Below are positions 1-64,000 of a stretch of 64,000 bases of DNA, piece after piece (positions within the stretch are counted from its first letter, which is position 1; every line of letters starts with the position of its first letter). This stretch comes from Spirulina sp. CCNP1310 (GTDB taxonomy: Bacteria > Cyanobacteriota > Cyanobacteriia > Cyanobacteriales > Spirulinaceae). The stretch covers positions 35,180 through 99,179 of the forward strand of contig NZ_JAYGHW010000066.1 in NCBI RefSeq assembly GCF_034932185.1. Direction: 5' to 3'. The position numbers and the translations under genes are program-made. The notes beneath the pieces are model-generated. The model ran no database searches and had not been told where the DNA came from. It saw only the letters and a program-made list of their open reading frames with translations.

Positions 1-2749
1 CGGGGTCTTCGCCCCCTTCCCCAGTGTTGGATTTGCCGCCGATGCGGTTCATGGCGATCGCCAACGCCTCATGGGTTTCCTTGGAAATAGAGCCGTAGCT
101 CATCGCCCCCGTTTTAAACCGCTTCATGATTGCCTCGATGGGTTCCACCTCCTCCAGGGGGATCGGTTCCCGCTCTTTAAAGGCCAGCAGATCCCGCAGC
201 CGGAATTGCTTTTTGCCTTGATCATTCACCAGAGCGGCGTATTGGCGATAAAGGTTGTAATCCCCTTCCCGCACTGCTTTTTGCAGCAGATGGATCGTTT
301 CTGGTGAGAATAAATGTTCTTCACCATCCTTGCGCCATTGGTATTCGCCCCCCACATCGAGCGTCGGGGTTGAGCCGGGGCGATCGCTAAACCCGCTATG
401 GTGGCGCAACAGGGCCTCAGCGGTAATCACGCCCAAATCCACCCCTTCCAACCGGGAGGCCGTCCAGGAGAAATAGGTATCAACAACGCTGTGGTGCAGA
501 CCAATGGCCTCGAAAATTTGCGCCCCGCGATAGCTCTGGATCGTCGAGATGCCAATTTTGGAGCCGATTTTAATCACGCCCTTCGTAGCCGCTTTGACGT
601 AGTTTTTCACCGCCGTCTTCACTTCCACACCCTTAAGCAATCCTTCCTGAATCAGGTTCTCAATACTGGCAAAGGCCACATAGGGGTTAATCGCACCGCA
701 ACCATAGCCCAACAACACCGCAAAATGATGCACCTCGCGGGGTTCCCCGGATTCGAGGACGAGGCCGACGCGGGTGCGCGTGCCGTTGCGGATCAGGTGG
801 TGGTGGAGGCCCGCCACCGCTAACAGGGCGGGAATGGGGGCATGGCTCTGATCCACGCCGCGATCGCTCAAAATCAGGATATTCTTACCGGCGGCGATCG
901 CCCCATCCGCCGCACTAAACAATTCTGCCATGGAGGATTGTAACCCCTCCACCCCTTGGGCCGCCTCAAACAAAATCGGCAGCGTTTGGGATTGGAAACC
1001 CCGCAAATTCACCCCTTTTAACTGGGACAATTCCGCATTGGTGAGGATGGGGGTGGGGAGTTGGATCAGTTGGCAGCTTTGGGGTTCCGGGTTGAGGAGG
1101 TTGCCCTCGGAGCCGATGGTGGTGACAGCGGAGGTGATGATCGCTTCCCGGATCGAGTCAATGGGGGGATTGGTAACTTGGGCAAAGAGTTGTTGGAAAT
1201 AGTCGTAGAGGAGTTTGGGGCGATCAGAAAGTGCCGCTAAGGGGGTATCCGTTCCCATCGCCCCCACCGCTTCCACGCCATTTTGGGCCATGGGGCTAAT
1301 GAGTAGCCGCAACTCTTCAAACGTGTAACCAAAGGCCTTTTGATGGGCCAACAGTTCAGCCCCCAACGTGGGCGCGGGTTCCGCCGCCGGTAAATCCGCC
1401 AAATCCACCCGGTATTGATTCAACCAATCCCGGTAGGGGTGGGCGCTGGTGATTTCCTGCTTAATTTCTTCATCGGCGACAATTCGCCCCTGCTCCATAT
1501 CGACGAGGAACATCCGCCCCGGTTCGAGGCGACCCTTAAAGGCGACCCGCTCCGGCTCAATGGGCAAGACCCCGGCTTCAGAAGCCATAATCACGAGATC
1601 ATCATGGGTGACGTAGTAACGGGAAGGGCGCAGACCGTTGCGATCCAATACTGCCCCCATCATCGTCCCATCGGTGAAGGCAATGGAAGCGGGGCCATCC
1701 CAAGGTTCCATCAAGCAGGCGTGGTATTCATAAAATGCCTTACGCTCATCGCTCATCGATTCATGGGCGGCCCAGGGTTCCGGGATCATCATCATCATTG
1801 CATGGGGCAAGGAGCGACCGGCCAGGGTCATCAATTCCAGCGTGTTATCGAAAATGGCGGAATCACTGCCGTCCATATCGATGATCGGCTGCATGGCCTT
1901 GAGGCTATCGCCAAACAGTTCCGAGGCAAAGAGGCTTTGGCGGGCGTGCATCCAGTTGATATTGCCCCGCAAGGTGTTGATTTCCCCATTGTGGGCGATG
2001 TAGTGGTAGGGGTGCGATCGCTCCCAACTGGGGAAGGTATTCGTGCTGAAGCGGGAATGCACCAACCCCAACGCACTGGTAAACCGTTCATCACTCAAAT
2101 CGGGGAAATAGCTGCGCACTTGGGGGGGGGTGAGCATCCCCTTATAAACAATCGTGCGGCTGGAAACGCTGGTGGAATACCAATATTCATCGATACCGGA
2201 GCGTTGAATTTCATGGTGCGATCGCTTACCAATCACATATAACTTGCGCTCAAACCCCAAATCATCAGCAATCTTGGGATTGCGGGCAATAAACACCTGT
2301 TGGATAAACGGCTCACTATCCCGCGCCGTCTGGCCTAAATCGCCATGATCCGTCGGCACATCGCGCCAACCGAGGATCGTTTGCCCCTCTTCTGTGGCAA
2401 TTTTTTCGAGAATTTCCCGGCCCCGTTGACGGATCGCGGGATCAGGGTTGGCAAAAAACATCCCTACGCCGTAATGGCCCGGAGCCGGGAGCGTGATCCC
2501 CTGTTCCTGGGCCGCCCCCTGGAGAAAATCATGGGGGAGTTGGGTGAGAATCCCCGCCCCGTCTCCCGTGTTGGGTTCTGCCCCGACGGCCCCCCGATGT
2601 TCGAGGTTGACCAAAATCGTCAGGGCCTGATCAACAATGGCGTGCGATCGCACTCCCTTCATCTGCACGATGAACCCAACCCCGCAGGCATCATGCTCTA
2701 GCTGTGGATCGTACAAGCCCTGTTGCTGTGGTCGTTTGATGTTAGTCAT
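1..2749 (-). CDS. gltB: Glutamate synthase large subunit, N-terminal part. The gene start is in the window; the 3' part lies beyond the window start.
   Basis: The minus-strand frame is open from the ATG (rc of cat at 2747-2749) to the window edge. The N-terminus reads [33 protein letters not shown], which contains the Ntn-amidotransferase Cys1 start (CGVGF) typical of GOGAT. It is missing from the ORF track because it runs off the edge. The plus-strand ORFs 398..823 and 1415..2242 are antisense artifacts. Confidence 0.85.
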
Positions 2750-3303
2750 GGATGCAATTCGTGAAGGGAAACAGTGAGTCGCGCAAGCAGAGATACAGTC
2801 TGAGTTTTAGAATTGTCTCTCTAAAAGCTGGGAAAGGGGATCGTTCTTAATAAAATGATCAAATCAAGTTGCATGGATCTGTAATATTTCGTTGCAGAGT
2901 CCAGCCAAGGTGTCATTGTGAGCAAATGATGACATCAAACCTATACCCAGCTTGAGATTCTCGCATTTTGATTATCAGCAAAAATAGTTTTCTAACTGTA
3001 AAATTGGTCACAAAATTAGATCGATTTTACTGCCAGGATTGCCCCTAAAGGGCCCGGTATCACGATCCTTCCTGCCCCAGTAATCTTGCTCACCCCCAGA
3101 ACATTGGGGAACTGATCGGAGCCTACTCCCAGGGCAAAAAACGAGGAAAACACCAGATTAACGGCGGTGCTTGCGAGGAATTCATCGTTGAATCGCCATC
3201 CTGGGGAAGGATTGCCAGTGATAGCCCACTGCTCTGGGGCAAATCTTGATTTAGACTGGGGTTAGCTGAGAATTTTGGTTAAACAAAAAAATTTAAGTAA
3301 ACG

Positions 3304-4125
3304 TTGATGAAGCGGGAGAGAACTATGACTGGCCAACCCTCTGTAAACCCCAGAGCCGATGCGGCTGCGATGGCCCCTAAGCCTGAGCGAGAAGCAATGA
3401 TCATTGCCCGGGATGTGGAAAAGTGGTACACCAGCAATCAATTCCATGTGTTGCGGGGGGTGAGTCTCACGGTGCGCCGGGGGGAGGTGGTGGTGATTAT
3501 GGGGCCATCAGGATCGGGAAAATCAACGTTTATCCGCACGTTTAACGCCCTCGAACCTTACCAGAAGGGGCGGATCACCATTGATGGCATTGAACTCTCC
3601 CACGATTTGAAAAATATTGATGCCATCCGTCGGGAAGTGGGGATGGTGTTTCAACAGTTTAACCTGTTTCCCCATTTGAGCGTGTTGCAAAATGTCACCC
3701 TCGCCCCCATTTGGGTGCGTCGTCGCAAAAAAGCCGAAGCAGAGGCGATCGCCCTCCAACTTCTTGAAAAAGTCGGCATCTTAGAACAGGCCCGCAAGTT
3801 TCCGGGGCAGCTTTCCGGGGGGCAACAGCAACGGGTGGCCATCGCCCGCGCCCTAGCCATGCAGCCGAAAATCATGCTTTTTGATGAACCCACCTCAGCC
3901 CTGGATCCGGAGATGGTGCGGGAGGTATTGGATACAATGCGATCGCTGGCTAATGATGGTATGACCATGGTTTGTGTCACCCATGAAGTGGGGTTTGCGC
4001 GGGAAGTCGCGGATCGGGTGGTGTTGATGGCCGATGGGGAACTGGTGGAGGAAGCCACGCCCACGGAATTTTTCACCAATCCCCGCCATGAACGCAGTAA
4101 GCAATTCCTTTCGCAAATTCTCTAA
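3304..4125 (+). CDS. Polar amino acid (glutamine-type) ABC transporter ATP-binding protein.
   Basis: Walker [13 protein letters not shown] signature [15 protein letters not shown], Walker [12 protein letters not shown]. An alternative start exists at 3325 (MTGQP). Confidence 0.85.
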
Positions 4126-4310
4126 ACCCTGTAGGGAGGCAACCACCTAAGGAGGGATAGTACTGCCTGGGCAGATCGCAGCAGCGGATTACTGGGCAGA
4201 GCCAAGTTACGCGGTTAGGAGCGAAAATCTTTTGATCCTGATACCCTTAAAAAAAGTGAGATAATAGGACTCAATTTCCCACCTTTTTTTTCTGGGAATA
4301 AAGGAGTTTC

Positions 4311-5159
4311 TTGATGTTGCTTCAATTTTTTGCGGGATTACAGCGACGTTTTCGGTTCACCCACCCATCGCGCTCTCTAGTGGCGGGAATTTTGTGTCTA
4401 GTGAGTGTGGTCGGTTGCGGTGTTGAAGCGGAAAGTATGGCCGCAATTGATGATACTGGAGATCTCCATCTCACCTATGGAAAAGCGAAAGGAGAAGAGT
4501 TTAAACGCATTCGCACCGCTTTGGAAGAAACGGGCTTTTTTGATGATCTCGTTGACCAGTTAAATGAAAAACTCGCCTTTCCCAATGACATTAATATTGT
4601 CTTTACCAATTGTGGTGTGGCTAACGCCTTCTATAGCCCTAGCGATCTTGAGATCACGATGTGCTATGAATTGATTGCTTACTATTTACAAATTTTTGAG
4701 GAAAATATCGAAACGGAGGAGGATTATCAAGCTGAAGTGATTGATGCTACATCCTTCACCTTTTTTCATGAATTGGGCCATGCGTTTGTGGATCAATATG
4801 AATTACCAATTACTGGCAATGAAGAGGATGCAGCGGATAATTTTGCAACGATTATTATGTTGGATGTCTATGGCGATGATCTGGGGGTGATTAGTGGGAT
4901 GTTCCAATTTGATGCTGAAGCGATGGAAGAAATGGAAAACCCCGAAGATCTCGCCTATTGGGGTGAACATTCCTTAAGCACCCAACGGTATTACAACACC
5001 GCTTGTTTAATTTATGGTAGCGATCCTGAAAGCTTTAGCTTCATTGTTGAGGATGAATATTTACCAGAGGAACGGGCCGAACGTTGTGAATCCGAATATG
5101 AGCAGAAATCGGCAGCTTGGTGGACTTTGATGGAGCCGTTTTTAAAGGAGGAAATTTAA
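4311..5159 (+). CDS. Putative zinc-metallopeptidase-like lipoprotein (DUF4344-like, HExxH).
   Basis: The N-terminal signal peptide has a lipobox-like VVGC. An FFHELGHAF HExxH motif is present, followed by acidic D/E-rich repeats. Confidence 0.55.
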   Translation: MMLLQFFAGLQRRFRFTHPSRSLVAGILCLVSVVGCGVEAESMAAIDDTGDLHLTYGKAKGEEFKRIRTALEETGFFDDLVDQLNEKLAFPNDINIVFTNCGVANAFYSPSDLEITMCYELIAYYLQIFEENIETEEDYQAEVIDATSFTFFHELGHAFVDQYELPITGNEEDAADNFATIIMLDVYGDDLGVISGMFQFDAEAMEEMENPEDLAYWGEHSLSTQRYYNTACLIYGSDPESFSFIVEDEYLPEERAERCESEYEQKSAAWWTLMEPFLKEEI

Positions 5160-5165
5160 CCTAAA

Positions 5166-5816
5166 ATGATTCGCCTGTTGATTGTAGATGATCAATCCAT
5201 TATTCGGGAGGGCTTGAAAAGTTTGCTCCAAGCACAACCGGATTTAGCGGTGGTGGGGTTGGCGGAACAGGGTCAGGCGGGGGTGGAGCAGGCGATCGCC
5301 CTTCAGCCTGATGTTGTCCTGATGGATATCCGGATGCCGGTCATGGATGGCGTGGCAGCAACCCGCGCCCTTCTCGCACAAGAGCCGGAGATGAAAATCT
5401 TGATCCTCACCACCTTTGATGATGATCAACTGGTGAGTCAGGCGATCCGAGCAGGGGCCAAGGGCTATCTGCTCAAGGACACTCCCTCAGAGGAGTTGGC
5501 GGAAGCGATCCGGGCGGTACAACGGGGCTATGGTCATTTGGGGCCGGGCCTCTTGGCGAAAATTATTGCTACACCGCCCCCGCCCCCTGCACCGGAGCCG
5601 CCGCCGGAGTTGGCCCAACTCACCCCCCGTGAGTTAGAAGTGTTGAACCTATTGGGGGAGGGGTTGAGCAATCGGGAAATTGCCGAGCAGTTGTATATTT
5701 CGGAGCGGACGGTGAAAAATCATGTGACGCATATTTTAGGGCGGCTCCAGTTGCGCGATCGCACCCAAGCCGCCCTGTTTGCGGTGCAATTTGCTAAACC
5801 CCTACCCCCGAACTGA
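5166..5816 (+). CDS. Two-component response regulator, NarL/FixJ (LuxR HTH) family.
   Basis: REC domain (LIVDDQ...DVVLMDIRMP...KGYLLKD), a proline-rich linker PPPPPAPEPPPE, and a C-terminal LuxR HTH (LTPRELEVLNLLGEGLSNREIAEQLYISERTVKNHV). Confidence 0.9.
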   Translation: MIRLLIVDDQSIIREGLKSLLQAQPDLAVVGLAEQGQAGVEQAIALQPDVVLMDIRMPVMDGVAATRALLAQEPEMKILILTTFDDDQLVSQAIRAGAKGYLLKDTPSEELAEAIRAVQRGYGHLGPGLLAKIIATPPPPPAPEPPPELAQLTPRELEVLNLLGEGLSNREIAEQLYISERTVKNHVTHILGRLQLRDRTQAALFAVQFAKPLPPN

Positions 5817-6927
5817 GCAGCATGGTTAATCGCTGGCTCAGTTGGGCTTTGCCGAAATGGGCGATCGCCTCTTGGCGCAACCAAGCCCCCTGACAGCGTT
5901 GATCTTCCCCCTGGAGCATGGCAATACAACCTTGGGCGATCGCCTCCACATTGCGATGCTCCACCTGCCACCCTAGGCGGCCATCCTGTAAGGGATCAGC
6001 GGAGCCATCCCCCAACCCTGATAAAACAGGGATACCGCTGGCCATGGCTTCGAGGTACACAATGCCAAACCCCTCCTGAGAGGGCATTGCATAGGCATCG
6101 GCAACGCGGTAATGGGCAGGTAATTCTGCCGTGGGGACATAGCCCGCAAAAATAACGCGATCGCTCACCCCCAAATCCGCCGCCAACTGAGCCAACCGAG
6201 GCTGATCCCCCCCCCGACCAATGACTAAATATTTCACCTCAGGAATAGCCGCAGCAATCAGGGGTAGGGCTTGAATCATCACATCCACCCCTTTATAAAT
6301 GTCTTCAGGCCAAAGGCGAGCCACGGTCCATAATACCTTAGATCCAGCTAACTGATAGCGGTCTAACAATGCCGCCGGTTTAGGCCCTGGAGTAAACTCC
6401 GCTTCATCCACCACACAGGGCAGGAATTGCACCCGTTCCGGGGGAATTTGGTAAGCCCCACAGAGGCGATCGCGGCTATGGCGACTAATGGCCCACACCT
6501 GATCCGCCCCCCGCAGGCCGCGAATTTCCCAAGGGGAGAGATATTCCCAATTTCCCCACACCTCTTTCCCGTAGGTCATTAAGGTATAGGGAATTTTCAG
6601 CAATTTGCAGTAGAGATACACCAAGGGGGCCAGCTTCACATGGCCACAGATCACCCTTTCCGGTCGTTCAAAGAGTAGGGATTGGAGTAAATGTTGGGCT
6701 AAACGGGCGCGTTCCATTGTTCGCGATTCATGGCCCAAATAGGTAAACGTCAGTTGTGGTGAATCGAGGGGATTATCAGCCGGATGCTGATCATGGAGCA
6801 ACGCCACCGTCCCCCGGCAACCCCGTTCCTTCGCCCAATCCCCATAGGCGGCCAACACATCCATCACATAGGATTGAATCCCACCTTCGCGGCTGAATAA
6901 TTCTAAAAAAGCAAAGTAATGGCTCAT
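5794..6927 (-). CDS. Glycosyltransferase family 4 (GT1 fold).
   Basis: EGFGIVYLEAMASGIPVL E-x7-E-type motif, 377 aa. The 3' end overlaps the convergent response regulator by about 22 bp. Confidence 0.8.
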   Translation of the reverse strand: MSHYFAFLELFSREGGIQSYVMDVLAAYGDWAKERGCRGTVALLHDQHPADNPLDSPQLTFTYLGHESRTMERARLAQHLLQSLLFERPERVICGHVKLAPLVYLYCKLLKIPYTLMTYGKEVWGNWEYLSPWEIRGLRGADQVWAISRHSRDRLCGAYQIPPERVQFLPCVVDEAEFTPGPKPAALLDRYQLAGSKVLWTVARLWPEDIYKGVDVMIQALPLIAAAIPEVKYLVIGRGGDQPRLAQLAADLGVSDRVIFAGYVPTAELPAHYRVADAYAMPSQEGFGIVYLEAMASGIPVLSGLGDGSADPLQDGRLGWQVEHRNVEAIAQGCIAMLQGEDQRCQGAWLRQEAIAHFGKAQLSQRLTMLLSSGVGV

Positions 6928-6977
6928 AGTGGGGGGCGATTTTCAATAGTCGTTGGCGTATAATTTTCGCGAATTGT

Positions 6978-7008
6978 TGGCGTAGGGGCGAAAAATTTTT
7001 CGCCCTAA
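6978..7008. repeat. Dispersed palindromic repeat, copy a (TGGCGTAGGGGCGAAAAATTTTTCGCCC-TAA), slightly degenerate.
   Basis: It shares the core GGGGCGAAAAATTTTTCGCCCC with seven other loci in the window. It forms the left boundary of the AT-rich island. Confidence 0.8.
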
Positions 7009-7382
7009 CCTTCAGGTTTAAGGTTAAGCCTCAGGTTCAATCCCCAAGGCTCGCAGTTGTGCCGTCAGCAGTAGCAACCATGGCATCATTAGAGAACATC
7101 TGCTCACCATTCTAGCCTGTTATCTCCGGCCTGTCCCCACGCTTTCATCTGTGATGGGGCAAGCTTGCTAAAATATCCCAGGATTACAAAAAAGAGCTAC
7201 AATAAAATTATTGTTTTTTTGTATCAATACAAAAGTATTGCTATGGGAAGATTTTGGGCAGGAATAGTTTATCGAATTTACCTTTGGGTTTGTTGTATGA
7301 GACTTTCTTCTCTCAATGAGTTGTTAAACTCTTCCTCGCTTTTAGTTTTGTACCGTTAAAAAGAAAAGAGGTAAAAGCTTTT

Positions 7383-7811
7383 ATGCGTAATAAAGTTGTT
7401 GCTATCCTTCTCACATTTTTTCTGGGTTGGTTCGGAGTTCATCAGTTTTATCTGGGCCAGAATGTTCGTGCTTTTTTTTATCTTATCTTTTGCTGGACTT
7501 GGATTCCTGCTCTCCTTTCCATTTTTGACTTCGTTGGACTTTTGTTGATGTCGGAGGAAGATTTTGAGCGACGTTTCAACGATGGAAAACGTGGCAAAGC
7601 CGGACAAGCCGCACTGCCTAGCCGTAAACTTCAACAACGTCTCCTCAAAGTTTGCAAGGAATACCGAGGTGCAACTCTTAGCGATTGTGTCATTGAAACT
7701 GGAGCCGACTTGGAAGAAGTGAAGATGATCCTGGATCGCTTTGCTCGGCAAGGTCTTGTGAGCGTCGAAAACCGAATACACGACGGTGCTGTAATCTATA
7801 AAACCATATAA
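7383..7811 (+). CDS. TM2-domain membrane protein with a C-terminal soluble (winged-helix-like) domain.
   Basis: The N-terminus has two TM helices with the TM2/NINE-like motif FFLGWFGVHQFYLGQ. The C-terminal 80 aa are charged (LLKVCKEYRGATLSDCVIETGADLEEVKMILDRFARQGLV). The gene lies in a low-GC region. Confidence 0.6.
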   Translation: MRNKVVAILLTFFLGWFGVHQFYLGQNVRAFFYLIFCWTWIPALLSIFDFVGLLLMSEEDFERRFNDGKRGKAGQAALPSRKLQQRLLKVCKEYRGATLSDCVIETGADLEEVKMILDRFARQGLVSVENRIHDGAVIYKTI

Positions 7812-7855
7812 AAATTTGTTGCCAAGACATAAAGTGTCAAGAAATAGGCTATTAA

Positions 7856-7900
7856 ATACCCCTCTTATATCTAGATTGAGAGAAGAGGGGTATTTACATT
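7856..7900 (+). terminator. Intrinsic terminator-like hairpin downstream of the TM2 gene.
   Basis: ATACCCCTCTT-N16-AAGAGGGGTAT is a perfect 11-bp stem with an internal TCTAGA, followed by TTTACATTTCT. Confidence 0.5.
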
Positions 7901-7954
7901 TCTGCCTAAATTCAAAACAACTCTAAATGGTTCAGCGTAATGATTGCACAACTA

Positions 7955-7991
7955 GTTGTCACTTGACAACCAATGATTTTAGGTTTACATT
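7955..7991 (+). promoter_or_regulatory. Putative sigma70-type promoter (TTGACA-17-TACATT) overlapped by the inverted repeat GTTGTCA-N2-TGACAAC (candidate operator).
   Basis: A perfect -35 TTGACA sits at 7963-7968 and TACATT at 7986-7991. The AAGG RBS lies 6 nt before the ATG at 8009. The palindrome 7955-7970 overlaps the -35. Confidence 0.45.
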
Positions 7992-8008
7992 TAAAAGTAA
8001 AGGCTGAC

Positions 8009-8266
8009 ATGGGTAGACGATCTCATCCAAAACAAGAGGTTGAGGCTGCGCTAAAGTATGCTGAACAAAATGGCTGGCGCGTTGATGTGGGTGGATCACA
8101 CGCTTGGGGTAAAATCTACTGCCCCTATAACGATCAGGAATGCAGATGTGGCAACTTTTGTATATCCAGTGTTTGGAGTACTCCAAAAAATGCCGGAAAT
8201 CACGCGAGGCAGATTCGTCAAGTAGTCGATAACTGTATAAGATATAACCGCGAAGAGGAAAAATAA
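8009..8266 (+). CDS. HicA-like (YcfA fold) small protein with a Cys-rich insertion; putative toxin of a TA-like pair.
   Basis: KQEVEAALKYAEQNGWRVDVGGSHAWGKIYCP matches the HicA pattern (hydrophobic-x2-L-x3-G[FW]-x5-GSH-x5-P). The distal PKNAGNHARQIRQVV resembles the HicA C-terminus. There is a CPYNDQECRCGNFC insert. The ORF-track start at 7973 would lie inside the predicted promoter, so the ATG at 8009 is preferred. Confidence 0.45.
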   Translation: MGRRSHPKQEVEAALKYAEQNGWRVDVGGSHAWGKIYCPYNDQECRCGNFCISSVWSTPKNAGNHARQIRQVVDNCIRYNREEEK

Positions 8267-8269
8267 GCA

Positions 8270-8797
8270 ATGAAAGAGTATGATTTTACATTGAAATTTA
8301 GTATTGGGAATTTCCCAATTGACCCTGATAGCTATGTTGAGGCTTTATACACAGGTGGTTGTGATGATGCTTTGATTGGAGTTGGTAAAAAAGGATATCT
8401 TTCACTCAATTTTATTCGAGAAGCATCATCAGCCTATGACGCTATTTCTACTGCTATTGCTGATGTTAAAAATGTAATTCCATCTGCAAACTTGATTGAA
8501 GCAGCACCAGATTTTGTCGGATTGACAGATGTAGCCAAAATTATTGGCTGCACTCGACAAAATATCAGAAAGCTCATTGTTGAAAGTGAGCCAAGATCCT
8601 TACTTCCTATTTATGAAGGTACACCCTCAATTTGGCATTTAGCGGAAATCCTAGCTTGGTTGCGAGAATTCAAGACATATTCCATTGATGATTCATTAAT
8701 GGAGATTGCCAAAGCTAATATGGACATTAATATTGCGAAAAGCTGGCAGAAAGTAGCGCCAACTGCTCAAGAAAAAATTCAGCGTCTTGCTTTGTAA
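8270..8797 (+). CDS. N-domain + helix-turn-helix DNA-binding protein; putative antitoxin/regulator partner.
   Basis: It starts 3 nt after the upstream stop. The N-terminal ~90 aa contain GGCDDALIGVG. The central HTH is LTDVAKIIGCTRQNIRKLI (AlpA/MerR-like). Confidence 0.5.
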   Translation: MKEYDFTLKFSIGNFPIDPDSYVEALYTGGCDDALIGVGKKGYLSLNFIREASSAYDAISTAIADVKNVIPSANLIEAAPDFVGLTDVAKIIGCTRQNIRKLIVESEPRSLLPIYEGTPSIWHLAEILAWLREFKTYSIDDSLMEIAKANMDINIAKSWQKVAPTAQEKIQRLAL

Positions 8798-8822
8798 GAT
8801 GGAATCCAGTTGTATCCCTGAT

Positions 8823-8854
8823 TGGCGTGGGGGCGAAAAATTTTTCGCCCCTAC
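8823..8854. repeat. Dispersed palindromic repeat, copy b (TGGCGTGGGGGCGAAAAATTTTTCGCCCCTAC).
   Basis: Full-length copy. It forms the right boundary of the AT-rich island. Confidence 0.85.
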
Positions 8855-8890
8855 TGGGGATTTTGCTGATCTTTTGAGACGGGTTATTTT

Positions 8891-8950
8891 AGCCCCCTTA
8901 AAGATAAACCCCTCGCCCAAGGAGGGGAGGGGCTTTGGGTTTTTGATTTT
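8891..8950 (+). terminator. Hairpin plus T-tract, possible terminator.
   Basis: AGCCCC...CCCCTC-gcccaag-GAGGGG-AGGGGCT followed by TTGGGTTTTTGATTTT. Confidence 0.3.
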
Positions 8951-8995
8951 ATACCTTTGCGATAGTCAGCGGACTGAAGTCCTGAGGATGAACGC

Positions 8996-9319
8996 TTAGG
9001 AAGCTAAGGCGACTTCAACCATTTGTTGGAGTTCGCCACTTTGGTAAAGCTCGATCAGGATATCGGAACCGCCTAAAAATTCCCCGTTGAGATAAACTTG
9101 GGGGATGGTGGGCCAGTTGGAATATTCCTTGATGCCTTGGCGGACTTCGGGATCAGAGAGGACATCGAAGGTGGTGAAGGGTACACCGCAAATGTTGAGA
9201 ATTTGCACAACATTGTTAGAAAAACCGCATTGGGGCATTAACTTGGAACCCTTCATAAACACAACGATTTTATCTTGTTGTACGAGGTCGTCAATGCGTT
9301 TTTGGACTTCTGGAGTCAT
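8996..9319 (-). CDS. grxD: Monothiol glutaredoxin (Grx4/GrxD type, CGFS).
   Basis: The CGFS active site lies in ...[17 protein letters not shown]... The protein is 107 aa with a C-terminal [19 protein letters not shown]. Confidence 0.92.
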
Positions 9320-9372
9320 GGTGATTTAGGGGGTAGTAGAACAGGAAAAAGGAAAGATGTTGGTTTGAAAAG

Positions 9373-9627
9373 TTAGGCGTTGGCGATCGCCCAACTATCC
9401 GGGGTATAGGTTTTCAAGGCCAGGGCGTGGATGGCTTCAGTGGCTAGGGCTTCTTGTAAAGCACCGTAGACCATCTGATGCTGCTTAACGCGGGTCTTCC
9501 CTTCAAATGCGGTGGAAATAACCGTCGCTTGAAGATGATCCCCGCCGCCGGTCAAGTCCTCAACGGTGACTTGGGCATCGGGCAATTGGGCCTTAATCAT
9601 GGATTCAACTTGGTCTAGGCTCACCAT
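9373..9627 (-). CDS. bolA: BolA family protein.
   Basis: 84 aa with a BolA-like fold signature (...[31 protein letters not shown]...). It lies immediately upstream of the CGFS Grx on the same strand, the classic BolA-Grx pair. Confidence 0.8.
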
Positions 9628-9714
9628 AGGTCAGTTTACAAAGGGGTCTTCAAACATAAACTTGATTTTAACGCTCTGTTCCCCATTCAGGGGATGGTTG
9701 TCAGTAGGATTGGC

Positions 9715-10794
9715 TTAATCCGCAAAACCCAGTTCCACCAATTGCTGGAAGGCTCGCTCGCCAAGGCCGTTGGTGGGATTTTGCGATCGCACGATCTGGA
9801 TCAACAAGGGAACCGAGAGTTCCGGCTGATTTTGGGCGCGGTGAACGAGGGCCAATTGATAGGTGGTTTGATCCCGCAGTTGAGCACTGTCAAGGGCTTT
9901 TTGTCGCTGATCTTGGGCAACTTCGCGATCAATGCCAGAAAAGGTTTCGGAAAGTTGCTGATGGAAATTAGAGAGTTGATTAAACACTTGCCGGGCTTGC
10001 TGAAACTTGTTCTGGGCTTGGTTGTAGTCCCCGGCATTGACCGCCGCTTCTGCTTCACGGATCAAGTTTTGGCCGCCTTCAAAGCTGAGTAATGTGGGGG
10101 TTGCTTCCGGGATAATTTGGGCAAAATCGCCAGTGGGTTGCACAAAACCAAACCGCACCAATTGTTCATGGGCTTGGCGACCGAGGGGGGTGGTGGGATT
10201 TTGCGATCGCACAATTTGGATCAGCAACGGAATGGATAAATCCGTCCGGCCTTGGGCATGGTGGGCTAAAGCCAGTTCATAGGTGGATTGATCCCGCAGT
10301 TGGGCGGTTTCGAGGGCCTGTTGCCGTTGCTGGGCAGCGCGGCGGCTGTTAATGCCCGCAAAACTGCCGGAGAGTTGTTGATAAAAATTGGAAAGTTGGT
10401 TAAAGACTTGGCGGGTAGCTTGGAGCTTTTCCACCGCTAGGTCATAGTTGCCTTGGGCGCTGGCGTTGCGCCCCGCTTCCAGTAATGCCATGCCGCCGGG
10501 CATACTTAAAACACTGCTGCTTTGTTGCAAAATCCGGGGATCTTCGACAGCAAAGGGATCTGGCTCAGGGTTCGATAATTCTTGGGCTTGAACCCCCCCA
10601 GGAAGTCCTAGGGTTAAAACCGTCAAACTGGCCAACATCAGGGGGTGGATAATCTGCTTGAATCTCATTGAAGCCCTCAGACCCATTCCTAAAAACAGTA
10701 AAATTGATTGCAATCGTTTCCTACGATACCCTGTTTCAGACATAATTCTTAAAAAAAAGTTCTGTACTGGTGATGATCGCTCCGCCATGGTCAC
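9715..10794 (-). CDS. Secreted hypothetical protein with an internal ~150-aa tandem duplication.
   Basis: It has a signal peptide (LASLTVLTLGLPGGVQA). Two repeats share RQVFNQLSNF(Y/H)QQLS...AQLRDQ(S/T)TY(E/Q)LAL...(I/V)PLLIQIVRSQNPT...LG...QL(V)(R/E)(F/L)GF. Confidence 0.6.
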   Translation of the reverse strand: MTMAERSSPVQNFFLRIMSETGYRRKRLQSILLFLGMGLRASMRFKQIIHPLMLASLTVLTLGLPGGVQAQELSNPEPDPFAVEDPRILQQSSSVLSMPGGMALLEAGRNASAQGNYDLAVEKLQATRQVFNQLSNFYQQLSGSFAGINSRRAAQQRQQALETAQLRDQSTYELALAHHAQGRTDLSIPLLIQIVRSQNPTTPLGRQAHEQLVRFGFVQPTGDFAQIIPEATPTLLSFEGGQNLIREAEAAVNAGDYNQAQNKFQQARQVFNQLSNFHQQLSETFSGIDREVAQDQRQKALDSAQLRDQTTYQLALVHRAQNQPELSVPLLIQIVRSQNPTNGLGERAFQQLVELGFAD

Positions 10795-10930
10795 GAATCC
10801 CGGAGAAGCAACCCGTTGAGGCGATCGCCGATTTTTTCCACTCCCCGTGATGGGTTGGCCCAGATCCCATCTGCCACAACCTTGGGGGATTGGGTATTCT
10901 GGAAAGGATCCGTGCTTGCTCGCCCCCGTT

Positions 10931-13900
10931 ATGGCCTACACCGTTAGCGAAATTCAAAGCTTTCTGACTGCTCAAACCCCCTTAGGGATGTTGCCACCAG
11001 GGGCGATCGCCGCTGTTTTAGGGCGGATGCGGCCCTTTCGCTATCGCATGGGTCAAACCCTGTTGGTACGAGACAAGATCCCCCATCAGGTGGTGATTTT
11101 GTATGAGGGACAGGTGCGGCTGATTGGCTATGATCCCACAACGAAAATGCCCCTAACGCTGCAACTGCTCCAACCGGGGGACATGATCGGCTGGGTGAGT
11201 TTGCTGCGGGGCATTCCTTGCGAAACGGCGATCGCCTCCACGGAAACCGTCGCCATTACCCTTGGGGCCGAGGAATTTTTCGCCGTCCTCCAGCGTTTCC
11301 CCGATGTGGCGGCTCAATTTCATCAAGGGACGGCGATCGCTGAAGTCTTCGACCTCCTCTCCCGTCAAACCCTCCCCAACCTCAAAGACAGTAATGCCCT
11401 CAAGGAATGGGTGCAAAATGCTGCCAACCATGCCCAAGTTTGTAGCCTGCCCCCCGGTCGTCACCTCCTCCAAGACGAACCCGCCCGCATCCTCCAATAC
11501 CCTAATCTCGTTTGGTTTGTCAGCGGTGGCGGCCAAGTCACCCACTTTAAACCCGGCTATCCCATCAGCCTCGACCCCCAACAACGGAGCCTAGAGGTGG
11601 TGGGGGAATATCCTGCCCGGCTAATCGGCATTCAAGCCGCCGACCTCCTCCCCGTTGCCATTGCGGACACTTTCGCCGATCCCGATACCGTCCAACTATC
11701 ACCAGAGCCAGCAGAAATTCCCTACGCCGCCGAATTGGAAACCGTTGACGCGCCCACCCCCCCCAGCGCCGCCCCGAAGCCCAACCGCCAAGATTATCCC
11801 CTCGTTAAGGGGCGATCGCAACTCGATGCAGCGGTGGCCTGTTTCCAGATGTTGAGCCAATATTTTCGGATGCCCTTCCGTCGGGATGTGATTGAGCGGG
11901 TGTTAGGGGATCAACTGCGGCGACAGGGGAGCTTATCCCTCTATAACTGTGGCTCGGTGGCGGAACTCATGGGATTAACGGCGCAATTGGTGAATATTCC
12001 CGCTTCTGCGTTAACGCGATTACAGGGGCCGGCCTTGGTGCAGTGGCAAGACCGGCTGGCGGTACTCTATGAAATTAGTGATCAGGAGTTGGTGATTGGT
12101 GCGCCGGAGGTGGGGATTCTACGGCGCAAGCCCAAGGATTTCCTTGAAGCCTGGGATGATGTGGGCCAGGTGGTGCTGTTGCAACCCTCGAAATATACCC
12201 CCCAGGAACGCTTTGGTCTCAGTTGGTTTTGGCCGGTGTTATGGAAATATAAGGGCGTGTTAACAGAAGTATTTATCGCTTCCTTCTTTGTGCAACTTTT
12301 TGCCCTCGCTAATCCCCTAATTATTCAAGTAATCATCGATAAGGTCATTGTCCAAAATAGTACGGAAACGCTGCAAGTTTTGGGGTTTTTCCTGCTAGGG
12401 GTGGCGATTTTTGAATTTATCCTCAGTACGGTACGCACCTATCTGTTTGTGGATACCACAAACCGCATTGATATGAGCTTGGGGTCAGAAATCATTGATC
12501 ACCTGCTGCGATTACCCCTGAGTTATTTTGACCGTCGCCCGGTGGGGGAACTGTCCAGCCGCATTAATGAGTTGGAAAATATCCGTACATTCTTAACCGG
12601 AACCGCCTTAACAGTGGTTTTAGATGCGGTTTTTTCGGTGATTTATATTGCCGTGATGTTCTTTTACAGTTGGCGGCTGTCACTGTTGGGGCTGGCCATT
12701 GTGCCAATTTTCATTATCACGACACTGATTTTTTCCCCCTTAATCCGCCATCAACTGCGGATCAAGGCGGAACGCAACGCTGAAACCCAATCTCATCTGG
12801 TGGAGGTGGTTTCGGGGATTCAAACGGTGAAGGCGCAAAATATTGAGTTGCGATCGCGCTGGCGGTGGCAAGAACATTACGCCCGCTACGTTTCCGCCGG
12901 GTTTAAAACCGTGCAGACTTCAACCCTAGCGAATTCTGCCAGTAATTTCCTCAATAAAATTTCTGGCCTGTTGGTGCTGTGGGGTGGGGCCTATTTGGTG
13001 TTACAGGGGGATCTGAGTTTAGGGCAGTTAATTGCCTTTCGGATCATTGCCAGCTATGTCACTAGTCCCCTATTACGGTTGGCGCAACTGTGGCAAAACT
13101 TCCAAGAGGTGGGGCTATCTTTGGAGCGGTTGGGGGATATTTTAGATAGTCCTCAGGAAGGGGAAGCGGATCAGGGGAATATCCCGATGCCATCGGTGGT
13201 GGGGGCGGTGAAATATGAAAATGTTTCTTTCCGGTTTAAACCCAATGGGCCGCTGCAATTGGTGAATGTTAACCTTGATATTCCGGCGGGGAGTTTTGTC
13301 GGGGTGGTGGGGAAAAGTGGGGCGGGCAAAAGTACGCTGACGAAATTGCTCGTGCGTTTATACGATTGGGAAACGGGGCGGATTTTGCTCGATGGTTACG
13401 ATGTGGCCAAGGTGGAGCTTTATTCCCTGCGGCGACAAATCGGGGTTGTACCCCAAGAGCCATTATTATTTGATGGCACGATTCAGGAAAATATCGCCCT
13501 CAATAACCCCGAAGCCTCTAGTGAGGAGATTATCGAGGCGGCAAGGGTGGCGGCGGCCCATGATTTTATTATGGAGTTGTCCAGTGGCTATAACACGCGG
13601 GTGGGGGAGCGGGGGGCGAGTTTGTCGGGGGGACAACGGCAACGGATTGCGATCGCCCGCACCGTGTTGCAACGCCCTGCCTTTCTGATTTTGGATGAAG
13701 CCACCAGCGCCCTCGATTACCCCACGGAGCAGCAGGTTTGTAGTAATTTAGCCCAAGCCTTTCGCGATCGCACCGTCATTTTCATCACCCACCGTTTAGG
13801 AACAGTTCAGGGGGCGGATCAAATTGTGATGATGGACAGCGGCGCGGTGGTAGAAGTGGGAACCCACGCGGAACTGATCGCCCTCGAAGGTCGCTACTTC

Positions 13901-13936
13901 GCCCTCTACCGCCAACAGGATGCCCGCCAAGCCTGA
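10931..13936 (+). CDS. ABC exporter with an N-terminal cyclic-nucleotide-binding domain and a C39-like (catalytic Cys absent) peptidase-like domain; type I secretion/bacteriocin-exporter family.
   Basis: cNMP domain (GQTLLVRDK...GEEFF). The C39-like region has QLDAAVACFQML in place of the canonical Q-x4-DCG. Six TM helices follow, then Walker A GKSGAGKST, signature LSGGQRQRIAIAR and Walker B LILDEATSALD. The ORF-track start at 10847 is possible, but the ATG at 10931 (MAYTVSEIQ) leaves a more plausible divergent intergenic region. Confidence 0.85.
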   Translation: MAYTVSEIQSFLTAQTPLGMLPPGAIAAVLGRMRPFRYRMGQTLLVRDKIPHQVVILYEGQVRLIGYDPTTKMPLTLQLLQPGDMIGWVSLLRGIPCETAIASTETVAITLGAEEFFAVLQRFPDVAAQFHQGTAIAEVFDLLSRQTLPNLKDSNALKEWVQNAANHAQVCSLPPGRHLLQDEPARILQYPNLVWFVSGGGQVTHFKPGYPISLDPQQRSLEVVGEYPARLIGIQAADLLPVAIADTFADPDTVQLSPEPAEIPYAAELETVDAPTPPSAAPKPNRQDYPLVKGRSQLDAAVACFQMLSQYFRMPFRRDVIERVLGDQLRRQGSLSLYNCGSVAELMGLTAQLVNIPASALTRLQGPALVQWQDRLAVLYEISDQELVIGAPEVGILRRKPKDFLEAWDDVGQVVLLQPSKYTPQERFGLSWFWPVLWKYKGVLTEVFIASFFVQLFALANPLIIQVIIDKVIVQNSTETLQVLGFFLLGVAIFEFILSTVRTYLFVDTTNRIDMSLGSEIIDHLLRLPLSYFDRRPVGELSSRINELENIRTFLTGTALTVVLDAVFSVIYIAVMFFYSWRLSLLGLAIVPIFIITTLIFSPLIRHQLRIKAERNAETQSHLVEVVSGIQTVKAQNIELRSRWRWQEHYARYVSAGFKTVQTSTLANSASNFLNKISGLLVLWGGAYLVLQGDLSLGQLIAFRIIASYVTSPLLRLAQLWQNFQEVGLSLERLGDILDSPQEGEADQGNIPMPSVVGAVKYENVSFRFKPNGPLQLVNVNLDIPAGSFVGVVGKSGAGKSTLTKLLVRLYDWETGRILLDGYDVAKVELYSLRRQIGVVPQEPLLFDGTIQENIALNNPEASSEEIIEAARVAAAHDFIMELSSGYNTRVGERGASLSGGQRQRIAIARTVLQRPAFLILDEATSALDYPTEQQVCSNLAQAFRDRTVIFITHRLGTVQGADQIVMMDSGAVVEVGTHAELIALEGRYFALYRQQDARQA

Positions 13937-13937
13937 T

Positions 13938-13960
13938 GGTGAAAATTTTTCGCCCCTATT
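13938..13960. repeat. Dispersed palindromic repeat, copy c (partial: GGTGAAAATTTTTCGCCCCTATT).
   Basis: The 3' arm is intact and the 5' arm is truncated. It begins at the stop codon of the ABC exporter. Confidence 0.7.
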
Positions 13961-13990
13961 GTTCAGGAGGCAGAGCCTCCGCAGGTGCAT

Positions 13991-14092
13991 GACTTGGCAG
14001 AGCCAAGTCACGAGGGATTCCCATTCCCTATTGCCCGTTCCCTGTTCCCTGTTCCCCATTCCCCGTTCCCCATTCCCCATCTTCCCCACCCC
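13991..14092. repeat. Hairpin (GACTTGGC-AGA-GCCAAGTC) followed by an array of ~9 heptamers (consensus CCC[A/G]TTC), STRR-like.
   Basis: CCCATTC CCTATTG CCCGTTC CCTGTTC CCTGTTC CCCATTC CCCGTTC CCCATTC CCCATCTTCCCC. The ORF-track ORFs 13796..14089 and 14028..14309 are artifacts of this repeat. Confidence 0.8.
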
Positions 14093-14119
14093 ATGCTATA
14101 GTAGAAAAGCTTAATTTTT

Positions 14120-14193
14120 CGGGATGTGGCGCAGCTTGGTAGCGCACTTCGTTCGGGACGAAGGGGCCGCTGGTTCGAATCCAGTCATCCCGA
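14120..14193 (+). tRNA. tRNA-Pro (anticodon CGG).
   Basis: Acceptor CGGGATG/CATCCCG with discriminator A. D arm GCGCAGCTTGGTAGCGC. Anticodon stem CTTCG/CGAAG with loop TTCGGGA. T arm GCTGGTTCGAATCCAGT. The 3' CCA is not encoded. Confidence 0.85.
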
Positions 14194-14227
14194 TTTGCCA
14201 AGAGCGAATCTAGTTGTATAGTTGATC

Positions 14228-14259
14228 TGCCTGGGGGCGAAAGATTTTTCGCCCCTACA
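14228..14259. repeat. Dispersed palindromic repeat, copy d (TGCCTGGGGGCGAAAGATTTTTCGCCCCTACA).
   Basis: Core conserved with one substitution. It shares the upstream flank TTGATCTGC with copy g. Confidence 0.85.
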
Positions 14260-14438
14260 TCATTTATCCCCCTGGCCAACGGGTGGAAACGTGCGATCGC
14301 CTCACCCACCTCGATGGGGAAACCCTTTTACCCGGTTTAGTCCTCCCCCTGATCTCGTTGTGGGCCTAGGGGCAACCATTCCAGCCAGAAAAGAGAATAT
14401 GTTAACTTGGCCGAAACGGCCGGAATTTCTCTTTCTCC

Positions 14439-14891
14439 TTGGCGATCGCCCCTATGTTTAGCCCCACCCTCCTTTGGTTCATTGCGGGAGCCATCCTCTG
14501 TTTTATGGAGGTGGTATTTCCCACCGCCTTTGTGGAATTCATCATGGGTTTAGCAGCCATCGGCGTGGGGTTGCTTGCCTTCATCCTGCCCTTTTTACCC
14601 TTTCCCGCCCAAGTTCTGCTCTGGCTTGTCTTCACCACGGGGGGGATCATCTTCTCCCGGCGGTCTTTCACCCCCAAGCGGCGATCGCGCTTATTAGAAG
14701 ATTCCCGCCAAGGTCGCACCCTCACCCCCATTGCGCCCGGTGAACTGGGGCGCGTCGTTTGTGATGGCAACTCCTGGCAAGCGCGGTGTGAAGATGAAAC
14801 CTTAGCCATGAATGCCAATACGCCGGTTTTTATTGTCCGCCGCGAAGGTAACACGTTAATTGTGCTGCCCCAATCCGTAATTCAGCCCTAA
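14439..14891 (+). CDS. NfeD-family membrane protein (SPFH partner).
   Basis: N-terminal multi-TM region and a C-terminal OB-fold-like soluble domain (GELGRVVCDGNSWQARCED...PVFIVRREGNTLIV). It is followed 40 bp later by the SPFH gene. Confidence 0.75.
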   Translation: MAIAPMFSPTLLWFIAGAILCFMEVVFPTAFVEFIMGLAAIGVGLLAFILPFLPFPAQVLLWLVFTTGGIIFSRRSFTPKRRSRLLEDSRQGRTLTPIAPGELGRVVCDGNSWQARCEDETLAMNANTPVFIVRREGNTLIVLPQSVIQP

Positions 14892-14932
14892 CCCCTGAAG
14901 ATATACACCACAGTTCACTACGAGGTTGATCC

Positions 14933-15871
14933 ATGCCTGAATTTTTTCTACTGATTTTGTTAGCCTTAGGCGGCTCTACCGCCATCGGCTCAGTGAAAAT
15001 TATCAATGAAAAACATGAAGCCTTGGTGGAAAGCTTGGGGAGCTATAAGAAAAAGCTCACCCCTGGTTTAAACTTAATGGTTCCCTTCATTGACAAGGTG
15101 GTCTATCAAGAAACCACCCGCGAAAAAGTCCTCGACATTGCGCCCCAGTCCTGTATTACCAAAGATAACGTCGCCATCAGTGCCGATGCCGTCGTCTATT
15201 GGAAAATTGTCGATATGGAGAAGGCCTATTATCGGGTGGAAAATCTCCAAAAGGCGATCACCAATCTGGTCTTAACCCAAATTCGCTCCGAAATGGGCAA
15301 GCTCGAACTGGATCAAACCTTTACCGCCCGCAGTGAAATCAATGAAATGCTGTTGCGGGAATTGGATATCGCCACCGATCCCTGGGGCGTGAAGGTGTTG
15401 CGCGTTGAGCTTCGCGATATCACCCCCTCGAAAGCCGTGCAGGATTCGATGGAATTACAAATGACCGCTGAACGGCGGAAACGGGCGGCCATTCTTACCT
15501 CGGAAGGGGAGCGGGATGCGGCGGTTAACTCTGCCCAAGGGAAAGCTGAGGCTAGCATTTTGAATGCAGAAGCGGACAAAAAATCAGCGGTGTTAAGGGC
15601 AGAGGCGGAGGCTCAAAAAGAAGTCCTCAAAGCCCAAGCAACGGCGCGGGCCATGGATATTTTAATGGATAAAATGCGCAGCGATCCCCACGCGAAGGAA
15701 GCCCTGCAATTTATCCTCGCCCAAGACTATTTGACCATGGGTAAAGTGGTGGGCAGCAGTGAAAGCAGCAAGATCATGTTTATGGATCCGGCGAATATGT
15801 TTTCTACCTTGGAAGGGATGCGCTCGGTGTTAGGGGATCTGCCCCAGGATGTTAAGGGGAATGGGTATTAA
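14933..15871 (+). CDS. SPFH/band-7 (stomatin/prohibitin-like) protein.
   Basis: N-terminal TM anchor, then the SPFH core ([45 protein letters not shown]...), then an Ala/Glu-rich coiled-coil tail. Confidence 0.85.
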
Positions 15872-15923
15872 TCGGGGGCATTGAACAACGATCCTCAAAT
15901 GCCCTGAATTTGCAGCCCTGATC

Positions 15924-15954
15924 GGCCCAGGGGCGAAACATTTTTCGCCCCTAC
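15924..15954. repeat. Dispersed palindromic repeat, copy e (GGCCCAGGGGCGAAACATTTTTCGCCCCTACCC).
   Basis: It lies 3' of the SPFH gene stop. Confidence 0.85.
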
Positions 15955-16021
15955 CCCTAGCCAAGGGGGATGTTAAATCTAGTCTAAACATCGGTTAGGA
16001 TGGAGGCGTATTCGCGCTTTT

Positions 16022-16678
16022 TTGATGGTTGCTATGGTGATTCGCCGTCTTTGCTCTGCCCTGATTCCTGCTAGCCTTTGGTGGGGGATGGCGATCGCCC
16101 CCGCTCTGGCCATGCCCGGCCAACCCACCGCCGTTGTGGCCGCTTGGATTTTAGGCAATCAAGCCCTAGAGGGGGTGATGGGGGATGGCCTATCGGTGCG
16201 CCGCAGTAATGGCGGCTCCCAAACCTTTGAATTTACCGCTTCGATTTTTCCGCCGGGCCGGCTTTCCCCGATGGCAGCACGGGGCAGTTGTGCAACGCCG
16301 ATTTATCGCGGCTTGATCCGCTCTGAAACGATCGCCCTACGGGATTTTATCAATGGTGTGCCGCTCGATCGCCTGGAGTTTGGCCTGCGCACGGTGTACG
16401 GGTTAGATATTTATCAAGATTATCGTCAGGCCAGTTTACTCTATGCCTACCCGATGCCCGCTGGCATTGATCTGGGGCGCAGGCTGGGGCGACCGGGAAC
16501 GGAGGGGTATCGGGGGGAAATGCGCCGGGGCGATCGCTATGCCTATTGGTTGGAAATTGCCCACACCGAAACAGGGATGGCCTACAGTGGCCAAATCACC
16601 GTCTTTCTCAAAGAAGATTTACCCAAATTGGTGCGGGAAATGGGGGGCGAAATGGATCCGGTCTGTGAGAATCGCTAG
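16022..16678 (+). CDS. Hypothetical secreted protein.
   Basis: Signal peptide (LIPASLWWGMAIAPALA) and good coding regularity. No recognisable motifs. Confidence 0.5.
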   Translation: MMVAMVIRRLCSALIPASLWWGMAIAPALAMPGQPTAVVAAWILGNQALEGVMGDGLSVRRSNGGSQTFEFTASIFPPGRLSPMAARGSCATPIYRGLIRSETIALRDFINGVPLDRLEFGLRTVYGLDIYQDYRQASLLYAYPMPAGIDLGRRLGRPGTEGYRGEMRRGDRYAYWLEIAHTETGMAYSGQITVFLKEDLPKLVREMGGEMDPVCENR

Positions 16679-16785
16679 CTTTTGCCGAGGATGGAGCGGG
16701 GATCAATTTCCTGGCCCTGGGTTTAACGAGGTTCCCTCTCCCGGTACGATGGAATCAGCGATCCAACAGGAAATAAGGGGGGAAA

Positions 16786-18153
16786 ATGGCGATATTGAGG
16801 AGTAAACCCGTGTTGATCGGTGGGGTGGGTTTATCCTTTGCCCTGTGGGGGTGGTGGCAGTTGCAGGATGTGGGCTTAGATTTAGAAACCCTTGGGTTAT
16901 GGGGTTTGATGGCCGTCGGTGGGGGGATGTGGTGGTTGCGGCGCGATCGCCCCTCCCTTACGGCCAGCAATTCCCAACCCTCATCCCTGACGGCGGCTCA
17001 ACTGACCCAAACCCAAGCCCAAACCGAGGCATTGATCACGCTCCTCGCCGCTGAGTCTCCGAATTTTGATCCCACGCCTTACCAAACACAATTACAAGCA
17101 ATGGCTCAACCCCCTTCGGGGCCGCTCCAGGTGACGATTACCGGCGGTGCTTGGGTGGGTAAAACAGCGTTATTACAGCAATTAGCCGTTGGGGAAGGTT
17201 GGGAGTATCAAGAAGCGGCAACACCTCAGGATCAGACTCATCTCGTCTTAGCCCTCGTTGATGGCGATCTCACCGCTGCGGCATGGGTGCAAATTCAACA
17301 ATGGCGGCAGGCCCATCATCACATTTTCCTCCTTTTAACCAAACAGGATCAACACCCCGAACCCCAACGGCAACAACTCCTCGATACGCTCCGGCAACGG
17401 GTGGCCGGTTGGCTGCCATCGGATCAGGTTTTCGCCATTGCCGCTGCTCCCCGGCTGATCACCGTCCGCCACCATTGCACCGATGGCTCAATCACCGAAA
17501 CCCAAGAACCCCAAGCCCCTCAATTGGGGGATCTGCCCACCCGGTTAGCGATGTTGGCCAACCACAGGGAATCTTTAATCTGGGGCGTGCAGTGGCGACA
17601 ACTGATTGCCCTTCAGGGGGAAATTAAAACGCAATTGAATCAGGAAAGGGGCGATCGCGCCCTGCCGATGATCGAACGGTATCAATGGGTGGCAGCGGCG
17701 GCGGCCTTTGCCAATCCTGTCGCGGCGTTGGATCTGCTGGCCTCCTTAGCGATTAATGCCCAAATGTTCCTCGATCTGGCCCAACTGTACCGCCAACCCC
17801 TGAGCCTCAACCAAGCCCAAACCGCTGCCGCATCCATGGGGGAATTGTTGCTCAAACTGGGGGCGGTGGAAGTTTCCACCCAGGCGATCGCCACCCTCCT
17901 CAAAACCACCCCCCTCACCTATGCCGCTGGCGGCCTGCTCCAGGGGATTAGTGCCGCCTACCTCACCCGCATCGTCGGCCTCACGCTAATCACCCATTTC
18001 GCCCAACAAGACCCCCTCAATCCCCCCAGGACGTTGAATTGGGAAACAATCAGCCAAGGCCTCCAAACTACTCTGAAGCAGACCCAAGCCGCTGGCTGGT
18101 TGGGGGGATTCGTCCAAGAGGTGCGATCGCGCTTAGTCAGTCAGCCCGGATAG
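16786..18153 (+). CDS. Membrane-anchored P-loop GTPase-like protein with a C-terminal DUF697-like domain.
   Basis: Two N-terminal TM helices, a GxxxxGKT P-loop (TGGAWVGKT), and a C-terminal hydrophobic Ala-rich region typical of YcjF/DUF697. Confidence 0.55.
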   Translation: MAILRSKPVLIGGVGLSFALWGWWQLQDVGLDLETLGLWGLMAVGGGMWWLRRDRPSLTASNSQPSSLTAAQLTQTQAQTEALITLLAAESPNFDPTPYQTQLQAMAQPPSGPLQVTITGGAWVGKTALLQQLAVGEGWEYQEAATPQDQTHLVLALVDGDLTAAAWVQIQQWRQAHHHIFLLLTKQDQHPEPQRQQLLDTLRQRVAGWLPSDQVFAIAAAPRLITVRHHCTDGSITETQEPQAPQLGDLPTRLAMLANHRESLIWGVQWRQLIALQGEIKTQLNQERGDRALPMIERYQWVAAAAAFANPVAALDLLASLAINAQMFLDLAQLYRQPLSLNQAQTAAASMGELLLKLGAVEVSTQAIATLLKTTPLTYAAGGLLQGISAAYLTRIVGLTLITHFAQQDPLNPPRTLNWETISQGLQTTLKQTQAAGWLGGFVQEVRSRLVSQPG

Positions 18154-18154
18154 A

Positions 18155-18328
18155 TCTTTTGGGAAGAAAAGAGGATAGAGAAGAGAGGAGAGAGGAAAGT
18201 TGAATCTTCTCCCTCACTTCTCACTCCTCACTTCTCACTTCTCCCTCACTTCTCACTCCTCACTCCTCACTCCTCACTCCTCACTCCTCACTCCTCACTC
18301 CTCACTCCTCACTCCTCACTCCTCACTC
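18155..18328. repeat. Purine-rich arm (GAAGAAAAGAGGATAGAGAAGAGAGGAGAGAGGAAAG) plus a CT-rich inverted partner, followed by ~11 perfect tandem heptamers (CACTCCT) abutting the sdhB stop codon.
   Basis: Read directly from the sequence. The AG-rich and CT-rich halves are mutually complementary, giving a long imperfect hairpin. The perfect heptamer run spans ~18251-18327. Confidence 0.85.
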
Positions 18329-18329
18329 C

Positions 18330-19325
18330 CTACGGTTCCACCTGATGGCGTTGATAATCCTGCACAGCATTGATCAGCGATCGCACCTCCGCCGTCCCCT
18401 CCGAAGGCTCAAACGTAAAGGGAAATTTCCCCTTCGCCAACATCCGAAATCCCAAGGGTAAAATACTCACCAAACCCCGCACATCCTGAAAATAATTCCC
18501 CACCACCTGCAAGCCAAATTTCCGTTCATCCACCCAGCCCCCCGACTTCACTAAATCCACCAACACCTTACGATGACGCACCGGGCGGCTACTGTCTTGA
18601 TCATGGCGGTCTAACACCGCGTGTTTAATTTTACTAATTTGATCTAGAGGAGCCACCTCCATCGGACAAACCGTATTGCACTGATAACAGCGGGTACAGC
18701 CCCAAACCCCATCTAAGCTGTTATATTGTTCAATCCGTTCCTCTGTGCGGGTGTCGCGATTATCCGTAATGAGGCGGTTGGCTTTGGCCAAAGCATGGGG
18801 GCCGAGGAAATCCGGGTTAAAGGCCTTACTATTACAGTCGGAATAACAGGCCCCACAGAGAATACAATTGCCCATCTGATCGAGGCGCGATCGCTCCTCT
18901 GGGGTTTGTAAAAATTCCCGTTCCGGCACCGCTCGCCCTTGGGTACTCACATAGGGATCCACCGCTTCGAGATCATCCCAAAACTGCGCCATATCTACGA
19001 CTAAATCCCGCACCACCGGCAAATTTCCTAAGGGCGCAATGGTGATCACCGGGGGGCGATCGCTCCCCACCGGATGAAAGCGAGTCACCTCCTGAGCAAT
19101 ATTTTCTTTGCAGGCCAGGGTGGCACGGCCATTAATCCGCATCGCACAACTCCCGCAAATTGTATTGCGGCAATTTTTCCGAAAAGTGAGGGAGCCATCC
19201 ACCTCCCACTTGATCCGATTTAAACAGTCGAGAATCGTCTCCCCTGGTTCGACAGTCAGTCGATATTCTTGGGAGTAAGGGTTGCCTTGGGGCTGTTGGC
19301 GGAGAACTTGAAAAGTAACATCCAT
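18330..19325 (-). CDS. sdhB: Succinate dehydrogenase/fumarate reductase iron-sulfur subunit.
   Basis: 2Fe-2S ferredoxin-type N-terminus (CGSCAMRINGRATLAC) and two 4Fe-4S-type Cys clusters (CILCGACYSDC, CTRCYQCNTVCP). Confidence 0.85.
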   Translation of the reverse strand: MDVTFQVLRQQPQGNPYSQEYRLTVEPGETILDCLNRIKWEVDGSLTFRKNCRNTICGSCAMRINGRATLACKENIAQEVTRFHPVGSDRPPVITIAPLGNLPVVRDLVVDMAQFWDDLEAVDPYVSTQGRAVPEREFLQTPEERSRLDQMGNCILCGACYSDCNSKAFNPDFLGPHALAKANRLITDNRDTRTEERIEQYNSLDGVWGCTRCYQCNTVCPMEVAPLDQISKIKHAVLDRHDQDSSRPVRHRKVLVDLVKSGGWVDERKFGLQVVGNYFQDVRGLVSILPLGFRMLAKGKFPFTFEPSEGTAEVRSLINAVQDYQRHQVEP

Positions 19326-19843
19326 AGGGGTTAGAGGGGTGAGGACTGGCGGCGGCTCAGATCAAAAATAGCAACCTGATCGTATCCCTGAACCGAGGTG
19401 AAGGGCAAAACCCACACTAAAAATTTTGGTTTTTGGGTTGCTGATCGCGCATTTTAAGGATCGCGACAATATCTGGATTTTATCCCAATCGGGCAATGGA
19501 GATCCGCAATTTCTCCAGTTCAGGGAAAGTTTCAACCACCCTTGAAATTCTCTGGCCGGTGATCCCCAAGGCATTTTTCACCCCGTCATAAAGATCAGCA
19601 ATTTTCTTGATCTCTAGGGCCTCAGGGTATTACAGCAAAAATTGACAAACCCTAGATTCGCAGTTCCCACGACTGATTTTTGATCTCATCCCTCAGTTCT
19701 CGATCGCCCTCTAAAGATTTTTTCAAAAAAATTTTCAAAAAATGTCACAACCCTGAAGTTTAGCGATATAGTTCTTAGTATGACCAAATTTATGCAGTCA
19801 TCCCTACGGAAATCTCAACCCTATAAGGAGGTCTATTAAAAAG

Positions 19844-20233
19844 ATGTCTGATACTAAGCTGACTGGCAAAGCGCTCCTTCAAAAAGTAAAGGAGTTAGCT
19901 GAACTGCCTCGCCGTGAGACAGCAAAGCAATGCGGCTACTACACCCGTAGCAAAAGTGGTGGCGCACGGGTGAACTTGACTGAATTTTACGATGCAGTTT
20001 TGGCGGCAAAAGGCGTTGCTTTAGACCCAGATGGTGCCAAAGATGGCCGGGGTCGTGAACCGACCTATCGCGTCAGTGTCCATAAAAATGGTCAAATTGT
20101 CATCGGCTCTACCTATACCAACGCCATGGGTTTACACCCCGGTGATGAATTTGAAATCAAGCTCGGTTATAAGCATATCAAGCTGAACAAGCTCGATGAA
20201 AATGGCTTGGCTTCTGGTAACGACGATAACTAA
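19844..20233 (+). CDS. Cyanobacterial AbrB-family transcriptional regulator (cyAbrB/CalA-like).
   Basis: 129 aa with a C-terminal swapped-hairpin AbrB domain (GQIVIGSTYTNAMGLHPGDEFEIKLG). Confidence 0.8.
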   Translation: MSDTKLTGKALLQKVKELAELPRRETAKQCGYYTRSKSGGARVNLTEFYDAVLAAKGVALDPDGAKDGRGREPTYRVSVHKNGQIVIGSTYTNAMGLHPGDEFEIKLGYKHIKLNKLDENGLASGNDDN

Positions 20234-20237
20234 CAAT

Positions 20238-20270
20238 CCTCGAGGGGGGGATTTTTTCCCCCATCAATCC
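20238..20270 (+). terminator. GC hairpin after abrB-like gene.
   Basis: GGGGGGGATTTTTTCCCCC lies immediately 3' of the stop. There is no extended U-tract. Confidence 0.3.
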
Positions 20271-20357
20271 ACGGGTGGATACTGCATTACAGATCCTTAA
20301 TTTAGGGATCTTGTCTAGGGCGTATTTCAGTCGATACAACAGGATTAATGTTGATAT

Positions 20358-20436
20358 GGGGTGATTTTTACCAATAGAAATCACCTCGCTTTTTCATGTC
20401 AATTGATATTGCTCAGGGCATCCCCTGAGCAATATT
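20358..20436. repeat. Two stable hairpins in a 600-bp intergenic region (GGTGATTT-N11-AAATCACC; ATATTGCTCAGGG-CATC-CCCTGAGCAATAT).
   Basis: Perfect 8-bp and 13-bp stems read from the sequence. A third hairpin, CCTGATCC-CCATT-GGATCAGG, lies at ~20712-20733. Confidence 0.7.
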
Positions 20437-20827
20437 CTCTTTCCGATTGCTGGGTGCATCCCGGCTTGGACAATCTACCCCACCCTGCGGGCAGCCGCTT
20501 CGCGTCTACATCCCCCCTGCCCCTTCTTCTCCCACAAGGGGCGAAGGGGAACCAGATTCAAAGTCCCTCTCTCTCCCTGGGGATTGAGGGTGAGGGGGGA
20601 AAAGTGGGATGTTCCCCGATTGCCTCCTGATGGGGCGGCGATCGCCCCTAGCGGCTCTGCACTGAGAACCTTTTATGGAGTAGGAATGTCGGCTCTATGG
20701 CCACAAAAAAGCCCTGATCCCCATTGGATCAGGACTAGCAATTTAACCGTTGAATCCTGTGGGGGGGGATGGATGCGCTGACGCGAATCGGTGCGCTCAC
20801 GCTCTGGGTCTCCCCCCACAAGCTTTG

Positions 20828-21103
20828 TTAGCCGCCAGCGACTGCCGGGACAATACTCACCTCATCGCCATCGCTGAGGGGGGTTTCAGGCCCATCCAGA
20901 AACCGAATATCTTCGCTATTGACGTAGAGGTTCAAAAAGCGGCGGGGTTTACCGGATTCATCACAGATGCGGGCTTTAATACCGGGGCAAGCGGTTTCGA
21001 GTTGATCAATCATTTCATTGATCGTTGTACCCGTGGTTTCAATCACCGCTTGATTGTTGGTGAACTTCTGCAAGGGGGTAGGAACAAGGACTTTAATCGC
21101 CAT
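20828..21103 (-). CDS. MoaD/ThiS-family sulfur-carrier protein, CysO-like (C-terminal Gly-Gly).
   Basis: 91 aa, beta-grasp pattern. It ends ...[14 protein letters not shown] and resembles CysO-type carriers (...[16 protein letters not shown]...). Confidence 0.75.
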
Positions 21104-21218
21104 AGTGTAGTTTGAGAAAGAACAGGAATGGACGTGATCCCCCCCTGCCCCCCTTAAAAAAGGGGGGGAGAGGGTCGGCTTAAAAAGGGGGGATGGTTGG
21201 TAGGGGATCGAGGGGCAA

Positions 21219-22517
21219 TTAGACTAAAACTTGCTGCCAATCGAGGCGATCCAAGGTTTGGGCCCGCTCCCATGCCCGCTCGAAGCTGTCTAATTTGGCT
21301 TCGATGGTGAGGGGTTCGGAGATGTAGCCTTGGATGGCTTCTTGGGTTTTCAGTCCGTTGCCGGTGATGTAAACCACGGTGGTTTCATCGGGGCTGATTT
21401 TGCCCGCTTCGACGAGTTTTTTGAGGACGGCGATGGTCGTACCGCCAGCGGTTTCGGTGAAGATGCCTTCGGTTTCGGCTAAGAGCTTGATCCCTTCGAT
21501 GATTTCGGCATCGGTGGCGGATTCAATGTGGCCGTTGGTTTCGTTGGCTTGCTCGACGGCGTAGACCCCATCAGCAGGGTTGCCGATCGCAATGGATTTG
21601 GCAACGGTGTTGGGTTTGACGGGATCAATGAAATCGCGACCGGATTTAAAGGCTTGGGCCACGGGGGAGCAACCTTCCGCTTGTGCGCCGCTATAGCGCA
21701 CCGGCTTGTCTTCCACTAAGCCGCATTTGACAAACTCTTCAAAGCCTTTGCGGATCTTGGTGTAGAGGGAGCCGGAGGCGATGGGGGCGACGATATGGTC
21801 GGGGAGTTGCCAGCCCAGTTGTTCCGCCACTTCAAACCCTAAGGTTTTAGAGCCTTCGGAATAGTAGGGGCGGAGGTTAATGTTGACAAAGCCCCAGCCG
21901 TAGGTGTTGGCCACTTCGGAACAGAGCCGGTTTACTTGGTCATAATTGCCTTTCACCGCCATCACCGTGGGGTTATAGATCAGCGTCCCCAACACCTTCC
22001 CGGCTTCTAAATCAGCGGGAATGAAAACGCAACATTCTAAACCGGCATGGGCAGCGATCGCCGCTGTCGAGTTGGCTAAATTGCCGGTGCTGGCACAGGA
22101 GACGGTGGAGAAACCCAGTTCCCGCGCTCGGGTCAGGGCAACGGAGACCACCCGGTCTTTAAAACTGAGGGTGGGCATATTCACCGCGTCGTTTTTGATG
22201 TAGAGGTTTTTCAAACCTAAGCGCCGCGCCAACCGGGTGGACTTCACCAAGGGGGTCATCCCCGTACCCACATCGATCACGTTATCCGTAGCCACGGGGA
22301 GAAACGCCCGATACCGCCAAATGGAATGGGGGCCGGCGGCGATGGTTTCACGGGTGACGGTATCGCGGATCTTGTCGTAGTCGTAGACCACTTCCAAGGG
22401 GGCGAAGGTGTTTTCGCAAATATTAATGGGGAGCAGGTCGTAGGTGTAGTCCCCTTCTTTGGATTTGAGGTGGGTGAAGGTGGCGGATTCACTGCGTTTG
22501 GCGATCGCTTGTGTCAT
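21219..22517 (-). CDS. thrC: Threonine synthase (PLP fold-type II).
   Basis: PLP-Lys motif TLSFKDR. 432 aa with the long N-terminal domain typical of ThrC. Confidence 0.8.
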
Positions 22518-22641
22518 GTAAAACTTACTCTCAATTCAACGGTTGCCTGATAGTAACACGGGCAAAAATGCCGGTCAAACATACCCGATAAAATTTGTCG
22601 GGTATAGAAATTGAGGCAATATTTGCCCAGGCTCTCCCAAC

Positions 22642-24207
22642 TTGTTAACGTTGAGGGCAGAAAGCATTCTTAATCGCTGTGCTCCCCTGCCGCTGATGAT
22701 CCTGGAGACAATCCGCCCCGCTATGCCACGCCCTTGGTTTCGTCTTGCTTTAGGGGTAATTTTTTTGGGATGCCTGCTGCTACGCCTGTGGCGGTTGGAG
22801 CAGTTTAATACTCTTGTATTTGACGAAATCTACTATCCGGTTTTTGCCAATCGCTACCTAACCGGGGAATTTGTCTATAACTCCCATCCCCCCTTGAGCC
22901 AAATCCTGATCGCCGTGGGGATGTGGTTAGCCAGTTGGTTGCCCGCTGAACCAGATACGATCAATGGGTTAACGGGAGCGATGCGCTCCACGTTTAGTTA
23001 TCGTTGGTTGAATGCGATCGCCGGAGCCGCAATTCCCGTCGTCGGGGGCTTGATTGCCTATCACCTCAGCCAGCGGCGCAGTTTCGGGATCACTACTGCG
23101 CTGTTGCTCTCCCTCGATGGCCTGCTGTTGGTGGAATCCCGCTATGGTTTGAATAATATCTATTTGGTGTTGTTTGGCCTGTTGGGCCATTTGGCTTTGT
23201 TGCAAGGCTTGGGCGATCGCCCCCGCCCCACGGTAATCACCCGACGAGTACGCTGGTTCCGGGACTATCGGGGGGCCAAGTTTGCCCAGTTGCGGCGGTT
23301 GAGTGATTGGGTGAGCGATGGCCTCCGCTCCCGTCGCCCCCTTCAGCCGGAACAATATTTTATGTTGGCGGGGTTTTGGTTGGGCTGTGCCGCTGCGGTG
23401 AAATGGAATGGCTTAGGGTTTTTATTAGCCATTTATGGACTGTGGGCGATCGCCCACCTCCTCACCTGGATCGCCCCTCAAACCTTAGGCTTTCCCTGTA
23501 ACCGTTTAGCCACCCTCACCCCCCTCAACATCGCCCTTTATTTTGGCCTGGTTCCCCTCCTCACCTATAGCCTCGCCTGGATCCCCCATCTGCTCCTCAA
23601 TCCCCACCCCAACCTCTGGCAAGTTCATCGCCAGATCCTCGCCTTTCACCATGCCCTAGGCAGTGGCGCAGGCATACACCCCTATTGTTCCCCCTGGTTT
23701 AGTTGGCTCCTCATGTGGCGACCCGTCGCCTATTTCTATGCCACCGCCCGCAATTTTAGCGAGACTGTCCCCGCCTATCCCACCCTCCCCCCGGAAGCGG
23801 TGCAGGTGGTCTATGATGTCCATGGCATGGGGAATCCAATCCTCTGGTGGGGGGCAACGGCGGCGGTCGGCACGTTACTTTTGCGGGTATGGCAAGCTGA
23901 CCCACAGGAACGGGGGATCAACTTCTATCTCCTCTGTAGCTATGGGGCGAATCTGCTCCCCTGGGCCAATGTCAGCCGCTGCACATTTCTCTATCACTAC
24001 ATGGCGGCCTTGATTTTCGCCGTTCTTGCCCTCGCCTACGCTTGCGATCGCCTCTGTTGGCAAGGCCCCCTAACCCGGTGGCCATGGGGTATCGGTTTAA
24101 TCACCCTCTGTGCAGTGGCCTTCTGGTTTTGGTCGCCCCTCTATCTAGGCTTACCCCTATCTCCCCAAAGCTATCAATTGCGGATGTGGTTTTCCCACTG
24201 GATTTGA
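22642..24207 (+). CDS. GT39/PMT-like membrane glycosyltransferase (dolichyl/polyprenyl-phosphate-mannose-dependent family).
   Basis: Multi-pass membrane protein with the DE motif in the first loop (LVFDEIYYPVF). Alternative starts lie at 22696 and 22723. Confidence 0.65.
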   Translation: MLTLRAESILNRCAPLPLMILETIRPAMPRPWFRLALGVIFLGCLLLRLWRLEQFNTLVFDEIYYPVFANRYLTGEFVYNSHPPLSQILIAVGMWLASWLPAEPDTINGLTGAMRSTFSYRWLNAIAGAAIPVVGGLIAYHLSQRRSFGITTALLLSLDGLLLVESRYGLNNIYLVLFGLLGHLALLQGLGDRPRPTVITRRVRWFRDYRGAKFAQLRRLSDWVSDGLRSRRPLQPEQYFMLAGFWLGCAAAVKWNGLGFLLAIYGLWAIAHLLTWIAPQTLGFPCNRLATLTPLNIALYFGLVPLLTYSLAWIPHLLLNPHPNLWQVHRQILAFHHALGSGAGIHPYCSPWFSWLLMWRPVAYFYATARNFSETVPAYPTLPPEAVQVVYDVHGMGNPILWWGATAAVGTLLLRVWQADPQERGINFYLLCSYGANLLPWANVSRCTFLYHYMAALIFAVLALAYACDRLCWQGPLTRWPWGIGLITLCAVAFWFWSPLYLGLPLSPQSYQLRMWFSHWI

Positions 24208-24210
24208 TGG

Positions 24211-25548
24211 CTATTGGGAGGGGCTGGTTTGGGCTTGAGGGGGCCGCGACACAGAGCCGGGCCGTCGGGCCGTCACCTGCTCCAGCACCACTGCCAACGA
24301 CCGAGCAAATTGGGGATCTTCCACCGTACCAATGCGATCATTATTTAATTGCAGTTCTTCCCGTTGCTCATCACTGAGTTCGACAACAATATCCGGTTTA
24401 ATTTTTTTATCCTTCGTAATGCTATTGCCGTTGGGGGTGCGATATTCAGCGATGGTAACGGCTAAACCTGACCCATCACTCAAGGGCCGCACCGATTGCA
24501 CCAACCCTTTACCAAAACTATCTGTCCCCACCAACGTAGCGCGGCGATTTTCCTGCAAGGCTGCTGAAACAATCTCGCTGGCACTAGCCGAACCCCCATC
24601 AATCATCACCACCAGGGGTTTATTGGTGATGGCGGTATTGTTGGCCTCTTGCCGTTCCACTTCACCACGCCGGTCATGGGTGGAGACAATGCGGCCGCGA
24701 TTGAGCCACATCCGCGCAATATCAATACTGGCATTGAGTAGGCCGCCGGGATTGGAGCGCAGATCTAAAACGTAGCCCACCACAGCCCCCTCGCCTCGGA
24801 TTGCTTCAAAGTCCCGCAATGCCTTGCGCATATCTTGGGTGGCGTTGGCGTTAAATTGGGTGAGGCGAATATAGGCGATATTTCCCGCTGGGGTGGATTC
24901 GACACGGGTGCGCACGGGATGAATTTCAATGCGATCGCGCCGGAGGGGGAATTCAATCTCCCGCTCTCCCCGGCGGATCGTCAGAATCACCTCCGTTCCC
25001 CGTTCCCCACGAATCAATTGCACCGCATCATTAACATCCATCCCCAAGGTATCCACATCATCAATTTTCATGATGATGTCCTTGGCGAGAATCCCGGCAT
25101 TAAAGGCGGGACTGTCATCAATGGGGGAAATGACAATCAGGCGATCGCTCTCCTCATCCTTGGCGATCTGAATCCCCACCCCCGTTAGGGAACCGGAGGT
25201 ATCAATCTGCATATCTTGAAACTCTTTGGGATCCATGAAGCGAGTATAGGGATCATCCAAAGTTTTGAGCATCTCCCGCACCGCTTCGTAGGCATCGTCT
25301 TGGCTGGTGTAGGAGCGTTCGAGGTATTCGGTGCGGAGCGATCGCCAATCCTGCTGGTTAAACGTCCCATCCACATAATACCGATTAATGATCTGCCACA
25401 CCTCATCCACTAACTCCTTCGGGCTAGTGCTTAAGCTCAAAATCTGTCCCTGGGATAAGTGCAGTCCGGCTCCAGTCACCGCCACCGTCGTTAACACAAA
25501 GGCGGTTGCGCCAAGGACAAGTCCACGTTTTGCGAATACCATAAACAC
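24211..25548 (-). CDS. ctpA: Carboxyl-terminal processing protease (S41 family, PDZ domain).
   Basis: N-terminal anchor, PDZ region, and the S41 catalytic region (...GGSASASEIVSAAL...TLVGTDSFGKGLVQSV). Confidence 0.88.
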   Translation of the reverse strand: MFMVFAKRGLVLGATAFVLTTVAVTGAGLHLSQGQILSLSTSPKELVDEVWQIINRYYVDGTFNQQDWRSLRTEYLERSYTSQDDAYEAVREMLKTLDDPYTRFMDPKEFQDMQIDTSGSLTGVGIQIAKDEESDRLIVISPIDDSPAFNAGILAKDIIMKIDDVDTLGMDVNDAVQLIRGERGTEVILTIRRGEREIEFPLRRDRIEIHPVRTRVESTPAGNIAYIRLTQFNANATQDMRKALRDFEAIRGEGAVVGYVLDLRSNPGGLLNASIDIARMWLNRGRIVSTHDRRGEVERQEANNTAITNKPLVVMIDGGSASASEIVSAALQENRRATLVGTDSFGKGLVQSVRPLSDGSGLAVTIAEYRTPNGNSITKDKKIKPDIVVELSDEQREELQLNNDRIGTVEDPQFARSLAVVLEQVTARRPGSVSRPPQAQTSPSQ

Positions 25549-25638
25549 TCGTTGAGATGAGGAGTCACTTAACGCTACTCTAACACAGGATTTTACGAAT
25601 GGCAGAAAGCCCTAATGCTGTTCATGGAACTTTCTTTG

Positions 25639-25830
25639 TCAAAAAAGCTCATCAGCAGTGCATTGTTTGCCATGACGGATGATCTGTTCCCCATCCTCGT
25701 TCAAAATAATGCATTCAGTACCCTTCGACTGGCCTTTTCTCCATTCCACGAAAACCCAGACAGTCAGAGCCAACAGCACAATAATTGCCACTAATCCCAG
25801 TTCTTGTAAGCGACGCTCCCAATCGGACAT
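25639..25830 (-). CDS. Small membrane protein, hypothetical.
   Basis: One TM helix (LGLVAIIVLLALTVWVF). It sits directly upstream of ctpA on the same strand. The start could be at 25884. Confidence 0.35.
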   Translation of the reverse strand: MSDWERRLQELGLVAIIVLLALTVWVFVEWRKGQSKGTECIILNEDGEQIIRHGKQCTADELF

Positions 25831-26049
25831 AAAAGATCCACCGTTGTTGACGCTGTTGTAGTAACAATTAAATGAATCATTCAAACATGAACGAGGATTC
25901 CTTCAAATTATAACAGGCTGGCGTGAGCCGTCAAAATCCTGTGTTTCATCCAGCATACAAATGTTCTTGTATGAATTTAATGGGGGCCCATGGGATGGTC
26001 AGCATCGATAGCAGCGATCGCCACAGCAGATCGTTGCAAAGATGAAACA

Positions 26050-27255
26050 TTACAGGGGAGAAAGACGGGCAATCCGGGCTTGATAGCGGCCAGATTGTAA
26101 CGAATGGTCAGCTAACCATTGGCGATCGCCCGGACTATCGGCCAACCAGCGCTCAATCACATCGCCCCAACGTACCGGAACCTGGAGAAACTCCCAAGCC
26201 GCTTGACTGTTTTGTGAAAGGGATGTGTAGAGGGAGGGGGAAGTGATTAATGCTTGAGCGCAACGGGCGATCGCCTCTCCATCCCCCGCCGGAAAAATCA
26301 TCGCACTTTCCCGATGTTGCAAAATCCCCTCAAACATCGGATGGTCTGAGGCAATAATCGGGGTTCGGGATAATAACGCTTGGTTAATCGTAAAGGGAAA
26401 ACCTTCAGGGTAGTTGTGACGACTGGAAATCAAAACCAAATCCGCTGCGGCCATCGCATCAATGACCTCAAAATTAGGAATGAGGCCGAGAAACGTAACC
26501 GCATCACTAATCCCCAAACTTGCCGCTTGCTGTTTAAATAAATCCAGATTCCCCTTTCCGGCAATTTTAAACTGAAGATTAATCCCCGCTTGGCGCAACT
26601 TTGCCACCGCATTAATCCCATCCCCCACACCTTTTTCAGGAATCACAGAACCCACATAAAACATCGTCCAAGGCTGGGTTTCAGAACAAGGGGGAAAAGG
26701 CTTAGATTCACGATTTGACCAAGTTTGCGGCCAATCCCAAGGGATAATTTTAGCGGGGTTAACGCCAATTTTTTGTAAGCTGTAACTGGAGTTAATATTG
26801 TGATTAAATACCCATTCAATTTGAGGATGATTAAACAGTTGTGCTGTGCGCCAATTTTTTAACCGTTCCCGCCAAGTGTTTTGGTGATAGGAATTAGCCA
26901 AGGCCGCAATGGTGCGCAGATCTTTTTGATGACTGGCCCAGCGCAGAATACTCATCATCGGCGCACGCACCATTAAATGGGTGGGCTTTTGGGCAGCAAC
27001 CTTTGCCACTAATTCCCGATGTTGCTTGACGGGATCGGCTAAACCCGCTTCAATGACGCGACAACCATCGGGCAAGGTTTCTTCATGGGCTATTTCTGAT
27101 TTACAGGTAAACACCGTTACTTGATGATGTTTACTCATCTCAGTAAAGCGCTCTACCATAAAGCTGTGACCGTGCCAGGTGGAGGGTTTGCCCGCTTGAA
27201 TCCGATACCAGGCGTTGCGATAGTCCCCCGCATATAACACCAACATGAAATGCAT
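26050..27255 (-). CDS. Glycosyltransferase family 4.
   Basis: GT1-fold C-terminal domain (AADLVLISSRHNYPEGFPFTINQALLSRTPIIASD). Confidence 0.75.
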   Translation of the reverse strand: MHFMLVLYAGDYRNAWYRIQAGKPSTWHGHSFMVERFTEMSKHHQVTVFTCKSEIAHEETLPDGCRVIEAGLADPVKQHRELVAKVAAQKPTHLMVRAPMMSILRWASHQKDLRTIAALANSYHQNTWRERLKNWRTAQLFNHPQIEWVFNHNINSSYSLQKIGVNPAKIIPWDWPQTWSNRESKPFPPCSETQPWTMFYVGSVIPEKGVGDGINAVAKLRQAGINLQFKIAGKGNLDLFKQQAASLGISDAVTFLGLIPNFEVIDAMAAADLVLISSRHNYPEGFPFTINQALLSRTPIIASDHPMFEGILQHRESAMIFPAGDGEAIARCAQALITSPSLYTSLSQNSQAAWEFLQVPVRWGDVIERWLADSPGDRQWLADHSLQSGRYQARIARLSPL

Positions 27256-27441
27256 CGTTCAATCTCCCTAGGGCTTCTATTTTTGAGGGTGAAGGCAGCA
27301 GTTCAACCGTAGGCATAGGGTGAACCGAAATAAAATGGGCGCATCTCACTTTTGATACTGTGGAATAACGACTAAGATCGTTACTACAAGCGTTTGTCGT
27401 GAGGAATTTAGTTCTCGCGCAATGAGATGCAACCAACACAA

Positions 27442-28602
27442 TTACCGTTCACTGAGGAGTTCTTCCATATCCTTGCGTTCCGCTGGTTCTGTTAACGGTA
27501 AACTTTGGCGGGTATCGGTGATTAACCAATCGAGGGCGGCGGCTTTGACATCGATCGCCGCGCCGTTTTTATCGACACAATAGCGACCAAAGACTAATTT
27601 ATCCACCAACCGCACCCCCGGCCCGAGGCGAGAATATTCAAAAATCACGCTATTATCCACCGTAGCCCCAGCGCAAATATGGCAACTGGGGCCCACCATT
27701 GCTGGGCCGATAATCGTTGCGCCATCTTCGATATAGGTCATGCTGCCGATGTAAACTGGGCCTTGAATATCTACTTTATCCCAATTGACCCGCACATTTA
27801 AGCCGGTATAAACCCCCGGTTGCTCTTGACGGCCGGGAATGTCTACGTTTTTAATATCCCCCCGCAACACGCTGCGAATGGCGTGCCAATAGTCGGGGAC
27901 TTTACCAATATCCACCCATTCAAAATCCATGGCGACGGCATAGAAGGGCGCTCCCATTGCCACCAACTTGGGGAAGAGGTCGCCGCCAATGTCGTAGACT
28001 TGACCGGCGGGGATGTAGTCGATCACCTCTGGTTCAAAGATATAGATGCCGGTGTTGATCATTGTGCTGAGGGCATCTTCGACGGCGGGTTTTTCCTGAA
28101 AGGCTTGGACGCGGCCAGTGTCATCGGTGACGACGACTCCATAACTGGGGACTTGTTCTTTGGGGACGGTTTTGGTGATGATCGTGGCGATCGCCCCATG
28201 GGATTTATGCCATTCCACCGCAGCGGTGAGATCCAGATCGATCAGGGCATCGCCACAGAGCACCACAAACGTATCATCAAAAAAGGGCTTAAAATCCTGA
28301 ATCCGTTTCAACCCCCCCGCAGACCCCAACGCCCGGCCCACCAATTGCCCATCGACAATATTTCCCTCAAAGGAATAGCCCAACTCCACGCCAAACCGCT
28401 GGCCATCGCGGAAATATCCCTCAATTTCATTGGCCAAATGGCTGACATTGACCATCACCTGATCAAAACCATGCTTGCGCAACAATTCTAGGAGAAATTC
28501 CATGACTGGCTTTTGCAAAATGGGAATCAGCGGTTTGGGGATCGTATAGGTAATGGGGCGAACCCTTGTTCCCTTCCCGGCTGCCAGAATCATGGCTTTC
28601 AT
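27442..28602 (-). CDS. Sugar-1-phosphate nucleotidyltransferase (mannose-1-P guanylyl-/glucose-1-P type) with a C-terminal left-handed beta-helix.
   Basis: N-terminal MKAMILAAGKGTRVRPITYTIPKPL (G-x-G-T-R nucleotide-binding motif) and hexapeptide repeats in the C-terminus. Confidence 0.85.
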   Translation of the reverse strand: MKAMILAAGKGTRVRPITYTIPKPLIPILQKPVMEFLLELLRKHGFDQVMVNVSHLANEIEGYFRDGQRFGVELGYSFEGNIVDGQLVGRALGSAGGLKRIQDFKPFFDDTFVVLCGDALIDLDLTAAVEWHKSHGAIATIITKTVPKEQVPSYGVVVTDDTGRVQAFQEKPAVEDALSTMINTGIYIFEPEVIDYIPAGQVYDIGGDLFPKLVAMGAPFYAVAMDFEWVDIGKVPDYWHAIRSVLRGDIKNVDIPGRQEQPGVYTGLNVRVNWDKVDIQGPVYIGSMTYIEDGATIIGPAMVGPSCHICAGATVDNSVIFEYSRLGPGVRLVDKLVFGRYCVDKNGAAIDVKAAALDWLITDTRQSLPLTEPAERKDMEELLSER

Positions 28603-28682
28603 GCGTACTTATCCTCGTTAACGTCGGTTCTCAACAAGCTTGGATGACTCCACCTGATTTTATCCCATCTTCCGAGACTGGC

Positions 28683-29465
28683 TTAGTGAATCAGGGGTTT
28701 TATCGAGAGGTCTTCGTAGAAGTGAGATTGAAATAGTTCTACCTTGGATTGGGAGGCTAAGAACAACAAGGCCCAAAACACCCCCACCCGCTCATGGGTG
28801 TTGGCCAGTTGGTGCTGAGATTCCGCCCACCATTGCACCAATTGATCGAGGGGGATGGTTTCCGTGGGGGCTTGATCGGCAAGGGCGGCCAGTTTTTGCT
28901 GATATTGAGGCAAGACCTCCCGCACAAAGATTTCCAGTTGGCTGGCCATTTCGGTGAGGTTTTCATCGTGGGCGAGGGCGGTGATGTGTTGGCGGGCTTC
29001 TTTGTGGCTGTAGCCTTTGGTTGGGGGGCGGGGGCGGGGGGGTTTGGTTTCCAGTACCTGCGCCATTTGTTGAATTTGGGTGATCAGTTCGTCGAGGGTG
29101 ACGCGACGGCGGCGCAGGGGCGGGGCGGCGGGGCGGCGGCGGATGTGTTTTTCCATACGGGTGGGGAGTTGCCGCTCCGGGAGATCATTGAGGTCTTCGG
29201 GAATGTCTTCCGGTTCGGGTTCTAGGGGGATTTCGAGACTATCGGCTTTGAGGAGGACGAGCATGGAGGCCCAAAGGAAGGTTTGACCCGATCGCGGCAG
29301 ATCTGCTTGTTCCTGATGGGGTTCTAAATCCCCACTGAGGGCTAATTTACTCAAATAGCGGTCAATGACATCAATCACCTGCACATCCCAGGGGTCAATT
29401 TCCCCCCGCTGGGCCAGGTCAACCAGGACGGCGATCGCCTCTTCCGCTAAATTAATACTCATCAC
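28683..29465 (-). CDS. scpA: Segregation and condensation protein A (ScpA kleisin)-like.
   Basis: N-terminal AIAVLVDLAQRGEIDPWDVQVIDVIDRYL resembles the ScpA SMC-binding helix motif. It also has a C-terminal winged-helix-like region and a central Pro/Arg-rich insert. Confidence 0.55.
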   Translation of the reverse strand: MMSINLAEEAIAVLVDLAQRGEIDPWDVQVIDVIDRYLSKLALSGDLEPHQEQADLPRSGQTFLWASMLVLLKADSLEIPLEPEPEDIPEDLNDLPERQLPTRMEKHIRRRPAAPPLRRRRVTLDELITQIQQMAQVLETKPPRPRPPTKGYSHKEARQHITALAHDENLTEMASQLEIFVREVLPQYQQKLAALADQAPTETIPLDQLVQWWAESQHQLANTHERVGVFWALLFLASQSKVELFQSHFYEDLSIKPLIH

Positions 29466-29586
29466 TCAACCCCAAATCTGCCCCCATTTTCACTAATTTC
29501 TAGTCAAGGCGCAAAAAAACCTCCGCTGGGCGGAGGCATAGAGAGGAGTGGCCGATGATCAACAAACTCAAGCAAGATTGAGCTTT

Positions 29587-30357
29587 TTAAAGATCAAAAT
29601 CAATGGGTAAACCTGTGGGGCTAGGGCGATTGGTCGGGGTGGTAGGGCGGGGGGCATTGGATCGTAAATTGAGTTGCTCACCTGTGCCGCGATCGGAAGG
29701 GGCTAGGAAAGGCCGCAGATTGATCCCCGCTAATCCCCTCGTGGGAGCCGGTTGACCAGCACCGCCACCGGGCAACTGTAAACCACCGGGTAATTGCAAC
29801 CCACCCCCTAAGACATTACCTAAATCCCGGAGAATATCACCGCTCCCATTGTTATCCCGCAATGTGGGAACGCCTTGGGTTTGTTCGCCACTGTTGGCAA
29901 GGGTGAGGTTATTAAAAACGCTGTCACGGGTGGCGATCGCATCTTGCCCAGGGGGAACCGTCAACACAATCCGGCAAGCGGGATCATCTTCCGTCGTTAC
30001 ACAGATCACGTCGTAGCCGTTTTCCATCCCGGTGCGTAGTTCCACCAAACCATCGGGGCGGTATTCTTCCAAACGGCGGCTAATTTCCGCACAGCGACGC
30101 TCTGCCGACCAGCCCCCGCCTAATTCCCTGGGGGTTGCCCAGGCGTATTGCTGATTGGGTTGCTCCACGGGGCTATAGGCCACCGTGGGGGCCCCCGTCA
30201 TCACTTGACAGCTAAACCGGGGATTTTCCACCGGCTCAACCACAACATCGCCCTCTGTGGGTTGCTCTGGGGCTTGGCTCCAACTGGGGGCAGCTTGGGC
30301 CATAACCCCTAAAAGGGTGAGGCTCAGAGTGGAGTAGAAAAGAGTCTTTAAATGCAT
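29587..30357 (-). CDS. Secreted cyanobacterial protein, possibly COP23 (circadian oscillating protein) family.
   Basis: Signal peptide MHLKTLFYSTLSLTLLGVMAQA, Cys-containing core (FSCQV...RCAEISRRLEEYR...DVICVT...DPACRIVLT), and a Gly/Pro-rich C-terminal tail. The ORF-track start at 30555 is an unlikely N-extension. Confidence 0.4.
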   Translation of the reverse strand: MHLKTLFYSTLSLTLLGVMAQAAPSWSQAPEQPTEGDVVVEPVENPRFSCQVMTGAPTVAYSPVEQPNQQYAWATPRELGGGWSAERRCAEISRRLEEYRPDGLVELRTGMENGYDVICVTTEDDPACRIVLTVPPGQDAIATRDSVFNNLTLANSGEQTQGVPTLRDNNGSGDILRDLGNVLGGGLQLPGGLQLPGGGAGQPAPTRGLAGINLRPFLAPSDRGTGEQLNLRSNAPRPTTPTNRPSPTGLPIDFDL

Positions 30358-30768
30358 AACAAATTTTAAGACGGGTAACGACAAGAGATTGAGTGACGGC
30401 AGAACTAACCCCAACCTGCCAAGACGTATAACTGAGCCATGAAGTTCCCAAAAGCCTAAGGGACTGAAGTCCTTTCTCTCCAAGGTTCGTCGTGAGAACT
30501 TCAATTCTCTCTCAAACGCACCCCATACACCCAGAAAAATCCCCCAATCTCTCAAAATATTGTGATTAAAATTCTTATTAAAAGTTCACACTTTTGTTCT
30601 GTTAAGACTTAGCCAAACTGAGGAAGGAGAGCGATCGCCTGTGTTAAGTTCAAGCTGGCTTGTTCAATGCAGAACTGTTGCGGTTGGGGGTCTACATCCC
30701 CCACTGGCGCAGGGGATTAACCATCATCCCCCTTGTGTACCACAGGGGCCGTGTTGAATCTTGCCTCC

Positions 30769-30843
30769 TCTCGTTTAGCTCAGTGGGTAGAGTGGCCGGC
30801 ATGAACCGGCAGGTCGTGGGTTCAACTCCCACAGCGAGAACCA
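30769..30843 (+). tRNA. tRNA-like gene with CAU in the anticodon loop (Met/Ile2-like) but a non-canonical 6-nt anticodon loop; 3' CCA encoded.
   Basis: Acceptor UCUCGUU/AGCGAGA (U1-A72, one G-U). D arm GCUC-AGUGGGUA-GAGU. Anticodon stem GCCGG/CCGGC enclosing only CAUGAA. Variable loop AGGUC. T arm GUGGG-UUCAACU-CCCAC. Discriminator A, then CCA. Confidence 0.5.
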
Positions 30844-30913
30844 AAAGTTAGCTCACTGGTAGAGCATCAGACTGTTAATCTGACGGTTTTGGGTTCGATT
30901 CCCAAACTTTTTA
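30842..30913 (+). tRNA. tRNA-Asn (anticodon GUU), with a C1-U72 mismatch.
   Basis: D arm GCUC-ACUGGUA-GAGC. Anticodon stem UCAGA/UCUGA with loop CUGUUAA. T arm UUGGG-UUCGAUU-CCCAA. Acceptor CAAAAGU/ACUUUUU. It starts inside the CCA of the preceding tRNA-like gene. Confidence 0.6.
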
Positions 30914-31225
30914 CCCCCGCTCCGGGTAGGAGCACCTCGTTTAGGACGAGTTTCACCCCGCTCCCTTGGCTGGAGGTTCAGCGCCAGCACTAGAGCAAGG
31001 AGCCAGTGCGATCGCCCCTCTAGGATGGCTTGAGTCTACCGCTTTGGGCCTGGGCTGGGCGGGCCAGGTGGGGATCGTTTCCCCCGGTTGCGTCTGCCTC
31101 AACAGTGCTAAACCGGAGATCCCAGCCCCCTAAGGGCGATCGCCCGCCCCAGATCTAGGAACCTCCTCCCCAGGGGAGCACCCCCAATTTCCCTATGTTT
31201 AGCCTGTTTAAAACCTTCTTTTCCT

Positions 31226-32776
31226 ATGTTTGGCCTGCTAAAAACCTTCTACATCAAACCCCACGAACGTGCTTTTTTATTTGAGCGGAGTCATTTTCAA
31301 GGTATCCTCGGCCCCGGCCTCCATCGGCGTATGGGTTGGCATTGGAATATCCAAAGGTTTGATCTCAATGATCCCTCTCCTCAGATTGAAAATCTTGGAT
31401 TTTTATTGCAGAGCGATCGCCCCACTTTAGAAAAATCATTAATCATTGTTGAAACCGCTTTTAATGAAGTTGCCTTAGTTCAAATTGGACGACATTGGCA
31501 GGTCATTACCGCCAATCAACAGGTCGTATTTTGGCGTGGCCTTGATCCCATCACGGTGCATCACTTTAACTTTGAGGTCAGTTTAGAGATTCCCGCTGAA
31601 TTTGTCAGTCCATTACAACGATTGTCAAAAATTGCTGGCGTGCAATTTGTGCAAATTCCAGAGGGACGGATCGGCTTACTTTATGAATGGGGCAACTTTG
31701 TCCGCCCCCTTTTGCCGGGCAATTATGGGTTTTGGTCAATCCCTAACGGCGCAATGATCCGCACCTATGATCACACCCAACCCGATCCCCAATTTCCTGA
31801 CCCCGACACCCTCCTGCAAGCCCATCTCGATTTCCTCCGCGATTACTGCACAGTGGCAGAATTGGGGGCGCAACAGGTGGCGATCGCCCGTCATCACCGC
31901 AAAGTCATTGCCATTTTGCCCCCCTGTAGCCGGAAAATTTTCTGGCGGGAAGTGAGCGTTGAAATCATCGACATTAACCATGGGAGTAAACTCTCCCCCG
32001 CCCTCAGTAAAGAACTGGTTTCAGGCTTAAGGGACGTGTTAGATCTCATCTTGCCCCATGTGCATATGATCGAAGTTCCCGCCCAACATTTAGGGCTACT
32101 TTATCTCGAAAGTGCCTTTCACAGTACCCTCGAACCCGGTTGGCATTTGTGGTGGAAATTTGGCCAGTCCTTAAAAGCAGAGGTGATAGATTTACGTTTG
32201 CAAACTCTCGAAGTTGCTGGTCAAGAAATCCTCTCTAAAGATAAAGTCCCCCTTCGCCTCAACCTCACCGCCGGTTATCGCATCACAGACCCCCTGCGGG
32301 CTAAATCTGAACTGGTGGATATTCCTGGTTTTCTCTATAAAGAATTGCAGTTTGCTCTACGAGGAGCAGTAGGGACAAAAACCCTCGATGAGTTGCTCGA
32401 TGATAAGGGAGCAATTGATCAATCTGTAGCCGATTATATCCTTCAAAAAATCCCCAACTATGGCATTGAAGTGGAATCCGTGGGTGTGAAAGATATCATC
32501 CTACCCGGTGAAATTAAAACCATCTTGAGCCAAGTGGTAGAAGCGGAAAAAGCCGCCCAAGCCAACGTTATCCGCCGCCGGGAGGAAACCGCCGCCACCC
32601 GCAGTATGCTCAACACAGCGCGAGTGATGGAAAATAATCCAACGGCTTTGCGGTTGAAGGAATTGGAAATTCTCGAACGGATCGCCGACAAAATCGAGCG
32701 CATTAACGTCAATGGCAGCCTTGATAATTTGTTAACGGAGGTGATCCACCTCAGCCAAGCTCCAGCGGAGCCTTAA
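31226..32776 (+). CDS. Large SPFH/band-7 domain protein (516 aa).
   Basis: The C-terminal ~250 aa carry an SPFH core and a coiled coil (…IPGFLYKELQFALRGAVGTKTLDELL...EAEKAAQANVIRRREETAATRS...). A 31-nt near-duplicate of the gene start (ATGTTTAGCCTGTTTAAAACC...) lies at 31195, out of frame. Confidence 0.65.
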   Translation: MFGLLKTFYIKPHERAFLFERSHFQGILGPGLHRRMGWHWNIQRFDLNDPSPQIENLGFLLQSDRPTLEKSLIIVETAFNEVALVQIGRHWQVITANQQVVFWRGLDPITVHHFNFEVSLEIPAEFVSPLQRLSKIAGVQFVQIPEGRIGLLYEWGNFVRPLLPGNYGFWSIPNGAMIRTYDHTQPDPQFPDPDTLLQAHLDFLRDYCTVAELGAQQVAIARHHRKVIAILPPCSRKIFWREVSVEIIDINHGSKLSPALSKELVSGLRDVLDLILPHVHMIEVPAQHLGLLYLESAFHSTLEPGWHLWWKFGQSLKAEVIDLRLQTLEVAGQEILSKDKVPLRLNLTAGYRITDPLRAKSELVDIPGFLYKELQFALRGAVGTKTLDELLDDKGAIDQSVADYILQKIPNYGIEVESVGVKDIILPGEIKTILSQVVEAEKAAQANVIRRREETAATRSMLNTARVMENNPTALRLKELEILERIADKIERINVNGSLDNLLTEVIHLSQAPAEP

Positions 32777-32864
32777 GGTTTCTGAGGCAGTCAAGACTGC
32801 TCGCAATCCCTTGCTACAAGCATCAGCCTGAAATCCCTACTCTTCAGATCAATAGATCATTCCC

Positions 32865-33362
32865 CTACTCTCGCACTGCTCCCGCCTGACAATCCCGCAA
32901 CCATAATGTAATCGCCTGACCCATTATCCCCAAACTTGTTTCGCGGGGGGGCATTGGCTCTGTGTCTGGGCTGCTCTCCCCAAAGCGGGTGAAGAGATAA
33001 ACCATGGCCCAACCTGTATCGGTAGGGGTGAGGAAAAGCCAATGGTAATGCTGACGGGTGAGGAGGCGATCGCCCCTAAACTGCTGCTCTAATGTCGTAA
33101 AAAACACCTGCCGAGTCTCCCCATCCTCAGCCCCCCCCAAAGGCAAGGGTTCAAAGTCTGTTTGGCCCGCCAATTGGACATAGGTGAGATAATCCGGGCC
33201 AGAGCGCGATCGCTGCATCACCCGATTCGCATAGCTGGGTAGATCGCTCAACAGTTTGGCGGTGAGCGGTTCAAAGTCTTGGGGACAGGCTTGGGCGTTG
33301 AGAGAGAAGCAGCAAGTGAGCAAGATCCCCCCCAACCCCGCTTTTAAACAATGCGCCCTCAT
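32865..33362 (-). CDS. Hypothetical secreted protein.
   Basis: Signal peptide MRAHCLKAGLGGILLTCCFSLNAQA. It lies immediately downstream of the Ser/Thr kinase on the same strand. The ORF-track start at 33482 would abut the kinase stop. Confidence 0.45.
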   Translation of the reverse strand: MRAHCLKAGLGGILLTCCFSLNAQACPQDFEPLTAKLLSDLPSYANRVMQRSRSGPDYLTYVQLAGQTDFEPLPLGGAEDGETRQVFFTTLEQQFRGDRLLTRQHYHWLFLTPTDTGWAMVYLFTRFGESSPDTEPMPPRETSLGIMGQAITLWLRDCQAGAVRE

Positions 33363-33482
33363 CCCCCAACCCCCAAGGAGGGAGAAGGGGAGCCGGAAAG
33401 CCCGATCTTGCCTCCCCCCCTCCCATCTTTGGGAGAGGGGGACTGAGGGGGTGAGGGACTGAGGGGAGTAAAGAAGGCGCAT

Positions 33483-35015
33483 TTAAAGGAGGGAGGAGAG
33501 GAGTTGATAAATGAGACGGAAAAGGGCGGTGATTAGGACTACAATGGCCGCTGCGAAAATTGCCAACAAAAGATAGCCCTTCAGTCCCGTTAAACCCAAT
33601 CCCCCTAAAACTGCTCCCAAGGCTGCACTGCGATGGAACCACGGCACGAAATTCAGCAATCCCACCGTAATCCCCCCTAAAATGGCGAAATCCCACTTTT
33701 CTAAAAAGCGACGATATTGGCAATAGATTAATCCCCCCATGGCCATCCCCCAAAGGCCGATGCTGATGGGTGTGATCCCCTGGATTAAGCTGATCAAGAT
33801 CATGAAAATTAAGGAACCTTCAAACCCGGTAAAGGCGGAACTGGCAAGGATTTCAGTTAAACCAAAGGGGGCGCGGGAGCCTCGGCGGGAGGGTTGGGGA
33901 ATGGGGGCTGGTGGGGGGCCGGGTTGGGCGATCGCCGGCGCAGGGGGGGGCGGCGGTGCAACGGGGGCCGGGGCCGATGGGGGCGGTGCGGGAGCCGGTT
34001 GGGCAGCGGCTTGGGGTTTAGGGGTGAGGAAACGCAGCACATCCTCAGCGGATTGGAAGCGATCCTTGGGGGTGGGGCGCATCATCTTATCGAGAATAAT
34101 CGCGAGGCGATCGCTCGCCTGGGGTGCAAAGCCCCGCCAATTCCAAGCATTGTTATAGGGATCAAACAGTTCTTGAGAGGGTTTCCCCGTTAACAGCACC
34201 AAACAGGTTGCCCCCAACGCATAGAGATCCGTTGAAGGGTACACCTGAGAACCTTGCATCTGTTCCGGCGGCGCAAACCCCATCGAATAGATCCCCGTCG
34301 AACGATTTTGCCCACCGCCCGCCGCTGCTGCTGTACTGGCCACCTGTTTCACCGCCCCAAAATCCAGTAAAAACAGCCGCCCCTGTTTGTTACGCATGAT
34401 ATTTGAGGGCTTAATATCCCGATGGATCACATCCCGACTATGGATAAACGCCAACACCCCCAAAATTTCCCGCAACACCTCCACCACTTCCCCCTCACTA
34501 AAGGGGCCCCGGGCCGCTAACTCCTGCTCTAGATCCTGACCATCAATAAATTCCTGCACCAAATAGAAAAACTGTTCATCCTGATTCCCTTGGCGGTTCG
34601 GTGTCACGAGGGGGAAAAAGGCAAAGGAATCGGGGATCTGTCGATGTTCCCGCCCCAAATCTTCCAAAACCGCCGCTTCGCGCTCAAAAAGGCCTTGGGC
34701 GATCGCCAACTGTTGGGGGGAAAGATTCCCCGCTGGTTGAAACTGCTTCACCACACATTGTCGTAGCGAGGTGGTATAGCGATCGCGGGCTAAAAACGCC
34801 GTCCCAAAGCCCCCCTGACCCAAGAGCTTCACCGGCAAATAGCGCCCCCCTAAAATCAGCGGCATCCCGCATTGAGTACAAAATTTTTGCTGAGTCGTTT
34901 TGAGCGTATTGGGATCATCAAGATCAGGAAAATGATTCCGTGAGCCACAACTAGGACGAGTACAAAGGATTTCCATGCGTCGGGAAAAATGGGGTATGAA
35001 GCGAATCCCGACCAC
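33483..35015 (-). CDS. Serine/threonine protein kinase (Hanks type) with an N-terminal zinc-ribbon and a C-terminal membrane domain.
   Basis: CxxxxC...CxxC at the N-terminus, then GQGGFGTAF (G-loop), VVKQ (Lys), HRDIKPSNIM, DFG, APPE, a Pro/Ala-rich linker and 3-4 TM helices. Confidence 0.9.
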   Translation of the reverse strand: MVGIRFIPHFSRRMEILCTRPSCGSRNHFPDLDDPNTLKTTQQKFCTQCGMPLILGGRYLPVKLLGQGGFGTAFLARDRYTTSLRQCVVKQFQPAGNLSPQQLAIAQGLFEREAAVLEDLGREHRQIPDSFAFFPLVTPNRQGNQDEQFFYLVQEFIDGQDLEQELAARGPFSEGEVVEVLREILGVLAFIHSRDVIHRDIKPSNIMRNKQGRLFLLDFGAVKQVASTAAAAGGGQNRSTGIYSMGFAPPEQMQGSQVYPSTDLYALGATCLVLLTGKPSQELFDPYNNAWNWRGFAPQASDRLAIILDKMMRPTPKDRFQSAEDVLRFLTPKPQAAAQPAPAPPPSAPAPVAPPPPPAPAIAQPGPPPAPIPQPSRRGSRAPFGLTEILASSAFTGFEGSLIFMILISLIQGITPISIGLWGMAMGGLIYCQYRRFLEKWDFAILGGITVGLLNFVPWFHRSAALGAVLGGLGLTGLKGYLLLAIFAAAIVVLITALFRLIYQLLSSLL

Positions 35016-35070
35016 CGGGAAACTTCTTCTCTAGCCTAGCGACCCAAGGGGGAATCTTCAATATCGTTGA

Positions 35071-35252
35071 TGGAAGGAAAGAGGATAGAGGATAGAGAAG
35101 AGAGCGAAGTTGCAATCCTCACTCCTCCTTTTGATGGGCGTGGGGGCGAAAAATTTTTGTGCCTCCGGCAGGCTTACGCCAACGCCCCTATATCAACTTC
35201 CCACTTCCCACTTCCCACTTCCCACTTCCCACTTCCCACTCCTCACTCCTTC
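35071..35252. repeat. Purine-rich arm (GGAAGGAAAGAGGATAGAGGATAGAGAAGAGAG) plus CT-rich partner, an embedded palindromic-repeat copy, and six tandem heptamers (ACTTCCC) abutting the rbcR-like stop.
   Basis: It shares the AAGAGGATAGAG...TTG(C)AATC...CTCACTCCTC architecture with the 18155-18328 locus. The ORF-track ORFs 35067..35354 and 35110..35322 are artifacts (PTSHFPL repeats). Confidence 0.8.
35134..35168. repeat. Dispersed palindromic repeat, copy f (GGGCGTGGGGGCGAAAAATTTTTGTGCCTCC, degenerate 3' arm).
   Basis: The 5' arm and AT core are intact; the 3' arm has diverged. Confidence 0.7.
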
Positions 35253-36250
35253 GTCTCCACCGTTAAAGAAGGCACAGCATCCAAATCCAAGCGAGGAGCC
35301 GCGTCAAAGAGGGAAAAATTAGCGTGGGTGGAAAATTCCGGCAGAATTTCCTGAACAAAGGCATCCGCTGCCTTGGAGCGATAGCGACTGGGGTTGACAA
35401 TCACCGCCAACATCCGCCGTACTATCACATTGTCAATCATGGCCCGGTGCAACACCTTCATTTGCAATTCCTTCTCAATGGCGGAAATCGACACAAAGGC
35501 CGCCCCTAACCCCGACTGCACGGCATTTTTAATTGCCTCAATGGAGTTCAGTTCCATCTCCACCTTGAGCCGTTTGGGGTCAATCTCCGCCCGGCTTAAC
35601 ACCTGATCAATCACTTTGCGAATCGTCGATTGGGAATCGAGGGCGATGAAGTTGAGCTTATAGAGGTCTTCCCGCTGAATTGTTCCTACTTTAGCCAAGG
35701 GATGATCCACGGGGATAATCAGCGCCAGTTCATCATCAGCATAGGGGCGCACTCGTAACACATCCTGCAATTCCGCTGGCACTTCACCGCCGATAATGGC
35801 CAAATCTACCTGGCCATTGGCCACACTCCAGGAGGTGCGCCGGGTGGAATGGACTTGTAACTGGACGGAAACATCGGGGTAGGCTTGGCGAAACCGGCCA
35901 ATCATCCGGGGGAGCAGGTAAGTGCCGGTGGTTTGGGATGCGCCGACGATCAGCGTGCCGCCTTGGAGGTTTTGGAGATCTTCGATCGCCCGACAGGTTT
36001 CTTGGCAAAGGCTGAGGATTTTTTCACCGTAGTTGAGCAATAAATGGCCGGCTTCGGTCATTTGGGCCCGGCGGCCGCCCCGGTCAAAGAGGGGGACATC
36101 CATCTGCCGTTCGAGGTTTTGCACTTGTAAACTAACGGCAGGCTGGGAAACATAGAGACTATCAGCGGCACGCTTAAAGCTCCCTTCTGTGGCGATCGCC
36201 TTGAGAATGCGCAATTGATCCAGCGTGAACGGAATTTCAGACATATTCAC
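35243..36250 (-). CDS. rbcR: LysR-family transcriptional regulator, RbcR/Ycf30-like.
   Basis: N-terminal HTH ([40 protein letters not shown]) and a LysR substrate-binding domain. It is highly similar to the conserved cyanobacterial Ycf30-type regulators as I recall them. Confidence 0.8.
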
Positions 36251-36467
36251 AGGAGCTTGAGGAAAAGCAAGGGAGCCGCGTGACCCAGGGGCATGTTTGA
36301 TGTCATGCCGTTAGGGAAGTTCTGGGTCAAATCAAGGAATTTCCCTTAGTGAAAGACAGTATCACAACTGGGGATCAAGCGCTTTGCCCCTGATTCGTAA
36401 TACTTAACAAAGCGTTACCTTCGGCCGCTACAATTACAGGGTTAAGAAATATTAAGTATGCCGATCA

Positions 36468-37184
36468 ATGACGGATTTTTTTGGGTGGACAACGAGCCAT
36501 ACGGTGATGTTAGGCCTGCTTTTGGGGTTTGCCATTGCCCATAGTGGTTTGGCAGCTTTGCGACCTTGGGGCGAGGGAAAAATTGGGCCCCGACTGTATC
36601 GCGTCCTCTTTGCGTTGGTGAGTATCCCCTTGGCGACGGTGCTGATTATTTACTTCTTTAACCATCGCTATGATGGAGCGATGTTGTGGCATTTGCAGGG
36701 TGTGCCGGGGGTGAAGCCGACGGTGTGGATCCTCAGTGCCATTTCTTTTTTGTTCCTGTATCCCGCCACGTTTAACCTCCTGGAGATTGCGGCGATCGCC
36801 CGTCCCGAAGTCCATCTCTTTGAAACCGGCATTATCCGCATCACCCGCCATCCCCAAATGGTGGGGCAAATTATTTGGTGTGTGGCCCATACCCTCTGGC
36901 TGGGAACCACGTTCACCCTGGTAACTTCCTTGGGCTTAATTGCCCATCATCTCTTTGCCGTCTGGCATGGCGATCGCCGCCTCGCCGCCAAATATGGCGA
37001 AGCCTTCACCGCCGCCAAAGCTCGCACGGCGATCGTCCCCTTCCGCGCCCTCCTTGACGGCCGTCAAACCCTCGTTTGGAGTGAATTTTTCCGCCCCGCC
37101 TATGCCGGTGTGATCCTCTTCACCCTCCTCCTCTGGTGGGGCCACCCCTGGCTGATGACCGTCACCGCCCGCGTCCCCTGGTAG
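36468..37184 (+). CDS. NnrU-family membrane protein (Z-ISO-like).
   Basis: Five to six TM helices and conserved His residues (IRITRHPQMVGQIIWCVAHTLWLG). Confidence 0.65.
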   Translation: MTDFFGWTTSHTVMLGLLLGFAIAHSGLAALRPWGEGKIGPRLYRVLFALVSIPLATVLIIYFFNHRYDGAMLWHLQGVPGVKPTVWILSAISFLFLYPATFNLLEIAAIARPEVHLFETGIIRITRHPQMVGQIIWCVAHTLWLGTTFTLVTSLGLIAHHLFAVWHGDRRLAAKYGEAFTAAKARTAIVPFRALLDGRQTLVWSEFFRPAYAGVILFTLLLWWGHPWLMTVTARVPW

Positions 37185-37190
37185 TTCCAG

Positions 37191-37440
37191 GATCCCCCCG
37201 GCTACGCCGACCCCCTTAACAAGGGGGTTGAATTCAGAAACATCCGGCTACGCCGACCCCCTTAAGCGGATGATCCCCCCGGCTACGCCGACCCCCTTAA
37301 GCGGATGATCCCCCCGGCTACGCCGACCCCCTTAAAAAGGGGGTTGAACTCAAAAACCCTCCTTTTTAAGAGATACAGGGGGGATCTCCCCTTAAAAACC
37401 CCCCTTTTTAAGGGGGGCAGGGGGGATCTCCCTGAAGCAC
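37191..37440. repeat. Intergenic tandem repeat array: 4 copies of the core CCGGCTACGCCGACCCCCTTAA (3 with a GCGGATGATCCCC spacer giving a 35-bp period) plus C5-TTAA-A-G5 palindromes.
   Basis: Copies at 37199, 37244, 37279 and 37314. Palindromes: CCCCCTTAACAAGGGGG, CCCCCTTAAAAAGGGGG, CCCCTTAAAAACCCCCCTTTTTAAGGGGGG. Confidence 0.85.
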
Positions 37441-37481
37441 TGCGATATAATTTGTAACAAAGTCTAAACTTAAACCCCCCC

Positions 37482-37796
37482 ATGAGCGATCCCGTCACCC
37501 GTGCCTTCTTCGTTGGCCGCGCCCTTGCCACCGTTCTCGGTGAAAAAGTAGAACACAGCCTCACCAACGCCCTCAGCGACCTGGGTAAATTTGAAGCCGA
37601 ACAGCGGGAAAACCTCCGCCAACTCACCACAGAAGTACTCAGCCGCGCCGATCGCGAACTGAGCCAATTTGAAACCCATGGCTCCGGCGAAACCCCCGCC
37701 ACCGAAGCATCTCCCACGGATTTACAGGAAACCATCGATGACCTCCGCGCTGAAATTGCCCGGCTGCGATCGACCCTGACCCAGTACCGGGCTTAA
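37482..37796 (+). CDS. Hypothetical conserved protein (alpha-helical, coiled-coil).
   Basis: 104 aa (...[18 protein letters not shown]...[15 protein letters not shown]). Confidence 0.45.
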
Positions 37797-37844
37797 CCCC
37801 CGTTGCCTGTACTCATTTTTTATAAACCCCTTTCATAAAACCGC

Positions 37845-39590
37845 GTGTCTGCTCTGTCTCAAACCTCCCTCTCCTATTCCCCCAACCCCTCCACCGAGGA
37901 AATGCCCACCGCCATGGAAATCGGCAAGGCACGTTATCAGTGGAACCGTGACCACTATTCCCCCCTCCGGCGGCGCACTGATATCTGGCGATTTGTCTTC
38001 ACCTTCGTGGCTGAACTGTGGTGGGATGCGAAAAAGTGGAGCTATCCCGGTGGCTATAGCGAGGAAAAACGGCGCAAACGCCGCCAAAAACAAGCCGTCT
38101 GGGTGCGGGAAAACATTCTCGAACTCGGGCCCACATTTATTAAAGTGGGGCAACTGTTTTCCACCCGTGGGGATCTGTTCCCGGTGGAATATGTGGCGGA
38201 ATTGACCAAGCTTCAAGACCGGGTTCCTGCTTTTTCCTTCGATCGCGTCAAGGAAATTATTGAAAGCGATACGGGCAAATCGTTGACGGAACTGTTTGCC
38301 AGCTTCGATCCCACGCCCCTAGCCGCTGCGAGTTTGGGGCAAGTCCATCGCGCCCAACTCCACAATGGCGAGGATGTGGTGGTGAAGGTACAGCGACCGG
38401 GGTTAAAACAACTGTTCACCATTGATCTGGCCATCCTGCGGCGGATTACCCAATATTTCCAAAATCATCCCCGTTGGGGTCGGGGCCGGGATTGGTTGGG
38501 GATTTATGAGGAATGTTGCCGGATTCTTTGGGAAGAAACGGATTATTTACTCGAAGGGCAGAATGCTGATACATTCCGGCGGCATTTTCGTGATTTTGAT
38601 TGGGTGCGCGTCCCCAAAGTGTATTGGCGTTACACGTCCCCTAGGGTGCTGACGCTGGAATATGTGCCGGGGATTAAGATTAGCCATTATGAGGCGTTGG
38701 AGGCCGCCGGTTTGGATCGCAAACGCCTGGCCCGTCAGGGGGCGGAGGCTTATCTAGAGCAGTTGCTCAATAATGGTTTTTTCCATGCTGATCCCCATCC
38801 GGGCAATATTGCCGTTGCTCCCGATGGGGCGATGATTTTCTATGATTTTGGGATGATGGGGCGGATTACCGCCAATGTGCGATCGGGGTTGATGGAAACG
38901 CTCTTTGGCATTGCTGAGAAAAATGGCGATCGCGTCATCAATTCTTTAATCAATCTGGGGGCATTACAACCCACAGGGGATATGGGGCCGGTGCGCCGTT
39001 CGGTGCAGTATATGCTCGATAACTTCATGGATAAGCCCTTTGAGGAGCAGTCCGTGACGGCCATTAGTGATGACCTCTATGAAATCGCCTACGATCAACC
39101 CTTTCGCTTTCCTGCGACGTTCACCTTCGTGATGCGGGCTTTTTCCACCCTCGAAGGGGTGGGCAAGGGCCTGGATCCTGAATTTAGCTTTATGGAAGTG
39201 GCTCAACCCTTTGCAATGGATCTGATGACGAATAATTCTAGTAATGGCAATAGCATCCTTGATGAGTTGGGGCGGCAGGCGGCCCAAGTGAGTAGCACTG
39301 CTCTGGGGTTGCCCCGCCGCATTGAGGATACGATTGAGAAGCTTGATCGCGGTGATATTCGCGTGCGGGTGCGATCGAGCGAATCCGATCGCATTCTCCG
39401 CCGTTTGGGCATGGTGCAGATGCTGACCAATTACTCGATTTTGTTGGTGGGTTTTTTGGTTTGCGGTACGATTTTGATTGTCAATAGCAAAGTGACGCTG
39501 GCGATCTTGGCGGCGATCGCCGCCGGAGCCATGGCCATCATCCTCCTGCGCCTGATGCGGCAAATCAATCGTTACGATCGCTTACCATAA
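37845..39590 (+). CDS. ABC1/UbiB/AarF-family atypical protein kinase.
   Basis: ABC1 signature region (FIKVGQLFSTRGDLFPVEYVAELTKLQDRVPAF...AAASLGQVHRA...VVKVQRPG...HADPHPGNI...DFG) and a C-terminal TM helix. Confidence 0.88.
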   Translation: MSALSQTSLSYSPNPSTEEMPTAMEIGKARYQWNRDHYSPLRRRTDIWRFVFTFVAELWWDAKKWSYPGGYSEEKRRKRRQKQAVWVRENILELGPTFIKVGQLFSTRGDLFPVEYVAELTKLQDRVPAFSFDRVKEIIESDTGKSLTELFASFDPTPLAAASLGQVHRAQLHNGEDVVVKVQRPGLKQLFTIDLAILRRITQYFQNHPRWGRGRDWLGIYEECCRILWEETDYLLEGQNADTFRRHFRDFDWVRVPKVYWRYTSPRVLTLEYVPGIKISHYEALEAAGLDRKRLARQGAEAYLEQLLNNGFFHADPHPGNIAVAPDGAMIFYDFGMMGRITANVRSGLMETLFGIAEKNGDRVINSLINLGALQPTGDMGPVRRSVQYMLDNFMDKPFEEQSVTAISDDLYEIAYDQPFRFPATFTFVMRAFSTLEGVGKGLDPEFSFMEVAQPFAMDLMTNNSSNGNSILDELGRQAAQVSSTALGLPRRIEDTIEKLDRGDIRVRVRSSESDRILRRLGMVQMLTNYSILLVGFLVCGTILIVNSKVTLAILAAIAAGAMAIILLRLMRQINRYDRLP

Positions 39591-39664
39591 CGTGCCGCTA
39601 TCCGCTAATCAGACTAAAATCACAGAGAGCCAAATATTCATTACTTAGCAGCAACACAGGAGAT

Positions 39665-40387
39665 ATGGCACGTCGTTTTAAAGGCATTACAGATACCGGC
39701 ATTCTCCGCTCGGTGAATCAAGATGATTTTTACATCGATCCCGATGGCCGGTTTTGTATTGTGGCCGATGGAATGGGGGGCCATGCCGGGGGTCAAGAGG
39801 CCAGCCGCATTGCCACCACAACGATTAGAACGTATCTCGATGAAAATTGGGATGCGGAAATCGGCTCCGATGAACTCCTCCAAAAAGCCATCTGGGAAGC
39901 CAATCAAGACATTCTTGATGACCAAGATGCCCACCCGGAGCGGGCGGATATGGGTACAACGGTGGTGGTCTTGCTCTTTCGGGATGAAGAACCTTGGTGC
40001 GGTCACATTGGCGATTCCCGCTTTTATCGGCTCCGGGGCGAAATCTTAGAGCAGATCACCGAAGATCAAACTTGGGTGGCGCGGGCGATGAAAATGGGAG
40101 ATCTGTCCCCAGAAGATGCCCGCAATCACCCTTGGCGACACGTGCTTTCTCAATGTTTAGGGCGACGGGATCTGCAACGCCTCGATATTCAAAAGGTGGA
40201 TATTCAATCAGGCGATCGCTGTCTCCTGTGTAGTGATGGCCTCACGGAAGAAGTGGATAATGAGGAAATTTTTCAACACCTGCTCGCGGAGGCCGATGGG
40301 GAAGTGGCGATCCAAACCTTAGTAGAAGTGGCAAAAAACAATGGTGGCTCAGACAATATCACCATTGTGCTCGTCGATGAAGATTAG
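39665..40387 (+). CDS. PP2C-family serine/threonine phosphatase.
   Basis: DGMGGH...D...GTT...DSR...SDGL...GG.DN.T pattern (IVADGMGGHAGGQEAS; CSDGLTEEV; GGSDNITIV). Confidence 0.88.
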   Translation: MARRFKGITDTGILRSVNQDDFYIDPDGRFCIVADGMGGHAGGQEASRIATTTIRTYLDENWDAEIGSDELLQKAIWEANQDILDDQDAHPERADMGTTVVVLLFRDEEPWCGHIGDSRFYRLRGEILEQITEDQTWVARAMKMGDLSPEDARNHPWRHVLSQCLGRRDLQRLDIQKVDIQSGDRCLLCSDGLTEEVDNEEIFQHLLAEADGEVAIQTLVEVAKNNGGSDNITIVLVDED

Positions 40388-40438
40388 GGGCCATTGGGCC
40401 CGATCTTCAGAAAATTTTTGATTGCATCTCGCTTTAGC

Positions 40439-40490
40439 CTGCATCCCCTGCCCATTTTCTTGAGGAATGGGGAGGGGATGCAGTTTTTTC
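40439..40490 (+). terminator. Rho-independent terminator of the PP2C gene.
   Basis: CTGCATCCCCTGCCC-N15-GGGGAGGGGATGCAG is a 15-bp stem with one mismatch, followed by TTTTTTC. Confidence 0.65.
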
Positions 40491-40625
40491 AAGGGGTTAT
40501 GCAGGCTCACGGAAGGGATCAGCCGTGATTTTGATCACAGCATTGTTCCTCTATTACCCCTACTTTGTGCTCATCAGCCCTAACCTTCGGGAATAACAGG
40601 AGATGAAATCCGGCTGTATGTTGAT

Positions 40626-40658
40626 CTGCGTAGGGGCGGAAAATTTTGCGCCACTACA
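40626..40658. repeat. Dispersed palindromic repeat, copy g (TGCGTAGGGGCGGAAAATTTTGCGCCACTACA, diverged).
   Basis: It shares the TTGATCTGC left flank with copy d. Confidence 0.7.
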
Positions 40659-41034
40659 TCACTGAAAGGCTACACCATCTGAATGATCCTAATGCCATAT
40701 TATTCCCTGATTGCATTAAAATACGACGTATCGTAGAATTAACCTTTTCATTAATCGGGCAGCATCAGGATGCATACTGAGTAAAGGGAACAACTGGTTC
40801 AGCACAACCCTGAAACAGGAGCAAGACACTGACTGTCTCAACAGTACGCTCTCCCCCCCAACTGAGTTATTTACGGGGTGCTCAACAATGCCTGTGGAGA
40901 TGGTCTCGCCAAAGCTATGGCTGAAGTCCAGCGAAATAGCTTGACAGCAGGACATCCTTGAGGCAGCCGAAGCAATGGATCTTCACGCATCCGATCATTT
41001 TTGATGAACGTGGAGAGGATGTCAAAGGAGCAAC

Positions 41035-42201
41035 ATGGTCAATATTCCTTCTATTCTCGTTGTTGATGATGAACCCAATAACTTTGACGTTATTGAAACC
41101 TTCCTAACTGAACAGAATTATCAATTACATTATGCCGCTAGCGGGGCAGGGGCGATCGCCACCCTGGAAACCTTTAACCCCGACCTCATCCTCCTCGATG
41201 TGATGATGCCCGGCATCGATGGCATTGAAGTTTGTCGGCAGATTCGTGCCATGGCCCAGTGGCAGGCCGTCCCCATCATCATGGTGACAGCCCTCACCGC
41301 CAAATCCGATTTAGCCGCCTGTTTAACCGCCGGGGCCGACGATTTTATTAGCAAACCCGTCAACGCCTTAGAACTGCGGGCCCGCATTCATTCCATGTTA
41401 CGAATTAAACAGCAGTATGACAATATTCAAAACCTTGCCAATGTCCAAAACAATACCATTCACCTTCTCGAAAGTAGTTTAAGTGAACTCCGGGGCAATT
41501 TAGCCTCTAGCCTCTCCCATGAGCTAAATACGCCCCTCAACGGCATGTTAGGCATGATTGGCTTAATCAAAGAAGATTTAGCCACCATGCCCATTGAAGA
41601 ATTGCAGGAATTGATCGGTTATGCGGAAGAGTCAGCCCTGCGCTTAGAAAAACTGACCAAAAAGTTTTTGATCTATCTGGAATTGGAATTGATGGCCCAT
41701 CGTCAAGAGCCAACCTATCCCTACAGCTTAGAAGCAGAGCAGACGGATTTTTGTGCTGACAGGATCGAAGCCTTTTTAACCACCATTGCCAGCAAAGCCA
41801 ATCGTCAAGAAGATCTCATCCTGCAACTCACCGATGCAGAACTGGCCATGAGTGAACGCTATCTCATGACAATCCTTCATGAACTTATTGACAATGCCAT
41901 TAAATTTTCTCAACCCGGCACAGCGATCAAAGTCCAGGGCAAGATCCAGGAGGATCGCTTTGTTTTTTTAGTTCACGACTTTGGTCGGGGCATGACGGAG
42001 GAGCAATTGCATAAAGTGGGGGCTTTCATGCAGTTTGAGCGTAAATTTTATGAGCAGCAGGGGGTAGGCTTAGGGTTGAAAATTGTCAATAAAATTATTG
42101 AAAAAGTGGGAGGAGCGTTAAAAATCACCAGTGTTTATAATCAGGAAACACAGGTGGAAGTGATCTTGCCGCTATGGGTGGAGCCTCATGAATCAAGGTA
42201 A
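41035..42201 (+). CDS. Response-regulator receiver fused to a histidine kinase (REC-HisKA-HATPase).
   Basis: REC (LVVDDEPNNF...LLDVMMPGIDG...ADDFISKP), H-box SLSHELNTPLNGMLG, N/G boxes (LHELIDNAIKF; GVGLGLKIV). Confidence 0.88.
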   Translation: MVNIPSILVVDDEPNNFDVIETFLTEQNYQLHYAASGAGAIATLETFNPDLILLDVMMPGIDGIEVCRQIRAMAQWQAVPIIMVTALTAKSDLAACLTAGADDFISKPVNALELRARIHSMLRIKQQYDNIQNLANVQNNTIHLLESSLSELRGNLASSLSHELNTPLNGMLGMIGLIKEDLATMPIEELQELIGYAEESALRLEKLTKKFLIYLELELMAHRQEPTYPYSLEAEQTDFCADRIEAFLTTIASKANRQEDLILQLTDAELAMSERYLMTILHELIDNAIKFSQPGTAIKVQGKIQEDRFVFLVHDFGRGMTEEQLHKVGAFMQFERKFYEQQGVGLGLKIVNKIIEKVGGALKITSVYNQETQVEVILPLWVEPHESR

Positions 42202-42348
42202 ACATTGAAAATTGTTCGATGGGATTCAAAACCCAAGCCCATTATCATCAATCATGATCAGGGTGATCTCCATCTCGATTAGCAATAATCAGATCTTGGA
42301 GGATAGTTGATTGAGTTAAAAATTCGGTTCAGTTAAGGATTTGAGGTT

Positions 42349-44088
42349 ATGTTTTCAATTCTAGTTGTTGATGATGAGCCAAATAACTTTGATGTTATTG
42401 AAACATTTTTAGCTAATGAAAAATATCAGCTTCATTATGCTTCCAATGGCCAAGATGCTTTGCAATCTTTAGATATCTTTAAGCCGGATTTAATTGTGCT
42501 GGATGTGATGATGCCGGGGTTGGATGGCATCGAATGTTGTCGGCGGTTAAAGGCAATGGAGCGGTGGCAATCGGTGCCAATTATTGTCGTAACAGCGCTG
42601 ACGACCAAAGCGGATTTAGTGGAATGTATTAGTGCTGGGGCTGATGATTTTATCAGTAAGCCGGTGAATCGGATGGAACTGACGGCAAGGGTTCGCTCTA
42701 TGCTCCGCATTCGCCAGCAATATCAACAACTTGAGGAGTTTAATAACCGCTTAGAGGCGATTGTGCAGCAGCGCACGACACAACTGCGGCAGATGATTTT
42801 TCAAGATGCCCTGACGGCATTGCCCAGTCGAGCGGGATTGCTGCAAATGTTTGAGCAACGGCAGGAAATTAAGCCATTGCCCTGGGGATTGATCACGCTG
42901 GATTGTGATCAGTTTAAGTTAGTGAATGGCTCCTTTGGGCATCAGGTGGGGGATCAGTTGTTGCGGGCGATCGCCCAACGTCTCAATCGTCAACTTTCCC
43001 CAGGGCAATTACTGGGGCGCACCGGGGGGGATGAGTTTTCGATCCTAATTGAAAATGTGGATCGCGATGAGCAACTAGAGGTTTTAGTAGCGCGGATGTT
43101 AGCCTGCTTCACTGCGCCTTTTTGGGTGGAAAGCTGTGAAATTTTTATCACCGTTAGCATTGGTTTGGCGAAAACAACCCGCCTCAATCAGGATGGAGAG
43201 CAGCTTTTTCAAGATGCTGATACCGCCATGTATCAGGCCAAGTTGCGGGGCAAAAGCAGCTATCAAATTTTTGACCCGCAAATGCATGTAGCTATGTTGC
43301 AAAGATTGACCCTAGAAAATGATTTGCAACTGGCCTTTAAGCAATCGGATTTTACGGTTTACTATCAGCCGATTCTCGATTTAAGCAGTGAAAAACTGGC
43401 GGGGTTTGAGGCCTTAATTCGCTGGCGACACCCTAGCCGAGGCTTGGTCTCTCCGGCGGAATTTATCCCCTCGATGGAGATGACGGGGTTAATTGTCTCC
43501 GTGGGGCTGTGGGTGTTGCGCCAAGCCTGCGAGCAGTTGCAACAGTGGCATCGTCGCGGCTGGCCAGAATTGACAATGAGTGTCAATCTTTCGGTGCGCC
43601 AATTTGCTTCCCCCACATTGCTCGCTGATGTGGAGCAAATTTTGGCGGAGACCGGGGTGAATCCGGCTGTTTTAAAGCTGGAAATCACGGAAAGCGCGAT
43701 TATGGACAATGCGGAAATGGCGATCGCCCTCACCCAGTCCCTGCGATCGCGGGGTTTACAAATAAGTATTGATGATTTTGGCACAGGCTATTCATCCCTG
43801 GGGTATTTACACCGTTTTCCCGTGGATGCCCTAAAAATTGACCGCTCCTTCATTAATGCGATTAATCCCACCAGTGGCGTGACGAACCCTCCCCATCAAG
43901 TAGTGGAAACAATTATCACCCTGGCTCAACAGTTGGGGCTAGCGGTGATTGCCGAGGGCATTGAAACTCAGGCCCAGTTAGCTTGGCTCCAGCATCTCGA
44001 TTGTGAGTTTGGCCAAGGCTATCTCTTTGCAAAACCCCTGAGTGCGGCAGAAATTGAGGATCAATTCCTAAACCCTAGGCTAAAATAG
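42349..44088 (+). CDS. Response-regulator receiver fused to GGDEF (diguanylate cyclase) and EAL (phosphodiesterase) domains.
   Basis: REC nearly identical in pattern to the upstream gene, GGDEF motif (RTGGDEFSIL), EAL motifs (EALIRW...DDFGTGYSSL...LKIDRSF...IAEGIET). Confidence 0.9.
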   Translation: MFSILVVDDEPNNFDVIETFLANEKYQLHYASNGQDALQSLDIFKPDLIVLDVMMPGLDGIECCRRLKAMERWQSVPIIVVTALTTKADLVECISAGADDFISKPVNRMELTARVRSMLRIRQQYQQLEEFNNRLEAIVQQRTTQLRQMIFQDALTALPSRAGLLQMFEQRQEIKPLPWGLITLDCDQFKLVNGSFGHQVGDQLLRAIAQRLNRQLSPGQLLGRTGGDEFSILIENVDRDEQLEVLVARMLACFTAPFWVESCEIFITVSIGLAKTTRLNQDGEQLFQDADTAMYQAKLRGKSSYQIFDPQMHVAMLQRLTLENDLQLAFKQSDFTVYYQPILDLSSEKLAGFEALIRWRHPSRGLVSPAEFIPSMEMTGLIVSVGLWVLRQACEQLQQWHRRGWPELTMSVNLSVRQFASPTLLADVEQILAETGVNPAVLKLEITESAIMDNAEMAIALTQSLRSRGLQISIDDFGTGYSSLGYLHRFPVDALKIDRSFINAINPTSGVTNPPHQVVETIITLAQQLGLAVIAEGIETQAQLAWLQHLDCEFGQGYLFAKPLSAAEIEDQFLNPRLK

Positions 44089-44327
44089 TGAAGATAAGCT
44101 GTGAGATTTGAGGTGATGATCATCACGGGCAAATTTCAAGAGGAGGAATTACAGAGAACCTCAGTTCAATAATGGCTAGGATTGTCAGTAATTAAACCCA
44201 GCGTAAGCTAACAACTGAAGCCATGACTACGAGCATTAGTCGTGATAACTTTAGTCCTCGCCTTGTTTATCTTTTGGGATTCTAGACCACAATTTCTGAG
44301 GCTTGGCAGCTTGATCTTAACTCCCCG

Positions 44328-47300
44328 TTGTTGTTGCCTATGGATGGCGGTACTCCTGTGAATTTTCCCAATCTTGATCTTAGTTTACTGGAACTAAAAG
44401 GCGCGATTCTGCCCCATCCCCTGATGGTGACGGCAGAAACTTCTGTACGGGAGGCGATCGCCCTGATGGGGGCCGTGCATACCCAATGCCAGAGCGATCG
44501 CCAGTCCGAGAATAGTCTCTCCCTCGAAGCCCGGGCTAGTTGTGTGGTGATTGTGGTGGAGGAAGATCGGGTCTGTGGCATCCTCACGGAGCGGGATGTG
44601 GTGCGCCTCAGCGCCCAGCAATATCCCTTAGATCGTTTGGCGGTGGGGGAGGTGATGGTGCAGCCGGTGATCACCTGCTGTGAATCGGAAATTACCGATT
44701 TGTTTAGCACGATCGCCCTCCTCAAGCGTCATCAGATTCGCCATTTACCGATTGTTGATCGGGATAATCGCCTGATCGGGATCGTGACCCATGAAAGCCT
44801 CCGGCAACAGACGCGCCCCATTGATCTGTTGCGGTTGCGTTCTGTGGAGGAGGTGATGAGCGATCGCGTCCTGACGGCGGGGCCGGAGCAATCAATGCTG
44901 GAGATTGCCCGCTTGATGGCGGAGCGGCGGGTGAGTTCTGTGGTGATTACGCTACCGGGTGGCCGTGCCGATGCCCCTTTTGAGCGGGCCATCGGACTGT
45001 TAACCGAGCGAGATCTCGTCCAGTTTCAGGCCTTGGGCCTGAGCTTGACCGCCACCCCAGCGAGAACCGTCATGAGTAGCCCGGTGTTTACGATTTCTCC
45101 CCAGGAATCCCTCTGGACGGTGCAGCAAATCATGGAAAAACACCGGATTCGCCGCATGATTGTGGCGGGAGAGCAGGGGGAGTTGTTGGGGATTGTCACC
45201 CAAACCAGTATGTTAAAAGCCTTTAACCCCTTGGAACTTTACCATTTGGCGGAAGTGCTGGAGCAAAAGGTGACACGCCTAGAGGCAGAACGCATTTCCC
45301 TTTTGGAAATCCGAGCCGCCGAGCTAGAGCAGCAGGTGGCGGAACGGACAGCGGTGATGCAGGTGCAGGCGGAGCGCGATCGCCTCATGGCCCGGTTAGC
45401 GGCGCAAATTTTGGCCTCCCTGGATGTCCAGGTGATTTTAGACACCACCGTCCAGCAAGTCTGGCAAATCCTGGGGTGCGATCGCGTCAATATCTGGCGG
45501 TTGGATCCCGATGGCACCGCCTGGATCGTGGCGGAATCCACCCATTCTGAACATTCCCTGATCGGCGAGCAGATTACTGATAGTTGTGTTCAAGAAATCC
45601 AGGTCGATGTGGATCGCCAGGGGGCGGTGCGGGTTGTTCCTGATATCTACAGCACCCAAATGTCCGATGAGCATCGCGAGATGTTGATCCGGATTCACAC
45701 CCGCGCCAAAATTTTAGTCCCCTTATTCTGTGAGGGAGAGCCTTGGGGCCTGTTGAATGTCACTGAAAGCCAACCCCGCAATTGGCAAACCAGCGAAATT
45801 GAACTGATGCGATCGCTCTCCATCCAGTTGGGCATTGCCCTCCAACAGGCCACCCATCACCAACAACTGCAAGCAGAAATTCGCGATCGCCACCGGGCCC
45901 AACAGGAACTCGCCCAACTCAATGCCGAACTCGAAGCCCGCTATCGCGCCCTCATGGAAGGGGCCAGCGATGCCATTCTCCTGGCCACCCCCGCCGGCCA
46001 GATCATCGAAGCCAACACCGCCGCCGAAGAACTATTCGGCTACTCCCGCCAAGCCCTCACCCAACTCCACTACGCCCAACTCTATCCCCCCGAAGAGTTG
46101 GAGCGGATGACTAAAGCCTTTGAAAAACTGATCACCAAAGAGCAGCACCGCACCCTCCTCAATGCCCACATTCTCCACGCCGATGGTCATCAAATCCCCG
46201 TCGATCTCTCCGGAACGATCATTACCGTCGGGGATACCACCGTGGTACAAGGCATCTTCCGGGATATCACCGCCCGCCAAGCAGCGGAAGCAGAATTAGC
46301 CAAACTCTCCCAACGGTTAAGCATTGCCCTCTCCTCTGGCTCCATTGGCTGTTGGGATTGGGATATTGCCCAAAATCGGATTACCTGGGATGAGCGAATG
46401 TACTGCCTCTATGGCGTTGAATATCAGGGGCAAGCCATGGTTCCCTATGACGTTTGGGCCAATGGTGTTCACCCGGAGGATCGCCCCCAAATCGAAACCC
46501 TCCTTCAGCAAACCGTGGCCAGAGAAGCCGAATACGACTGCGAATTTCGCGTCATCCATCCCGATGGTAGCCTCCACTATATTCGCGCCTATGGGATGCT
46601 CGTACAGGATGCAGCGGGGAATCCCCAAAGCATCATTGGCGTGAATTTGGATGTGACCCGTATGCACCAAGCCCAACTGGAATTAAAAGAGAGCGAAACC
46701 CGTTTTCGGCGTGTTTTTGCATCGGATGTCGTGGGGATGATGTTCACTAATTTTTCCGGTGAAGTCACCGATGCGAATGATCGCTTTTTAGAGATGTTGG
46801 GCTATAGCCGTGAAGAGATGGAATCGGGGCAATTAAACTGGGCAAACTTGACCCCCCCAGAATATCAACAACAGGATATTGAAGCCATCTATCATCTGAT
46901 GACCTATCATTCCATTCAACCTTTTGAAAAGATTTATATCCATAAAGATGGGCATCCTGTGCCAGTATTGTTGGGGGTTGCCATGCTTTCCGATGAGGAG
47001 GAAACCTGTGTTTGTGTTGTGGTCGATATCAGTGATCACAAACGCTATGAAAATGCACTGCAAGAAAGTCAACTGCGTTTAGAACTGGCGTTGGAATCCT
47101 CCAATACTGGCCTCTGGGATTGGAATATGGAGAACAATGCCCTGTGGTTTAATAAACAGTGGAAAGGGATGTTGGGCTATGGCGAGCATGAACTAGCCAA
47201 CCACTTCACCGAGTGGGAAAGCCGCATTCACCCCGATGACTTAGCCCATACCTACCAAGATGTGGAGCAGCATATCCAAGGGCAAACCGAAGTTTATCGC

Positions 47301-50216
47301 AATGAGCATCGTCTCCGCTGTAAAGATGATTCCTATCGTTGGATTTTAGCCCAGGGGCGCATTGTCGAAAGGGATGCAACGGGGAAACCCCTACGGTTTA
47401 TTGGCACGCATACGGATATTAGCGATCGCAAAAACAACGAACTCGAACGGCAAAAACTGCTTCAAGAACTGGAGTCGTTTAAATTTGCCTTAGATCAATC
47501 CGCCATTGTCCTCACCACAGATATTAAAGGCGGGATTCTCTATGTCAATGAACGGTTTGAATCGATTTCTGGCTATAGCTATGAGGAAATTTTCGGAAAA
47601 AGCCCCCATATCGTCAATTCTGACCATCATCCCCAGCAATTTTTTGCCCAAATGTGGACAACGATTTTAGCCGGTCGCGTTTGGCGGGATGAAATTTGCA
47701 ACCGCACCAAAAATGGCGAAATTTACTGGGTAGATTCCACAATCATTCCTTTTCTCAATGCCCAAGGTCAACCTACACGCTTCCTATCGGTACAATTTGA
47801 TATTACCACCCGCAAAAAAGTAGAACTGGATCTCGCCGATAGCAATTCTCTCCTCTCCACCATTACCCATGCCCAGGCTCAATTTATTACCGCCGCCAAT
47901 CGCCTCACGATTTTTGAAGGGTTATTAAATAGCCTGTTGGAATTAACCAATAGTGAGTATGGATTTATTGGCGAGGTGTTATTTCGGGGCAATGGTACTG
48001 CCTACATCGAAGAAAACTTGCTTAAAATTCGTGGCGTTCCCTATCTACAAAGCCATAGCATTACTAACATTGCTTGGGATGCGGAAACAGAGAAATTTTA
48101 TCAAGATAATTATCAATCAGGGATGCAGTTCACCAACCTCAAAACCCTCTTTGGTGCGGTTATTTTGACGGGAAAACCTGTGATTGCCAATCATGCCCCC
48201 ACCGATCCCCGTCGTGGAGGCATTCCCAAGGGACATCCCCCCCTGAATGCTTTTTTAGGCATTCCCTTTTTTAAAGGCAATGAATTGATCGGCATGGTGG
48301 GCATTGCCAATCGTCCAGGGGGCTATGATCCGGATTTGATCGAACAGCTTCAGCCCTTTTTAACCACCTGTAGTAATTTGATTGAAGGCTACCGTTTGGA
48401 TCGAATGCGGCAACAGGCTGAAGCCCTGATTGCCCAACAACTGCGGCAACAAACGGCTTTAGAACTGATTTTGCGGCAGATTCGCCAGTCTCTCGATTTG
48501 CCGGAAATTTTGGCGATCGCCACCCAACAGGTACAGGAGCTTTTGCAGAGCGATCGCGTCATTGTCTTTCAGGTTTGCACCGATGGCCACAGTGCCATTG
48601 TCGCCGAAGCCGTCGGTGCTGACCTGCCCAGCCTCAAAACCATGAATTGGGAGGATGAAAGCTGGCCCCAAGAGGTTCTCGAACATTATTGGCAGGGGCA
48701 ACCTCGGATTGTCCCCGATGTGATGGATGACCGCTGGACGGATTGCTTGCGGGAATATTCCCAAGCGGGCCAGATTCAATCGAAAATTATCGCCCCCATT
48801 CTCCAAGAATTGCACAGTAGCGAAGATCATCGCTGGGTTGCCCCCAGGACGAATAACAAACTCTGGGGGGTGCTGGTGGTTCACGCTTGCCATCAACAAC
48901 GGGTCTGGCAAGAATCCGAAGCCCAACTATTACAGCAAATTGCCAATCAATTGGCGATCGCCATCCAACAATCCCACCTCTTTGAGCAATTACAACAGGA
49001 ACTCAGCGAACGCCAACAAGCCCAAACCCAACTCACCCAACGTAATCAAGAACTGATCCGCGCCACCCGCCTCAAAGATGAATTTCTGGCCAATATGAGC
49101 CACGAACTGCGCACCCCTCTCAATGCCATTCTTGGCATGACTGAAGGATTACAAGAAGGGGTGTTTGGAGCCGTTAACAGTGGCCAAGTCAAAGCCTTAA
49201 ACACCATTGAAAGGAGTGGTTGCCATTTGCTGGCATTGATTAACGATATTTTAGATGTGGCCAAAATTGAATCCGGGCAAGTGGAGTTAGAATGTGCGCC
49301 AACGGCCGTCGCGCCCCTGTGTCAATCTAGCATCACCTTTGTGAAACAACAGGCCCTCAAAAAGCAGATTCAATTGGTGGTCAATTTGCCTGCCCATTTG
49401 CCGGATATTGTCCTTGATGAGCGCCGCATTCGTCAGGTGTTAATTAACCTCCTCAATAATGCCGTTAAATTTACCCCCCCAGGGGGATGCATCACCTTAG
49501 CTGTCACCCTAACCCCCCCAGCACAAAATGCAACCCCTGATCTGCGCTTTGCCATCAGCGATACAGGCATTGGCATTAGTGGGGAAAATTTGAAAAAACT
49601 GTTTCAACCCTTTATTCAAATTGACAGCGCCCTCAACCGCCAATATCAAGGCACAGGCTTAGGTTTAGCCCTCACGAAACAGATTGTTGAACTCCATGGT
49701 GGCCAAGTCGGCGTAACCAGTGAAGTGGGGACAGGGAGTTGTTTCACTATTGATCTCCCCTATCAGGCTTCTGTCGTACTTTCTGCACCCATTACATCGC
49801 AAAATTCCACTGATTCCCCTGCTTTAGAAGCAAAATCTCCGGTAGGGCGTGTCCCGGTGTTGTTGTTGGCGGAAGACAATGAAGCGAATATTAGCACCAT
49901 TTCCAGCTATTTAACCGCCAAGGGTTATCACATTGAAGTGGTGAAAAATGGTCAGGATGCCATTGATCAGGCCATTGTTTTAGCCCCGGATTTGATTTTG
50001 ATGGATGTTCAAATGCCCGGTATGGATGGCTTGCAAGCCATTCAACAAATCCGTAAAATCACCGATCTAGCGTCAACGCCCATCATTGCTTTGACAGCTT
50101 TAGCGATGGACAGTGATCGCGATCGCTGTTTCGCGGCTGGGGCGAATCAATACTTGAGTAAGCCGGTAAAGTTAAAACAATTAGCTCTCGCCATTCAAGA
50201 GCTAATCACATCTTAA
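44328..50216 (+). CDS. Giant multi-sensor hybrid histidine kinase (4xCBS, GAF, multiple PAS/PAC, GAF, HisKA, HATPase, C-terminal REC).
   Basis: 1962 aa. CBS pairs at the N-terminus, H-box MSHELRTPLNAILGMTEG, HATPase LINLLNNAVKFT...GTGLGLALTK, and REC LLLAEDNEANI...LMDVQMPGMDG. An alternative start lies at 44340. Confidence 0.9.
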   Translation: MLLPMDGGTPVNFPNLDLSLLELKGAILPHPLMVTAETSVREAIALMGAVHTQCQSDRQSENSLSLEARASCVVIVVEEDRVCGILTERDVVRLSAQQYPLDRLAVGEVMVQPVITCCESEITDLFSTIALLKRHQIRHLPIVDRDNRLIGIVTHESLRQQTRPIDLLRLRSVEEVMSDRVLTAGPEQSMLEIARLMAERRVSSVVITLPGGRADAPFERAIGLLTERDLVQFQALGLSLTATPARTVMSSPVFTISPQESLWTVQQIMEKHRIRRMIVAGEQGELLGIVTQTSMLKAFNPLELYHLAEVLEQKVTRLEAERISLLEIRAAELEQQVAERTAVMQVQAERDRLMARLAAQILASLDVQVILDTTVQQVWQILGCDRVNIWRLDPDGTAWIVAESTHSEHSLIGEQITDSCVQEIQVDVDRQGAVRVVPDIYSTQMSDEHREMLIRIHTRAKILVPLFCEGEPWGLLNVTESQPRNWQTSEIELMRSLSIQLGIALQQATHHQQLQAEIRDRHRAQQELAQLNAELEARYRALMEGASDAILLATPAGQIIEANTAAEELFGYSRQALTQLHYAQLYPPEELERMTKAFEKLITKEQHRTLLNAHILHADGHQIPVDLSGTIITVGDTTVVQGIFRDITARQAAEAELAKLSQRLSIALSSGSIGCWDWDIAQNRITWDERMYCLYGVEYQGQAMVPYDVWANGVHPEDRPQIETLLQQTVAREAEYDCEFRVIHPDGSLHYIRAYGMLVQDAAGNPQSIIGVNLDVTRMHQAQLELKESETRFRRVFASDVVGMMFTNFSGEVTDANDRFLEMLGYSREEMESGQLNWANLTPPEYQQQDIEAIYHLMTYHSIQPFEKIYIHKDGHPVPVLLGVAMLSDEEETCVCVVVDISDHKRYENALQESQLRLELALESSNTGLWDWNMENNALWFNKQWKGMLGYGEHELANHFTEWESRIHPDDLAHTYQDVEQHIQGQTEVYRNEHRLRCKDDSYRWILAQGRIVERDATGKPLRFIGTHTDISDRKNNELERQKLLQELESFKFALDQSAIVLTTDIKGGILYVNERFESISGYSYEEIFGKSPHIVNSDHHPQQFFAQMWTTILAGRVWRDEICNRTKNGEIYWVDSTIIPFLNAQGQPTRFLSVQFDITTRKKVELDLADSNSLLSTITHAQAQFITAANRLTIFEGLLNSLLELTNSEYGFIGEVLFRGNGTAYIEENLLKIRGVPYLQSHSITNIAWDAETEKFYQDNYQSGMQFTNLKTLFGAVILTGKPVIANHAPTDPRRGGIPKGHPPLNAFLGIPFFKGNELIGMVGIANRPGGYDPDLIEQLQPFLTTCSNLIEGYRLDRMRQQAEALIAQQLRQQTALELILRQIRQSLDLPEILAIATQQVQELLQSDRVIVFQVCTDGHSAIVAEAVGADLPSLKTMNWEDESWPQEVLEHYWQGQPRIVPDVMDDRWTDCLREYSQAGQIQSKIIAPILQELHSSEDHRWVAPRTNNKLWGVLVVHACHQQRVWQESEAQLLQQIANQLAIAIQQSHLFEQLQQELSERQQAQTQLTQRNQELIRATRLKDEFLANMSHELRTPLNAILGMTEGLQEGVFGAVNSGQVKALNTIERSGCHLLALINDILDVAKIESGQVELECAPTAVAPLCQSSITFVKQQALKKQIQLVVNLPAHLPDIVLDERRIRQVLINLLNNAVKFTPPGGCITLAVTLTPPAQNATPDLRFAISDTGIGISGENLKKLFQPFIQIDSALNRQYQGTGLGLALTKQIVELHGGQVGVTSEVGTGSCFTIDLPYQASVVLSAPITSQNSTDSPALEAKSPVGRVPVLLLAEDNEANISTISSYLTAKGYHIEVVKNGQDAIDQAIVLAPDLILMDVQMPGMDGLQAIQQIRKITDLASTPIIALTALAMDSDRDRCFAAGANQYLSKPVKLKQLALAIQELITS

Positions 50217-50277
50217 AAACAGAGGTACAAATAATTCTGTACGCAGTCTGATCCCACTGCCCAATGCTTGAATCTCC

Positions 50278-51747
50278 GTGATCTTTTCATTCACCCCTTA
50301 TCCCCGTTTAGGTATGCAATCCAATCTTGAACCGTTTTTTGAGTTAGCCCTCAATCTGCTCTGTATTACCGATCTCCAAGGGCGATTTATCCGAGTTAAT
50401 CGTGCCTGGGAAGTCATTTTGGGTTATCCGACCGCCGACCTTGAAGGGCAATCCTGTTTAGATTTTGTCCATCCTGAAGACCAAGCCGCCACCCTAGCCG
50501 CCCTTGAGCACCTGAAGGAACAGGAAAAACTGGAAGGTTTTATCAATCGCTATCGCTGTGCCGATGGTGGTTATCGTTATCTAGAGTGGTACATCCAACC
50601 CTACGGCTCTTTGATCTATGCTACAGCCCAGGATGTGACCGAACGACAGCAGATTGAGCAGGAGTTAAAAAAACGGGAAGCTCATCTCGCCACAGCCCAA
50701 CGGATTGCCCATCTGGGCAGTTGGGAGTTTGATGTGGCGACCGGAGCGATTGCTTGGTCTGATGAGGTGTTTCGGCTCTTAGGCCGCGATATTGCCCTGG
50801 GAATGCCGAGTTATGAGGAACTTTTGGAAATTTATCATCCGGAGGATCAGATTGTTCATGATCAAGTGGTGGAGGCGGCGATCGCCACCGGCAAACCCTA
50901 CGATTTAGAATGCCGCGTCTGTCATCCCGACGGCCCCTATACCTACATCCAAGCCAGGGGCGAACCAATTCAGGATGCCAAAGGCAACGTTATCAGTCTA
51001 GTCGGTACGGTCTTAGATATTACCGAGCGCAAAACCCACGAAGCCGACCTTTTGAAAATCAGCCAGCAATTAGCTGCCTCCAATCAAGAACTCGAAGCCT
51101 TTGCCTATTCCGTCTCCCACGATCTTCGCGCCCCCCTGCGAGCTATTGACGGCTTTAGCCAAGCCCTCCTAGAGGACTATGGCGACTTATTTGACGACAT
51201 TGCCCGGGATTATTTCGAGCGTATCCGCTATAACGTCGGGCGCATGAGTAACCTCATTGATGATCTCCTCTCCCTATCACGGGTTTCCCGTTCTGACCTG
51301 AAACCCCAATGGATCAACCTCACCACCTTAGCCACCAACTTGATCCGGGATTTGCGCATTCAAGATCCCCAAAGATTGGTGGAGGTGATCATTGCGCCGG
51401 ATTTGAAGGTGACGGCAGATCCCACTTTGATGGCGATCATGTTAACCAACTTACTGGACAATGCCTGGAAATTCACCAGCCATCACCCCAATGCCCGCAT
51501 TGAATTGGGAATGATGCCAGGGGAAAAAACCCCCGTTTATTTTGTTCGTGATGATGGAGCAGGGTTTGATATGAAATATGCCAAAATGCTTTTTGGTGTG
51601 TTTCAACGGCTCCATAATACCGTTGATTTCTCCGGTACAGGCATCGGTTTAGCCACCGTCCAACGGATTATCCATCGCCATGGGGGGAAAATCTGGGCTG
51701 AGGGAGCCGTAGAGCAAGGTGCAACGTTTTACTTTACGATTCCCTAA
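50278..51747 (+). CDS. PAS/PAC sensor histidine kinase.
   Basis: Two PAS/PAC modules, H-box VSHDLRAPLRAIDGF, and HATPase (LLDNAWKFT...GTGIGLATVQRI). An alternative start lies at 50314. Confidence 0.88.
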   Translation: MIFSFTPYPRLGMQSNLEPFFELALNLLCITDLQGRFIRVNRAWEVILGYPTADLEGQSCLDFVHPEDQAATLAALEHLKEQEKLEGFINRYRCADGGYRYLEWYIQPYGSLIYATAQDVTERQQIEQELKKREAHLATAQRIAHLGSWEFDVATGAIAWSDEVFRLLGRDIALGMPSYEELLEIYHPEDQIVHDQVVEAAIATGKPYDLECRVCHPDGPYTYIQARGEPIQDAKGNVISLVGTVLDITERKTHEADLLKISQQLAASNQELEAFAYSVSHDLRAPLRAIDGFSQALLEDYGDLFDDIARDYFERIRYNVGRMSNLIDDLLSLSRVSRSDLKPQWINLTTLATNLIRDLRIQDPQRLVEVIIAPDLKVTADPTLMAIMLTNLLDNAWKFTSHHPNARIELGMMPGEKTPVYFVRDDGAGFDMKYAKMLFGVFQRLHNTVDFSGTGIGLATVQRIIHRHGGKIWAEGAVEQGATFYFTIP

Positions 51748-51790
51748 TAGCAAAGTTTTCCTTGCCTAAGCACCATTAAACATTCCCCCC

Positions 51791-52222
51791 ATGGTTTCTC
51801 CCCGCCCGATTATTCTTGTCGAAGATAACCCCGACGATGAACGATTAACATTGCGATCGCTCCGTCGCAGCAAAGTCACCAACCCCATTTTAATTGCCCG
51901 CAACGGTGAAGAAGCGTTAGATTTAATTTTTAGCACTCAGCCCTTACCAACAGTGGTGCTATTAGACTTAAAACTGCCTAAGCTAAATGGCTTAGATGTT
52001 TTACGGAGACTGCGAGCCGAACCCCGGTTTAAAACCTTACCTGTCGTGGTTTTAACCTCATCCAGCGAAGAAAGAGACATTATTGAAAGCTATAATTTAG
52101 GAGCCAATAGTTATGTCCGCAAACCCGTTGATTTTGAGCAATTTGCCCAAGCTGTTTCCCAATTAGGATTGTATTGGGCCTTAATCAACGAATCCATACC
52201 CGAAGATGAACCCAGGGAATAA
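51791..52222 (+). CDS. Single-domain response regulator (CheY-like REC).
   Basis: ILVEDNPDDE...LLDLKLPKLNG...SYVRKP. Confidence 0.85.
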   Translation: MVSPRPIILVEDNPDDERLTLRSLRRSKVTNPILIARNGEEALDLIFSTQPLPTVVLLDLKLPKLNGLDVLRRLRAEPRFKTLPVVVLTSSSEERDIIESYNLGANSYVRKPVDFEQFAQAVSQLGLYWALINESIPEDEPRE

Positions 52223-52224
52223 TT

Positions 52225-55200
52225 ATGCCGGAAGCACTACATCTGTTATTAATCGAAGACTCAGATGATGATGCCCAGTTATTACTGCGGGTCTTGCAGC
52301 GCAATGGGTTTAGGCTGACCTGGGAACGGGTACAAACCGCTGAAGCCCTTCGGAATGCCCTCTCCCAACAAGCTTGGGATGTGATTATCTCCGATTATAA
52401 CCTTCCCGGTTTTGATGCCCCCAGCGCCTTAGCCATCCTCAAGGAAAGCCAACAGGATATTCCTTTTTTAGTCGTATCGGGAACCATTGGCGAAAAGTTA
52501 GCCGTTGAAATGATGAAAGCCGGAGCCACCGACTACATTATGAAAGGCAACTTAGCTCGGCTTCCGGAAGCGGTGCGTCGGGAAGTGCGGGAAGCCCAAA
52601 TCCGCCATGAGCGTCGCCAGGCAGACCAAGCCCTGCGGGAGAGCCAAGAGCGTAGTCGGGCGATGTTGATGGCAATTCCTGATTTAATGTTTCGGGTGGG
52701 GGCCGACGGGGTTTATCGTGGTTTTATCACCGCTGATCGTTGCGGAGATATCGTGCCGACCAACATTGATTCCACTGGGAAATTAATGATTGATATGCTG
52801 CCGCCGGATTTAGCGGAGCGCCAACTTTACTACCTTCAGCAAGCCTTAGCCACGGGGGAATTGCAAATCTATGAGCAAACCCTTTGGATCAACAATTGCC
52901 GCCAAGATGAAGAAGTCCGGGTGGTGAAAAGTGGGGAGGATGAGGTGTTATTTATGGTGCGGGATATTACCCAACGCCAAGCAGCCCTGCGGGAACGCAA
53001 GCAAGCCGAGCGCCAACTTTATCACCTCAACCAAGAATTAGAAAACAAGGTTGCCCAACGCACCGCCGAACTTCAAAAACGGGAAGCCGAATTACAAAAG
53101 CTCTCCGAACGCCTTACCCTCGCTTTAAAATCAGCATCTATGGGGTGTTGGACGTGGCAATTAGAAGATAATACGCTGATCTGGGATGAACGGATGCGAG
53201 AATTTTACGATCTCCCCCCAGAGCATCAGATTACCTATGAGCAATGGCAGAAATATGTCCATCCGGAGGATCTACAATACTTGGTTGAGGGCCTGGGGAG
53301 CATCCTCAATAGTGGGCAAGAATACAATGCTGAATTTCGGATTATCCTACCCAATGGCACAATGCGCCACCTCAAAACCTATGGGGTATTAGTCCGGGAT
53401 GAAGCCGGTCATCCTCTGGCGATGACCGGGGTGAATATAGATATTAGCGCACAGCAGGCGGCCCTGCGACAACGGGAAGATGCGGAAAAACAACTACGGG
53501 CCTCTCAACAGTTTTTACAAACGGTACTGGATACTTTTCCTCTCGCGGTTTTTTGGAAAGATTGTGCTCTTGAATATGTGGGCTGTAATTACCAATTTGC
53601 TCAGAGTTTAGGGTTAGATGATCCTCAAGATGTGGTAGGTAAAAATGACTTTGATTTATATCATGAGCGAGAAGCCCTGACTTATCGGGCCATTGATCGT
53701 CAAGTAATTGAGTCGAACTTACCGATGATTGGCATGATGGACAATACAATTTTTCCTGATCAAAAATTGCACTGGCTAGAGATCAATAAGTTGCCGCTGC
53801 GGGATTTATTTGGCAATGTTGTCGGTGTTGTTGGCACTTTCCAGGATATTACAGATCGCAAAGAGGCTGAACATGCTCTTCAAGAAAGTGAAGAAAAATT
53901 CCGGCAGTTGGCTCAGGTGGTGGATGCGGTGTTTTGGATTATTGAAGTGGATCGCACGGAACGAGTCTATGTCAGCCCCGCCTATGCCCGGATTTGGGGA
54001 CGAGAATTAGATGAAATTTATATTTCTCCCGATATTTGGTTGGAGGCGATTCATCCGGAGGATCGCGAGGGTGTGATCGCTGCGCTTCCCCAACAAATCG
54101 AAGGAAAATTTGATCAGGAATACCGGATTGTGCGCCTCAATGGGGAAATTCGCTGGATTCGCGATCGCGCCTTCCCCATCCCCAATGCCCAAGGTCAGAT
54201 CTATCGGGTGGCGGGGATTGCCGAAGACATCACCGATCGCAAAATCGCCCAAGCCCAACTCCAAGCCACTAACGAGGAACTGATCCGCGCCACCCGCCTC
54301 AAGGATGAGTTTCTCGCGAATATGAGCCATGAACTGCGCACCCCCCTCAATGCCATTTTAGGCATGACCGAAGGACTCCAAGAGGAAATTTTCGGCCCCT
54401 TGAATGACCCACAAATCAAAGCCTTACAAACTGTGGAGCGCAGTGCTTTTCACTTGTTGGAATTAATTAATGATATTTTAGATGTCGCTAAAATTGAATC
54501 CGGTCAAATGGAGTTAGATTGCTCCCCCACAGCCATTGCGCCCCTCTGTCAATCGAGTGTCACATTTATCAAACAGCAAGCCTTGAAAAAACGGATTCAA
54601 CTTTCCGTCAATCTTCCTTTGAATTTACCTGATATCATGCTCGATGAACGGCGCATCCGTCAAGTGCTGATTAATCTACTCAATAATGCTGTGAAATTTA
54701 CCCATGAAGGGGGACAGATCACGCTAGAGGTAAACTCCCTCCCTCCTGCTGAATCAGAGGAGCAAACCCACTATCTTCGGTTTTCCGTGATTGATACCGG
54801 CATTGGTATTAGCCCCAAACACATGAAAAATTTGTTTCAACCCTTTATGCAAATTGATAGCGCCCTGAATCGCCAATATCAAGGGACAGGGTTAGGGTTA
54901 GCCTTGACGAAACAAATCATTGAACTTCACGGTGGGCGGGTGAGTTTAACCAGTGAAGAAGGGGTGGGCAGTTGCTTTATGATTGATTTACCCTATCAGG
55001 AAACCCCGGTTTTTTCAAAGCAGCATACGAGCCTTAATGTCAACGGTCATCACGATTTATTTGATCATCCGATTGCGGATGGGCCTTTGCTGTTATTGGC
55101 GGAAGATAATGAAGCGAATATCAGCACGATTTGCAGTTATTTAAAAGCGAAAGGCTATCGGATTGAGGTGGCTAAAAATGGTCAGGAAGCGATTGATCGG

Positions 55201-55479
55201 GCAATCCGATTCGCACCAGATTTGATCTTAATGGATATTCAAATGCCGGGCATGGATGGTTTAGAAGCGATGAAACAAATTCGCCGGTTGTCGGGGTTAA
55301 CCACAACGCCGATTATTGCGTTAACCGCCTTAGCGATGGAGAGCGATCGCGATCGCTGTCTTGCCGCCGGAGCGAACCAATACCTCAGCAAACCCGTCCG
55401 CCTCAAAGAACTCGCCCAAATGATCCTCAACTTACTAGGAATCTGCGAGCAAGCCCCCCATTCTCGTGGTCGGGGCTGA
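52225..55479 (+). CDS. Hybrid sensor kinase (N-terminal REC, 4-5 PAS/PAC, HisKA, HATPase, C-terminal REC).
   Basis: It starts 3 nt after the REC gene's stop. The C-terminal ~410 aa are ~80% identical to the C-terminus of the 1962-aa kinase, with the same H-box MSHELRTPLNAILGMTEGLQE. Confidence 0.9.
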   Translation: MPEALHLLLIEDSDDDAQLLLRVLQRNGFRLTWERVQTAEALRNALSQQAWDVIISDYNLPGFDAPSALAILKESQQDIPFLVVSGTIGEKLAVEMMKAGATDYIMKGNLARLPEAVRREVREAQIRHERRQADQALRESQERSRAMLMAIPDLMFRVGADGVYRGFITADRCGDIVPTNIDSTGKLMIDMLPPDLAERQLYYLQQALATGELQIYEQTLWINNCRQDEEVRVVKSGEDEVLFMVRDITQRQAALRERKQAERQLYHLNQELENKVAQRTAELQKREAELQKLSERLTLALKSASMGCWTWQLEDNTLIWDERMREFYDLPPEHQITYEQWQKYVHPEDLQYLVEGLGSILNSGQEYNAEFRIILPNGTMRHLKTYGVLVRDEAGHPLAMTGVNIDISAQQAALRQREDAEKQLRASQQFLQTVLDTFPLAVFWKDCALEYVGCNYQFAQSLGLDDPQDVVGKNDFDLYHEREALTYRAIDRQVIESNLPMIGMMDNTIFPDQKLHWLEINKLPLRDLFGNVVGVVGTFQDITDRKEAEHALQESEEKFRQLAQVVDAVFWIIEVDRTERVYVSPAYARIWGRELDEIYISPDIWLEAIHPEDREGVIAALPQQIEGKFDQEYRIVRLNGEIRWIRDRAFPIPNAQGQIYRVAGIAEDITDRKIAQAQLQATNEELIRATRLKDEFLANMSHELRTPLNAILGMTEGLQEEIFGPLNDPQIKALQTVERSAFHLLELINDILDVAKIESGQMELDCSPTAIAPLCQSSVTFIKQQALKKRIQLSVNLPLNLPDIMLDERRIRQVLINLLNNAVKFTHEGGQITLEVNSLPPAESEEQTHYLRFSVIDTGIGISPKHMKNLFQPFMQIDSALNRQYQGTGLGLALTKQIIELHGGRVSLTSEEGVGSCFMIDLPYQETPVFSKQHTSLNVNGHHDLFDHPIADGPLLLLAEDNEANISTICSYLKAKGYRIEVAKNGQEAIDRAIRFAPDLILMDIQMPGMDGLEAMKQIRRLSGLTTTPIIALTALAMESDRDRCLAAGANQYLSKPVRLKELAQMILNLLGICEQAPHSRGRG

Positions 55480-55646
55480 ATGGCAAAAGCAGCTAGTTCT
55501 CGAAGTCAAGCTCTAGAGACAGACCCCTTGCGTTTAGGGATTGCAGAACTTAATCCTTTAGCTCATGTTATCTAACGATCGGGAAGCCGCCATTGCCCAA
55601 AATTCACAGTACAATCGGGAACCAAAGGAAACCCGCTCAAACCAAA

Positions 55647-57308
55647 ATGATTCATTTTCACCGCACCTTGCCCCGCTTTTGGCGAGTTTTTGCCCAATTT
55701 TTCACCCTCTTCTCCCTCTGTGCCGCCCTGATTGTCGGCTGTAACCCCCAAACCAACCAAACCACCCCCAGCTCCACTGTTACCCCTTCTAGTACACCGA
55801 GCGATCGCATTATCTACGGAACCACCGTCCGCCCCCGTACCCTTGACCCCGCCGACAGTTATGAAATGGCCGGCATTGATATGATTTATAACCTGGGGGA
55901 CACGCTCTACACCTACACCCCCGGCACCACCGACCTCGTTCCCCACCTTGCCACCGCGATGCCTGCCATCAGCGAGGATGGCCTCACCTATATCATTCCC
56001 CTGCGGGAAGGCGTAGAATTCCACGATGGCACGCCTTTTAATGCCGAAGCGATGAAATTTTCCATTGATCGCTTTATGAATAACGGTGGTAAACCGGCCT
56101 TTTTACTCAACGATATTGTCCTCGAAGCCCAAGCCACTGGGGAATACGAACTTACCATCACCCTCCAACAACCCTTTGCGGGCTTTACCGCCCTCCTCGC
56201 CTTTGCCGGGATTTGCCCCGTTTCCCCCGCTGCCTACGAAATTGGCGATGGTAGCTTTAACCCCAATCAGTTTGTGGGAACTGGCCCCTACACCCTCACC
56301 GAATTTAATAGCGATACCCTCCACCTAGAAGCTAATCCTAACTATTGGGGTGATAAACCCAAAAATAAAGGCGTAGATGTGCAAATCTACACCGATAACG
56401 CCGCTAACCTGTTCAATTCCTTCACTACCGGCGCGGTGGATCTCGCCTATCAAGCCCTCGATCCCGAACAAATCACCAATTTAATCAGCGGTGCAGAAAA
56501 GGGGGATTGGCAGATGCTCGAAGCCCCCGGTACGGCGGTTAACTATATGGTGTTGAATCAGAACCAGGCCCCCCTGGATCAATTGCCGGTGCGTCAGGCG
56601 ATCGCCCATCTTGTCGATCGCGCTCTGATTACCGAGCGGGTTTTCCAAGGCCAAGCCGAACCTGTCTATAGCCTCATTCCCACCGCCCTCAGCGACTACT
56701 ACGAGCCAGCCCTGCAAAATAACTACGGCGAACCCGACGGTGCAAAAGCCAAGGAAATCCTCAATGAAGCGGGATTTTCTGCCACAAACCCCGCCGTGAT
56801 TCCCATTTGGTTTCCCAGTGCCTCCACACCGCGATCACTCGTTGCCCAAACCCTCCAAGCCTTAGCGGAGCAAGAACTGGAAGGGGCGCTCACCTTTGAA
56901 CCTAACACCGTTGATGGTGCATCATTTTTTAAAAATATTCGCGAAGGGGTTTATCCCGCTGCCTTAGTCAATTGGTATCCGGATTTTCTCGATCCCGATA
57001 ACTACCTTCACCCCTTCCTCAGTTGTAGCCAAGGCAGTGAAGTCGGCGGTTGTTCCCAGGGGGCTGCCCAAAACCAAGGCTCGTTTTACTACAGCGAAGC
57101 CATGAATGAACTGATCGAAGCCCAACGCAAGGAAACCAACCCCGAAGCCCGCCAAGGTATCATCCGTGAAATTCAACAAAAACTCGCTGATGATCTCCCC
57201 TATATCCCCCTCTGGCAAACGAAAGAATATCTCTTTGCCCGCAACGAAGTCAAAGGGTTAGCGATGAACCCCAGCCAAACTATCCCCTTCTGGCTCTTGG
57301 GTAAATAG
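55647..57308 (+). CDS. ABC transporter substrate-binding protein, family 5 (oligopeptide/nickel/dipeptide type).
   Basis: Lipoprotein-like signal (LIVGC) and the family-5 fold pattern (...YEMAGIDMIYNLGDTLY...NPNYWGDKPK...). The ORF-track start at 55593 is an N-extension. Confidence 0.75.
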   Translation: MIHFHRTLPRFWRVFAQFFTLFSLCAALIVGCNPQTNQTTPSSTVTPSSTPSDRIIYGTTVRPRTLDPADSYEMAGIDMIYNLGDTLYTYTPGTTDLVPHLATAMPAISEDGLTYIIPLREGVEFHDGTPFNAEAMKFSIDRFMNNGGKPAFLLNDIVLEAQATGEYELTITLQQPFAGFTALLAFAGICPVSPAAYEIGDGSFNPNQFVGTGPYTLTEFNSDTLHLEANPNYWGDKPKNKGVDVQIYTDNAANLFNSFTTGAVDLAYQALDPEQITNLISGAEKGDWQMLEAPGTAVNYMVLNQNQAPLDQLPVRQAIAHLVDRALITERVFQGQAEPVYSLIPTALSDYYEPALQNNYGEPDGAKAKEILNEAGFSATNPAVIPIWFPSASTPRSLVAQTLQALAEQELEGALTFEPNTVDGASFFKNIREGVYPAALVNWYPDFLDPDNYLHPFLSCSQGSEVGGCSQGAAQNQGSFYYSEAMNELIEAQRKETNPEARQGIIREIQQKLADDLPYIPLWQTKEYLFARNEVKGLAMNPSQTIPFWLLGK

Positions 57309-57371
57309 CCCTCACAGCCCCTCTCCCCAGGTGGGTAAGGGGCTTCCGATTCTTCTCACCCGCCATCCCCC

Positions 57372-57911
57372 ATGCAAGCCCTTAAACTTCAAGGCCTCTT
57401 CGCCCCCCGCTTTTGGCAAAACCTGCTCCCCCTCCCCGCTCAACCCGCATTACAACGGGGCCAAAAGTTGCCGGACTTTCTCCTACCCGATGCCACCCAT
57501 CGCACCACCGTCAAGCTTTCTAGTTTTATCGGCCAAAGTCCGGTCTTATTAGCCTTTACGCGCATCTTCACGGAAAACCACTATTGCCCCCTCTGTTATC
57601 CCCATATTGTGGAACTGAATCAACGGTATGAAGAATTTACAGGGCAGGGGATCGGGGTGTTGATGATTGCCAGCACCGATAGCCGTCAAAGTCAGCGAGT
57701 CGTGGCGGATTTGGGGTTGAAAATGCCGCTGTTGAGTAATCCCAGTTGCGATGTATTTCGGCTCTACGGCACAGGGCAAGCCCTGGGTGCGCCACTCCCA
57801 GCCCAGTTACTTATGGATCGGGAAGGGCGACTCGCTTATCAGCACCGCTTTTCATTCCTAGAACCCAACGCCTCCGTCGATAAGTTATTGCAAATCTGCC
57901 AAGGGAAATAA
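57372..57911 (+). CDS. Redoxin/AhpC-TSA-family thiol-disulfide oxidoreductase-like protein.
   Basis: Thioredoxin-fold pattern with a CPLC motif (VLLAFTRIFTENHYCPLCYPHIVEL). Confidence 0.6.
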   Translation: MQALKLQGLFAPRFWQNLLPLPAQPALQRGQKLPDFLLPDATHRTTVKLSSFIGQSPVLLAFTRIFTENHYCPLCYPHIVELNQRYEEFTGQGIGVLMIASTDSRQSQRVVADLGLKMPLLSNPSCDVFRLYGTGQALGAPLPAQLLMDREGRLAYQHRFSFLEPNASVDKLLQICQGK

Positions 57912-57920
57912 CGACTAACC

Positions 57921-57950
57921 TGTAGGGACGAAAAATTTTTCGCCCCTACC
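57921..57950. repeat. Dispersed palindromic repeat, copy h (TGTAGGGACGAAAAATTTTTCGCCCCTACC).
   Basis: It lies 10 bp after the redoxin stop. Confidence 0.8.
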
Positions 57951-57960
57951 CATCAAAGAA

Positions 57961-57992
57961 AAACCCCCCTGAAACAGGGAGGTTTTTTACTT
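57961..57992. terminator. Bidirectional rho-independent terminator between the redoxin (+) and porin (-) genes.
   Basis: AAAACCCCCCTG-AAA-CAGGGAGGTTTTTTAC: a GC stem flanked by an A-tract and a T-tract. Confidence 0.65.
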
Positions 57993-58019
57993 TTAACAGA
58001 ATCCGATCATCACCAATTC

Positions 58020-59738
58020 CTAGAAGGAGAACGTGGTGCGGAGGGTTCCGATGATGGCATCGCTACCCGTGCCACCCAGTTGTTGGTTGGGATCTGTCAA
58101 CCAGATCACACCGGGGGTGATGCTGATGTTGTCGCTGATTTGGTATTTGTAGAAGGCTTCTAAGTGCCAGGAAAAATCCTTGCGGAAGGCGGTGTTATTC
58201 GCGTTCACCCCTTCGAGACCCCGGAGCGTGGGCTGTGCGCCACCGAACAAACCGAGGACACTGCCTTCTTTACCCAAGTCGGGGAAGGCCAAACCAGCCC
58301 CAAACGTCCAAATATCTGCATCACCCCGGCTGATTAAGCGGGCTTGGGTGAGGGTGGCAAAGCCACTGAAGGAAATGGCATCACTGGGGCGAAGGGCAAC
58401 GGATACACCGTAGGAGTTACTGGAAATGCCTCGGCTCTCGAAGGCTGTACCTGCCGCCCCAAAGGTTGCGGCTGCACCGATAGGATTATTGGCTAAGGCG
58501 GTTCCCACTAGCCCATTCAAAGGATCACCGGCAGCATTGGCAGCACCCGATCCGAAGATGGGGCTTTGGCCAGAGTGGTAAGCGTGGACGTAGGTGAGAC
58601 CTAAACCAAAGCGATCGCTAATGTTGGCATTGATTTGACCCAACATCGCGTAGTCACTATTGACCAAGCCACGGCTGGGGGTGGAGGCTTGACCCGCCAA
58701 GTAACCCAAAGTGAGGGTGCTGGGGCCAAGGATGCTTTCAATCGGGGTGAACCCTAAGCTAATCGCCGCCCCCGTACCGCCACCAATGCGGTAGATCGGG
58801 TTACGGGATGCAAAGGTGGACAATGCGCCGTTACCGCCGTCATTGTCATCAAAGTAGGGGTTCAGCGTGGGGGCAAAGTCATCCCACGCACCGCCAGTGG
58901 CAGCCACATAGGCGCGGGAATTTTGGAAGGGGAAGTAGTAAGCCAACCAATCCACTTCAACATTGTTGCCGTTGTCGGGACTGTTGAAGGTTTGTCGTCC
59001 TTCAAAACCAGTAACTTCCCCAACGGTGGGAAGCACGCCCAAGTTACCGGCGGCCAAGCGAGTCACTAAGCGGTCTTCACCGGTAAAGCTGGTGTTCAGT
59101 TCGAGGCGCACCCGGTTGCCAAACACTGCATCAGTAACACTGTTAAACGCATCAGCGGCATCTTCGTTGCTGCTGAAGTCGCTGGTGAGGGCGAAGATTG
59201 CTTCCCCGTCCAGTTTGGTGGTGGTGGAGAATTGGTGATCTTCCAGGAAGGCGACGCGGCCTTCGAGGGCATCGACGCGGGTTCCGAGGGTAGCCAATTC
59301 GGCTTCAAATTCTTGGATGAGGCGTTGGAGCGCTTCGAGATCGGAGCGGGTCACGAAATCAGCGGTGGAAGCGGCGATCAAACGCTCGATTTGTTGTAAG
59401 CAGGCGTTTAAACCAGCGGCAAATTCGTAGCGGGTCAGGGAGCGGTTACCCCGGTAGGTGCCGTTGGGATAGCCTTTTAAGCAGTCATAGCGACGGACTA
59501 AATCGTCTAAGGCTTGGAATGCCCAATCGTTGGGGGAGACATCGGAGAACTGTGCTGCACCGGGAACCCCTTGGCCGAGGCTGCCATTGCTGTCTTCTGT
59601 GCCGTAGCGGTTGATTTGATCCAATACTTCAGCATTGGGAGCCGTTTGGGCGGCTGCACCCGTTGCGGTGGCAAGGGCGATCGCCAAGCCGAGCAATGCG
59701 GGGCTAACGCGGTTCAACTTAAAAAAGTTTTTAGCCAT
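58020..59738 (-). CDS. Outer-membrane porin with an N-terminal SLH domain and an OprB-like beta-barrel (iron/carbohydrate-selective porin family).
   Basis: Signal peptide, SLH motif (FSDVSPNDWAFQALDDLVRRYDCLKGYPNGTYRGNRSLTRYEFAAGLNA), a coiled coil, then a Gly/aromatic-rich barrel ending in ...TTFSF. Confidence 0.85.
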   Translation of the reverse strand: MAKNFFKLNRVSPALLGLAIALATATGAAAQTAPNAEVLDQINRYGTEDSNGSLGQGVPGAAQFSDVSPNDWAFQALDDLVRRYDCLKGYPNGTYRGNRSLTRYEFAAGLNACLQQIERLIAASTADFVTRSDLEALQRLIQEFEAELATLGTRVDALEGRVAFLEDHQFSTTTKLDGEAIFALTSDFSSNEDAADAFNSVTDAVFGNRVRLELNTSFTGEDRLVTRLAAGNLGVLPTVGEVTGFEGRQTFNSPDNGNNVEVDWLAYYFPFQNSRAYVAATGGAWDDFAPTLNPYFDDNDGGNGALSTFASRNPIYRIGGGTGAAISLGFTPIESILGPSTLTLGYLAGQASTPSRGLVNSDYAMLGQINANISDRFGLGLTYVHAYHSGQSPIFGSGAANAAGDPLNGLVGTALANNPIGAAATFGAAGTAFESRGISSNSYGVSVALRPSDAISFSGFATLTQARLISRGDADIWTFGAGLAFPDLGKEGSVLGLFGGAQPTLRGLEGVNANNTAFRKDFSWHLEAFYKYQISDNISITPGVIWLTDPNQQLGGTGSDAIIGTLRTTFSF

Positions 59739-60005
59739 GGTTGTTTATCCTCACACCTTCAGTCAATGTTTACGGCAGTTCAATGGACACCGTAGTCTGT
59801 CAGACTACCATACCTTAGCAGAGTTAGCAGCAGTCACATCAGCAATTTTAACCAAAATTCGGATGATTTTGCGACATTCACGCTGAAATTTACTGAAATT
59901 GAATTGATTGCTCCATTTGTGAACCTCGGGGGGCATTATAGCAATTTTGCCTTTCGGTGGCAGGATTTCTCCTCCCTTAGGGCCGTGGGGTTTTCCCCCT
60001 CAGGG

Positions 60006-60938
60006 CTAGAGCTTTTGCCAGGCGCTACCCCCTTGAGTCAGCCTGAGATTCAGCAACGACAGGGTAAAGATCACGAGGAACAAGGCTAAACCGATGGTGC
60101 AGGCGTAACTAATCTCTAAATTCTGAAAGGCTTGCTCATAGAGATAGTAGACCACGGTTTTCGAGCTATTGAGGGGCCCCCCTTGGGTCATGATGTAAAT
60201 TTCTTCAAAAACTTTGGTAGCCGAAATGGCAGAAATAACCGCCACCAATACCCAATAAGGGCGCATTAGGGGAATGGTAATATCCCAATGTTTTTGCCAG
60301 CCGGTTGAGCCATCAAGGGCTGCGGCTTCGTAAAGATCCAGGGGAATACTTTGCAATCCCGCCAGATAAATCACCATGTAATACCCTAATCCTTTCCAAA
60401 TGGTAACAACCATTACACTCCATATCGACCAATGGGGGTCAGTGAGCCAGGGAATCCCTTGGGCAAAACCGAGAAATTGCAAACATTGATTAATCAGGCC
60501 ATTGGAGGCATAGAGGGCATTCCAGGCGATGCCGGCCACGACCATGGAGATCACCACTGGGGCATAAAAAGCCATGCGAAACCAGTGAATTCCCCTGAGT
60601 TTTTGATTGACTAAAATCGCTAAACCGAGGGGGAAGATCACTAAAATGGGAACGACTCCCATTAGATAGATCAGTGTATTCCCTAGGGTTTTCCAAAAGA
60701 CGGGATCTTGACTGAGGCGTTGGAAGTTTTGCCAGCCAATCCAACTGGGCGGTTGGGTGAGATCATAGCCATAGCGGGTGAAACTGAGGGAAAATGCTTG
60801 GATAGCCGGTAAAAATACGGTCAAGCTGAGGATGAAAAGGGCGGGAAAGAGGAAAAGATAAGGAGTCCAACGGGGGGAACGGAAAGGTGAAGGCAGGGGC
60901 ATTGTCTTGTTCAGGAAGAGGATAGAATGGTTCTGCAT
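60006..60938 (-). CDS. Carbohydrate ABC transporter permease (MalF/UgpA-type).
   Basis: Six TM segments and the EAA-like loop (LDLYEAAALDGSTGWQKHWDITIPLMRP). Confidence 0.8.
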   Translation of the reverse strand: MQNHSILFLNKTMPLPSPFRSPRWTPYLFLFPALFILSLTVFLPAIQAFSLSFTRYGYDLTQPPSWIGWQNFQRLSQDPVFWKTLGNTLIYLMGVVPILVIFPLGLAILVNQKLRGIHWFRMAFYAPVVISMVVAGIAWNALYASNGLINQCLQFLGFAQGIPWLTDPHWSIWSVMVVTIWKGLGYYMVIYLAGLQSIPLDLYEAAALDGSTGWQKHWDITIPLMRPYWVLVAVISAISATKVFEEIYIMTQGGPLNSSKTVVYYLYEQAFQNLEISYACTIGLALFLVIFTLSLLNLRLTQGGSAWQKL

Positions 60939-61249
60939 TGAGACGCAGTTTGATGTTAGGATACCAACAGACTCGGGGCATCAGTGCTCAGATTAAGATT
61001 GCTAAGGGGTTACGAGGGCGAGCCGCGTTAGCGCACCGAATTACCGTTTTCAGGTCGGTTGCCCCATTGTTTAGACTGTCTCCGTGCATCTTCGCCATTG
61101 GTCTAGGGTAGAGAACTGTGCCATCTTCAGATTTTGCTGCCAATTTACCAGACCCTACTCCCCGGTTTCAGCCCGGCGGACTGTCTACGGGTGAGCTGTT
61201 TGCCTGTGGTGTGGGCGGATTAGATCATGCCCTCTGTTTACTCCGGGCG

Positions 61250-64000
61250 ATGCCTGTGCCGATGGTGGTGGCGCGGATGGCTGATTGTCAGGTGGGCTAT
61301 GCCAATGAACATTTTGAACAGATGTTTGGCATTGAGCCGGGCCAAGCACGGCGTATTGATGACTATTTTGATCCGGTGGCTTGGCAGGTGATTCAACAGG
61401 CTTTGTTGCAATACCGTTTTTTGCCTAACTATGAACTGCATCTGCGACGACAGGACGGCCAAAGGATTTGCGGGGTGGTGTCGTTGCAAATGTTTGAGCA
61501 GGGGGGAGAGGGCTGGGTGTTGGGGGTGTTTTATGACACCACTTATCCCCGTGCCATTGAGCAGGCGTTACAGGATCATCAGCGGCGCTTAACGAGGCTG
61601 AACCGTGAGCCTCGACAGCCTACCCATCGCGCCGAGGAAGAAAGCCAACTGCTCCAGGAACTGAGCCAGGTGATTAGTAACGCAGACCATTGGGAGGCGG
61701 CTCTGGCGGGGGTGGTGATGCGGGTCTGTGCGACGGTGGACTGTGTGATTGGTGAGGTGTGGTGTCCTGAACCGAGGGGGGAGGTTTTGGTGCTGAGTCC
61801 GGTGTGGCATAGTCGTTTGCCCGCTGCCCAAGGGGAGCGGTTCCGGGAGGCCAGTGTGGATTTTCGCTGTGGGCCGGGGGTGGGGTTGCCGGGGCGGGTC
61901 TGGGAGACCCAACAGTCCCAATGGTTCCCCGATGTCACCCTCGATCCGACGTTTTTACGATCGCACCTTGCTCAGGAATGTGGGATTAAATCGGGGTTTG
62001 GCACGCCGATCATGGCTCAGGGAAATGTGGTGGCGGTGTTGGTGTTTTTTTCCACCCGGGCGGAAGTTCGCGATCGCCGCCTTTTGAATGTGATGGGGGC
62101 GATCGCCACCCAATTGGGGGCCATGCGCCAACGACAACAGGCCACCGAAGCCGCAGGGGCGATCGCCACTGCCCTAGAAGAAAGTCAGCGGCAACTCACC
62201 AGCCTCATCGATGCCGTCCCCGGACTCTTTTTTCGCGCCTCCAGTGAAGACGGGTGGCCCATGACCTACATGAGCGCCGGCTGTCAAGCCCTCACCGGCT
62301 ACACCGTGCGGGAATTAGTCGATGCCCCCGACCATGCCTTTAATCGCGTCATCCACCCCGAAGATTTAGGCCGCGTCCTGGCCACGATGCGCACCCACCT
62401 CGAACGCCGTCAACCCTACGTTTTGGAATATCGGATCATCACCAAAACGCGGCAGGAAAAATGGGTTTGGGAAAAGGGCCATGGCGTTTACGATGCCACC
62501 GGAACCTTGCTGGCCATTGAAGGGTTTATTTCCGACATCACCGAGCACCGCCAAACAGAATTGGCTTTGCACTCTCATCTCAGCGAACTGCAAGCCCTCT
62601 TTGCGGCGATGACCGATATTATCCTGGTCTTGGATCATCAGGGAACCTACTTAAAAATTGCCCCCACCAATGCCCAACTCCTCTATCGACCGGCAGAAGA
62701 ACTCCTCGGCCATGGCATTGGGGACATCTTCCCCCCGGACATTGCCCAACTGTTTCTCAGCACGATCCACAAAGTCCTCGCCACTGACGAAACCCATCAC
62801 AACCTCGAATACGCCCTCGAAATGCGCGGCCAAACCTACTGGTTTTCCGCCACCATTTCCCCCACCGTTGATCGCACCGTTGTTTGGGTAGCGCGGGATG
62901 TCACCGCCACGAAGCTGGCCCATCAAGCCCTCGCAGAAGCGGAGCAAAACTACCGCAGTATTTTTGAAAATGCCCTAGAGGGAATTTTCCAAACCTCCCC
63001 CGATGGCCATTATCTCAGCGCCAACCCTTCCCTGGCCCGGATTTACGGCTATAGTTCCCCCGCTGAACTGATCACCTCCCTCACCGATATTGGCCATCAA
63101 CTCTATGTTGATCCACAGCAGCGGTTAGCCTTTCAACAGTTAATGGACGACCATGGCGTGGTGGTGGGGTTTGAATCGCAAGTGTATCGCCGCGATGGCC
63201 AGGTGATTTGGATTGCGGAAAATGCGCGGGCGGTGCGGGATGAAACGGGGCAAATTCTCCGCTATGAAGGCATGGTGATGGATATTACGGATCAAAAAGA
63301 GGTGGAGGCGGAACTCCATCGCCGCGCCTTTTATGATCCCCTCACCCAATTACCGAATCGGGCGCTGTTTCGGGTGCGTTTAAATGAGGCGATCGCCCGT
63401 AGCCAAGCCAGTGATGCCGCCCATCCCTATCATTTTGCGGTGTTATTTTTAGACCTGGATCGGTTCAAAATTGTCAACGATAGTTTGGGGCATTTGGTGG
63501 GGGATCAATTACTGATCGCCATTGCCCGCCGCATTGAACAATGTCTGCGTCACCATGATATGGTGGCTCGTTTAGGGGGGGATGAATTTACCATTCTTCT
63601 CGATGGCATTGAAGACATCCATGCGGCCACCGCCATTGCTGATCGCATTGAAACCGCCCTCCATGCCCCCTTTGAGTTGGAGGGTTATCAGGTGTTTACC
63701 GGAGCCAGTATTGGCATTGTCCTGAGTCGTAATGTCCATCCCCTCCAAGGGGTGGGCATCCATCAAACCGTTGAAGAGTTGTTGCGGGATGCGGATACGG
63801 CGCTGTATCAGGCCAAGGCGAGGGGCAAAGGCCGCTACGAACTGTTTACCCCCACCATGCATCAAAACGCTGTCAGCCAGATGCAACTCGAAACAGAACT
63901 CCGCCAAGCCTTAGCCAGCCAAGCCTTTTGTCTCTATTATGAACCGATTTTAGACCTGGCCACCCGGCGGATTGTCGGCCTAGAAGCCCTCCCCTATTGG
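61250..64000 (+). CDS. Multidomain c-di-GMP signalling protein (PAS-like, GAF, 3xPAS/PAC, GGDEF, start of EAL); 3' end beyond the window.
   Basis: The plus frame is open from the stop at 61109 to the window end. The first ATG is at 61250, with GTG possible at 61118. GAF (…VWCPEPRGEVLVLSPVWH...), PAS/PAC repeats, GGDEF motif (RLGGDEFTILL), and an EAL beginning (FCLYYEPILDL). Confidence 0.85.
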   Translation, partial: MPVPMVVARMADCQVGYANEHFEQMFGIEPGQARRIDDYFDPVAWQVIQQALLQYRFLPNYELHLRRQDGQRICGVVSLQMFEQGGEGWVLGVFYDTTYPRAIEQALQDHQRRLTRLNREPRQPTHRAEEESQLLQELSQVISNADHWEAALAGVVMRVCATVDCVIGEVWCPEPRGEVLVLSPVWHSRLPAAQGERFREASVDFRCGPGVGLPGRVWETQQSQWFPDVTLDPTFLRSHLAQECGIKSGFGTPIMAQGNVVAVLVFFSTRAEVRDRRLLNVMGAIATQLGAMRQRQQATEAAGAIATALEESQRQLTSLIDAVPGLFFRASSEDGWPMTYMSAGCQALTGYTVRELVDAPDHAFNRVIHPEDLGRVLATMRTHLERRQPYVLEYRIITKTRQEKWVWEKGHGVYDATGTLLAIEGFISDITEHRQTELALHSHLSELQALFAAMTDIILVLDHQGTYLKIAPTNAQLLYRPAEELLGHGIGDIFPPDIAQLFLSTIHKVLATDETHHNLEYALEMRGQTYWFSATISPTVDRTVVWVARDVTATKLAHQALAEAEQNYRSIFENALEGIFQTSPDGHYLSANPSLARIYGYSSPAELITSLTDIGHQLYVDPQQRLAFQQLMDDHGVVVGFESQVYRRDGQVIWIAENARAVRDETGQILRYEGMVMDITDQKEVEAELHRRAFYDPLTQLPNRALFRVRLNEAIARSQASDAAHPYHFAVLFLDLDRFKIVNDSLGHLVGDQLLIAIARRIEQCLRHHDMVARLGGDEFTILLDGIEDIHAATAIADRIETALHAPFELEGYQVFTGASIGIVLSRNVHPLQGVGIHQTVEELLRDADTALYQAKARGKGRYELFTPTMHQNAVSQMQLETELRQALASQAFCLYYEPILDLATRRIVGLEALPYW

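What the first reader, a model, noticed from the sequence alone, without database searches (positions are those of the whole stretch)
6978..8854. AT-rich, HIP1-free ~1.8 kb island bracketed by two same-orientation copies of a palindromic repeat
Between the repeat copies at 6978-7008 and 8823-8854 the sequence drops to roughly 30-40% GC, against ~55% elsewhere. I found no GCGATCGC (HIP1) octamer in the island, whereas flanking DNA has one every few hundred bp. The island carries three genes of a kind unrelated to their housekeeping neighbours: a TM2-domain protein, a HicA-like Cys-rich protein and an N-domain+HTH protein. Each has its own hairpin terminator or promoter. It sits between a glycosyltransferase and the BolA-Grx operon. 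This is the signature of a recently acquired cassette, and a TA- or defence-like function is plausible. Insertion may be mediated by, or targeted to, the palindromic repeat.
Basis: seen in the sequence. Interest (0 to 1): 0.72.

Follow-up and report, generated by a model that had tools for sequence, protein, structure and literature searches.

The report
Acquired AT-rich islet with toxin-antitoxin-like pair
The AT-rich stretch is real, strain-specific foreign DNA in a Spirulina genome, made of a membrane-protein gene plus a compact, self-regulated two-gene module already catalogued as an untested phage-defence candidate (PDC-M06); the flanking palindromes are ordinary genome-wide repeats, not insertion scars.

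Summary
Window 7139-8905 has 0.40 GC against 0.52 and the most deviant tetranucleotide usage in the 64 kb. It lies in the longest HIP1 gap, though lack of HIP1 alone is not significant. The window is Spirulina sp. CCNP1310. Its sister genome, Spirulina sp. DLM2.Bin59, is syntenic on both sides but lacks all three genes. There it carries an intact Uma2-family gene (reduced to a remnant at 7024-7138 here) and a different 326-bp AT-rich piece.

The islet is a mosaic, not one cassette. The TM2 gene (7383-7811) occurs alone elsewhere. The 860-bp unit 7940-8797 (promoter, conserved operator, gene A of 85 aa, gene B of 175 aa) recurs with sharp ends in unrelated contexts in many cyanobacteria. A and B match PADLOC PDC-M06A/B (E 3e-48 and 5e-68), an untested candidate.

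A models as an alpha-beta-beta-beta-alpha fold weakly resembling HicA. B has a ferredoxin-like domain plus an excisionase-type winged helix. My best mechanism is an autoregulated type II toxin-antitoxin or abortive-infection module; that step is inferred.

The palindromic repeat is a dispersed family with 7 copies in the window. The left copy is ancestral and lies 130 bp outside the junction, so repeat-mediated insertion is not supported. This is a new member of a known kind, of modest interest.

The parts
6977..7008 (.). Left copy of the dispersed palindromic repeat (core GTAGGGGCGAAAAATTTTTCGCCC). It is ancestral, not an insertion scar.
   Evidence: It is conserved at the orthologous position in sister genome L010 (7136-7168).
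7024..7138 (-). Remnant of a Uma2-family (putative restriction endonuclease) gene plus its upstream region. 673 bp of the gene interior are deleted relative to the sister genome.
   Evidence: Window 6803-7067 matches L010 7318-7078, and window 7067-7138 matches L010 6404-6333. The L010 ORF 6372-7121 matches Pfam Uma2 at 1.5e-8.
7139..8905 (.). Strain-specific AT-rich segment (1767 bp, GC 0.396). It is absent from the syntenic site of Spirulina sp. DLM2.Bin59.
7383..7811 (+). TM2-domain membrane protein with an uncharacterised C-terminal domain of about 85 aa. It is an independent cargo gene.
   Evidence: Pfam TM2 at 1.8e-16. Full-length homologues (67-77% identity) are solitary genes in Roseofilum and Prochlorothrix. 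Nucleotide homology is limited to 7361-7810.
7853..7896 (+). Strong hairpin after the TM2 stop codon. It is terminator-like.
   Evidence: Inverted repeat I2. Fold energy -28 kcal/mol, z = -5.2.
7940..7954 (+). 5' edge of the 860-bp A-B unit (7940-8797; PADLOC PDC-M06): the first bases shared with the cassettes of other genomes, just upstream of the operator.
   Evidence: blastn matches of 72-90% to L052, L053, L001, L006 and L005 begin at 7940-7955 and end at 8774-8798. Flanks are unrelated.
7955..7970 (.). Putative operator. It is the inverted repeat GTTGTCA-CT-TGACAAC, which contains the -35 TTGACA.
   Evidence: It is identical in 11 loci holding A-B cassettes whose coding DNA is only 72-90% identical. 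It occurs once in the window, with none expected by chance. An analogous GTTGACA-GA-TGTCAAC lies upstream of the phage Cyrano homologue.
7971..7991 (+). Rest of the sigma-70-like promoter of A-B: 17-nt spacer and -10 TACATT (7986-7991). The -35 TTGACA (7963-7968) lies inside the operator.
   Evidence: 10 of 12 consensus positions; site 7963-7991.
8009..8266 (+). Gene A: an 85-aa Cys/His-rich protein, the putative HicA-like toxin (PDC-M06A).
8270..8797 (+). Gene B: a 175-aa protein, the putative antitoxin/repressor (PDC-M06B). It has an N-terminal ferredoxin-like domain and a C-terminal excisionase/AlpA-type winged HTH.
8798..8857 (.). Right copy of the host's dispersed repeat in its extended ~60-nt form (match to the 14200 copy starts at 8796, overlapping the B stop codon; core 8827-8854). 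It abuts the B stop codon and, with its flanks, forms a terminator-like hairpin.
   Evidence: Window 8796-8854 matches 14200-14258 at 83%. Alignment. It is absent from L010 and from other A-B loci. Fold energy -33.1 kcal/mol, z = -4.2, followed by AUUUUG.
8909..8927 (-). Terminator hairpin of the grx-bolA operon. Homology to the sister genome resumes at 8906.

Best explanation
The stretch is a small, strain-specific mosaic islet (7139-8905) in a variable intergenic site of Spirulina sp. CCNP1310, between a GT4 glycosyltransferase and grx-bolA. It combines at least two independently acquired units.

Unit 1 is a TM2-domain membrane protein gene with its own terminator hairpin.

Unit 2 is an 860-bp self-contained module (7940-8797) that matches PADLOC candidate PDC-M06. 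I infer that it works as an autoregulated type II toxin-antitoxin or abortive-infection pair:
- Protein B (ferredoxin-like domain plus winged HTH) binds the conserved inverted repeat overlapping the -35 box and represses the operon.
- B's N-domain neutralises protein A, a small HicA-like, probably metal-binding RNA-targeting toxin. A's invariant His31 sits where the catalytic His of HicA sits.
- Loss of B, through phage attack or loss of the module, would free A and stop growth.

The palindromic repeats belong to a dispersed host repeat family that punctuates intergenic regions. The right copy probably serves as the A-B terminator. The repeats are not the agents or scars of the insertion.

Shown: composition, absence from the sister genome, the breakpoints, the module limits, the HMM matches and operator conservation. 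Inferred: toxicity, neutralisation, operator binding and any defence role.
For: - Foreign composition.
- The sister genome L010 is syntenic from window 1 to 14545 except for discrete indels, and lacks TM2, A and B.
- A-B homology in five other genomes starts about 70 bp before A and ends at the B stop codon.
- A-B sits in unrelated contexts: Dam MTase|AB|SmpB; Uma2|AB|SNF2; a toxin-antitoxin/IS110/NACHT islet; and inside the cpe cluster next to an AAA_15 ATPase pair and PemK.
- A-B is AT-rich in hosts of about 51% GC (0.39 and 0.425).
- PADLOC matches at 2.8e-48 and 4.6e-68.
- PDC-M06 is defined in Payne et al., bioRxiv 10.1101/2024.01.29.577857, as cassette CAS_00046, untested.
- The operator is invariant in 11 loci, and an analogous one exists in phage Cyrano.
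- The Cyrano homologues (A 39% identity, E 3e-15) are annotated HicA/HicB and expressed in lysogeny.
- The repeat family is dispersed and brackets a housekeeping operon.
Against: - The HicA link is weak. There is no Pfam HicA_toxin hit for A, and only 1 of 71 relatives reaches E 0.047.
- No HicA chain appears in HMM searches of PDB.
- Foldseek finds nothing at E < 1.
- hhalign probability is only 10-33% over 21-30 columns.
- B is not a HicB. Its N-domain is ferredoxin-like, not the HicB fold, and its model has moderate confidence (pLDDT 68.5).
- A is unusually conserved for a toxin: 65-83% identity across phyla.
- No experiment on toxicity or defence exists for this family.
- With only one close relative, gain here cannot be separated rigorously from loss or replacement in the sister.
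Confidence: 0.6

Rival explanations
1. Repeat-mediated insertion. The three genes entered as one cassette by recombination or transposition at the palindromic repeat, leaving one copy at each end.
For: Two copies, 97% identical over 29 nt, flank the genes. The sister genome has a single copy at this site. Repeat copies differ in presence or absence between the sisters elsewhere, and one sits at another indel junction at 14200-14261. So the repeats are associated with rearrangements in general.
Against: - The left copy is 130 bp outside the left junction, with ancestral Uma2-remnant DNA in between.
- The right copy is about 50 bp inside the right junction.
- TM2 and A-B are separate units.
- A-B cassettes elsewhere lack the repeat at their ends.
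- The family has 7 copies in 64 kb and brackets a normal operon with similar spacing of 1696 bp.
- No recombinase or transposase lies in or beside the islet.
Confidence: 0.08
2. The segment is ancestral and was lost or replaced in the sister. The TM2-A-B segment would be an older resident of the lineage, and DLM2.Bin59 replaced it with other DNA.
For: Only one close genome is available. Both genomes carry different AT-rich DNA at the same point, so replacement in either direction is possible. The Uma2 gene is intact in the sister and decayed here, which shows that events occurred on this lineage too.
Against: GC3 of 0.26-0.39 against 0.52-0.64 and the most deviant tetranucleotide usage in the window argue against long residence. 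The nearest A-B relatives (83-90% nucleotide identity) sit at other loci, including in a repeat-sharing relative, L001. More distant Spirulina genomes are not syntenic here and cannot decide the question.
Confidence: 0.12
3. A-B is a regulatory pair from a mobile element, not a toxin-antitoxin or defence system. B would be an AlpA/excisionase-type transcription factor or recombination directionality factor, and A a small metal-binding cofactor or anti-repressor.
For: B matches phrog_2620 'excisionase and transcriptional regulator' (2e-15), and sources name it AlpA or CP4-57 regulatory. Homologues sit in the replication/recombination region of SSU5-like phage-plasmids. A is very conserved, which is unusual for toxins. 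The HicA evidence is weak.
Against: Here and in most cyanobacterial loci there is no integrase or element for B to regulate. The pair travels as a minimal autoregulated unit and clusters with toxin-antitoxin and defence genes. It was recovered embedded in BREX, DISARM or type I RM systems. This behaviour is typical of addiction or defence modules.
Confidence: 0.2

Closest known systems
PADLOC phage defence candidate PDC-M06 (Payne et al. 2024, bioRxiv 10.1101/2024.01.29.577857; cassette CAS_00046, FAM_01986>>FAM_01364)
   Same: Both proteins match the PDC-M06A and PDC-M06B HMMs nearly end to end (E 2.8e-48 and 4.6e-68). Gene order and strand are the same, and the genes are adjacent.
   Different: There is no structural difference. 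PDC-M06 itself is an untested prediction made by 'guilt by embedding'. Here the pair is not embedded in BREX, DISARM or RM but sits between housekeeping genes.
HicAB type II toxin-antitoxin systems (e.g. PDB 6g26, 5yrz, 4p78, 1whz)
   Same: - Toxin-first bicistronic operon with a 3-nt gap.
- A small alpha-beta-beta-beta-alpha protein.
- A G-(G/S)-H motif between beta1 and beta2, aligned with the catalytic His of HicA.
- A downstream two-domain DNA-binding partner.
- A palindromic operator over the promoter.
   Different: - No Pfam HicA_toxin or HicB match.
- A carries a 14-residue Cys-rich insertion between beta2 and beta3 and a longer C-terminal helix.
- B's N-domain is ferredoxin-like (beta-alpha-beta-beta-alpha-beta), not the HicB fold.
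- B's DNA-binding domain is excisionase/MerR-like rather than RHH or Xre.
CYRAN_51/CYRAN_50 of Escherichia phage-plasmid Cyrano, and SSU5_055/054 of Salmonella phage SSU5
   Same: These are homologous pairs (A 39% identity, E 3e-15; B 27-33% identity). They have the same order and an analogous inverted-repeat operator containing TTGACA. They are annotated HicA/HicB and transcribed during lysogeny.
   Different: They are distant in sequence, and their A lacks most of the Cys cluster. They are carried on a phage-plasmid, where a plasmid-addiction role is the natural reading. They too are untested.
Dispersed short palindromic intergenic repeats of bacteria (REP/MITE-like elements)
   Same: The repeat is a 28-nt palindrome, GTAGGGGCGAAAAATTTTTCGCCCCTAC, sometimes with a shared 5' extension of about 30 nt. 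It has many intergenic copies, forms a hairpin, is shared with related genomes, and varies in presence between sister genomes.
   Different: I did not match it to a named family; Rfam has no hit. No associated transposase was identified, and its mobility is inferred only from presence/absence differences.

Membership tests
PADLOC PDC-M06 | Protein matching the PDC-M06A HMM | tested here: met
   E 2.8e-48, residues 1-84 on profile positions 1-84 of 91.
PADLOC PDC-M06 | Protein matching the PDC-M06B HMM | tested here: met
   E 4.6e-68, residues 1-173 on profile positions 1-172 of 174.
PADLOC PDC-M06 | The two genes are adjacent on one strand, A before B | tested here: met
   A is 8009-8266 and B is 8270-8797, both on the + strand. 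The cassette is written FAM_01986>>FAM_01364.
PADLOC PDC-M06 | Protects against phage | not testable with these tools
   The authors list it among 145 untested candidates. No paper mentions PDC-M06.
HicAB type II toxin-antitoxin | Toxin matches the HicA_toxin family (Pfam PF07927) | tested here: not met
   No hit at E <= 0.1. Only 1 of 71 family members hits, at E 0.047. No HicA chain appears in PDB HMM searches.
HicAB type II toxin-antitoxin | dsRBD-like alpha-beta-beta-beta-alpha fold of the toxin | tested here: inconclusive
HicAB type II toxin-antitoxin | Catalytic His in a G-S-H motif before beta2 | tested here: inconclusive
   His31 is invariant in the close family and at least 90% conserved in the broad one. 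hhalign places GGSH on HicA GSH at probability 10% and 33%.
HicAB type II toxin-antitoxin | Antitoxin with a HicB N-terminal domain | tested here: not met
   No Pfam HicB hit. The model's N-domain is beta-alpha-beta-beta-alpha-beta and matches HMA/ACT-type ferredoxin folds.
HicAB type II toxin-antitoxin | Toxin arrests growth and the antitoxin neutralises it | not testable with these tools
   This needs expression experiments.
Integrative genomic island | Integrase, recombinase or transposase in the element | tested here: not met
   Only TM2, A and B are credible genes in 7139-8905, and none is a recombinase.
Integrative genomic island | Direct repeats (att or target duplication) exactly at both junctions, or insertion at a tRNA | tested here: not met
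   The junctions are at 7138/7139 and 8905/8906, while the repeat copies are at 6977-7008 and 8796-8857. The nearest tRNA is at 14119.
Dispersed palindromic repeat family (REP/MITE-like) | Many similar copies in intergenic DNA, forming a hairpin | tested here: met
   There are 7 copies in 64 kb with none expected by chance. Copies also occur in L010 and L001. Hairpin z-scores are -3.4 to -4.2.

The most novel reading that the evidence does not exclude
PDC-M06 could be a distinct, still undescribed toxin-antitoxin/defence family. It would pair a HicA-derived toxin that has gained a Cys4-type metal knuckle with a new kind of antitoxin (ferredoxin-like neutralising domain plus excisionase-type HTH). 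It is unusually conserved (65-83% identity from cyanobacteria to proteobacteria). It moves as a sharply delimited 860-bp unit without any recombinase, which would point to an unknown way of relocating, for example capture at recombination-prone intergenic sites next to Uma2 genes and dispersed palindromes.
Probability: 0.2. Interest if true: 0.55.

Novelty: new member of a known kind. Interest (0 to 1): 0.3.

Why it matters
The case shows, with base-pair junctions, how small toxin-antitoxin or defence cassettes accumulate at variable intergenic sites of cyanobacterial genomes without any dedicated integration machinery. It gives the untested PADLOC candidate PDC-M06 a concrete, testable anatomy: the exact limits of the unit, the promoter, an invariant operator, a candidate catalytic His31, a Cys cluster, and the domain layout of the partner protein. 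It also corrects a tempting but wrong inference, that flanking palindromes equal insertion scars, which would mislead automated island calling in repeat-rich cyanobacteria. For biology at large this is an ordinary piece of the flexible genome.

Tried and rejected
- Rfam (E-value mode on 5.5-10.5 kb, gathering mode on the whole window) and ARAGORN found no RNA gene in or beside the islet.
- NCBIfam gave nothing for the three proteins.
- Pfam gave nothing for A or B.
- PDB sequence and profile searches for A and B found no relatives.
- Foldseek of the A model against PDB found nothing at E < 1.
- Exact-sequence look-ups of the glycosyltransferase and TM2 proteins found no record.
- More distant Spirulina loci could not serve as empty-site controls. 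L008 is not syntenic, with an IscA-like gene upstream of the glycosyltransferase. L009 has only 203 bp upstream.
- The 77-aa ORF in the sister's alternative AT-rich fragment has no Pfam match.
- Literature searches for PDC-M06 returned nothing beyond the defining preprint's supplement.
- I considered the HIP1 gap as independent evidence and rejected it as not significant on its own.
Full report
**The observation**

The sequence at 6978-8854 is as described. GC is 0.40 for 7009-8822 against 0.52 for the window.

In sliding windows the size of the islet, it is among the two lowest in GC (z = -3.4). It is rank 1 of 623 in tetranucleotide distance from the window average (0.451 against 0.256 +/- 0.036). 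Third-position GC is 0.39 for TM2, 0.37 for A and 0.26 for B, against 0.52-0.64 for the neighbouring genes.

There are 99 HIP1 octamers in 64 kb. None lies between 6474 and 9382, which is the longest gap. That alone is weak evidence: 5% of same-size windows have none, and about one gap of this length is expected.

The repeat TTGGCGT(A/G)GGGGCGAAAAATTTTTCGCCC occurs at 6977-7005 and 8822-8850.

Proteins B and TM2 are identical to proteins of Spirulina sp. CCNP1310, on a 99,912-bp contig.

A scan of one genome per species with the glycosyltransferase found one close relative, Spirulina sp. DLM2.Bin59 (locus L010). Its amino-acid identities to the window are 90% for the glycosyltransferase, 97% for Grx and 98% for BolA. 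Gene order is ABC transporter - TPR-like - BolA - Grx - gap - glycosyltransferase, and there is no TM2, A or B.

blastn gives these junctions:

| Window | L010 | Note |
|---|---|---|
| 6803-7067 | 7318-7078 | includes the left repeat copy |
| 7067-7138 | 6404-6333 | |
| 7139-8905 | no counterpart | strain-specific segment |
| 8906-9100 | 6006-5812 | |

L010 has an intact 249-aa Uma2-family ORF between the repeat and the junction (Pfam 1.5e-8). The window keeps only both ends of that gene, having lost 673 bp of its interior.

L010 has its own unrelated 326-bp AT-rich piece (GC 0.377) where the window has the islet. The site is therefore a variable spot that holds different foreign DNA in two sister genomes.

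The other side of the glycosyltransferase also differs. Window 4137-5822 is absent from L010.

**The repeats**

The core occurs seven times in the window. It also occurs in L010 and in metagenomic relatives L001-L004.

One pair, at 14234 and 15930, brackets an ordinary NfeD-SPFH operon at almost the same spacing.

The left copy at the islet is ancestral and sits 130 bp outside the junction. The right copy belongs to the strain-specific DNA. It starts exactly at the B stop codon, in an extended ~60-nt form 83% identical to the copy at 14200.

With its flanks the right copy folds into a -33 kcal/mol hairpin followed by AUUUUG (z = -4.2). It plausibly terminates the A-B transcript.

A-B cassettes in other genomes have no such repeat after B. 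The repeats are therefore not insertion scars. Repeat copies do vary between the sisters, and one sits at another Uma2 deletion junction. A general link with rearrangement remains open.

**The cargo is a mosaic**

*TM2.* Full-length TM2 homologues (67-77% identity) are solitary genes between housekeeping genes in Roseofilum and Prochlorothrix. Nucleotide homology covers only 7361-7810. In Roseofilum the gene has the host's GC. A strong hairpin follows the gene here.

*A-B.* Nucleotide homology to five other loci (72-90%) begins at 7940-7955 and ends at the B stop codon. The pair always has a 3-nt gap and lies in unrelated surroundings:
- Dam methylase | AB | SmpB
- Uma2 | AB | SNF2 helicase
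- a CHAT/TPS region
- an islet with HicB-like genes, IS110 and NACHT
- in Microcoleus, inside the phycoerythrin gene cluster, beside an AAA_15/AAA_21 ATPase pair and a PemK module

A-B is AT-rich in hosts of about 51% GC.

**What A-B is**

PADLOC HMMs PDC-M06A and PDC-M06B match at 2.8e-48 and 4.6e-68. PDC-M06 is one of 145 untested candidates proposed because family members are embedded in BREX, DISARM or type I RM loci. It has 497 instances in RefSeq. No paper reports a test.

B has more than 1600 relatives, nearly all 175 aa long and mostly cyanobacterial.

A has about 700 cluster representatives and is 65-83% identical across phyla. Its invariant residues include H6, E12, W23, G29, H31, C38, C45, C51, WSTP56-59, H65 and D74.

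The A model (pLDDT 83) has the order helix, three strands, helix, with a Cys-rich loop between strands 2 and 3.
- hhalign aligns LKYAEQNGWRV..GGSH with HicA's IRMLEEDGWRLVRVTGSH at probability 10-33%.
- Pfam, PDB HMM searches and Foldseek do not support the link.

The B model (pLDDT 68.5) has a ferredoxin-like N-domain and an excisionase/terminase-small-type winged HTH. It does not have the HicB fold.

Distant homologues occur in SSU5-like phage-plasmids. In phage Cyrano they are annotated HicA/HicB and are transcribed in lysogeny.

**Regulation**

The inverted repeat GTTGTCA-CT-TGACAAC (7955-7970) contains the -35 TTGACA of a good sigma-70-like promoter.

It is identical in 11 loci whose coding DNA has diverged to 72-90% identity. 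The Cyrano pair has an analogous GTTGACA-GA-TGTCAAC. This is the signature of an operator for the HTH protein.

**Mechanism**

My best reading is an autoregulated type II toxin-antitoxin or abortive-infection module. B represses the operon and neutralises A. A, when freed, would act as a HicA-like RNA-targeting toxin using His31.

The architecture and operator are shown. Toxicity, neutralisation, RNA cleavage and phage defence are inferred.

The main rival is that A-B is a mobile-element regulatory pair with no toxin. I rate it at 0.2.

**Verdict**

The islet is real foreign DNA and a correct call as acquired. It has a defence/toxin-antitoxin-like module that is already catalogued, though untested.

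It is not a single cassette, and the palindromic repeat did not insert it.

It is a new member of a known kind, of modest interest. Its value lies in the precise anatomy it gives PDC-M06 and in the documented variable site.

Noticed in passing
window 4137-5822: A second strain-specific segment lies on the other side of the glycosyltransferase. It holds a DUF4344 putative metallopeptidase (4311-5159, GC 0.43, GC3 0.41) and a LuxR-type response regulator (5166-5816). Both are absent from sister genome L010, where the flanks are contiguous.
   Followed up: partly
window 14200-14261; L010 285-834: Downstream of tRNA-Pro the window has only the 62-nt extended palindromic repeat, where the sister genome has about 550 bp of another Uma2-family gene. 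This is a second Uma2 gene intact in the sister and deleted here, this time with a repeat copy at the junction.
   Followed up: partly
window 13941-13960; L010 982-1001: Repeat copies differ between the sister genomes at orthologous intergenic sites: a half copy here against one and a half copies there. This suggests the repeat family is still mobile or recombinogenic.
   Followed up: no
window 6939-6984: A 24-bp tandem duplication (ATTTTCAATAGTCGTTGGCGTA / ATTTTCGCGAATTGTTGGCGTA) lies immediately left of the left repeat copy. It is absent from the sister genome.
   Followed up: no
window 8009-8266: The exact 85-aa A protein is not in the 5.8-billion-cluster protein collection, although B and TM2 from the same contig are. 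The gene is probably unannotated in Spirulina sp. CCNP1310.
   Followed up: partly
L062-L064 (Microcoleus), about 5725-9400 in L062: A-B, an AAA_15/AAA_21 ATPase with a 194-aa partner, and a PemK toxin-antitoxin pair form a small islet inserted inside the phycoerythrin (cpe) gene cluster. This A-B copy lacks the operator palindrome and sits 46 nt after the upstream gene.
   Followed up: partly
window 30769-30843: ARAGORN reports a tRNA with an undetermined two-base anticodon directly upstream of tRNA-Asn. Rfam scores it as an ordinary tRNA at 54.6 bits.
   Followed up: no
L010 5992-6332: The sister genome's alternative AT-rich fragment carries a 77-aa ORF with no Pfam match. It may be a remnant of another small mobile gene.
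   Followed up: partly
window 41850-42800: Another low-GC stretch (minimum 0.37 in 500-bp windows) covers the 3' part of a response-regulator/histidine-kinase gene and the start of a GGDEF-EAL response regulator. It does not look like an insertion.
   Followed up: no

Follow-up and report, generated by a model that had tools for sequence, protein, structure and literature searches.

Subclass 2.4 of the TnpA_REP enzymes (HuH/Y1 single-stranded DNA transposases, which correspond to Group 4 of the RAYTs in Bertels et al. 2017) was described by Quentin et al. 2018 (PMC6006769) as carrying the protein motifs NH[IFV]H, WQ and YIxNNP, as accompanied by double-foot REPs, and as having REP insertions in frame within the transposase gene, a feature that the same authors do not report for subclass 2.2, that of E. 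coli. The family is common in Cyanobacteria and scattered over phyla (Quentin et al. 2018, PMC6006769; Bertels et al. 2017). Table S1 of Quentin et al. 2018 (PMC6006769) enters the exact 28-mer GTAGGGGCGAAAAATTTTTCGCCCCTAC for BAM00060.1, with a hairpin of about -20 kcal/mol, and Bertels et al. 2017 found that the 16-mers flanking Group 4 RAYTs occur ~14 times genome-wide.

We analysed a 64-kb stretch of DNA from Spirulina sp. CCNP1310 (the window), in which a sequence-only reading had described a family of eight dispersed palindromic repeats. The family is confirmed, and we consider it very probable that its members are double-foot REPs of the type associated with subclass 2.4 TnpA_REP. A scan for the core GGGGCGAAAAATTTTTCGCCCC at up to three mismatches found it at 6985, 8830, 14234, 15930, 40633 and 57925, and no occurrence at the same threshold in 100 shuffles. 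An nhmmer profile built from these six copies and run against the window recovered all six, together with an interrupted copy (35131-35158) and a half copy (13942-13958), and no further significant copy in the 64 kb; the list of eight (six full, one with a 24-nt insert, one half copy) is therefore complete, and it agrees with the number and coordinates first proposed. A look-alike at 11265, within the ABC-exporter ORF, scored E = 0.3-0.7 and was set aside as a chance match. The copies, named below by the position in brackets, are as follows.

6974-7011, + strand: full copy (6985), nhmmer E = 9e-12; core 6985-7006 with 1 mismatch, 5′ foot GTAG, degenerate 3′ foot (TAAC); flanked by divergent genes for a glycosyltransferase (5794-6927, - strand) and a TM2-domain protein (7383-7811, + strand).
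8798-8855, + strand: full copy (8830) at 8818-8855 with an 18-nt module, E = 8e-13; perfect 22-nt core 8830-8851, foot GTGG; the module GATGGAATCCAGTTGTAT (8798-8815) begins immediately past the TAA stop of an ORF at 8270-8797; between convergent genes, with a glutaredoxin gene at 8996-9319 (- strand).
13933-13959, + strand: half copy (13938), E = 6e-4 to 1.4e-3; extension CTGATGG kept, 5′ arm deleted, 3′ arm TGAAAATTTTTCGCCCCTAT; the extension contains the TGA (13934-13936) that ends the ABC exporter gene (10847-13936).
14202-14262, + strand: full copy (14234) at 14222-14260 with the 18-nt module, E = 1.3e-12; loop variant GATT, foot CTGG, ATCA tail; the module (14202-14219) begins 8 nt past tRNA-Pro (14119-14194).
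15918-15955, + strand: full copy (15930), E = 1.7e-11; loop variant CATT, degenerate 5′ foot (CCAG); begins 47 nt past the stop of an SPFH/Band_7 gene (14933-15871).
35131-35197, + strand: interrupted copy (35143), E = 3e-6; extension, GTGG foot, 5′ arm and loop at 35131-35158, 24-nt insert GTGCCTCCGGCAGGCTTACGCCAA at 35159-35182, 3′ arm CGCCCCTAT at 35183-35191, then an ATCAAC tail; its neighbours are a Ser/Thr kinase gene (33483-35015, - strand), whose start faces it, and a LysR gene (35243-36250, - strand), whose stop does.
40602-40661, + strand: degenerate full copy (40633) at 40621-40659 with the 18-nt module (40602-40619), E = 6e-12; 3 core mismatches, 2 of which break stem pairs, and an ATCA tail; with a PP2C gene (39665-40387) before it and a response-regulator/histidine-kinase gene (41035-42201) after it.
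57921-57952, - strand: full copy (57925) in reverse orientation, E = 1.7e-10; core with 1 mismatch, feet GTAG/CTAC; begins ~10 nt past the TAA stop of an AhpC/TSA gene (57372-57911, + strand).

Just 5′ of the first of these, at ~6952-6973, stands GTTGGCGTATAATTTTCGCG, which by eye could be the remnant of another half copy.

The repeat unit is a 28-nt palindrome, GTAGGGGCGAAAAATTTTTCGCCCCTAC, in which a GT[AG]G 5′ foot and its complement as 3′ foot enclose a hairpin with a predicted stem of 9-12 bp and a loop of 4 nt, the full 28 nt giving the 12-bp stem. The core had been described as a perfect 22-bp palindrome; this holds for copy 8830, but the other copies carry one to three mismatches, an insertion or a deletion, and palindromy reaches beyond the core to 28 nt (GTAG...CTAC). 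The 5′ foot reads GTAG at 6982, 40630 and 57922 and GTGG at 8827 and 35140, and is degenerate at 14231 (CTGG) and 15927 (CCAG); both feet (5′ GT[AG]G with 3′ C[TC]AC) are present at 8827-8854, 40630-40657 and 57922-57949. One loop position varies among the copies as A, G or C. In the Spirulina copies the 28-nt REP is lengthened on its 5′ side by YTGATNGGC, an addition particular to this lineage; TGAT...ATCA forms the outer ends of three copies, and copies 14234 and 40633 share TTGATCTGC, the common left flank already noticed in the sequence-only reading. The unit thus spans 28-40 nt, or ~60 nt where the 18-nt module that precedes three copies is counted. RNA folding, which had been proposed as a check, gave -14 to -28.5 kcal/mol for 56-81-nt segments holding the copies, and the 28-mer folded as DNA gave -13 kcal/mol (z = -6.8).

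All eight copies lie outside ORFs of at least 100 aa, as had been claimed, in space that makes up 18% of the window, and seven of them lie past the 3′ end of a gene or tRNA. The repeats had been said usually to follow directly on stop codons: five start within ~50 nt of a gene or tRNA 3′ end (8830, 13938, 14234, 15930 and 57925), copy 35143 starts ~50-75 nt beyond the LysR stop, copy 40633 lies ~215-230 nt beyond the PP2C stop, and copy 6985 alone occupies a divergent 5′ region. We also find a copy on either side of tRNA-Pro, and two copies bounding a low-GC stretch (6950-8850, GC 0.37-0.43), both as originally observed. No inverted REP doublets occur in the window: all copies are singletons, and the nearest two (13938 and 14234) are ~290 nt apart in the same orientation with the tRNA gene between them. 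In the nearest relative the ABC exporter is 82% identical, but the locus is not syntenic, and no presence/absence polymorphism of the copies was obtained.

The sequence-only reading had taken the family to be genome-specific, which comparison with other bacteria and Table S1 of Quentin et al. 2018 (PMC6006769) contradict: the same 28-mer was found at no fewer than 127 sites in at least 113 loci, from at least ~80 species of many phyla. Among the 127 cross-phylum sites listed, GTA stands on the left in 80, TAC on the right in 90, and both feet are present in 70. Since base frequencies around these sites fall to background beyond 3 nt on either side, the conserved unit is exactly 28 nt. In the relatives, half-REPs are duplicated in tandem within RAYT ORFs as well as between genes. 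Clustering of neighbouring proteins at the 28-mer loci revealed no shared neighbour other than a RAYT, and no recurrent DDE transposase adjoining the copies.

A Y1 HuH transposase gene is flanked by the 28-mer in 8 of the at least 113 loci, these from other phyla, as well as in Spirulina major; the 28-mer also lies in frame within that gene, where it encodes VGAKNFSPL. The Y1 HuH proteins of the eight loci carry the motifs NHIHG, WQRNYWEH and YIxNNP, and NHIH, WQRNY and YI..NP are invariant in an alignment of six partners from related loci. VGAKNFSPL is found at a single position in six loci, GAKNFSP in 82 of the best 120 homologues, and the embedded variants in RAYT ORFs (VGAKNFSPL, VGAKDFSPL and VGAKHFSPL) match the A, G and C loop variants of the window. 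The best family match of the partner protein is NCBIfam REP_Tyr_transpos at 54-56 bits, under the trusted cutoff of 80, and in the PDB it matches nothing but E. coli TnpA_REP (4ER8, E = 1.6e-5), over the motif regions alone. Over 7,900 homologues were retrieved at E ≤ 1e-20, some of them named "REP element-mobilizing transposase RayT" by their sources. The partners are 55-75% identical to one another, with an essentially identical DNA element. In Spirulina major (locus L117) the RAYT gene has REPs upstream (9721 and 9941), within the ORF (10283) and downstream (10579), which is the layout of a REPtron, and one of these REPs bears the 5′ extension TTGGCGT, as the window copies do. The 64-kb window contains no RAYT gene, and none of the best 120 homologues of the Spirulina major RAYT bears a Spirulina sp. 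CCNP1310 label.

The earlier interpretation is partly supported: the repeats are REP-like, as proposed, in their GT[AG]G foot, hairpin, several copies and extragenic position mostly downstream of genes. At the level of the window, we advocate for their annotation as REPs; they should not be taken for a new class of element, nor for terminators or sites of regulation.

The alternative to which we give most room, although we hold it to be the less probable course of events, is that these are true REPs but relics, with no active RAYT left in the source genome, persisting as immobile, decaying, neutral or mildly useful hairpins. A perfect core survives in one copy of eight, one copy has lost its 5′ arm, another has taken up a 24-nt insertion and a third carries two pair-breaking changes, and this history would fit the RAYT searches of the window and of the best 120 homologues. 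Yet eight copies in 64 kb is dense against the ~14 genome-wide flanking 16-mers of Group 4 (Bertels et al. 2017), and the congener Spirulina major retains an intact REPtron. It is unlikely that the hairpins are primarily terminators or 3′-end RNA stabilisers selected by the host, their likeness to a RAYT substrate being secondary, even though seven of eight follow a gene or tRNA 3′ end, fold stably as RNA and, as G+C-rich hairpins after stop codons, resemble intrinsic (Rho-independent) terminators. A loose terminator scan flagged no copies other than 14232 and the half copy; over the scanned region it gave 15 terminator-like sites, against 17 in shuffles. Seven of eight copies have no T-run behind the stem, the A/T run lying in the loop and not in the tail, and copy 57925 has a separate canonical bidirectional terminator hairpin beside it (57964-57981, before the end of an OprB porin gene at 58020-59738, - strand); because of this missing U-tract and neighbouring terminator, the copies are not classical intrinsic terminators, and the terminator module once suggested finds no support in their anatomy. 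Copy 6985, in its divergent 5′ region, also sits poorly with such a role, and selection for termination would leave unexplained an identical GTAG-footed 28-mer in at least ~80 species and in RAYT ORFs.

A perfect 22-28-bp palindrome also has the classic shape of a dimer site, but we regard it as highly improbable that the palindrome serves a host dimeric DNA-binding protein (a regulator or nucleoid protein) as operator or binding site and marks a regulon: the copies are found mostly behind unrelated genes, not at promoters, and the sequence is scattered in unrelated phyla by unrelated genes, RAYT being the sole shared neighbouring protein found. Least credible of all is descent from a DDE-type insertion sequence as a MITE mobilised in trans via terminal inverted repeats, a kinship that the sequence-only reading had raised. 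The copies are dispersed and intergenic with an internal inverted repeat, and the TGAT...ATCA ends of three of them recall such an element, but the unit measures merely 28-40 nt (a MITE about 70-300 bp), flanks read by eye show no direct target-site duplication at any copy, neighbour clustering found no recurrent DDE transposase by the copies, and the recurring partner is a Y1 HuH enzyme. A recombination or insertion hotspot stays a proposal, with which the insertion at 35159-35182 and the relatives' tandem half-REP duplications are in loose accord.

For double-foot REPs of subclass 2.4, a mechanism can be proposed by extension from other TnpA_REP subclasses. The 28-mer, when exposed in single-stranded DNA such as that of a replication fork, would fold into the 12-bp hairpin; the RAYT would bind the hairpin and its GTAG foot, its catalytic tyrosine would cut 5′ of the element, and the strand would be rejoined elsewhere, copies persisting only where tolerated, mostly just downstream of genes. 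Cleavage and strand-transfer biochemistry has been published for subclass 2.2 and 2.5-type enzymes and not for 2.4, for which we found no published biochemistry in the studies consulted, and the 28-mer with its RAYT offers a tractable enzyme/substrate pair, for which the Spirulina major protein (P0196) and the 28-mer are suitable. At the 3′ end of a transcribed mRNA, a copy would form a stable hairpin that could slow 3′ exonucleases, by analogy with the REPs of E. coli.

Because the relatives carry the REP around the RAYT gene as well as in frame within it, we infer that gene and substrate travel together in horizontal transfer, which would explain an identical 28-mer in many phyla. More speculatively, and with some reserve, we suggest that the 28-mer is an ultra-conserved cross-phylum recognition module that persists through the in-frame VGAKNFSPL master copy in the RAYT gene, each horizontal transfer delivering the substrate with the gene and being able to seed a fresh REP population. 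Such a reading is consistent with the divergence of the partners set against a near-identical DNA element, and with the tandem half-REP duplications in RAYT ORFs and intergenic DNA. As a corollary, DNA enclosed by a like-oriented pair of REPs could be mobilised by them, and the low-GC island between 6985 and 8830 may be such a case. Since seven of the eight window copies are imperfect, the local REP population may be decaying rather than active. The near-identity of the 28-mer across at least ~80 species, despite partner identities of only 55-75%, recommends it as a convenient marker of RAYT activity in subclass 2.4.

Set beside other short repeats, the family is distinct from HIP1, as had been stated: its sequence differs from the octamer GCGATCGC, which is abundant elsewhere in the window. 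It shares with the GTAG-tagged REP super-family (cyanobacterial GTAG-12, -15 and -16; Di Nocera et al. 2013, PMC3733652) the GTAG tag, the stem-loop and a location mostly between co-directional or convergent genes, downstream of coding regions; the 28-mer is absent from the supplementary text of that study, whose consensuses are given as a figure. The subterminal hairpins of IS200/IS605 are likewise single-stranded hairpins served by Y1 HuH chemistry, with a 5′ tetranucleotide guiding cleavage, but they form the ends of autonomous insertion sequences with their own tnpA (and tnpB), whereas the window hairpins are dispersed alone. Pseudomonas REPINs (RAYT Groups 2 and 3) are also short palindromic repeats tied to a single-copy RAYT; they differ in being inverted doublets, reported as species-specific and with vertically inherited RAYTs, whereas the window copies are singletons and the 28-mer crosses phyla. 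The E. coli REP/BIME system (TnpA_REP subclass 2.2, 4ER8) offers extragenic GTAG-footed hairpins, a HuH/Y1 enzyme that binds and cleaves the folded single strand, and a REPtron gene flanked by REPs. E. coli REPs, however, have one foot only and a bulge that makes the palindrome imperfect, and they usually stand in inverted pairs, and their enzyme is only distantly related to the partner protein, as the 4ER8 match indicates. Compared with the double-foot REPs that Quentin et al. 2018 (PMC6006769) describe for subclass 2.4, the window copies add the 5′ extension and, in three cases, the 18-nt module, have no RAYT within the 64 kb, and are denser than the modest flanking-16-mer counts of Group 4 would suggest. 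In the 28-nt sequence itself, in the 5′ GT[AG]G and 3′ C[TC]AC feet and in the NH[IFV]H, WQ and YIxNNP motifs of the relatives' partner protein the two are the same, and the repeats of Spirulina sp. CCNP1310 are an ordinary, fresh instance of an already known kind of element.

The repeat studied here is a 28-nt hairpin palindrome with a GT[AG]G foot at its 5′ end and the complement at its 3′ end, referred to below as a REP. With at most three mismatches allowed, the 22-nt core GGGGCGAAAAATTTTTCGCCCC matched the window six times and 100 shuffles of it not once. A repeat finder picked up one more copy, at 35140, and at 11262 a look-alike. An nhmmer profile built from the six window copies recovered all of them (E = 1e-10 to 1e-13), together with one interrupted copy and one half copy, and nothing further in the window. 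Because the profile yields only these, the list of eight copies in the sequence-only reading is correct and complete. The 11265 site lies inside the ABC-exporter ORF (E = 0.3-0.7) and was dismissed as chance.

REP copies and GATGGAATCCAGTTGTAT modules in the window
6985, plus strand: full copy
8798-8815: GATGGAATCCAGTTGTAT module upstream of a REP copy
8830, plus strand: full copy
13942, plus strand: half copy (E about 1e-3)
14202-14219: GATGGAATCCAGTTGTAT module upstream of a REP copy
14234, plus strand: full copy
15930, plus strand: full copy
35131, plus strand: interrupted copy (E = 3e-6)
40602-40619: GATGGAATCCAGTTGTAT module upstream of a REP copy
40633, plus strand: full copy
57925, minus strand: full copy

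Orientation is set by an asymmetric 5′ extension, and the window consensus reads YTGATNGGC-GT[AG]G-GGGCGAAAAATTTTTCGCCC-CTAC, with ATCA directly after it in three copies. The 18-nt GATGGAATCCAGTTGTAT module precedes the copies at 8830, 14234 and 40633, was not found elsewhere in the window, and could be captured flanking sequence that travels with a REP. As all but one of the eight copies are imperfect, the local population may be old or inactive.

All eight copies fall outside every ORF of at least 100 aa, a space that makes up 18% of the window, and seven lie past the 3′ end of a gene or tRNA, the exception being the copy at 6985 in a divergent 5′ region. The neighbours are ordinary chromosomal genes (glycosyltransferase, TM2 protein, glutaredoxin, C39-peptidase ABC exporter, tRNA-Pro, NfeD and SPFH proteins, Ser/Thr kinase, LysR regulator, PP2C phosphatase, hybrid kinase, AhpC and OprB porin). 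An NCBI protein of Spirulina sp. CCNP1310 matches the ABC exporter with 100% identity, placing the window in that strain. The exporter's TGA stop (13934-13936) is part of CTGATGG, the 5′ extension kept by the half copy at 13938, and the protein ends in ...QQDARQA* compared with ...QQQGARTLS* in an 82% identical relative. No empty orthologous site was found: in the nearest exporter relatives, at 82% and 72% identity, the exporter is the one gene in common, and these loci show neither synteny nor a REP. Same-orientation REPs at 6985 and 8830 do flank the AT-rich island, as had been noticed (6950-8850, GC 0.37-0.43 vs about 0.52-0.55 nearby), which holds a TM2-domain gene and a 97-aa/175-aa gene pair (7973-8797). 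The two genes are found together, as a unit, in 18 metagenome loci (GC 0.35-0.59), only one of which (L133) has the REP family, with copies not immediately flanking the pair; a REP-bounded cassette thus finds no support outside the window. Heptanucleotide tandem repeats (CCCATTC, CCTCACT, ACTTCCC) occur at 14020-14080, 18206-18329 and 35196-35247, with a REP copy no more than about 100 nt away from two of the three, and similar arrays adjoin REPs in L133 and in another locus, L042. Elsewhere in the window, two large sensor-kinase genes (49043-50167 and 54270-55397) are paralogous over about 1.1 kb at 76-82% identity.

The family had been taken for genome-specific, a view that does not survive comparison across genomes. 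A scan with GGGGCGAAANATTTTTCGCCCC, one genome per species, gave at least 113 loci, which by our count derive from about 80 species-level genomes in Desulfobacterota, Binatia, Bacteroidota, Chloroflexota, Planctomycetota, Omnitrophota, Latescibacterota, Acidobacteriota, Myxococcota, Chlorobium, Beta- and Gammaproteobacteria, and, among cyanobacteria, Spirulina, Phormidium and Geitlerinema. Several genomes are represented more than once, and tandem arrays occur at some of the loci. Of the 127 copies among the matches listed, GTA adjoins 80 on the left and TAC adjoins 90 on the right; because base frequencies and pairing drop to background beyond ±3 nt, the conserved cross-phylum unit is exactly GTAGGGGCGAAA[A/G]ATTTTTCGCCCCTAC. 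Left GCA and right TGC occur in different copies, so one foot is simply degenerate and compensatory change was rejected. Plasmids and phages were likewise considered as vectors, and with only five distant plasmid hits and 12 IMG/VR stretches no clear vector emerges.

Clustering of ORFs over 113 loci among the matches listed brought out one recurrent protein outside generic families, present in eight loci (L034, L073, L086, L091 (twice), L098, L105, L107 and L109), where by a rough estimate chance would place less than one such gene in 113 stretches of up to 8 kb. It is about 180-240 aa long, carries the motifs NHIHG, WQRNYWEH and YIxNNP, and has additional REP copies just outside its gene. Of the family models, NCBIfam REP_Tyr_transpos fits it best (54-56 bits, under the cutoff of 80), Pfam Y1_Tnp matches weakly, and the sole solved-structure match is E. 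coli TnpA_REP (4ER8, E = 1.6e-5). At E ≤ 1e-20 its homologues number over 7,900, and some sources call them "REP element-mobilizing transposase RayT"; we refer to the protein as RAYT. In-frame 28-mers inside RAYT ORFs encode the peptide VGAKNFSPL, and the embedded VGAKDFSPL and VGAKHFSPL are the counterparts of window copies with G and C, respectively, at the variable loop position; VGANNYSPL corresponds to the palindrome GTAGGGGCGAATAATTATTCGCCCCTAC, in which both arms are changed and symmetry is kept.

Half-REPs are often tandemly duplicated, as in (GGAGGGCGAAAGATT)x3 followed by a full copy (L133 1148-1210 and 5100-5170), and VGAKxx-VGAKxx runs occur inside RAYT ORFs (homologues P0122, P0150, P0200 and others). 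In the window, the half copy at 13938 and a possible half-copy remnant at about 6952 may have a similar origin. Two subclass 2.4 RAYT homologues, P0179 and P0132, lie inside type I restriction-modification operons (L150 7169-13668; L151 897-5886) ordered HsdS - RAYT - HsdR, where stop and start codons overlap from one gene to the next. In L150 the gene ahead of HsdS is an identified HsdM; in L151 an unannotated ORF lies upstream of HsdS, its HsdM identity presumed only, and canonical REP copies sit inside both the L150 hsdM ORF (8501) and the L151 upstream ORF (644). In L086 a long ORF downstream of RAYT is a possible HsdR, judged by eye from its N-terminus.

Within the genus, Spirulina major encodes a RAYT (P0196) amid REPs.

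RAYT gene and REPs of S. major, locus L117
9721: REP upstream of the gene
9941: REP upstream of the gene
10001-10534: RAYT gene P0196
10283: REP inside the RAYT ORF
10579: REP downstream of the gene

The 20-kb locus has no REPs besides these four, and the arrangement is that of a REPtron. TTGGCGT stands before the foot of the copy at 9721, as in the window copies, and GATTGGCGTA stands before one of four REP copies in L133, a metagenome relative. On these grounds the 5′ extension is a Spirulina-lineage feature; as an exact pattern it is absent from the 119 loci searched. A RAYT was sought in the window itself by tblastn and by running a profile against every six-frame ORF, and only REP-encoded peptides matched. 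None of the best 120 matches to the S. major RAYT is labelled CCNP1310; many of these are nameless, and thousands rank below them.

As single-stranded DNA the 28-mer consensus is predicted to form a stem of 12 bp capped by a loop of 4 nt (-13 kcal/mol, z = -6.8). Its variable central base (A/G/C in the window) takes the first loop position, and so has no effect on pairing. RNA folding, proposed earlier as a check, gave predicted hairpins of -14 to -28.5 kcal/mol for REP segments of 56-81 nt. Such hairpins past gene ends could suggest transcription terminators, as the sequence-only reading had proposed, but seven of the eight lack a following T-run and the U-tract test fails; a loose terminator scan flags only the 14232 copy and the half copy, terminator-like sites number 15 in the scanned region vs 17 in shuffles, and a separate canonical bidirectional terminator (57964-57981) lies beyond the copy at 57925. 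Termination also leaves the cross-phylum identity of the 28-mer unexplained. A palindrome might also be an operator, which does not fit copies that lie downstream of genes and have unrelated neighbours. Of the earlier "REP/MITE-like" label, the MITE half does not hold, since the unit has the wrong length and target-site duplications are apparently missing, and the REP half is borne out by hairpin anatomy, extragenic placement and the match to published REP descriptions.

A second small-palindrome family, CCCCC(C)TTAA(A/C)AAGGGGG, occupies 21140-21190 and 37190-37430, arranged in part as tandem units of 35 nt and 42 nt that have GGATCCCCCC/GGGGGGATC as flanks; some of its members are followed by T-runs and flagged terminator-like. 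Rfam at the gathering threshold finds only three tRNAs in the window. ARAGORN calls a tRNA with an undetermined anticodon ("tg") at 30769-30843, abutting tRNA-Asn (Rfam tRNA, 54.6 bits), and the GATGGAATCCAGTTGTAT module is similar to the stretch of the neighbouring tRNA-Pro that covers its T-arm and acceptor 3′ end (GAATCCAGTCATCCCGA, 14176-14194).

Taken together, anatomy, extragenic placement, cross-phylum identity, association with and embedding in RAYT genes elsewhere (including in a congener) and the literature match indicate that the eight repeats are very probably double-foot REPs of a subclass 2.4 RAYT system. A RAYT would spread copies in Spirulina sp. CCNP1310 through single-strand cleavage and ligation, the copy embedded in the RAYT gene would account for co-transfer of gene and substrate, and transcribed copies may act as 3′ hairpins.

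Subclass 2.4 of TnpA_REP, equivalent to Bertels' Group 4, was described by Quentin et al. 2018 (PMC6006769) with the protein motifs NH[IFV]H, WQ and YIxNNP, "double foot" REPs (5′ GT[AG]G, 3′ C[TC]AC) and a spread centred on Cyanobacteria and Bacteroidetes and scattered over many phyla; their Table S1 gives exactly GTAGGGGCGAAAAATTTTTCGCCCCTAC for the gene BAM00060.1, in that one genome only. Bertels et al. 2017 found Group 4 in 61 species but 17 classes, commonly in Cyanobacteria, Chlorobia and Caldilineae, and Di Nocera et al. 2013 (PMC3733652) reported GTAG-tagged cyanobacterial REPs mostly downstream of genes and occasionally intragenic. Enzymes of E. coli, S. maltophilia and Marinomonas, which are not of subclass 2.4, cleave REPs that have folded as single strands and carry out strand transfer on them, and GTAG takes part in selecting the cleavage site. 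Earlier papers already cover the REP class and its partner enzyme, the insertions inside ORFs, and this very 28-mer; the window adds a new host, a 5′ extension specific to the lineage and a local density that is fairly high. Among the matches listed, one 28-mer is almost unchanged in about 80 species, against a mutual identity of only 55-75% for the partner proteins, and this sharing across species is a modest extension of known facts. The window differs from REPINs, which are inverted doublets, in having no such doublets, and its 28-mer matches the published description of subclass 2.4 REPs, including the exact Table S1 sequence.

Follow-up and report, generated by a model that had tools for sequence, protein, structure and literature searches.

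A PDC-M06 gene pair with a palindromic putative operator in Spirulina: a candidate toxin-antitoxin-like module

Organization of the Cassette

Within the 64-kb stretch of Spirulina DNA that was analysed, referred to here as the window, two adjacent genes, A and B, are preceded by a promoter and a palindromic putative operator, and together these elements form a self-contained unit of about 845 bp (Table 1). Both the sequence and the ORF list place the start codon of B 3 nt past the stop codon of A, as had been described in an initial annotation of this DNA, and a spacing of between -4 and +4 nt is found in 116 of 139 distinct cassettes. The ribosome-binding site and start codon proposed for gene A are likewise present and, since its homologues begin at the same methionine, the ATG at 7973 of a longer frame is not regarded as the start. 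Nucleotide homology with other cassettes begins at approximately 7940-7955, where the palindrome lies, and stops at the B stop codon. At this comparative level, A and B are shown to be real, tightly coupled genes with the appearance of being co-transcribed. Two generic traits of type II toxin-antitoxin (TA) systems are present, namely a small bicistronic operon of abutting genes, and a partner with a predicted DNA-binding domain combined with a palindrome overlapping the promoter. The toxin-first-style arrangement suggested at the outset, in which a small alpha/beta protein is followed by a predicted DNA-binding partner, was also recovered.

Several neighbouring elements were considered as further parts of the unit. 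An upstream gene encoding a TM2-domain protein (7383-7811) was rejected as a third cassette gene and placed outside the cassette, as its homologue is absent from every related locus. The conserved stretch located 5' of proteobacterial cassettes corresponds to the 3' end of an integrase gene, and neither flanking repeats nor a second operator 3' of B occur among 158 loci. The perfect palindrome found beyond the B stop codon is possibly a terminator, a feature that the terminator scan did not call, and an Rfam scan of positions 7000-9500 returned no RNA family.

Table 1. Features of the Spirulina cassette and its 3' border, in window coordinates.
Feature	Position	Strand	Basis or detail
Putative palindromic operator GTTGTCA-CT-TGACAAC, 5' edge of conserved cassette	7955-7970		Repeat finder, promoter scan
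-35 hexamer TTGACA, inside right half of palindrome	7963-7968	+	Promoter scan
-10 hexamer TACATT	7986-7991	+	Promoter scan; 17-nt spacer; 10/12 consensus matches
AAGG ribosome-binding site, 5 nt 5' of gene A ATG	8000-8003	+	Direct sequence reading
Gene A, PDC-M06A family, 85 aa	8009-8266	+	ATG 8009, TAA 8264-8266; N-terminus MGRRSHPK
Cys-rich loop CPYNDQECRCGNFC, residues 38-51 of A, between strands 2 and 3	8120-8161	+	Low-confidence loop in AF2 model
Gene B, PDC-M06B family, 175 aa	8270-8797	+	ATG 8270, stop ends at 8797
Perfect palindrome GGGGCGAAAAATTTTTCGCCCC, 3' of B, beyond conserved cassette	8830-8851		Sequence reading

Promoter and Putative Operator

The promoter described in the initial annotation, with its 17-bp spacer, was confirmed, as was the overlap of its -35 hexamer with the palindrome. 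The latter is a perfect 7-2-7 inverted repeat that occurs once in the window, even when two mismatches are allowed (0.15 occurrences expected). Under a strict pattern, 72 of 87 sources have its core no more than 200 nt 5' of A, with several further sources carrying it in one-base variants, a degree of conservation which shows that the palindrome is not a product of chance. The core, including TTGACA, is invariant across 65 distinct upstream regions from cyanobacteria, Proteobacteria, Gemmatimonadota and Thermodesulfobacteriota, while 103 of 124 cassettes display TTGAC[AC], a 17-nt spacer and a -10-like hexamer. Such comparisons show a sigma-70-type promoter upstream of A with its -35 element inside a 7-2-7 palindrome shared across phyla, so that the promoter-operator layout originally proposed for Spirulina extends well beyond this organism.

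The outer arms surrounding the core palindrome change rapidly and nonetheless remain self-complementary. It was considered whether these arms might be specificity determinants co-evolving with the helix-turn-helix (HTH) domain of B, an explanation that is disfavoured given that the arms vary despite a near-identical HTH: among 84 locus pairs with near-identical B HTH, at least four of the outer 10 positions differ in 67%. The correlation of the arms with the B HTH is also no stronger than that with A. Arm change under a constant B HTH could inform the understanding of palindrome evolution or of the use of operator structure.

The Proteins Encoded by Genes A and B

The gene A product is a small Cys/His-rich protein that matches PHROG 5923, as well as the PADLOC model PDC-M06A (E 2.8e-48, residues 1-84 of a 91-position model). 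Its AF2 model (pLDDT 83.6) has an alpha-beta-beta-beta-alpha topology, and that of B is also confident. In family alignments, the residues H6, H31, C38, C51, P59 and C76 are invariant or nearly so. A turn between strands 1 and 2 of the model is formed by G29-S30-H31. Close relatives all share G29 and H31, their S30 is conserved at 84%, and H31 is still at least 90% conserved in a diverse set. Long-loop and short-loop subfamilies alike keep C38, C51 and C76, and a His replaces C51 in the phage-plasmid branch. The Cys-rich loop and C76 probably constitute a metal site. In the first reading of the sequence, this loop had been regarded as a zinc-finger-like insert; it proves to be conserved throughout the family and is no peculiarity of the Spirulina copy. 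The peptide motifs listed at that time (GGSHAWGKIYCP, CPYNDQECRCGNFC and, in B, GGCDDALIGVG) are all found in the translations.

The product of gene B matches the PADLOC model PDC-M06B almost over its entire length (E 4.6e-68, residues 1-173 of 174). Its predicted architecture comprises an N-terminal domain (residues 1-79) with the ferredoxin-like order beta-alpha-beta-beta-alpha-beta in the AF2 model, an AlpA/excisionase-type winged HTH (approximately residues 83-135) and C-terminal helices. Neither an N-terminal domain of HicB type nor a match to the HicB Pfam families was detected, in agreement with the earlier view that B does not have the HicB fold.

Pfam and NCBIfam scans gave nothing usable for A or B, neither of which has a family there. 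Sequence and profile searches of the PDB with A, B and the queries A1, A2 and A4 returned noise only (ribosomal S6, thioredoxin reductase and merlin, for example), and a Foldseek search of the PDB with the A model gave no significant match. A PD-(D/E)xK nuclease of the VRR-NUC or Hjc kind was also considered for A and rejected, because strands 2 and 3 of A lack the D...(D/E)xK motif.

Distribution and Genomic Contexts

Homologues of A number 420 in a word index and form 697 clusters at 50% identity, with relatives occurring in at least 591 of 185,579 species-representative genomes. Hundreds of homologues with 62-87% amino-acid identity are distributed across phyla. B lies immediately 3' of A in all 86 A-anchored loci examined, which upholds the adjacency to an HTH gene expected from the Spirulina sequence, and A lies 5' of B in 71 of the 75 B-anchored loci with upstream room. 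In 138 of 139 cassettes, conservation is stronger in A, the presumed toxin, than in B (median identity to the proteins of the window of 71%, against 52% for B). Four loci, including one in a complete Variovorax genome, have an intact A beside a frameshifted or truncated B.

The contexts in which the pair occurs are diverse. Stand-alone cassettes lie among housekeeping genes or transposases, while others have a P4-type integrase on one side and Hachiman, Thoeris or PD-Lambda-3 cargo on the other, and many Proteobacteria show guaA followed by a P4-type integrase, A and B. The same operator accompanies integrase-free cassettes in the Spirulina window, in Gemmatimonadota and in Dyella; in the window, no integrase-like ORF was seen between 5000 and 12000 (translations were read, and the TM2 ORF alone was profile-scanned), and the copy lies outside any recognisable defence island. 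A homologous pair is also carried by non-integrating SSU5/pMT1-type phage-plasmids, with carriers that include Yersinia pestis plasmids of about 100 kb (the pMT1 size class) and SSU5-type phage-plasmids of Escherichia coli, Enterobacter and Salmonella, and has been reported to be expressed in a lysogen (PMC9928086). A scan of viral contigs yielded only nine loci, eight of which are distantly related (37-41% identity), which indicates that the gene does not belong mainly to phages.

Relationship to Catalogued and Characterized Systems

Judging from its protein sequences, the locus is a member of PDC-M06, a "phage defence candidate" of PADLOC-DB v2: both models are matched end to end by adjacent genes, with A followed by B. 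The module has therefore already been catalogued, within a group of systems described as unpublished, untested candidates (PMC11811056). The entry is silent on mechanism, operator, fold and distribution. No mention of PDC-M06 was found in the literature searched, and no experiment reported there bears on toxicity, neutralisation, DNA binding or protection from phage by members of the family. A distant homologous pair in the E. coli phage Cyrano has already been annotated as HicA and HicB (PMC9928086), and this annotation was all that searches combining HicA with SSU5 or with AlpA retrieved. Of the initial suggestion of a new TA or phage-defence variant, the candidate status consequently stands, and the novelty does not.

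Among characterized TA systems, a comparison can be made with MqsRA, which also has toxin-first order, a two-domain antitoxin whose C-terminal HTH recognises a promoter palindrome, and a structural zinc site. In MqsRA, this zinc site belongs to MqsA, the antitoxin, while the toxin adopts a RelE-like fold; in PDC-M06, by contrast, the Cys cluster sits in the small protein A, and B lacks a Cys4 motif. No search that was run detected a sequence relationship between the two systems.

Proposed Function

Taken as a whole, the region is one instance of PDC-M06, a module that is widespread, moves horizontally and appears to be autoregulated, and that is probably a type II TA-like system acting in addiction or abortive infection. 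This reading draws support from the conservation of the unit and its minimal extent, the obligate pairing and tight coupling of the genes, the stronger conservation of the presumed toxin, the operator, the contexts typical of TA and defence genes, and the PADLOC matches. In the proposed mechanism, dimers of B would recognise the palindrome with their predicted AlpA/excisionase-type winged HTH and so keep the operon repressed, while the ferredoxin-like N-terminal domain of B would bind and neutralise A. The effector would be A, an alpha-beta-beta-beta-alpha protein with a Cys3(+His/Cys) metal brace formed by C38, C51 and C76, in which the invariant His residues H6, H31 (within the G-S-H turn) and H65 may build a nuclease-type active site, probably that of a HicA-like RNase. 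Upon loss or degradation of B, whether because the element is lost or because a phage infects, A would be released and growth would be arrested.

An alternative that is considered unlikely is that the pair constitutes a mobile-element regulatory module without a toxin. B would then be an AlpA-like recombination directionality factor or regulator and A a metal-binding co-regulator or anti-repressor modulating B, with stand-alone copies being remnants or general-purpose regulators. The predicted HTH of B resembles the AlpA/excisionase type, and proteobacterial A-B pairs follow the guaA-adjacent integrase ahead of variable, often defensive cargo. The guaA islands GIsul2 and PIMEs have alpA after the integrase, and in these islands excision requires alpA or is promoted by it (PMC9376610; bioRxiv 10.64898/2026.01.12.698999). 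That A-B holds the alpA slot of these related islands suggests such a regulatory role. The four loci with an intact A beside a broken B point in the same direction, being awkward for a potent toxin unless they reflect sequencing errors or the surviving N-terminal domain of B neutralises A. A canonical AlpA consists of one small HTH protein of approximately 70 aa, whereas B, at 175 aa, is considerably longer, has an extra N-terminal domain and is always paired with A. The cassette and its operator also occur without an integrase, as in the Spirulina window, Gemmatimonadota, Dyella and the phage-plasmids, and the operator precedes, and would control, A-B itself rather than int. Further arguments against this alternative are a homology unit that consists exactly of promoter, A and B, the stronger conservation of A, which would be unusual for an accessory co-regulator, and the PADLOC modelling of the pair as a two-gene defence candidate.

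Rather improbable, in turn, is that the pair is a divergent but genuine HicAB system, with A as a HicA mRNA interferase bearing a loop insertion and B as a HicB whose HicA-binding domain has been replaced. Likenesses to HicAB (PF07927; PDB 6hpb, 5yrz, 6g26, 4p78, 1whz) include the toxin-first order, a palindromic promoter operator, a small protein of about 60-90 aa and a partner with a DNA-binding domain. The predicted helix-strand-strand-strand-helix topology of A fits the dsRBD-like HicA fold, with its G-S-H turn at the position of that of HicA, and on topology alone H31 may be the counterpart of H24, the catalytic His of HicA. The naming of the Cyrano homologues also accords with this possibility. 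The initial annotation had stated that the small ORF matches the HicA (YcfA) pattern, a claim that no profile method sustains. Neither A nor its Cyrano homologue matches PF07927 at E values of up to 1-5, while four HicA positive controls (one of them identical to PDB 6hpb) score 31-82 bits. Sub-threshold matches are given by 2 of 80 A relatives (best E 0.047), poorer than chance matches to RuBisCO_small. When three A-family alignments, one of short-loop members only, were compared with a HicA alignment by hhalign, probabilities of 5.3%, 18.4% and 19.8% were obtained over short segments, with a narrow HicA profile (the E. coli HicA subfamily and three further sequences that pass Pfam), and the two best local alignments conflict in register. 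In the structure-prediction check envisaged at the start, the topology of A is HicA-like and HicA is absent from its 97 weak Foldseek hits in the PDB. A also differs from HicA in its conserved Cys loop of 8-14 residues and C76, which HicA lacks, in its long C-terminal helix, and in an H-P-x-K-E motif that precedes helix 1 and not helix 2. B, for its part, is predicted to combine ferredoxin-like and AlpA/excisionase-type domains, whereas HicB has a partial RNase-H-like domain with an RHH or Xre HTH. A cannot be established as a genuine HicA toxin and, with homology to HicA statistically unsupported, any activity ascribed to A is a guess.

The idea that the ORFs and palindrome arose by chance in AT-rich intergenic or island DNA, which could invoke the low GC content (0.36-0.43, against 0.5-0.6 in the flanks) and a gene A apparently missing from the deposited annotation, as the protein collection contains no exact match to it, is refuted by the many cross-phylum homologues, the preserved synteny and operator, and the confident AF2 models, and its probability is negligible.

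Implications

PDC-M06 is a very common module that is found in several phyla, and its gene A often goes unannotated. A minimal unit of 845 bp with an invariant 16-bp putative operator constitutes an unusually clean test system. At its most far-reaching, the TA-like reading could be extended to propose that A represents a new toxin class, a metal-braced nuclease of HicA-like topology with the H-P-x-K-E motif moved before helix 1, neutralised by a new antitoxin architecture of ferredoxin-like and AlpA-type HTH domains, and that the self-complementary arms are functional, folding into a cruciform or hairpin at the 5' boundary of the cassette. Through such a structure, supercoiling, single-stranded DNA or replication stress that arises when a phage infects or the element is transferred would be coupled to toxin derepression or to movement of the cassette. 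This extended proposal is a long shot. Should A indeed be a HicA-like metal-braced nuclease, the known range of TA toxins would be extended, and annotation pipelines would gain a name for thousands of genes that are at present "hypothetical" or missing.

Gene organisation and boundaries

Reading of the sequence between 7700 and 9100, together with the ORF list and a promoter scan, has recovered the elements described in the initial annotation: the small gene A (the presumed effector) and gene B (its helix-turn-helix partner) on the same strand with a gap of 3 nt, TTGACA and TACATT at 17-nt spacing, AAGG and the ATG at 8009, as well as an inverted repeat that is perfect and does overlap the −35 hexamer. 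The start of A is placed at 8009, since homologues share this initiating methionine and an alternative ATG at 7973 sits 5' of the −10. The operator 16-mer is single copy in the 64-kb window with two mismatches allowed (0.15 expected). GC content between about 7000 and 8900 is 36-43%, against 50-60% in the flanks, and a hairpin at 7853-7896 with 19-nt arms (89% complementary), 3' of the upstream TM2 gene, resembles the terminator of that gene. Nucleotide homology to other cassettes begins at about 7940-7955 and stops at about 8780-8798, the TM2 gene is not common to the related loci in this comparison and lies outside the cassette, and no half-site repeat was found downstream of B; the span first proposed, 7955-8797, thus corresponds to the minimal 845-bp unit. 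A perfect 22-nt palindrome, GGGGCGAAAAATTTTTCGCCCC, at 8830-8851, 33 nt past the stop codon of B, was unflagged by the terminator scan; it could serve as a terminator of the operon, of a convergent glutaredoxin-like gene (8996-9319) or of both.

Coordinates of the cassette in the window and of related loci (L-numbers, homologous loci from other genomes, each with its own coordinates; H-numbers, plasmid matches)
Feature	Position	Strand	Remarks
TM2-domain membrane protein gene	7383-7811		Pfam E 1.8e-16; same low-GC segment as A-B
Inverted repeat GTTGTCA / TGACAAC	7955-7961 and 7964-7970		Perfect; repeat finder
−35 TTGACA	7963-7968	+	Consensus scan
−10 TACATT	7986-7991	+	Consensus scan; 17-nt spacer, 10/12 matches
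AAGG	8000-8003		
Gene A	8009-8266	+	85 aa, MGRRSHPK...; read from sequence and ORF list
Gene B	8270-8797	+	175 aa; read from sequence and ORF list
guaA-integrase-A-B loci with defence cargo	~2500-8200 in each of L033, L037, L058, L064, L065		P4-type integrase is of the tyrosine type
Distant A-B pair	2498-3346 in L087 (phage Cyrano); 2504-3371 in L088 (phage SSU5)		Also plasmid matches H29-H58

Operator and promoter in homologous loci

In most loci the operator core, GTTGTCA-N-T-TGACAAC, is placed about 37-53 nt 5' of the start codon of A; a strict pattern has recovered it in 72 of 87 sources, with one-base variants in further loci, and its ten central positions are invariant in 65 distinct sequences. 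TTGACA forms part of the right arm of the palindrome, and 103 of 124 cassettes have a −10-like hexamer at a spacing of 17 nt. The proteobacterial −10, CATACT, ends just 11 nt before the ATG of A, so the mRNA there would carry little or no leader. A few Chamaesiphon loci have the core about 95 nt upstream of A and in two copies; in L012, L015, L019 and L020 two operators precede A, a perfect one about 100 nt from its start and an imperfect one, ATTGTCACTCGACAAC, about 55 nt from it. Judged from sequence, this conserved layout has the look of an autorepressed operon, and we infer that B binds the palindrome.

Beyond the invariant core, complementarity continues in most loci for another one to five positions per side (up to 10), and the outer arms vary by locus, as in GCCAAGG/CCTTGGC, CGGGGAGG/CCTCCCCG and AAGCATAAA/TTTATGCTT. 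The covariation score of the arms is 0.279, compared with 0.153 ± 0.011 in column shuffles, where 0 of 500 reached the observed value, and 0.08-0.16 in slid controls. Extended palindromes reach 17 + 17 nt (L007-L086, about 40-60 nt upstream of A); the window copy has 7-nt arms only. Half-site specificity co-evolving with the helix-turn-helix of B is an unlikely source of this variation, since among 84 locus pairs with near-identical B helix-turn-helix sequences 67% differ at four or more of the 10 outer positions. The explanations that remain are that a hairpin or cruciform is selected for, or that a quasi-palindrome has been "perfected" by template switching.

Pairing and conservation

B follows A directly in all 86 A-anchored loci, which removes the possibility, raised at the outset, that homologues of A are never found beside a helix-turn-helix gene. 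Conversely, A precedes B in 71 of the 75 B-anchored metagenomic loci with upstream room, and in 116 of 139 distinct cassettes B begins −4 to +4 nt from the A stop. A is the better conserved partner in 138 of these 139, with a median identity to the window proteins of 71% against 52% for B. An intact A has been found beside a frameshifted or truncated B in L002, L050, L064 and L085; L064 is from a complete genome, the Variovorax ureilyticus P51 chromosome, where B (4284-4797) is broken and A has the same sequence as in L065. Either these are sequencing errors or A is tolerated without full-length B. Intact B also occurs with a degraded A upstream (L097, L115, L147, L151) or with A absent (L107, L108, L123, L143), a pattern expected of orphan antitoxins. 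Taking anatomy and comparative pattern together, the best fit is probably an autoregulated type II toxin-antitoxin-like addiction or abortive-infection module, in which A would act as the effector and B as both antitoxin and repressor.

Genomic settings

Among the four settings of the cassette, one is amid housekeeping genes (a Gemmatimonadota MAG, Dyella) and another amid transposases. In many Proteobacteria the order is guaA, a P4-type integrase (Arm-DNA-bind_3 and Phage_integrase), A, B and variable cargo, which includes Hachiman HamB, Thoeris ThsB (with Nmad2), PD-Lambda-3 and a ThiF/E1 protein. Given this place after a guaA-adjacent integrase and before variable defence cargo, A-B looks like a conserved backbone part of a defence-island family. 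In the guaA-targeting islands GIsul2 and PIMEs, alpA holds the slot after the integrase (PMC9376610; bioRxiv 10.64898/2026.01.12.698999) where the proteobacterial islands have A-B. The main alternative, that A-B is a mobile-element regulatory pair free of toxicity in which B is an AlpA-like factor, would accord with the position beside integrases and with tolerated frameshifts in B, but it is unlikely considering that integrase-free copies exist, that the operator stands in front of A-B itself and that A is more conserved than B.

A distant branch (about 39% identity for A) has been found on Salmonella phage SSU5 and E. coli phage Cyrano, the pair sitting in the replication region of SSU5-type phage-plasmids. 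A query with the A homologue of Cyrano matched 279 plasmids; Enterobacter accounts for 81 of them, Escherichia for 80 and Yersinia for 63, the last including Y. pestis plasmids of about 77-137 kb. The phage-plasmid gene is labelled hypothetical in RefSeq and HicA/HicB in the Cyrano record; the Cyrano genes, annotated as "HicA toxin protein" and "putative antitoxin HicB", are expressed above prophage background in the lysogen (PMC9928086).

Proteins A and B and their relation to HicAB

The AF2 model of A (pLDDT 83.6, from a 53-sequence alignment) comprises a helix (9-20), three strands (24-27, 34-37, 52-55) and a second helix (62-84), its sole weak stretch being the loop 38-51. Among close relatives M1, R3, H6, E12, W23, G29, H31, W33, G34, C38, P39, N41, C45, R46, G48, C51, W56, S57, T58, P59 and D74 are invariant; in a diverse set H6, P59 and C76 remain so, and H31, C38 and C51 are at least 90% conserved. 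The loop occurs in a long form (CPYNDxECRCGxFC) and a short one (CPxxxR[DE]-GC), both retaining C38, C51 and C76, and the phage-plasmid branch has His in place of C51. In the model we infer a candidate structural metal site that would link strand 2 (at its end), strand 3 (at its start) and helix 2 (at its end), while H6, H31 and H65 are candidate catalytic residues. A lacks a family assignment and probably has a metal brace. In the model of B (pLDDT 86.3) a beta-alpha-beta-beta-alpha-beta domain (2-79) precedes a helix-turn-helix that bears a small wing (85-135) and two C-terminal helices (141-174), an architecture undescribed for antitoxins as far as could be found.

The HicA pattern assigned to A in the initial annotation has not been borne out. 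Pfam and NCBIfam gave no match to A, and in 80 diverse relatives Pfam returned two sub-threshold HicA matches (E 0.047), weaker than chance RuBisCO_small matches. A HicA profile combined E. coli HicA (an exact match to PDB 6hpb), relatives annotated PF07927 and three further HicA sequences that themselves pass the Pfam cut-off; three hhalign runs of A alignments against it gave probabilities of 5%, 18% and 20%. One run aligned helix 1 and G-S-H, and the other two the N-terminal R-H-P-x-K-E-I-E of A with P-x-H-P-x-K-E-L of HicA. This local match places A residues 3-19 (to G-W, before and including helix 1) on HicA residues ~38-59 (to G-L, before and including helix 2), which hints, as a lead only at a probability below 20%, at a relocated or permuted motif. 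In the predicted structure the alpha-beta-beta-beta-alpha order is that of HicA, and the Cys-rich segment forms the loop between strands 2 and 3; Foldseek against the PDB found nothing at E 0.001 or better, and HicA was not among the listed matches. From these outcomes HicA membership has not been demonstrated, and a HicA-like fold is plausible. A genuine but divergent HicAB, which fails every statistical test applied, is improbable.

Family size and significance

A "DNA-binding protein" of Spirulina sp. CCNP1310 matches B at 100% identity, and an exact match to A is absent from the same collection of 15 billion proteins (best 83%), so A has apparently not been called in the annotation of its source genome. 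Many plasmid records likewise have no feature beneath the A match; this small gene is often overlooked by annotation pipelines. A word index yielded 420 homologues of A (65-83% identity) and 1642 of B, and a full HMMER scan with an A profile gave 697 clusters at 50% identity (E ≤ 1e-3). A pattern scan with one genome per species found relatives of A in at least 591 species, including cyanobacteria, Beta-, Gamma- and Alphaproteobacteria and Thermodesulfobacteriota, and contig look-ups added Gemmatimonadota; in IMG/VR only 9 contigs carry a relative.

The pair had been put forward as a new toxin-antitoxin or phage-defence variant and is already catalogued in PADLOC-DB v2, where A matches PDC-M06A (E 2.8e-48) and B matches PDC-M06B (E 4.6e-68), both end to end. 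PDC systems have been described in a survey as "unpublished candidate systems" (PMC11811056), and no mention of PDC-M06 was found in the literature searched. In PHROGs, A falls in phrog_5923, a family of unknown function, and B in phrog_2620, "excisionase and transcriptional regulator". The system is catalogued but uncharacterised, and a new variant relative to known toxin-antitoxin families. The cassette is common, compact and easy to test, and it is also carried on medically relevant plasmids.
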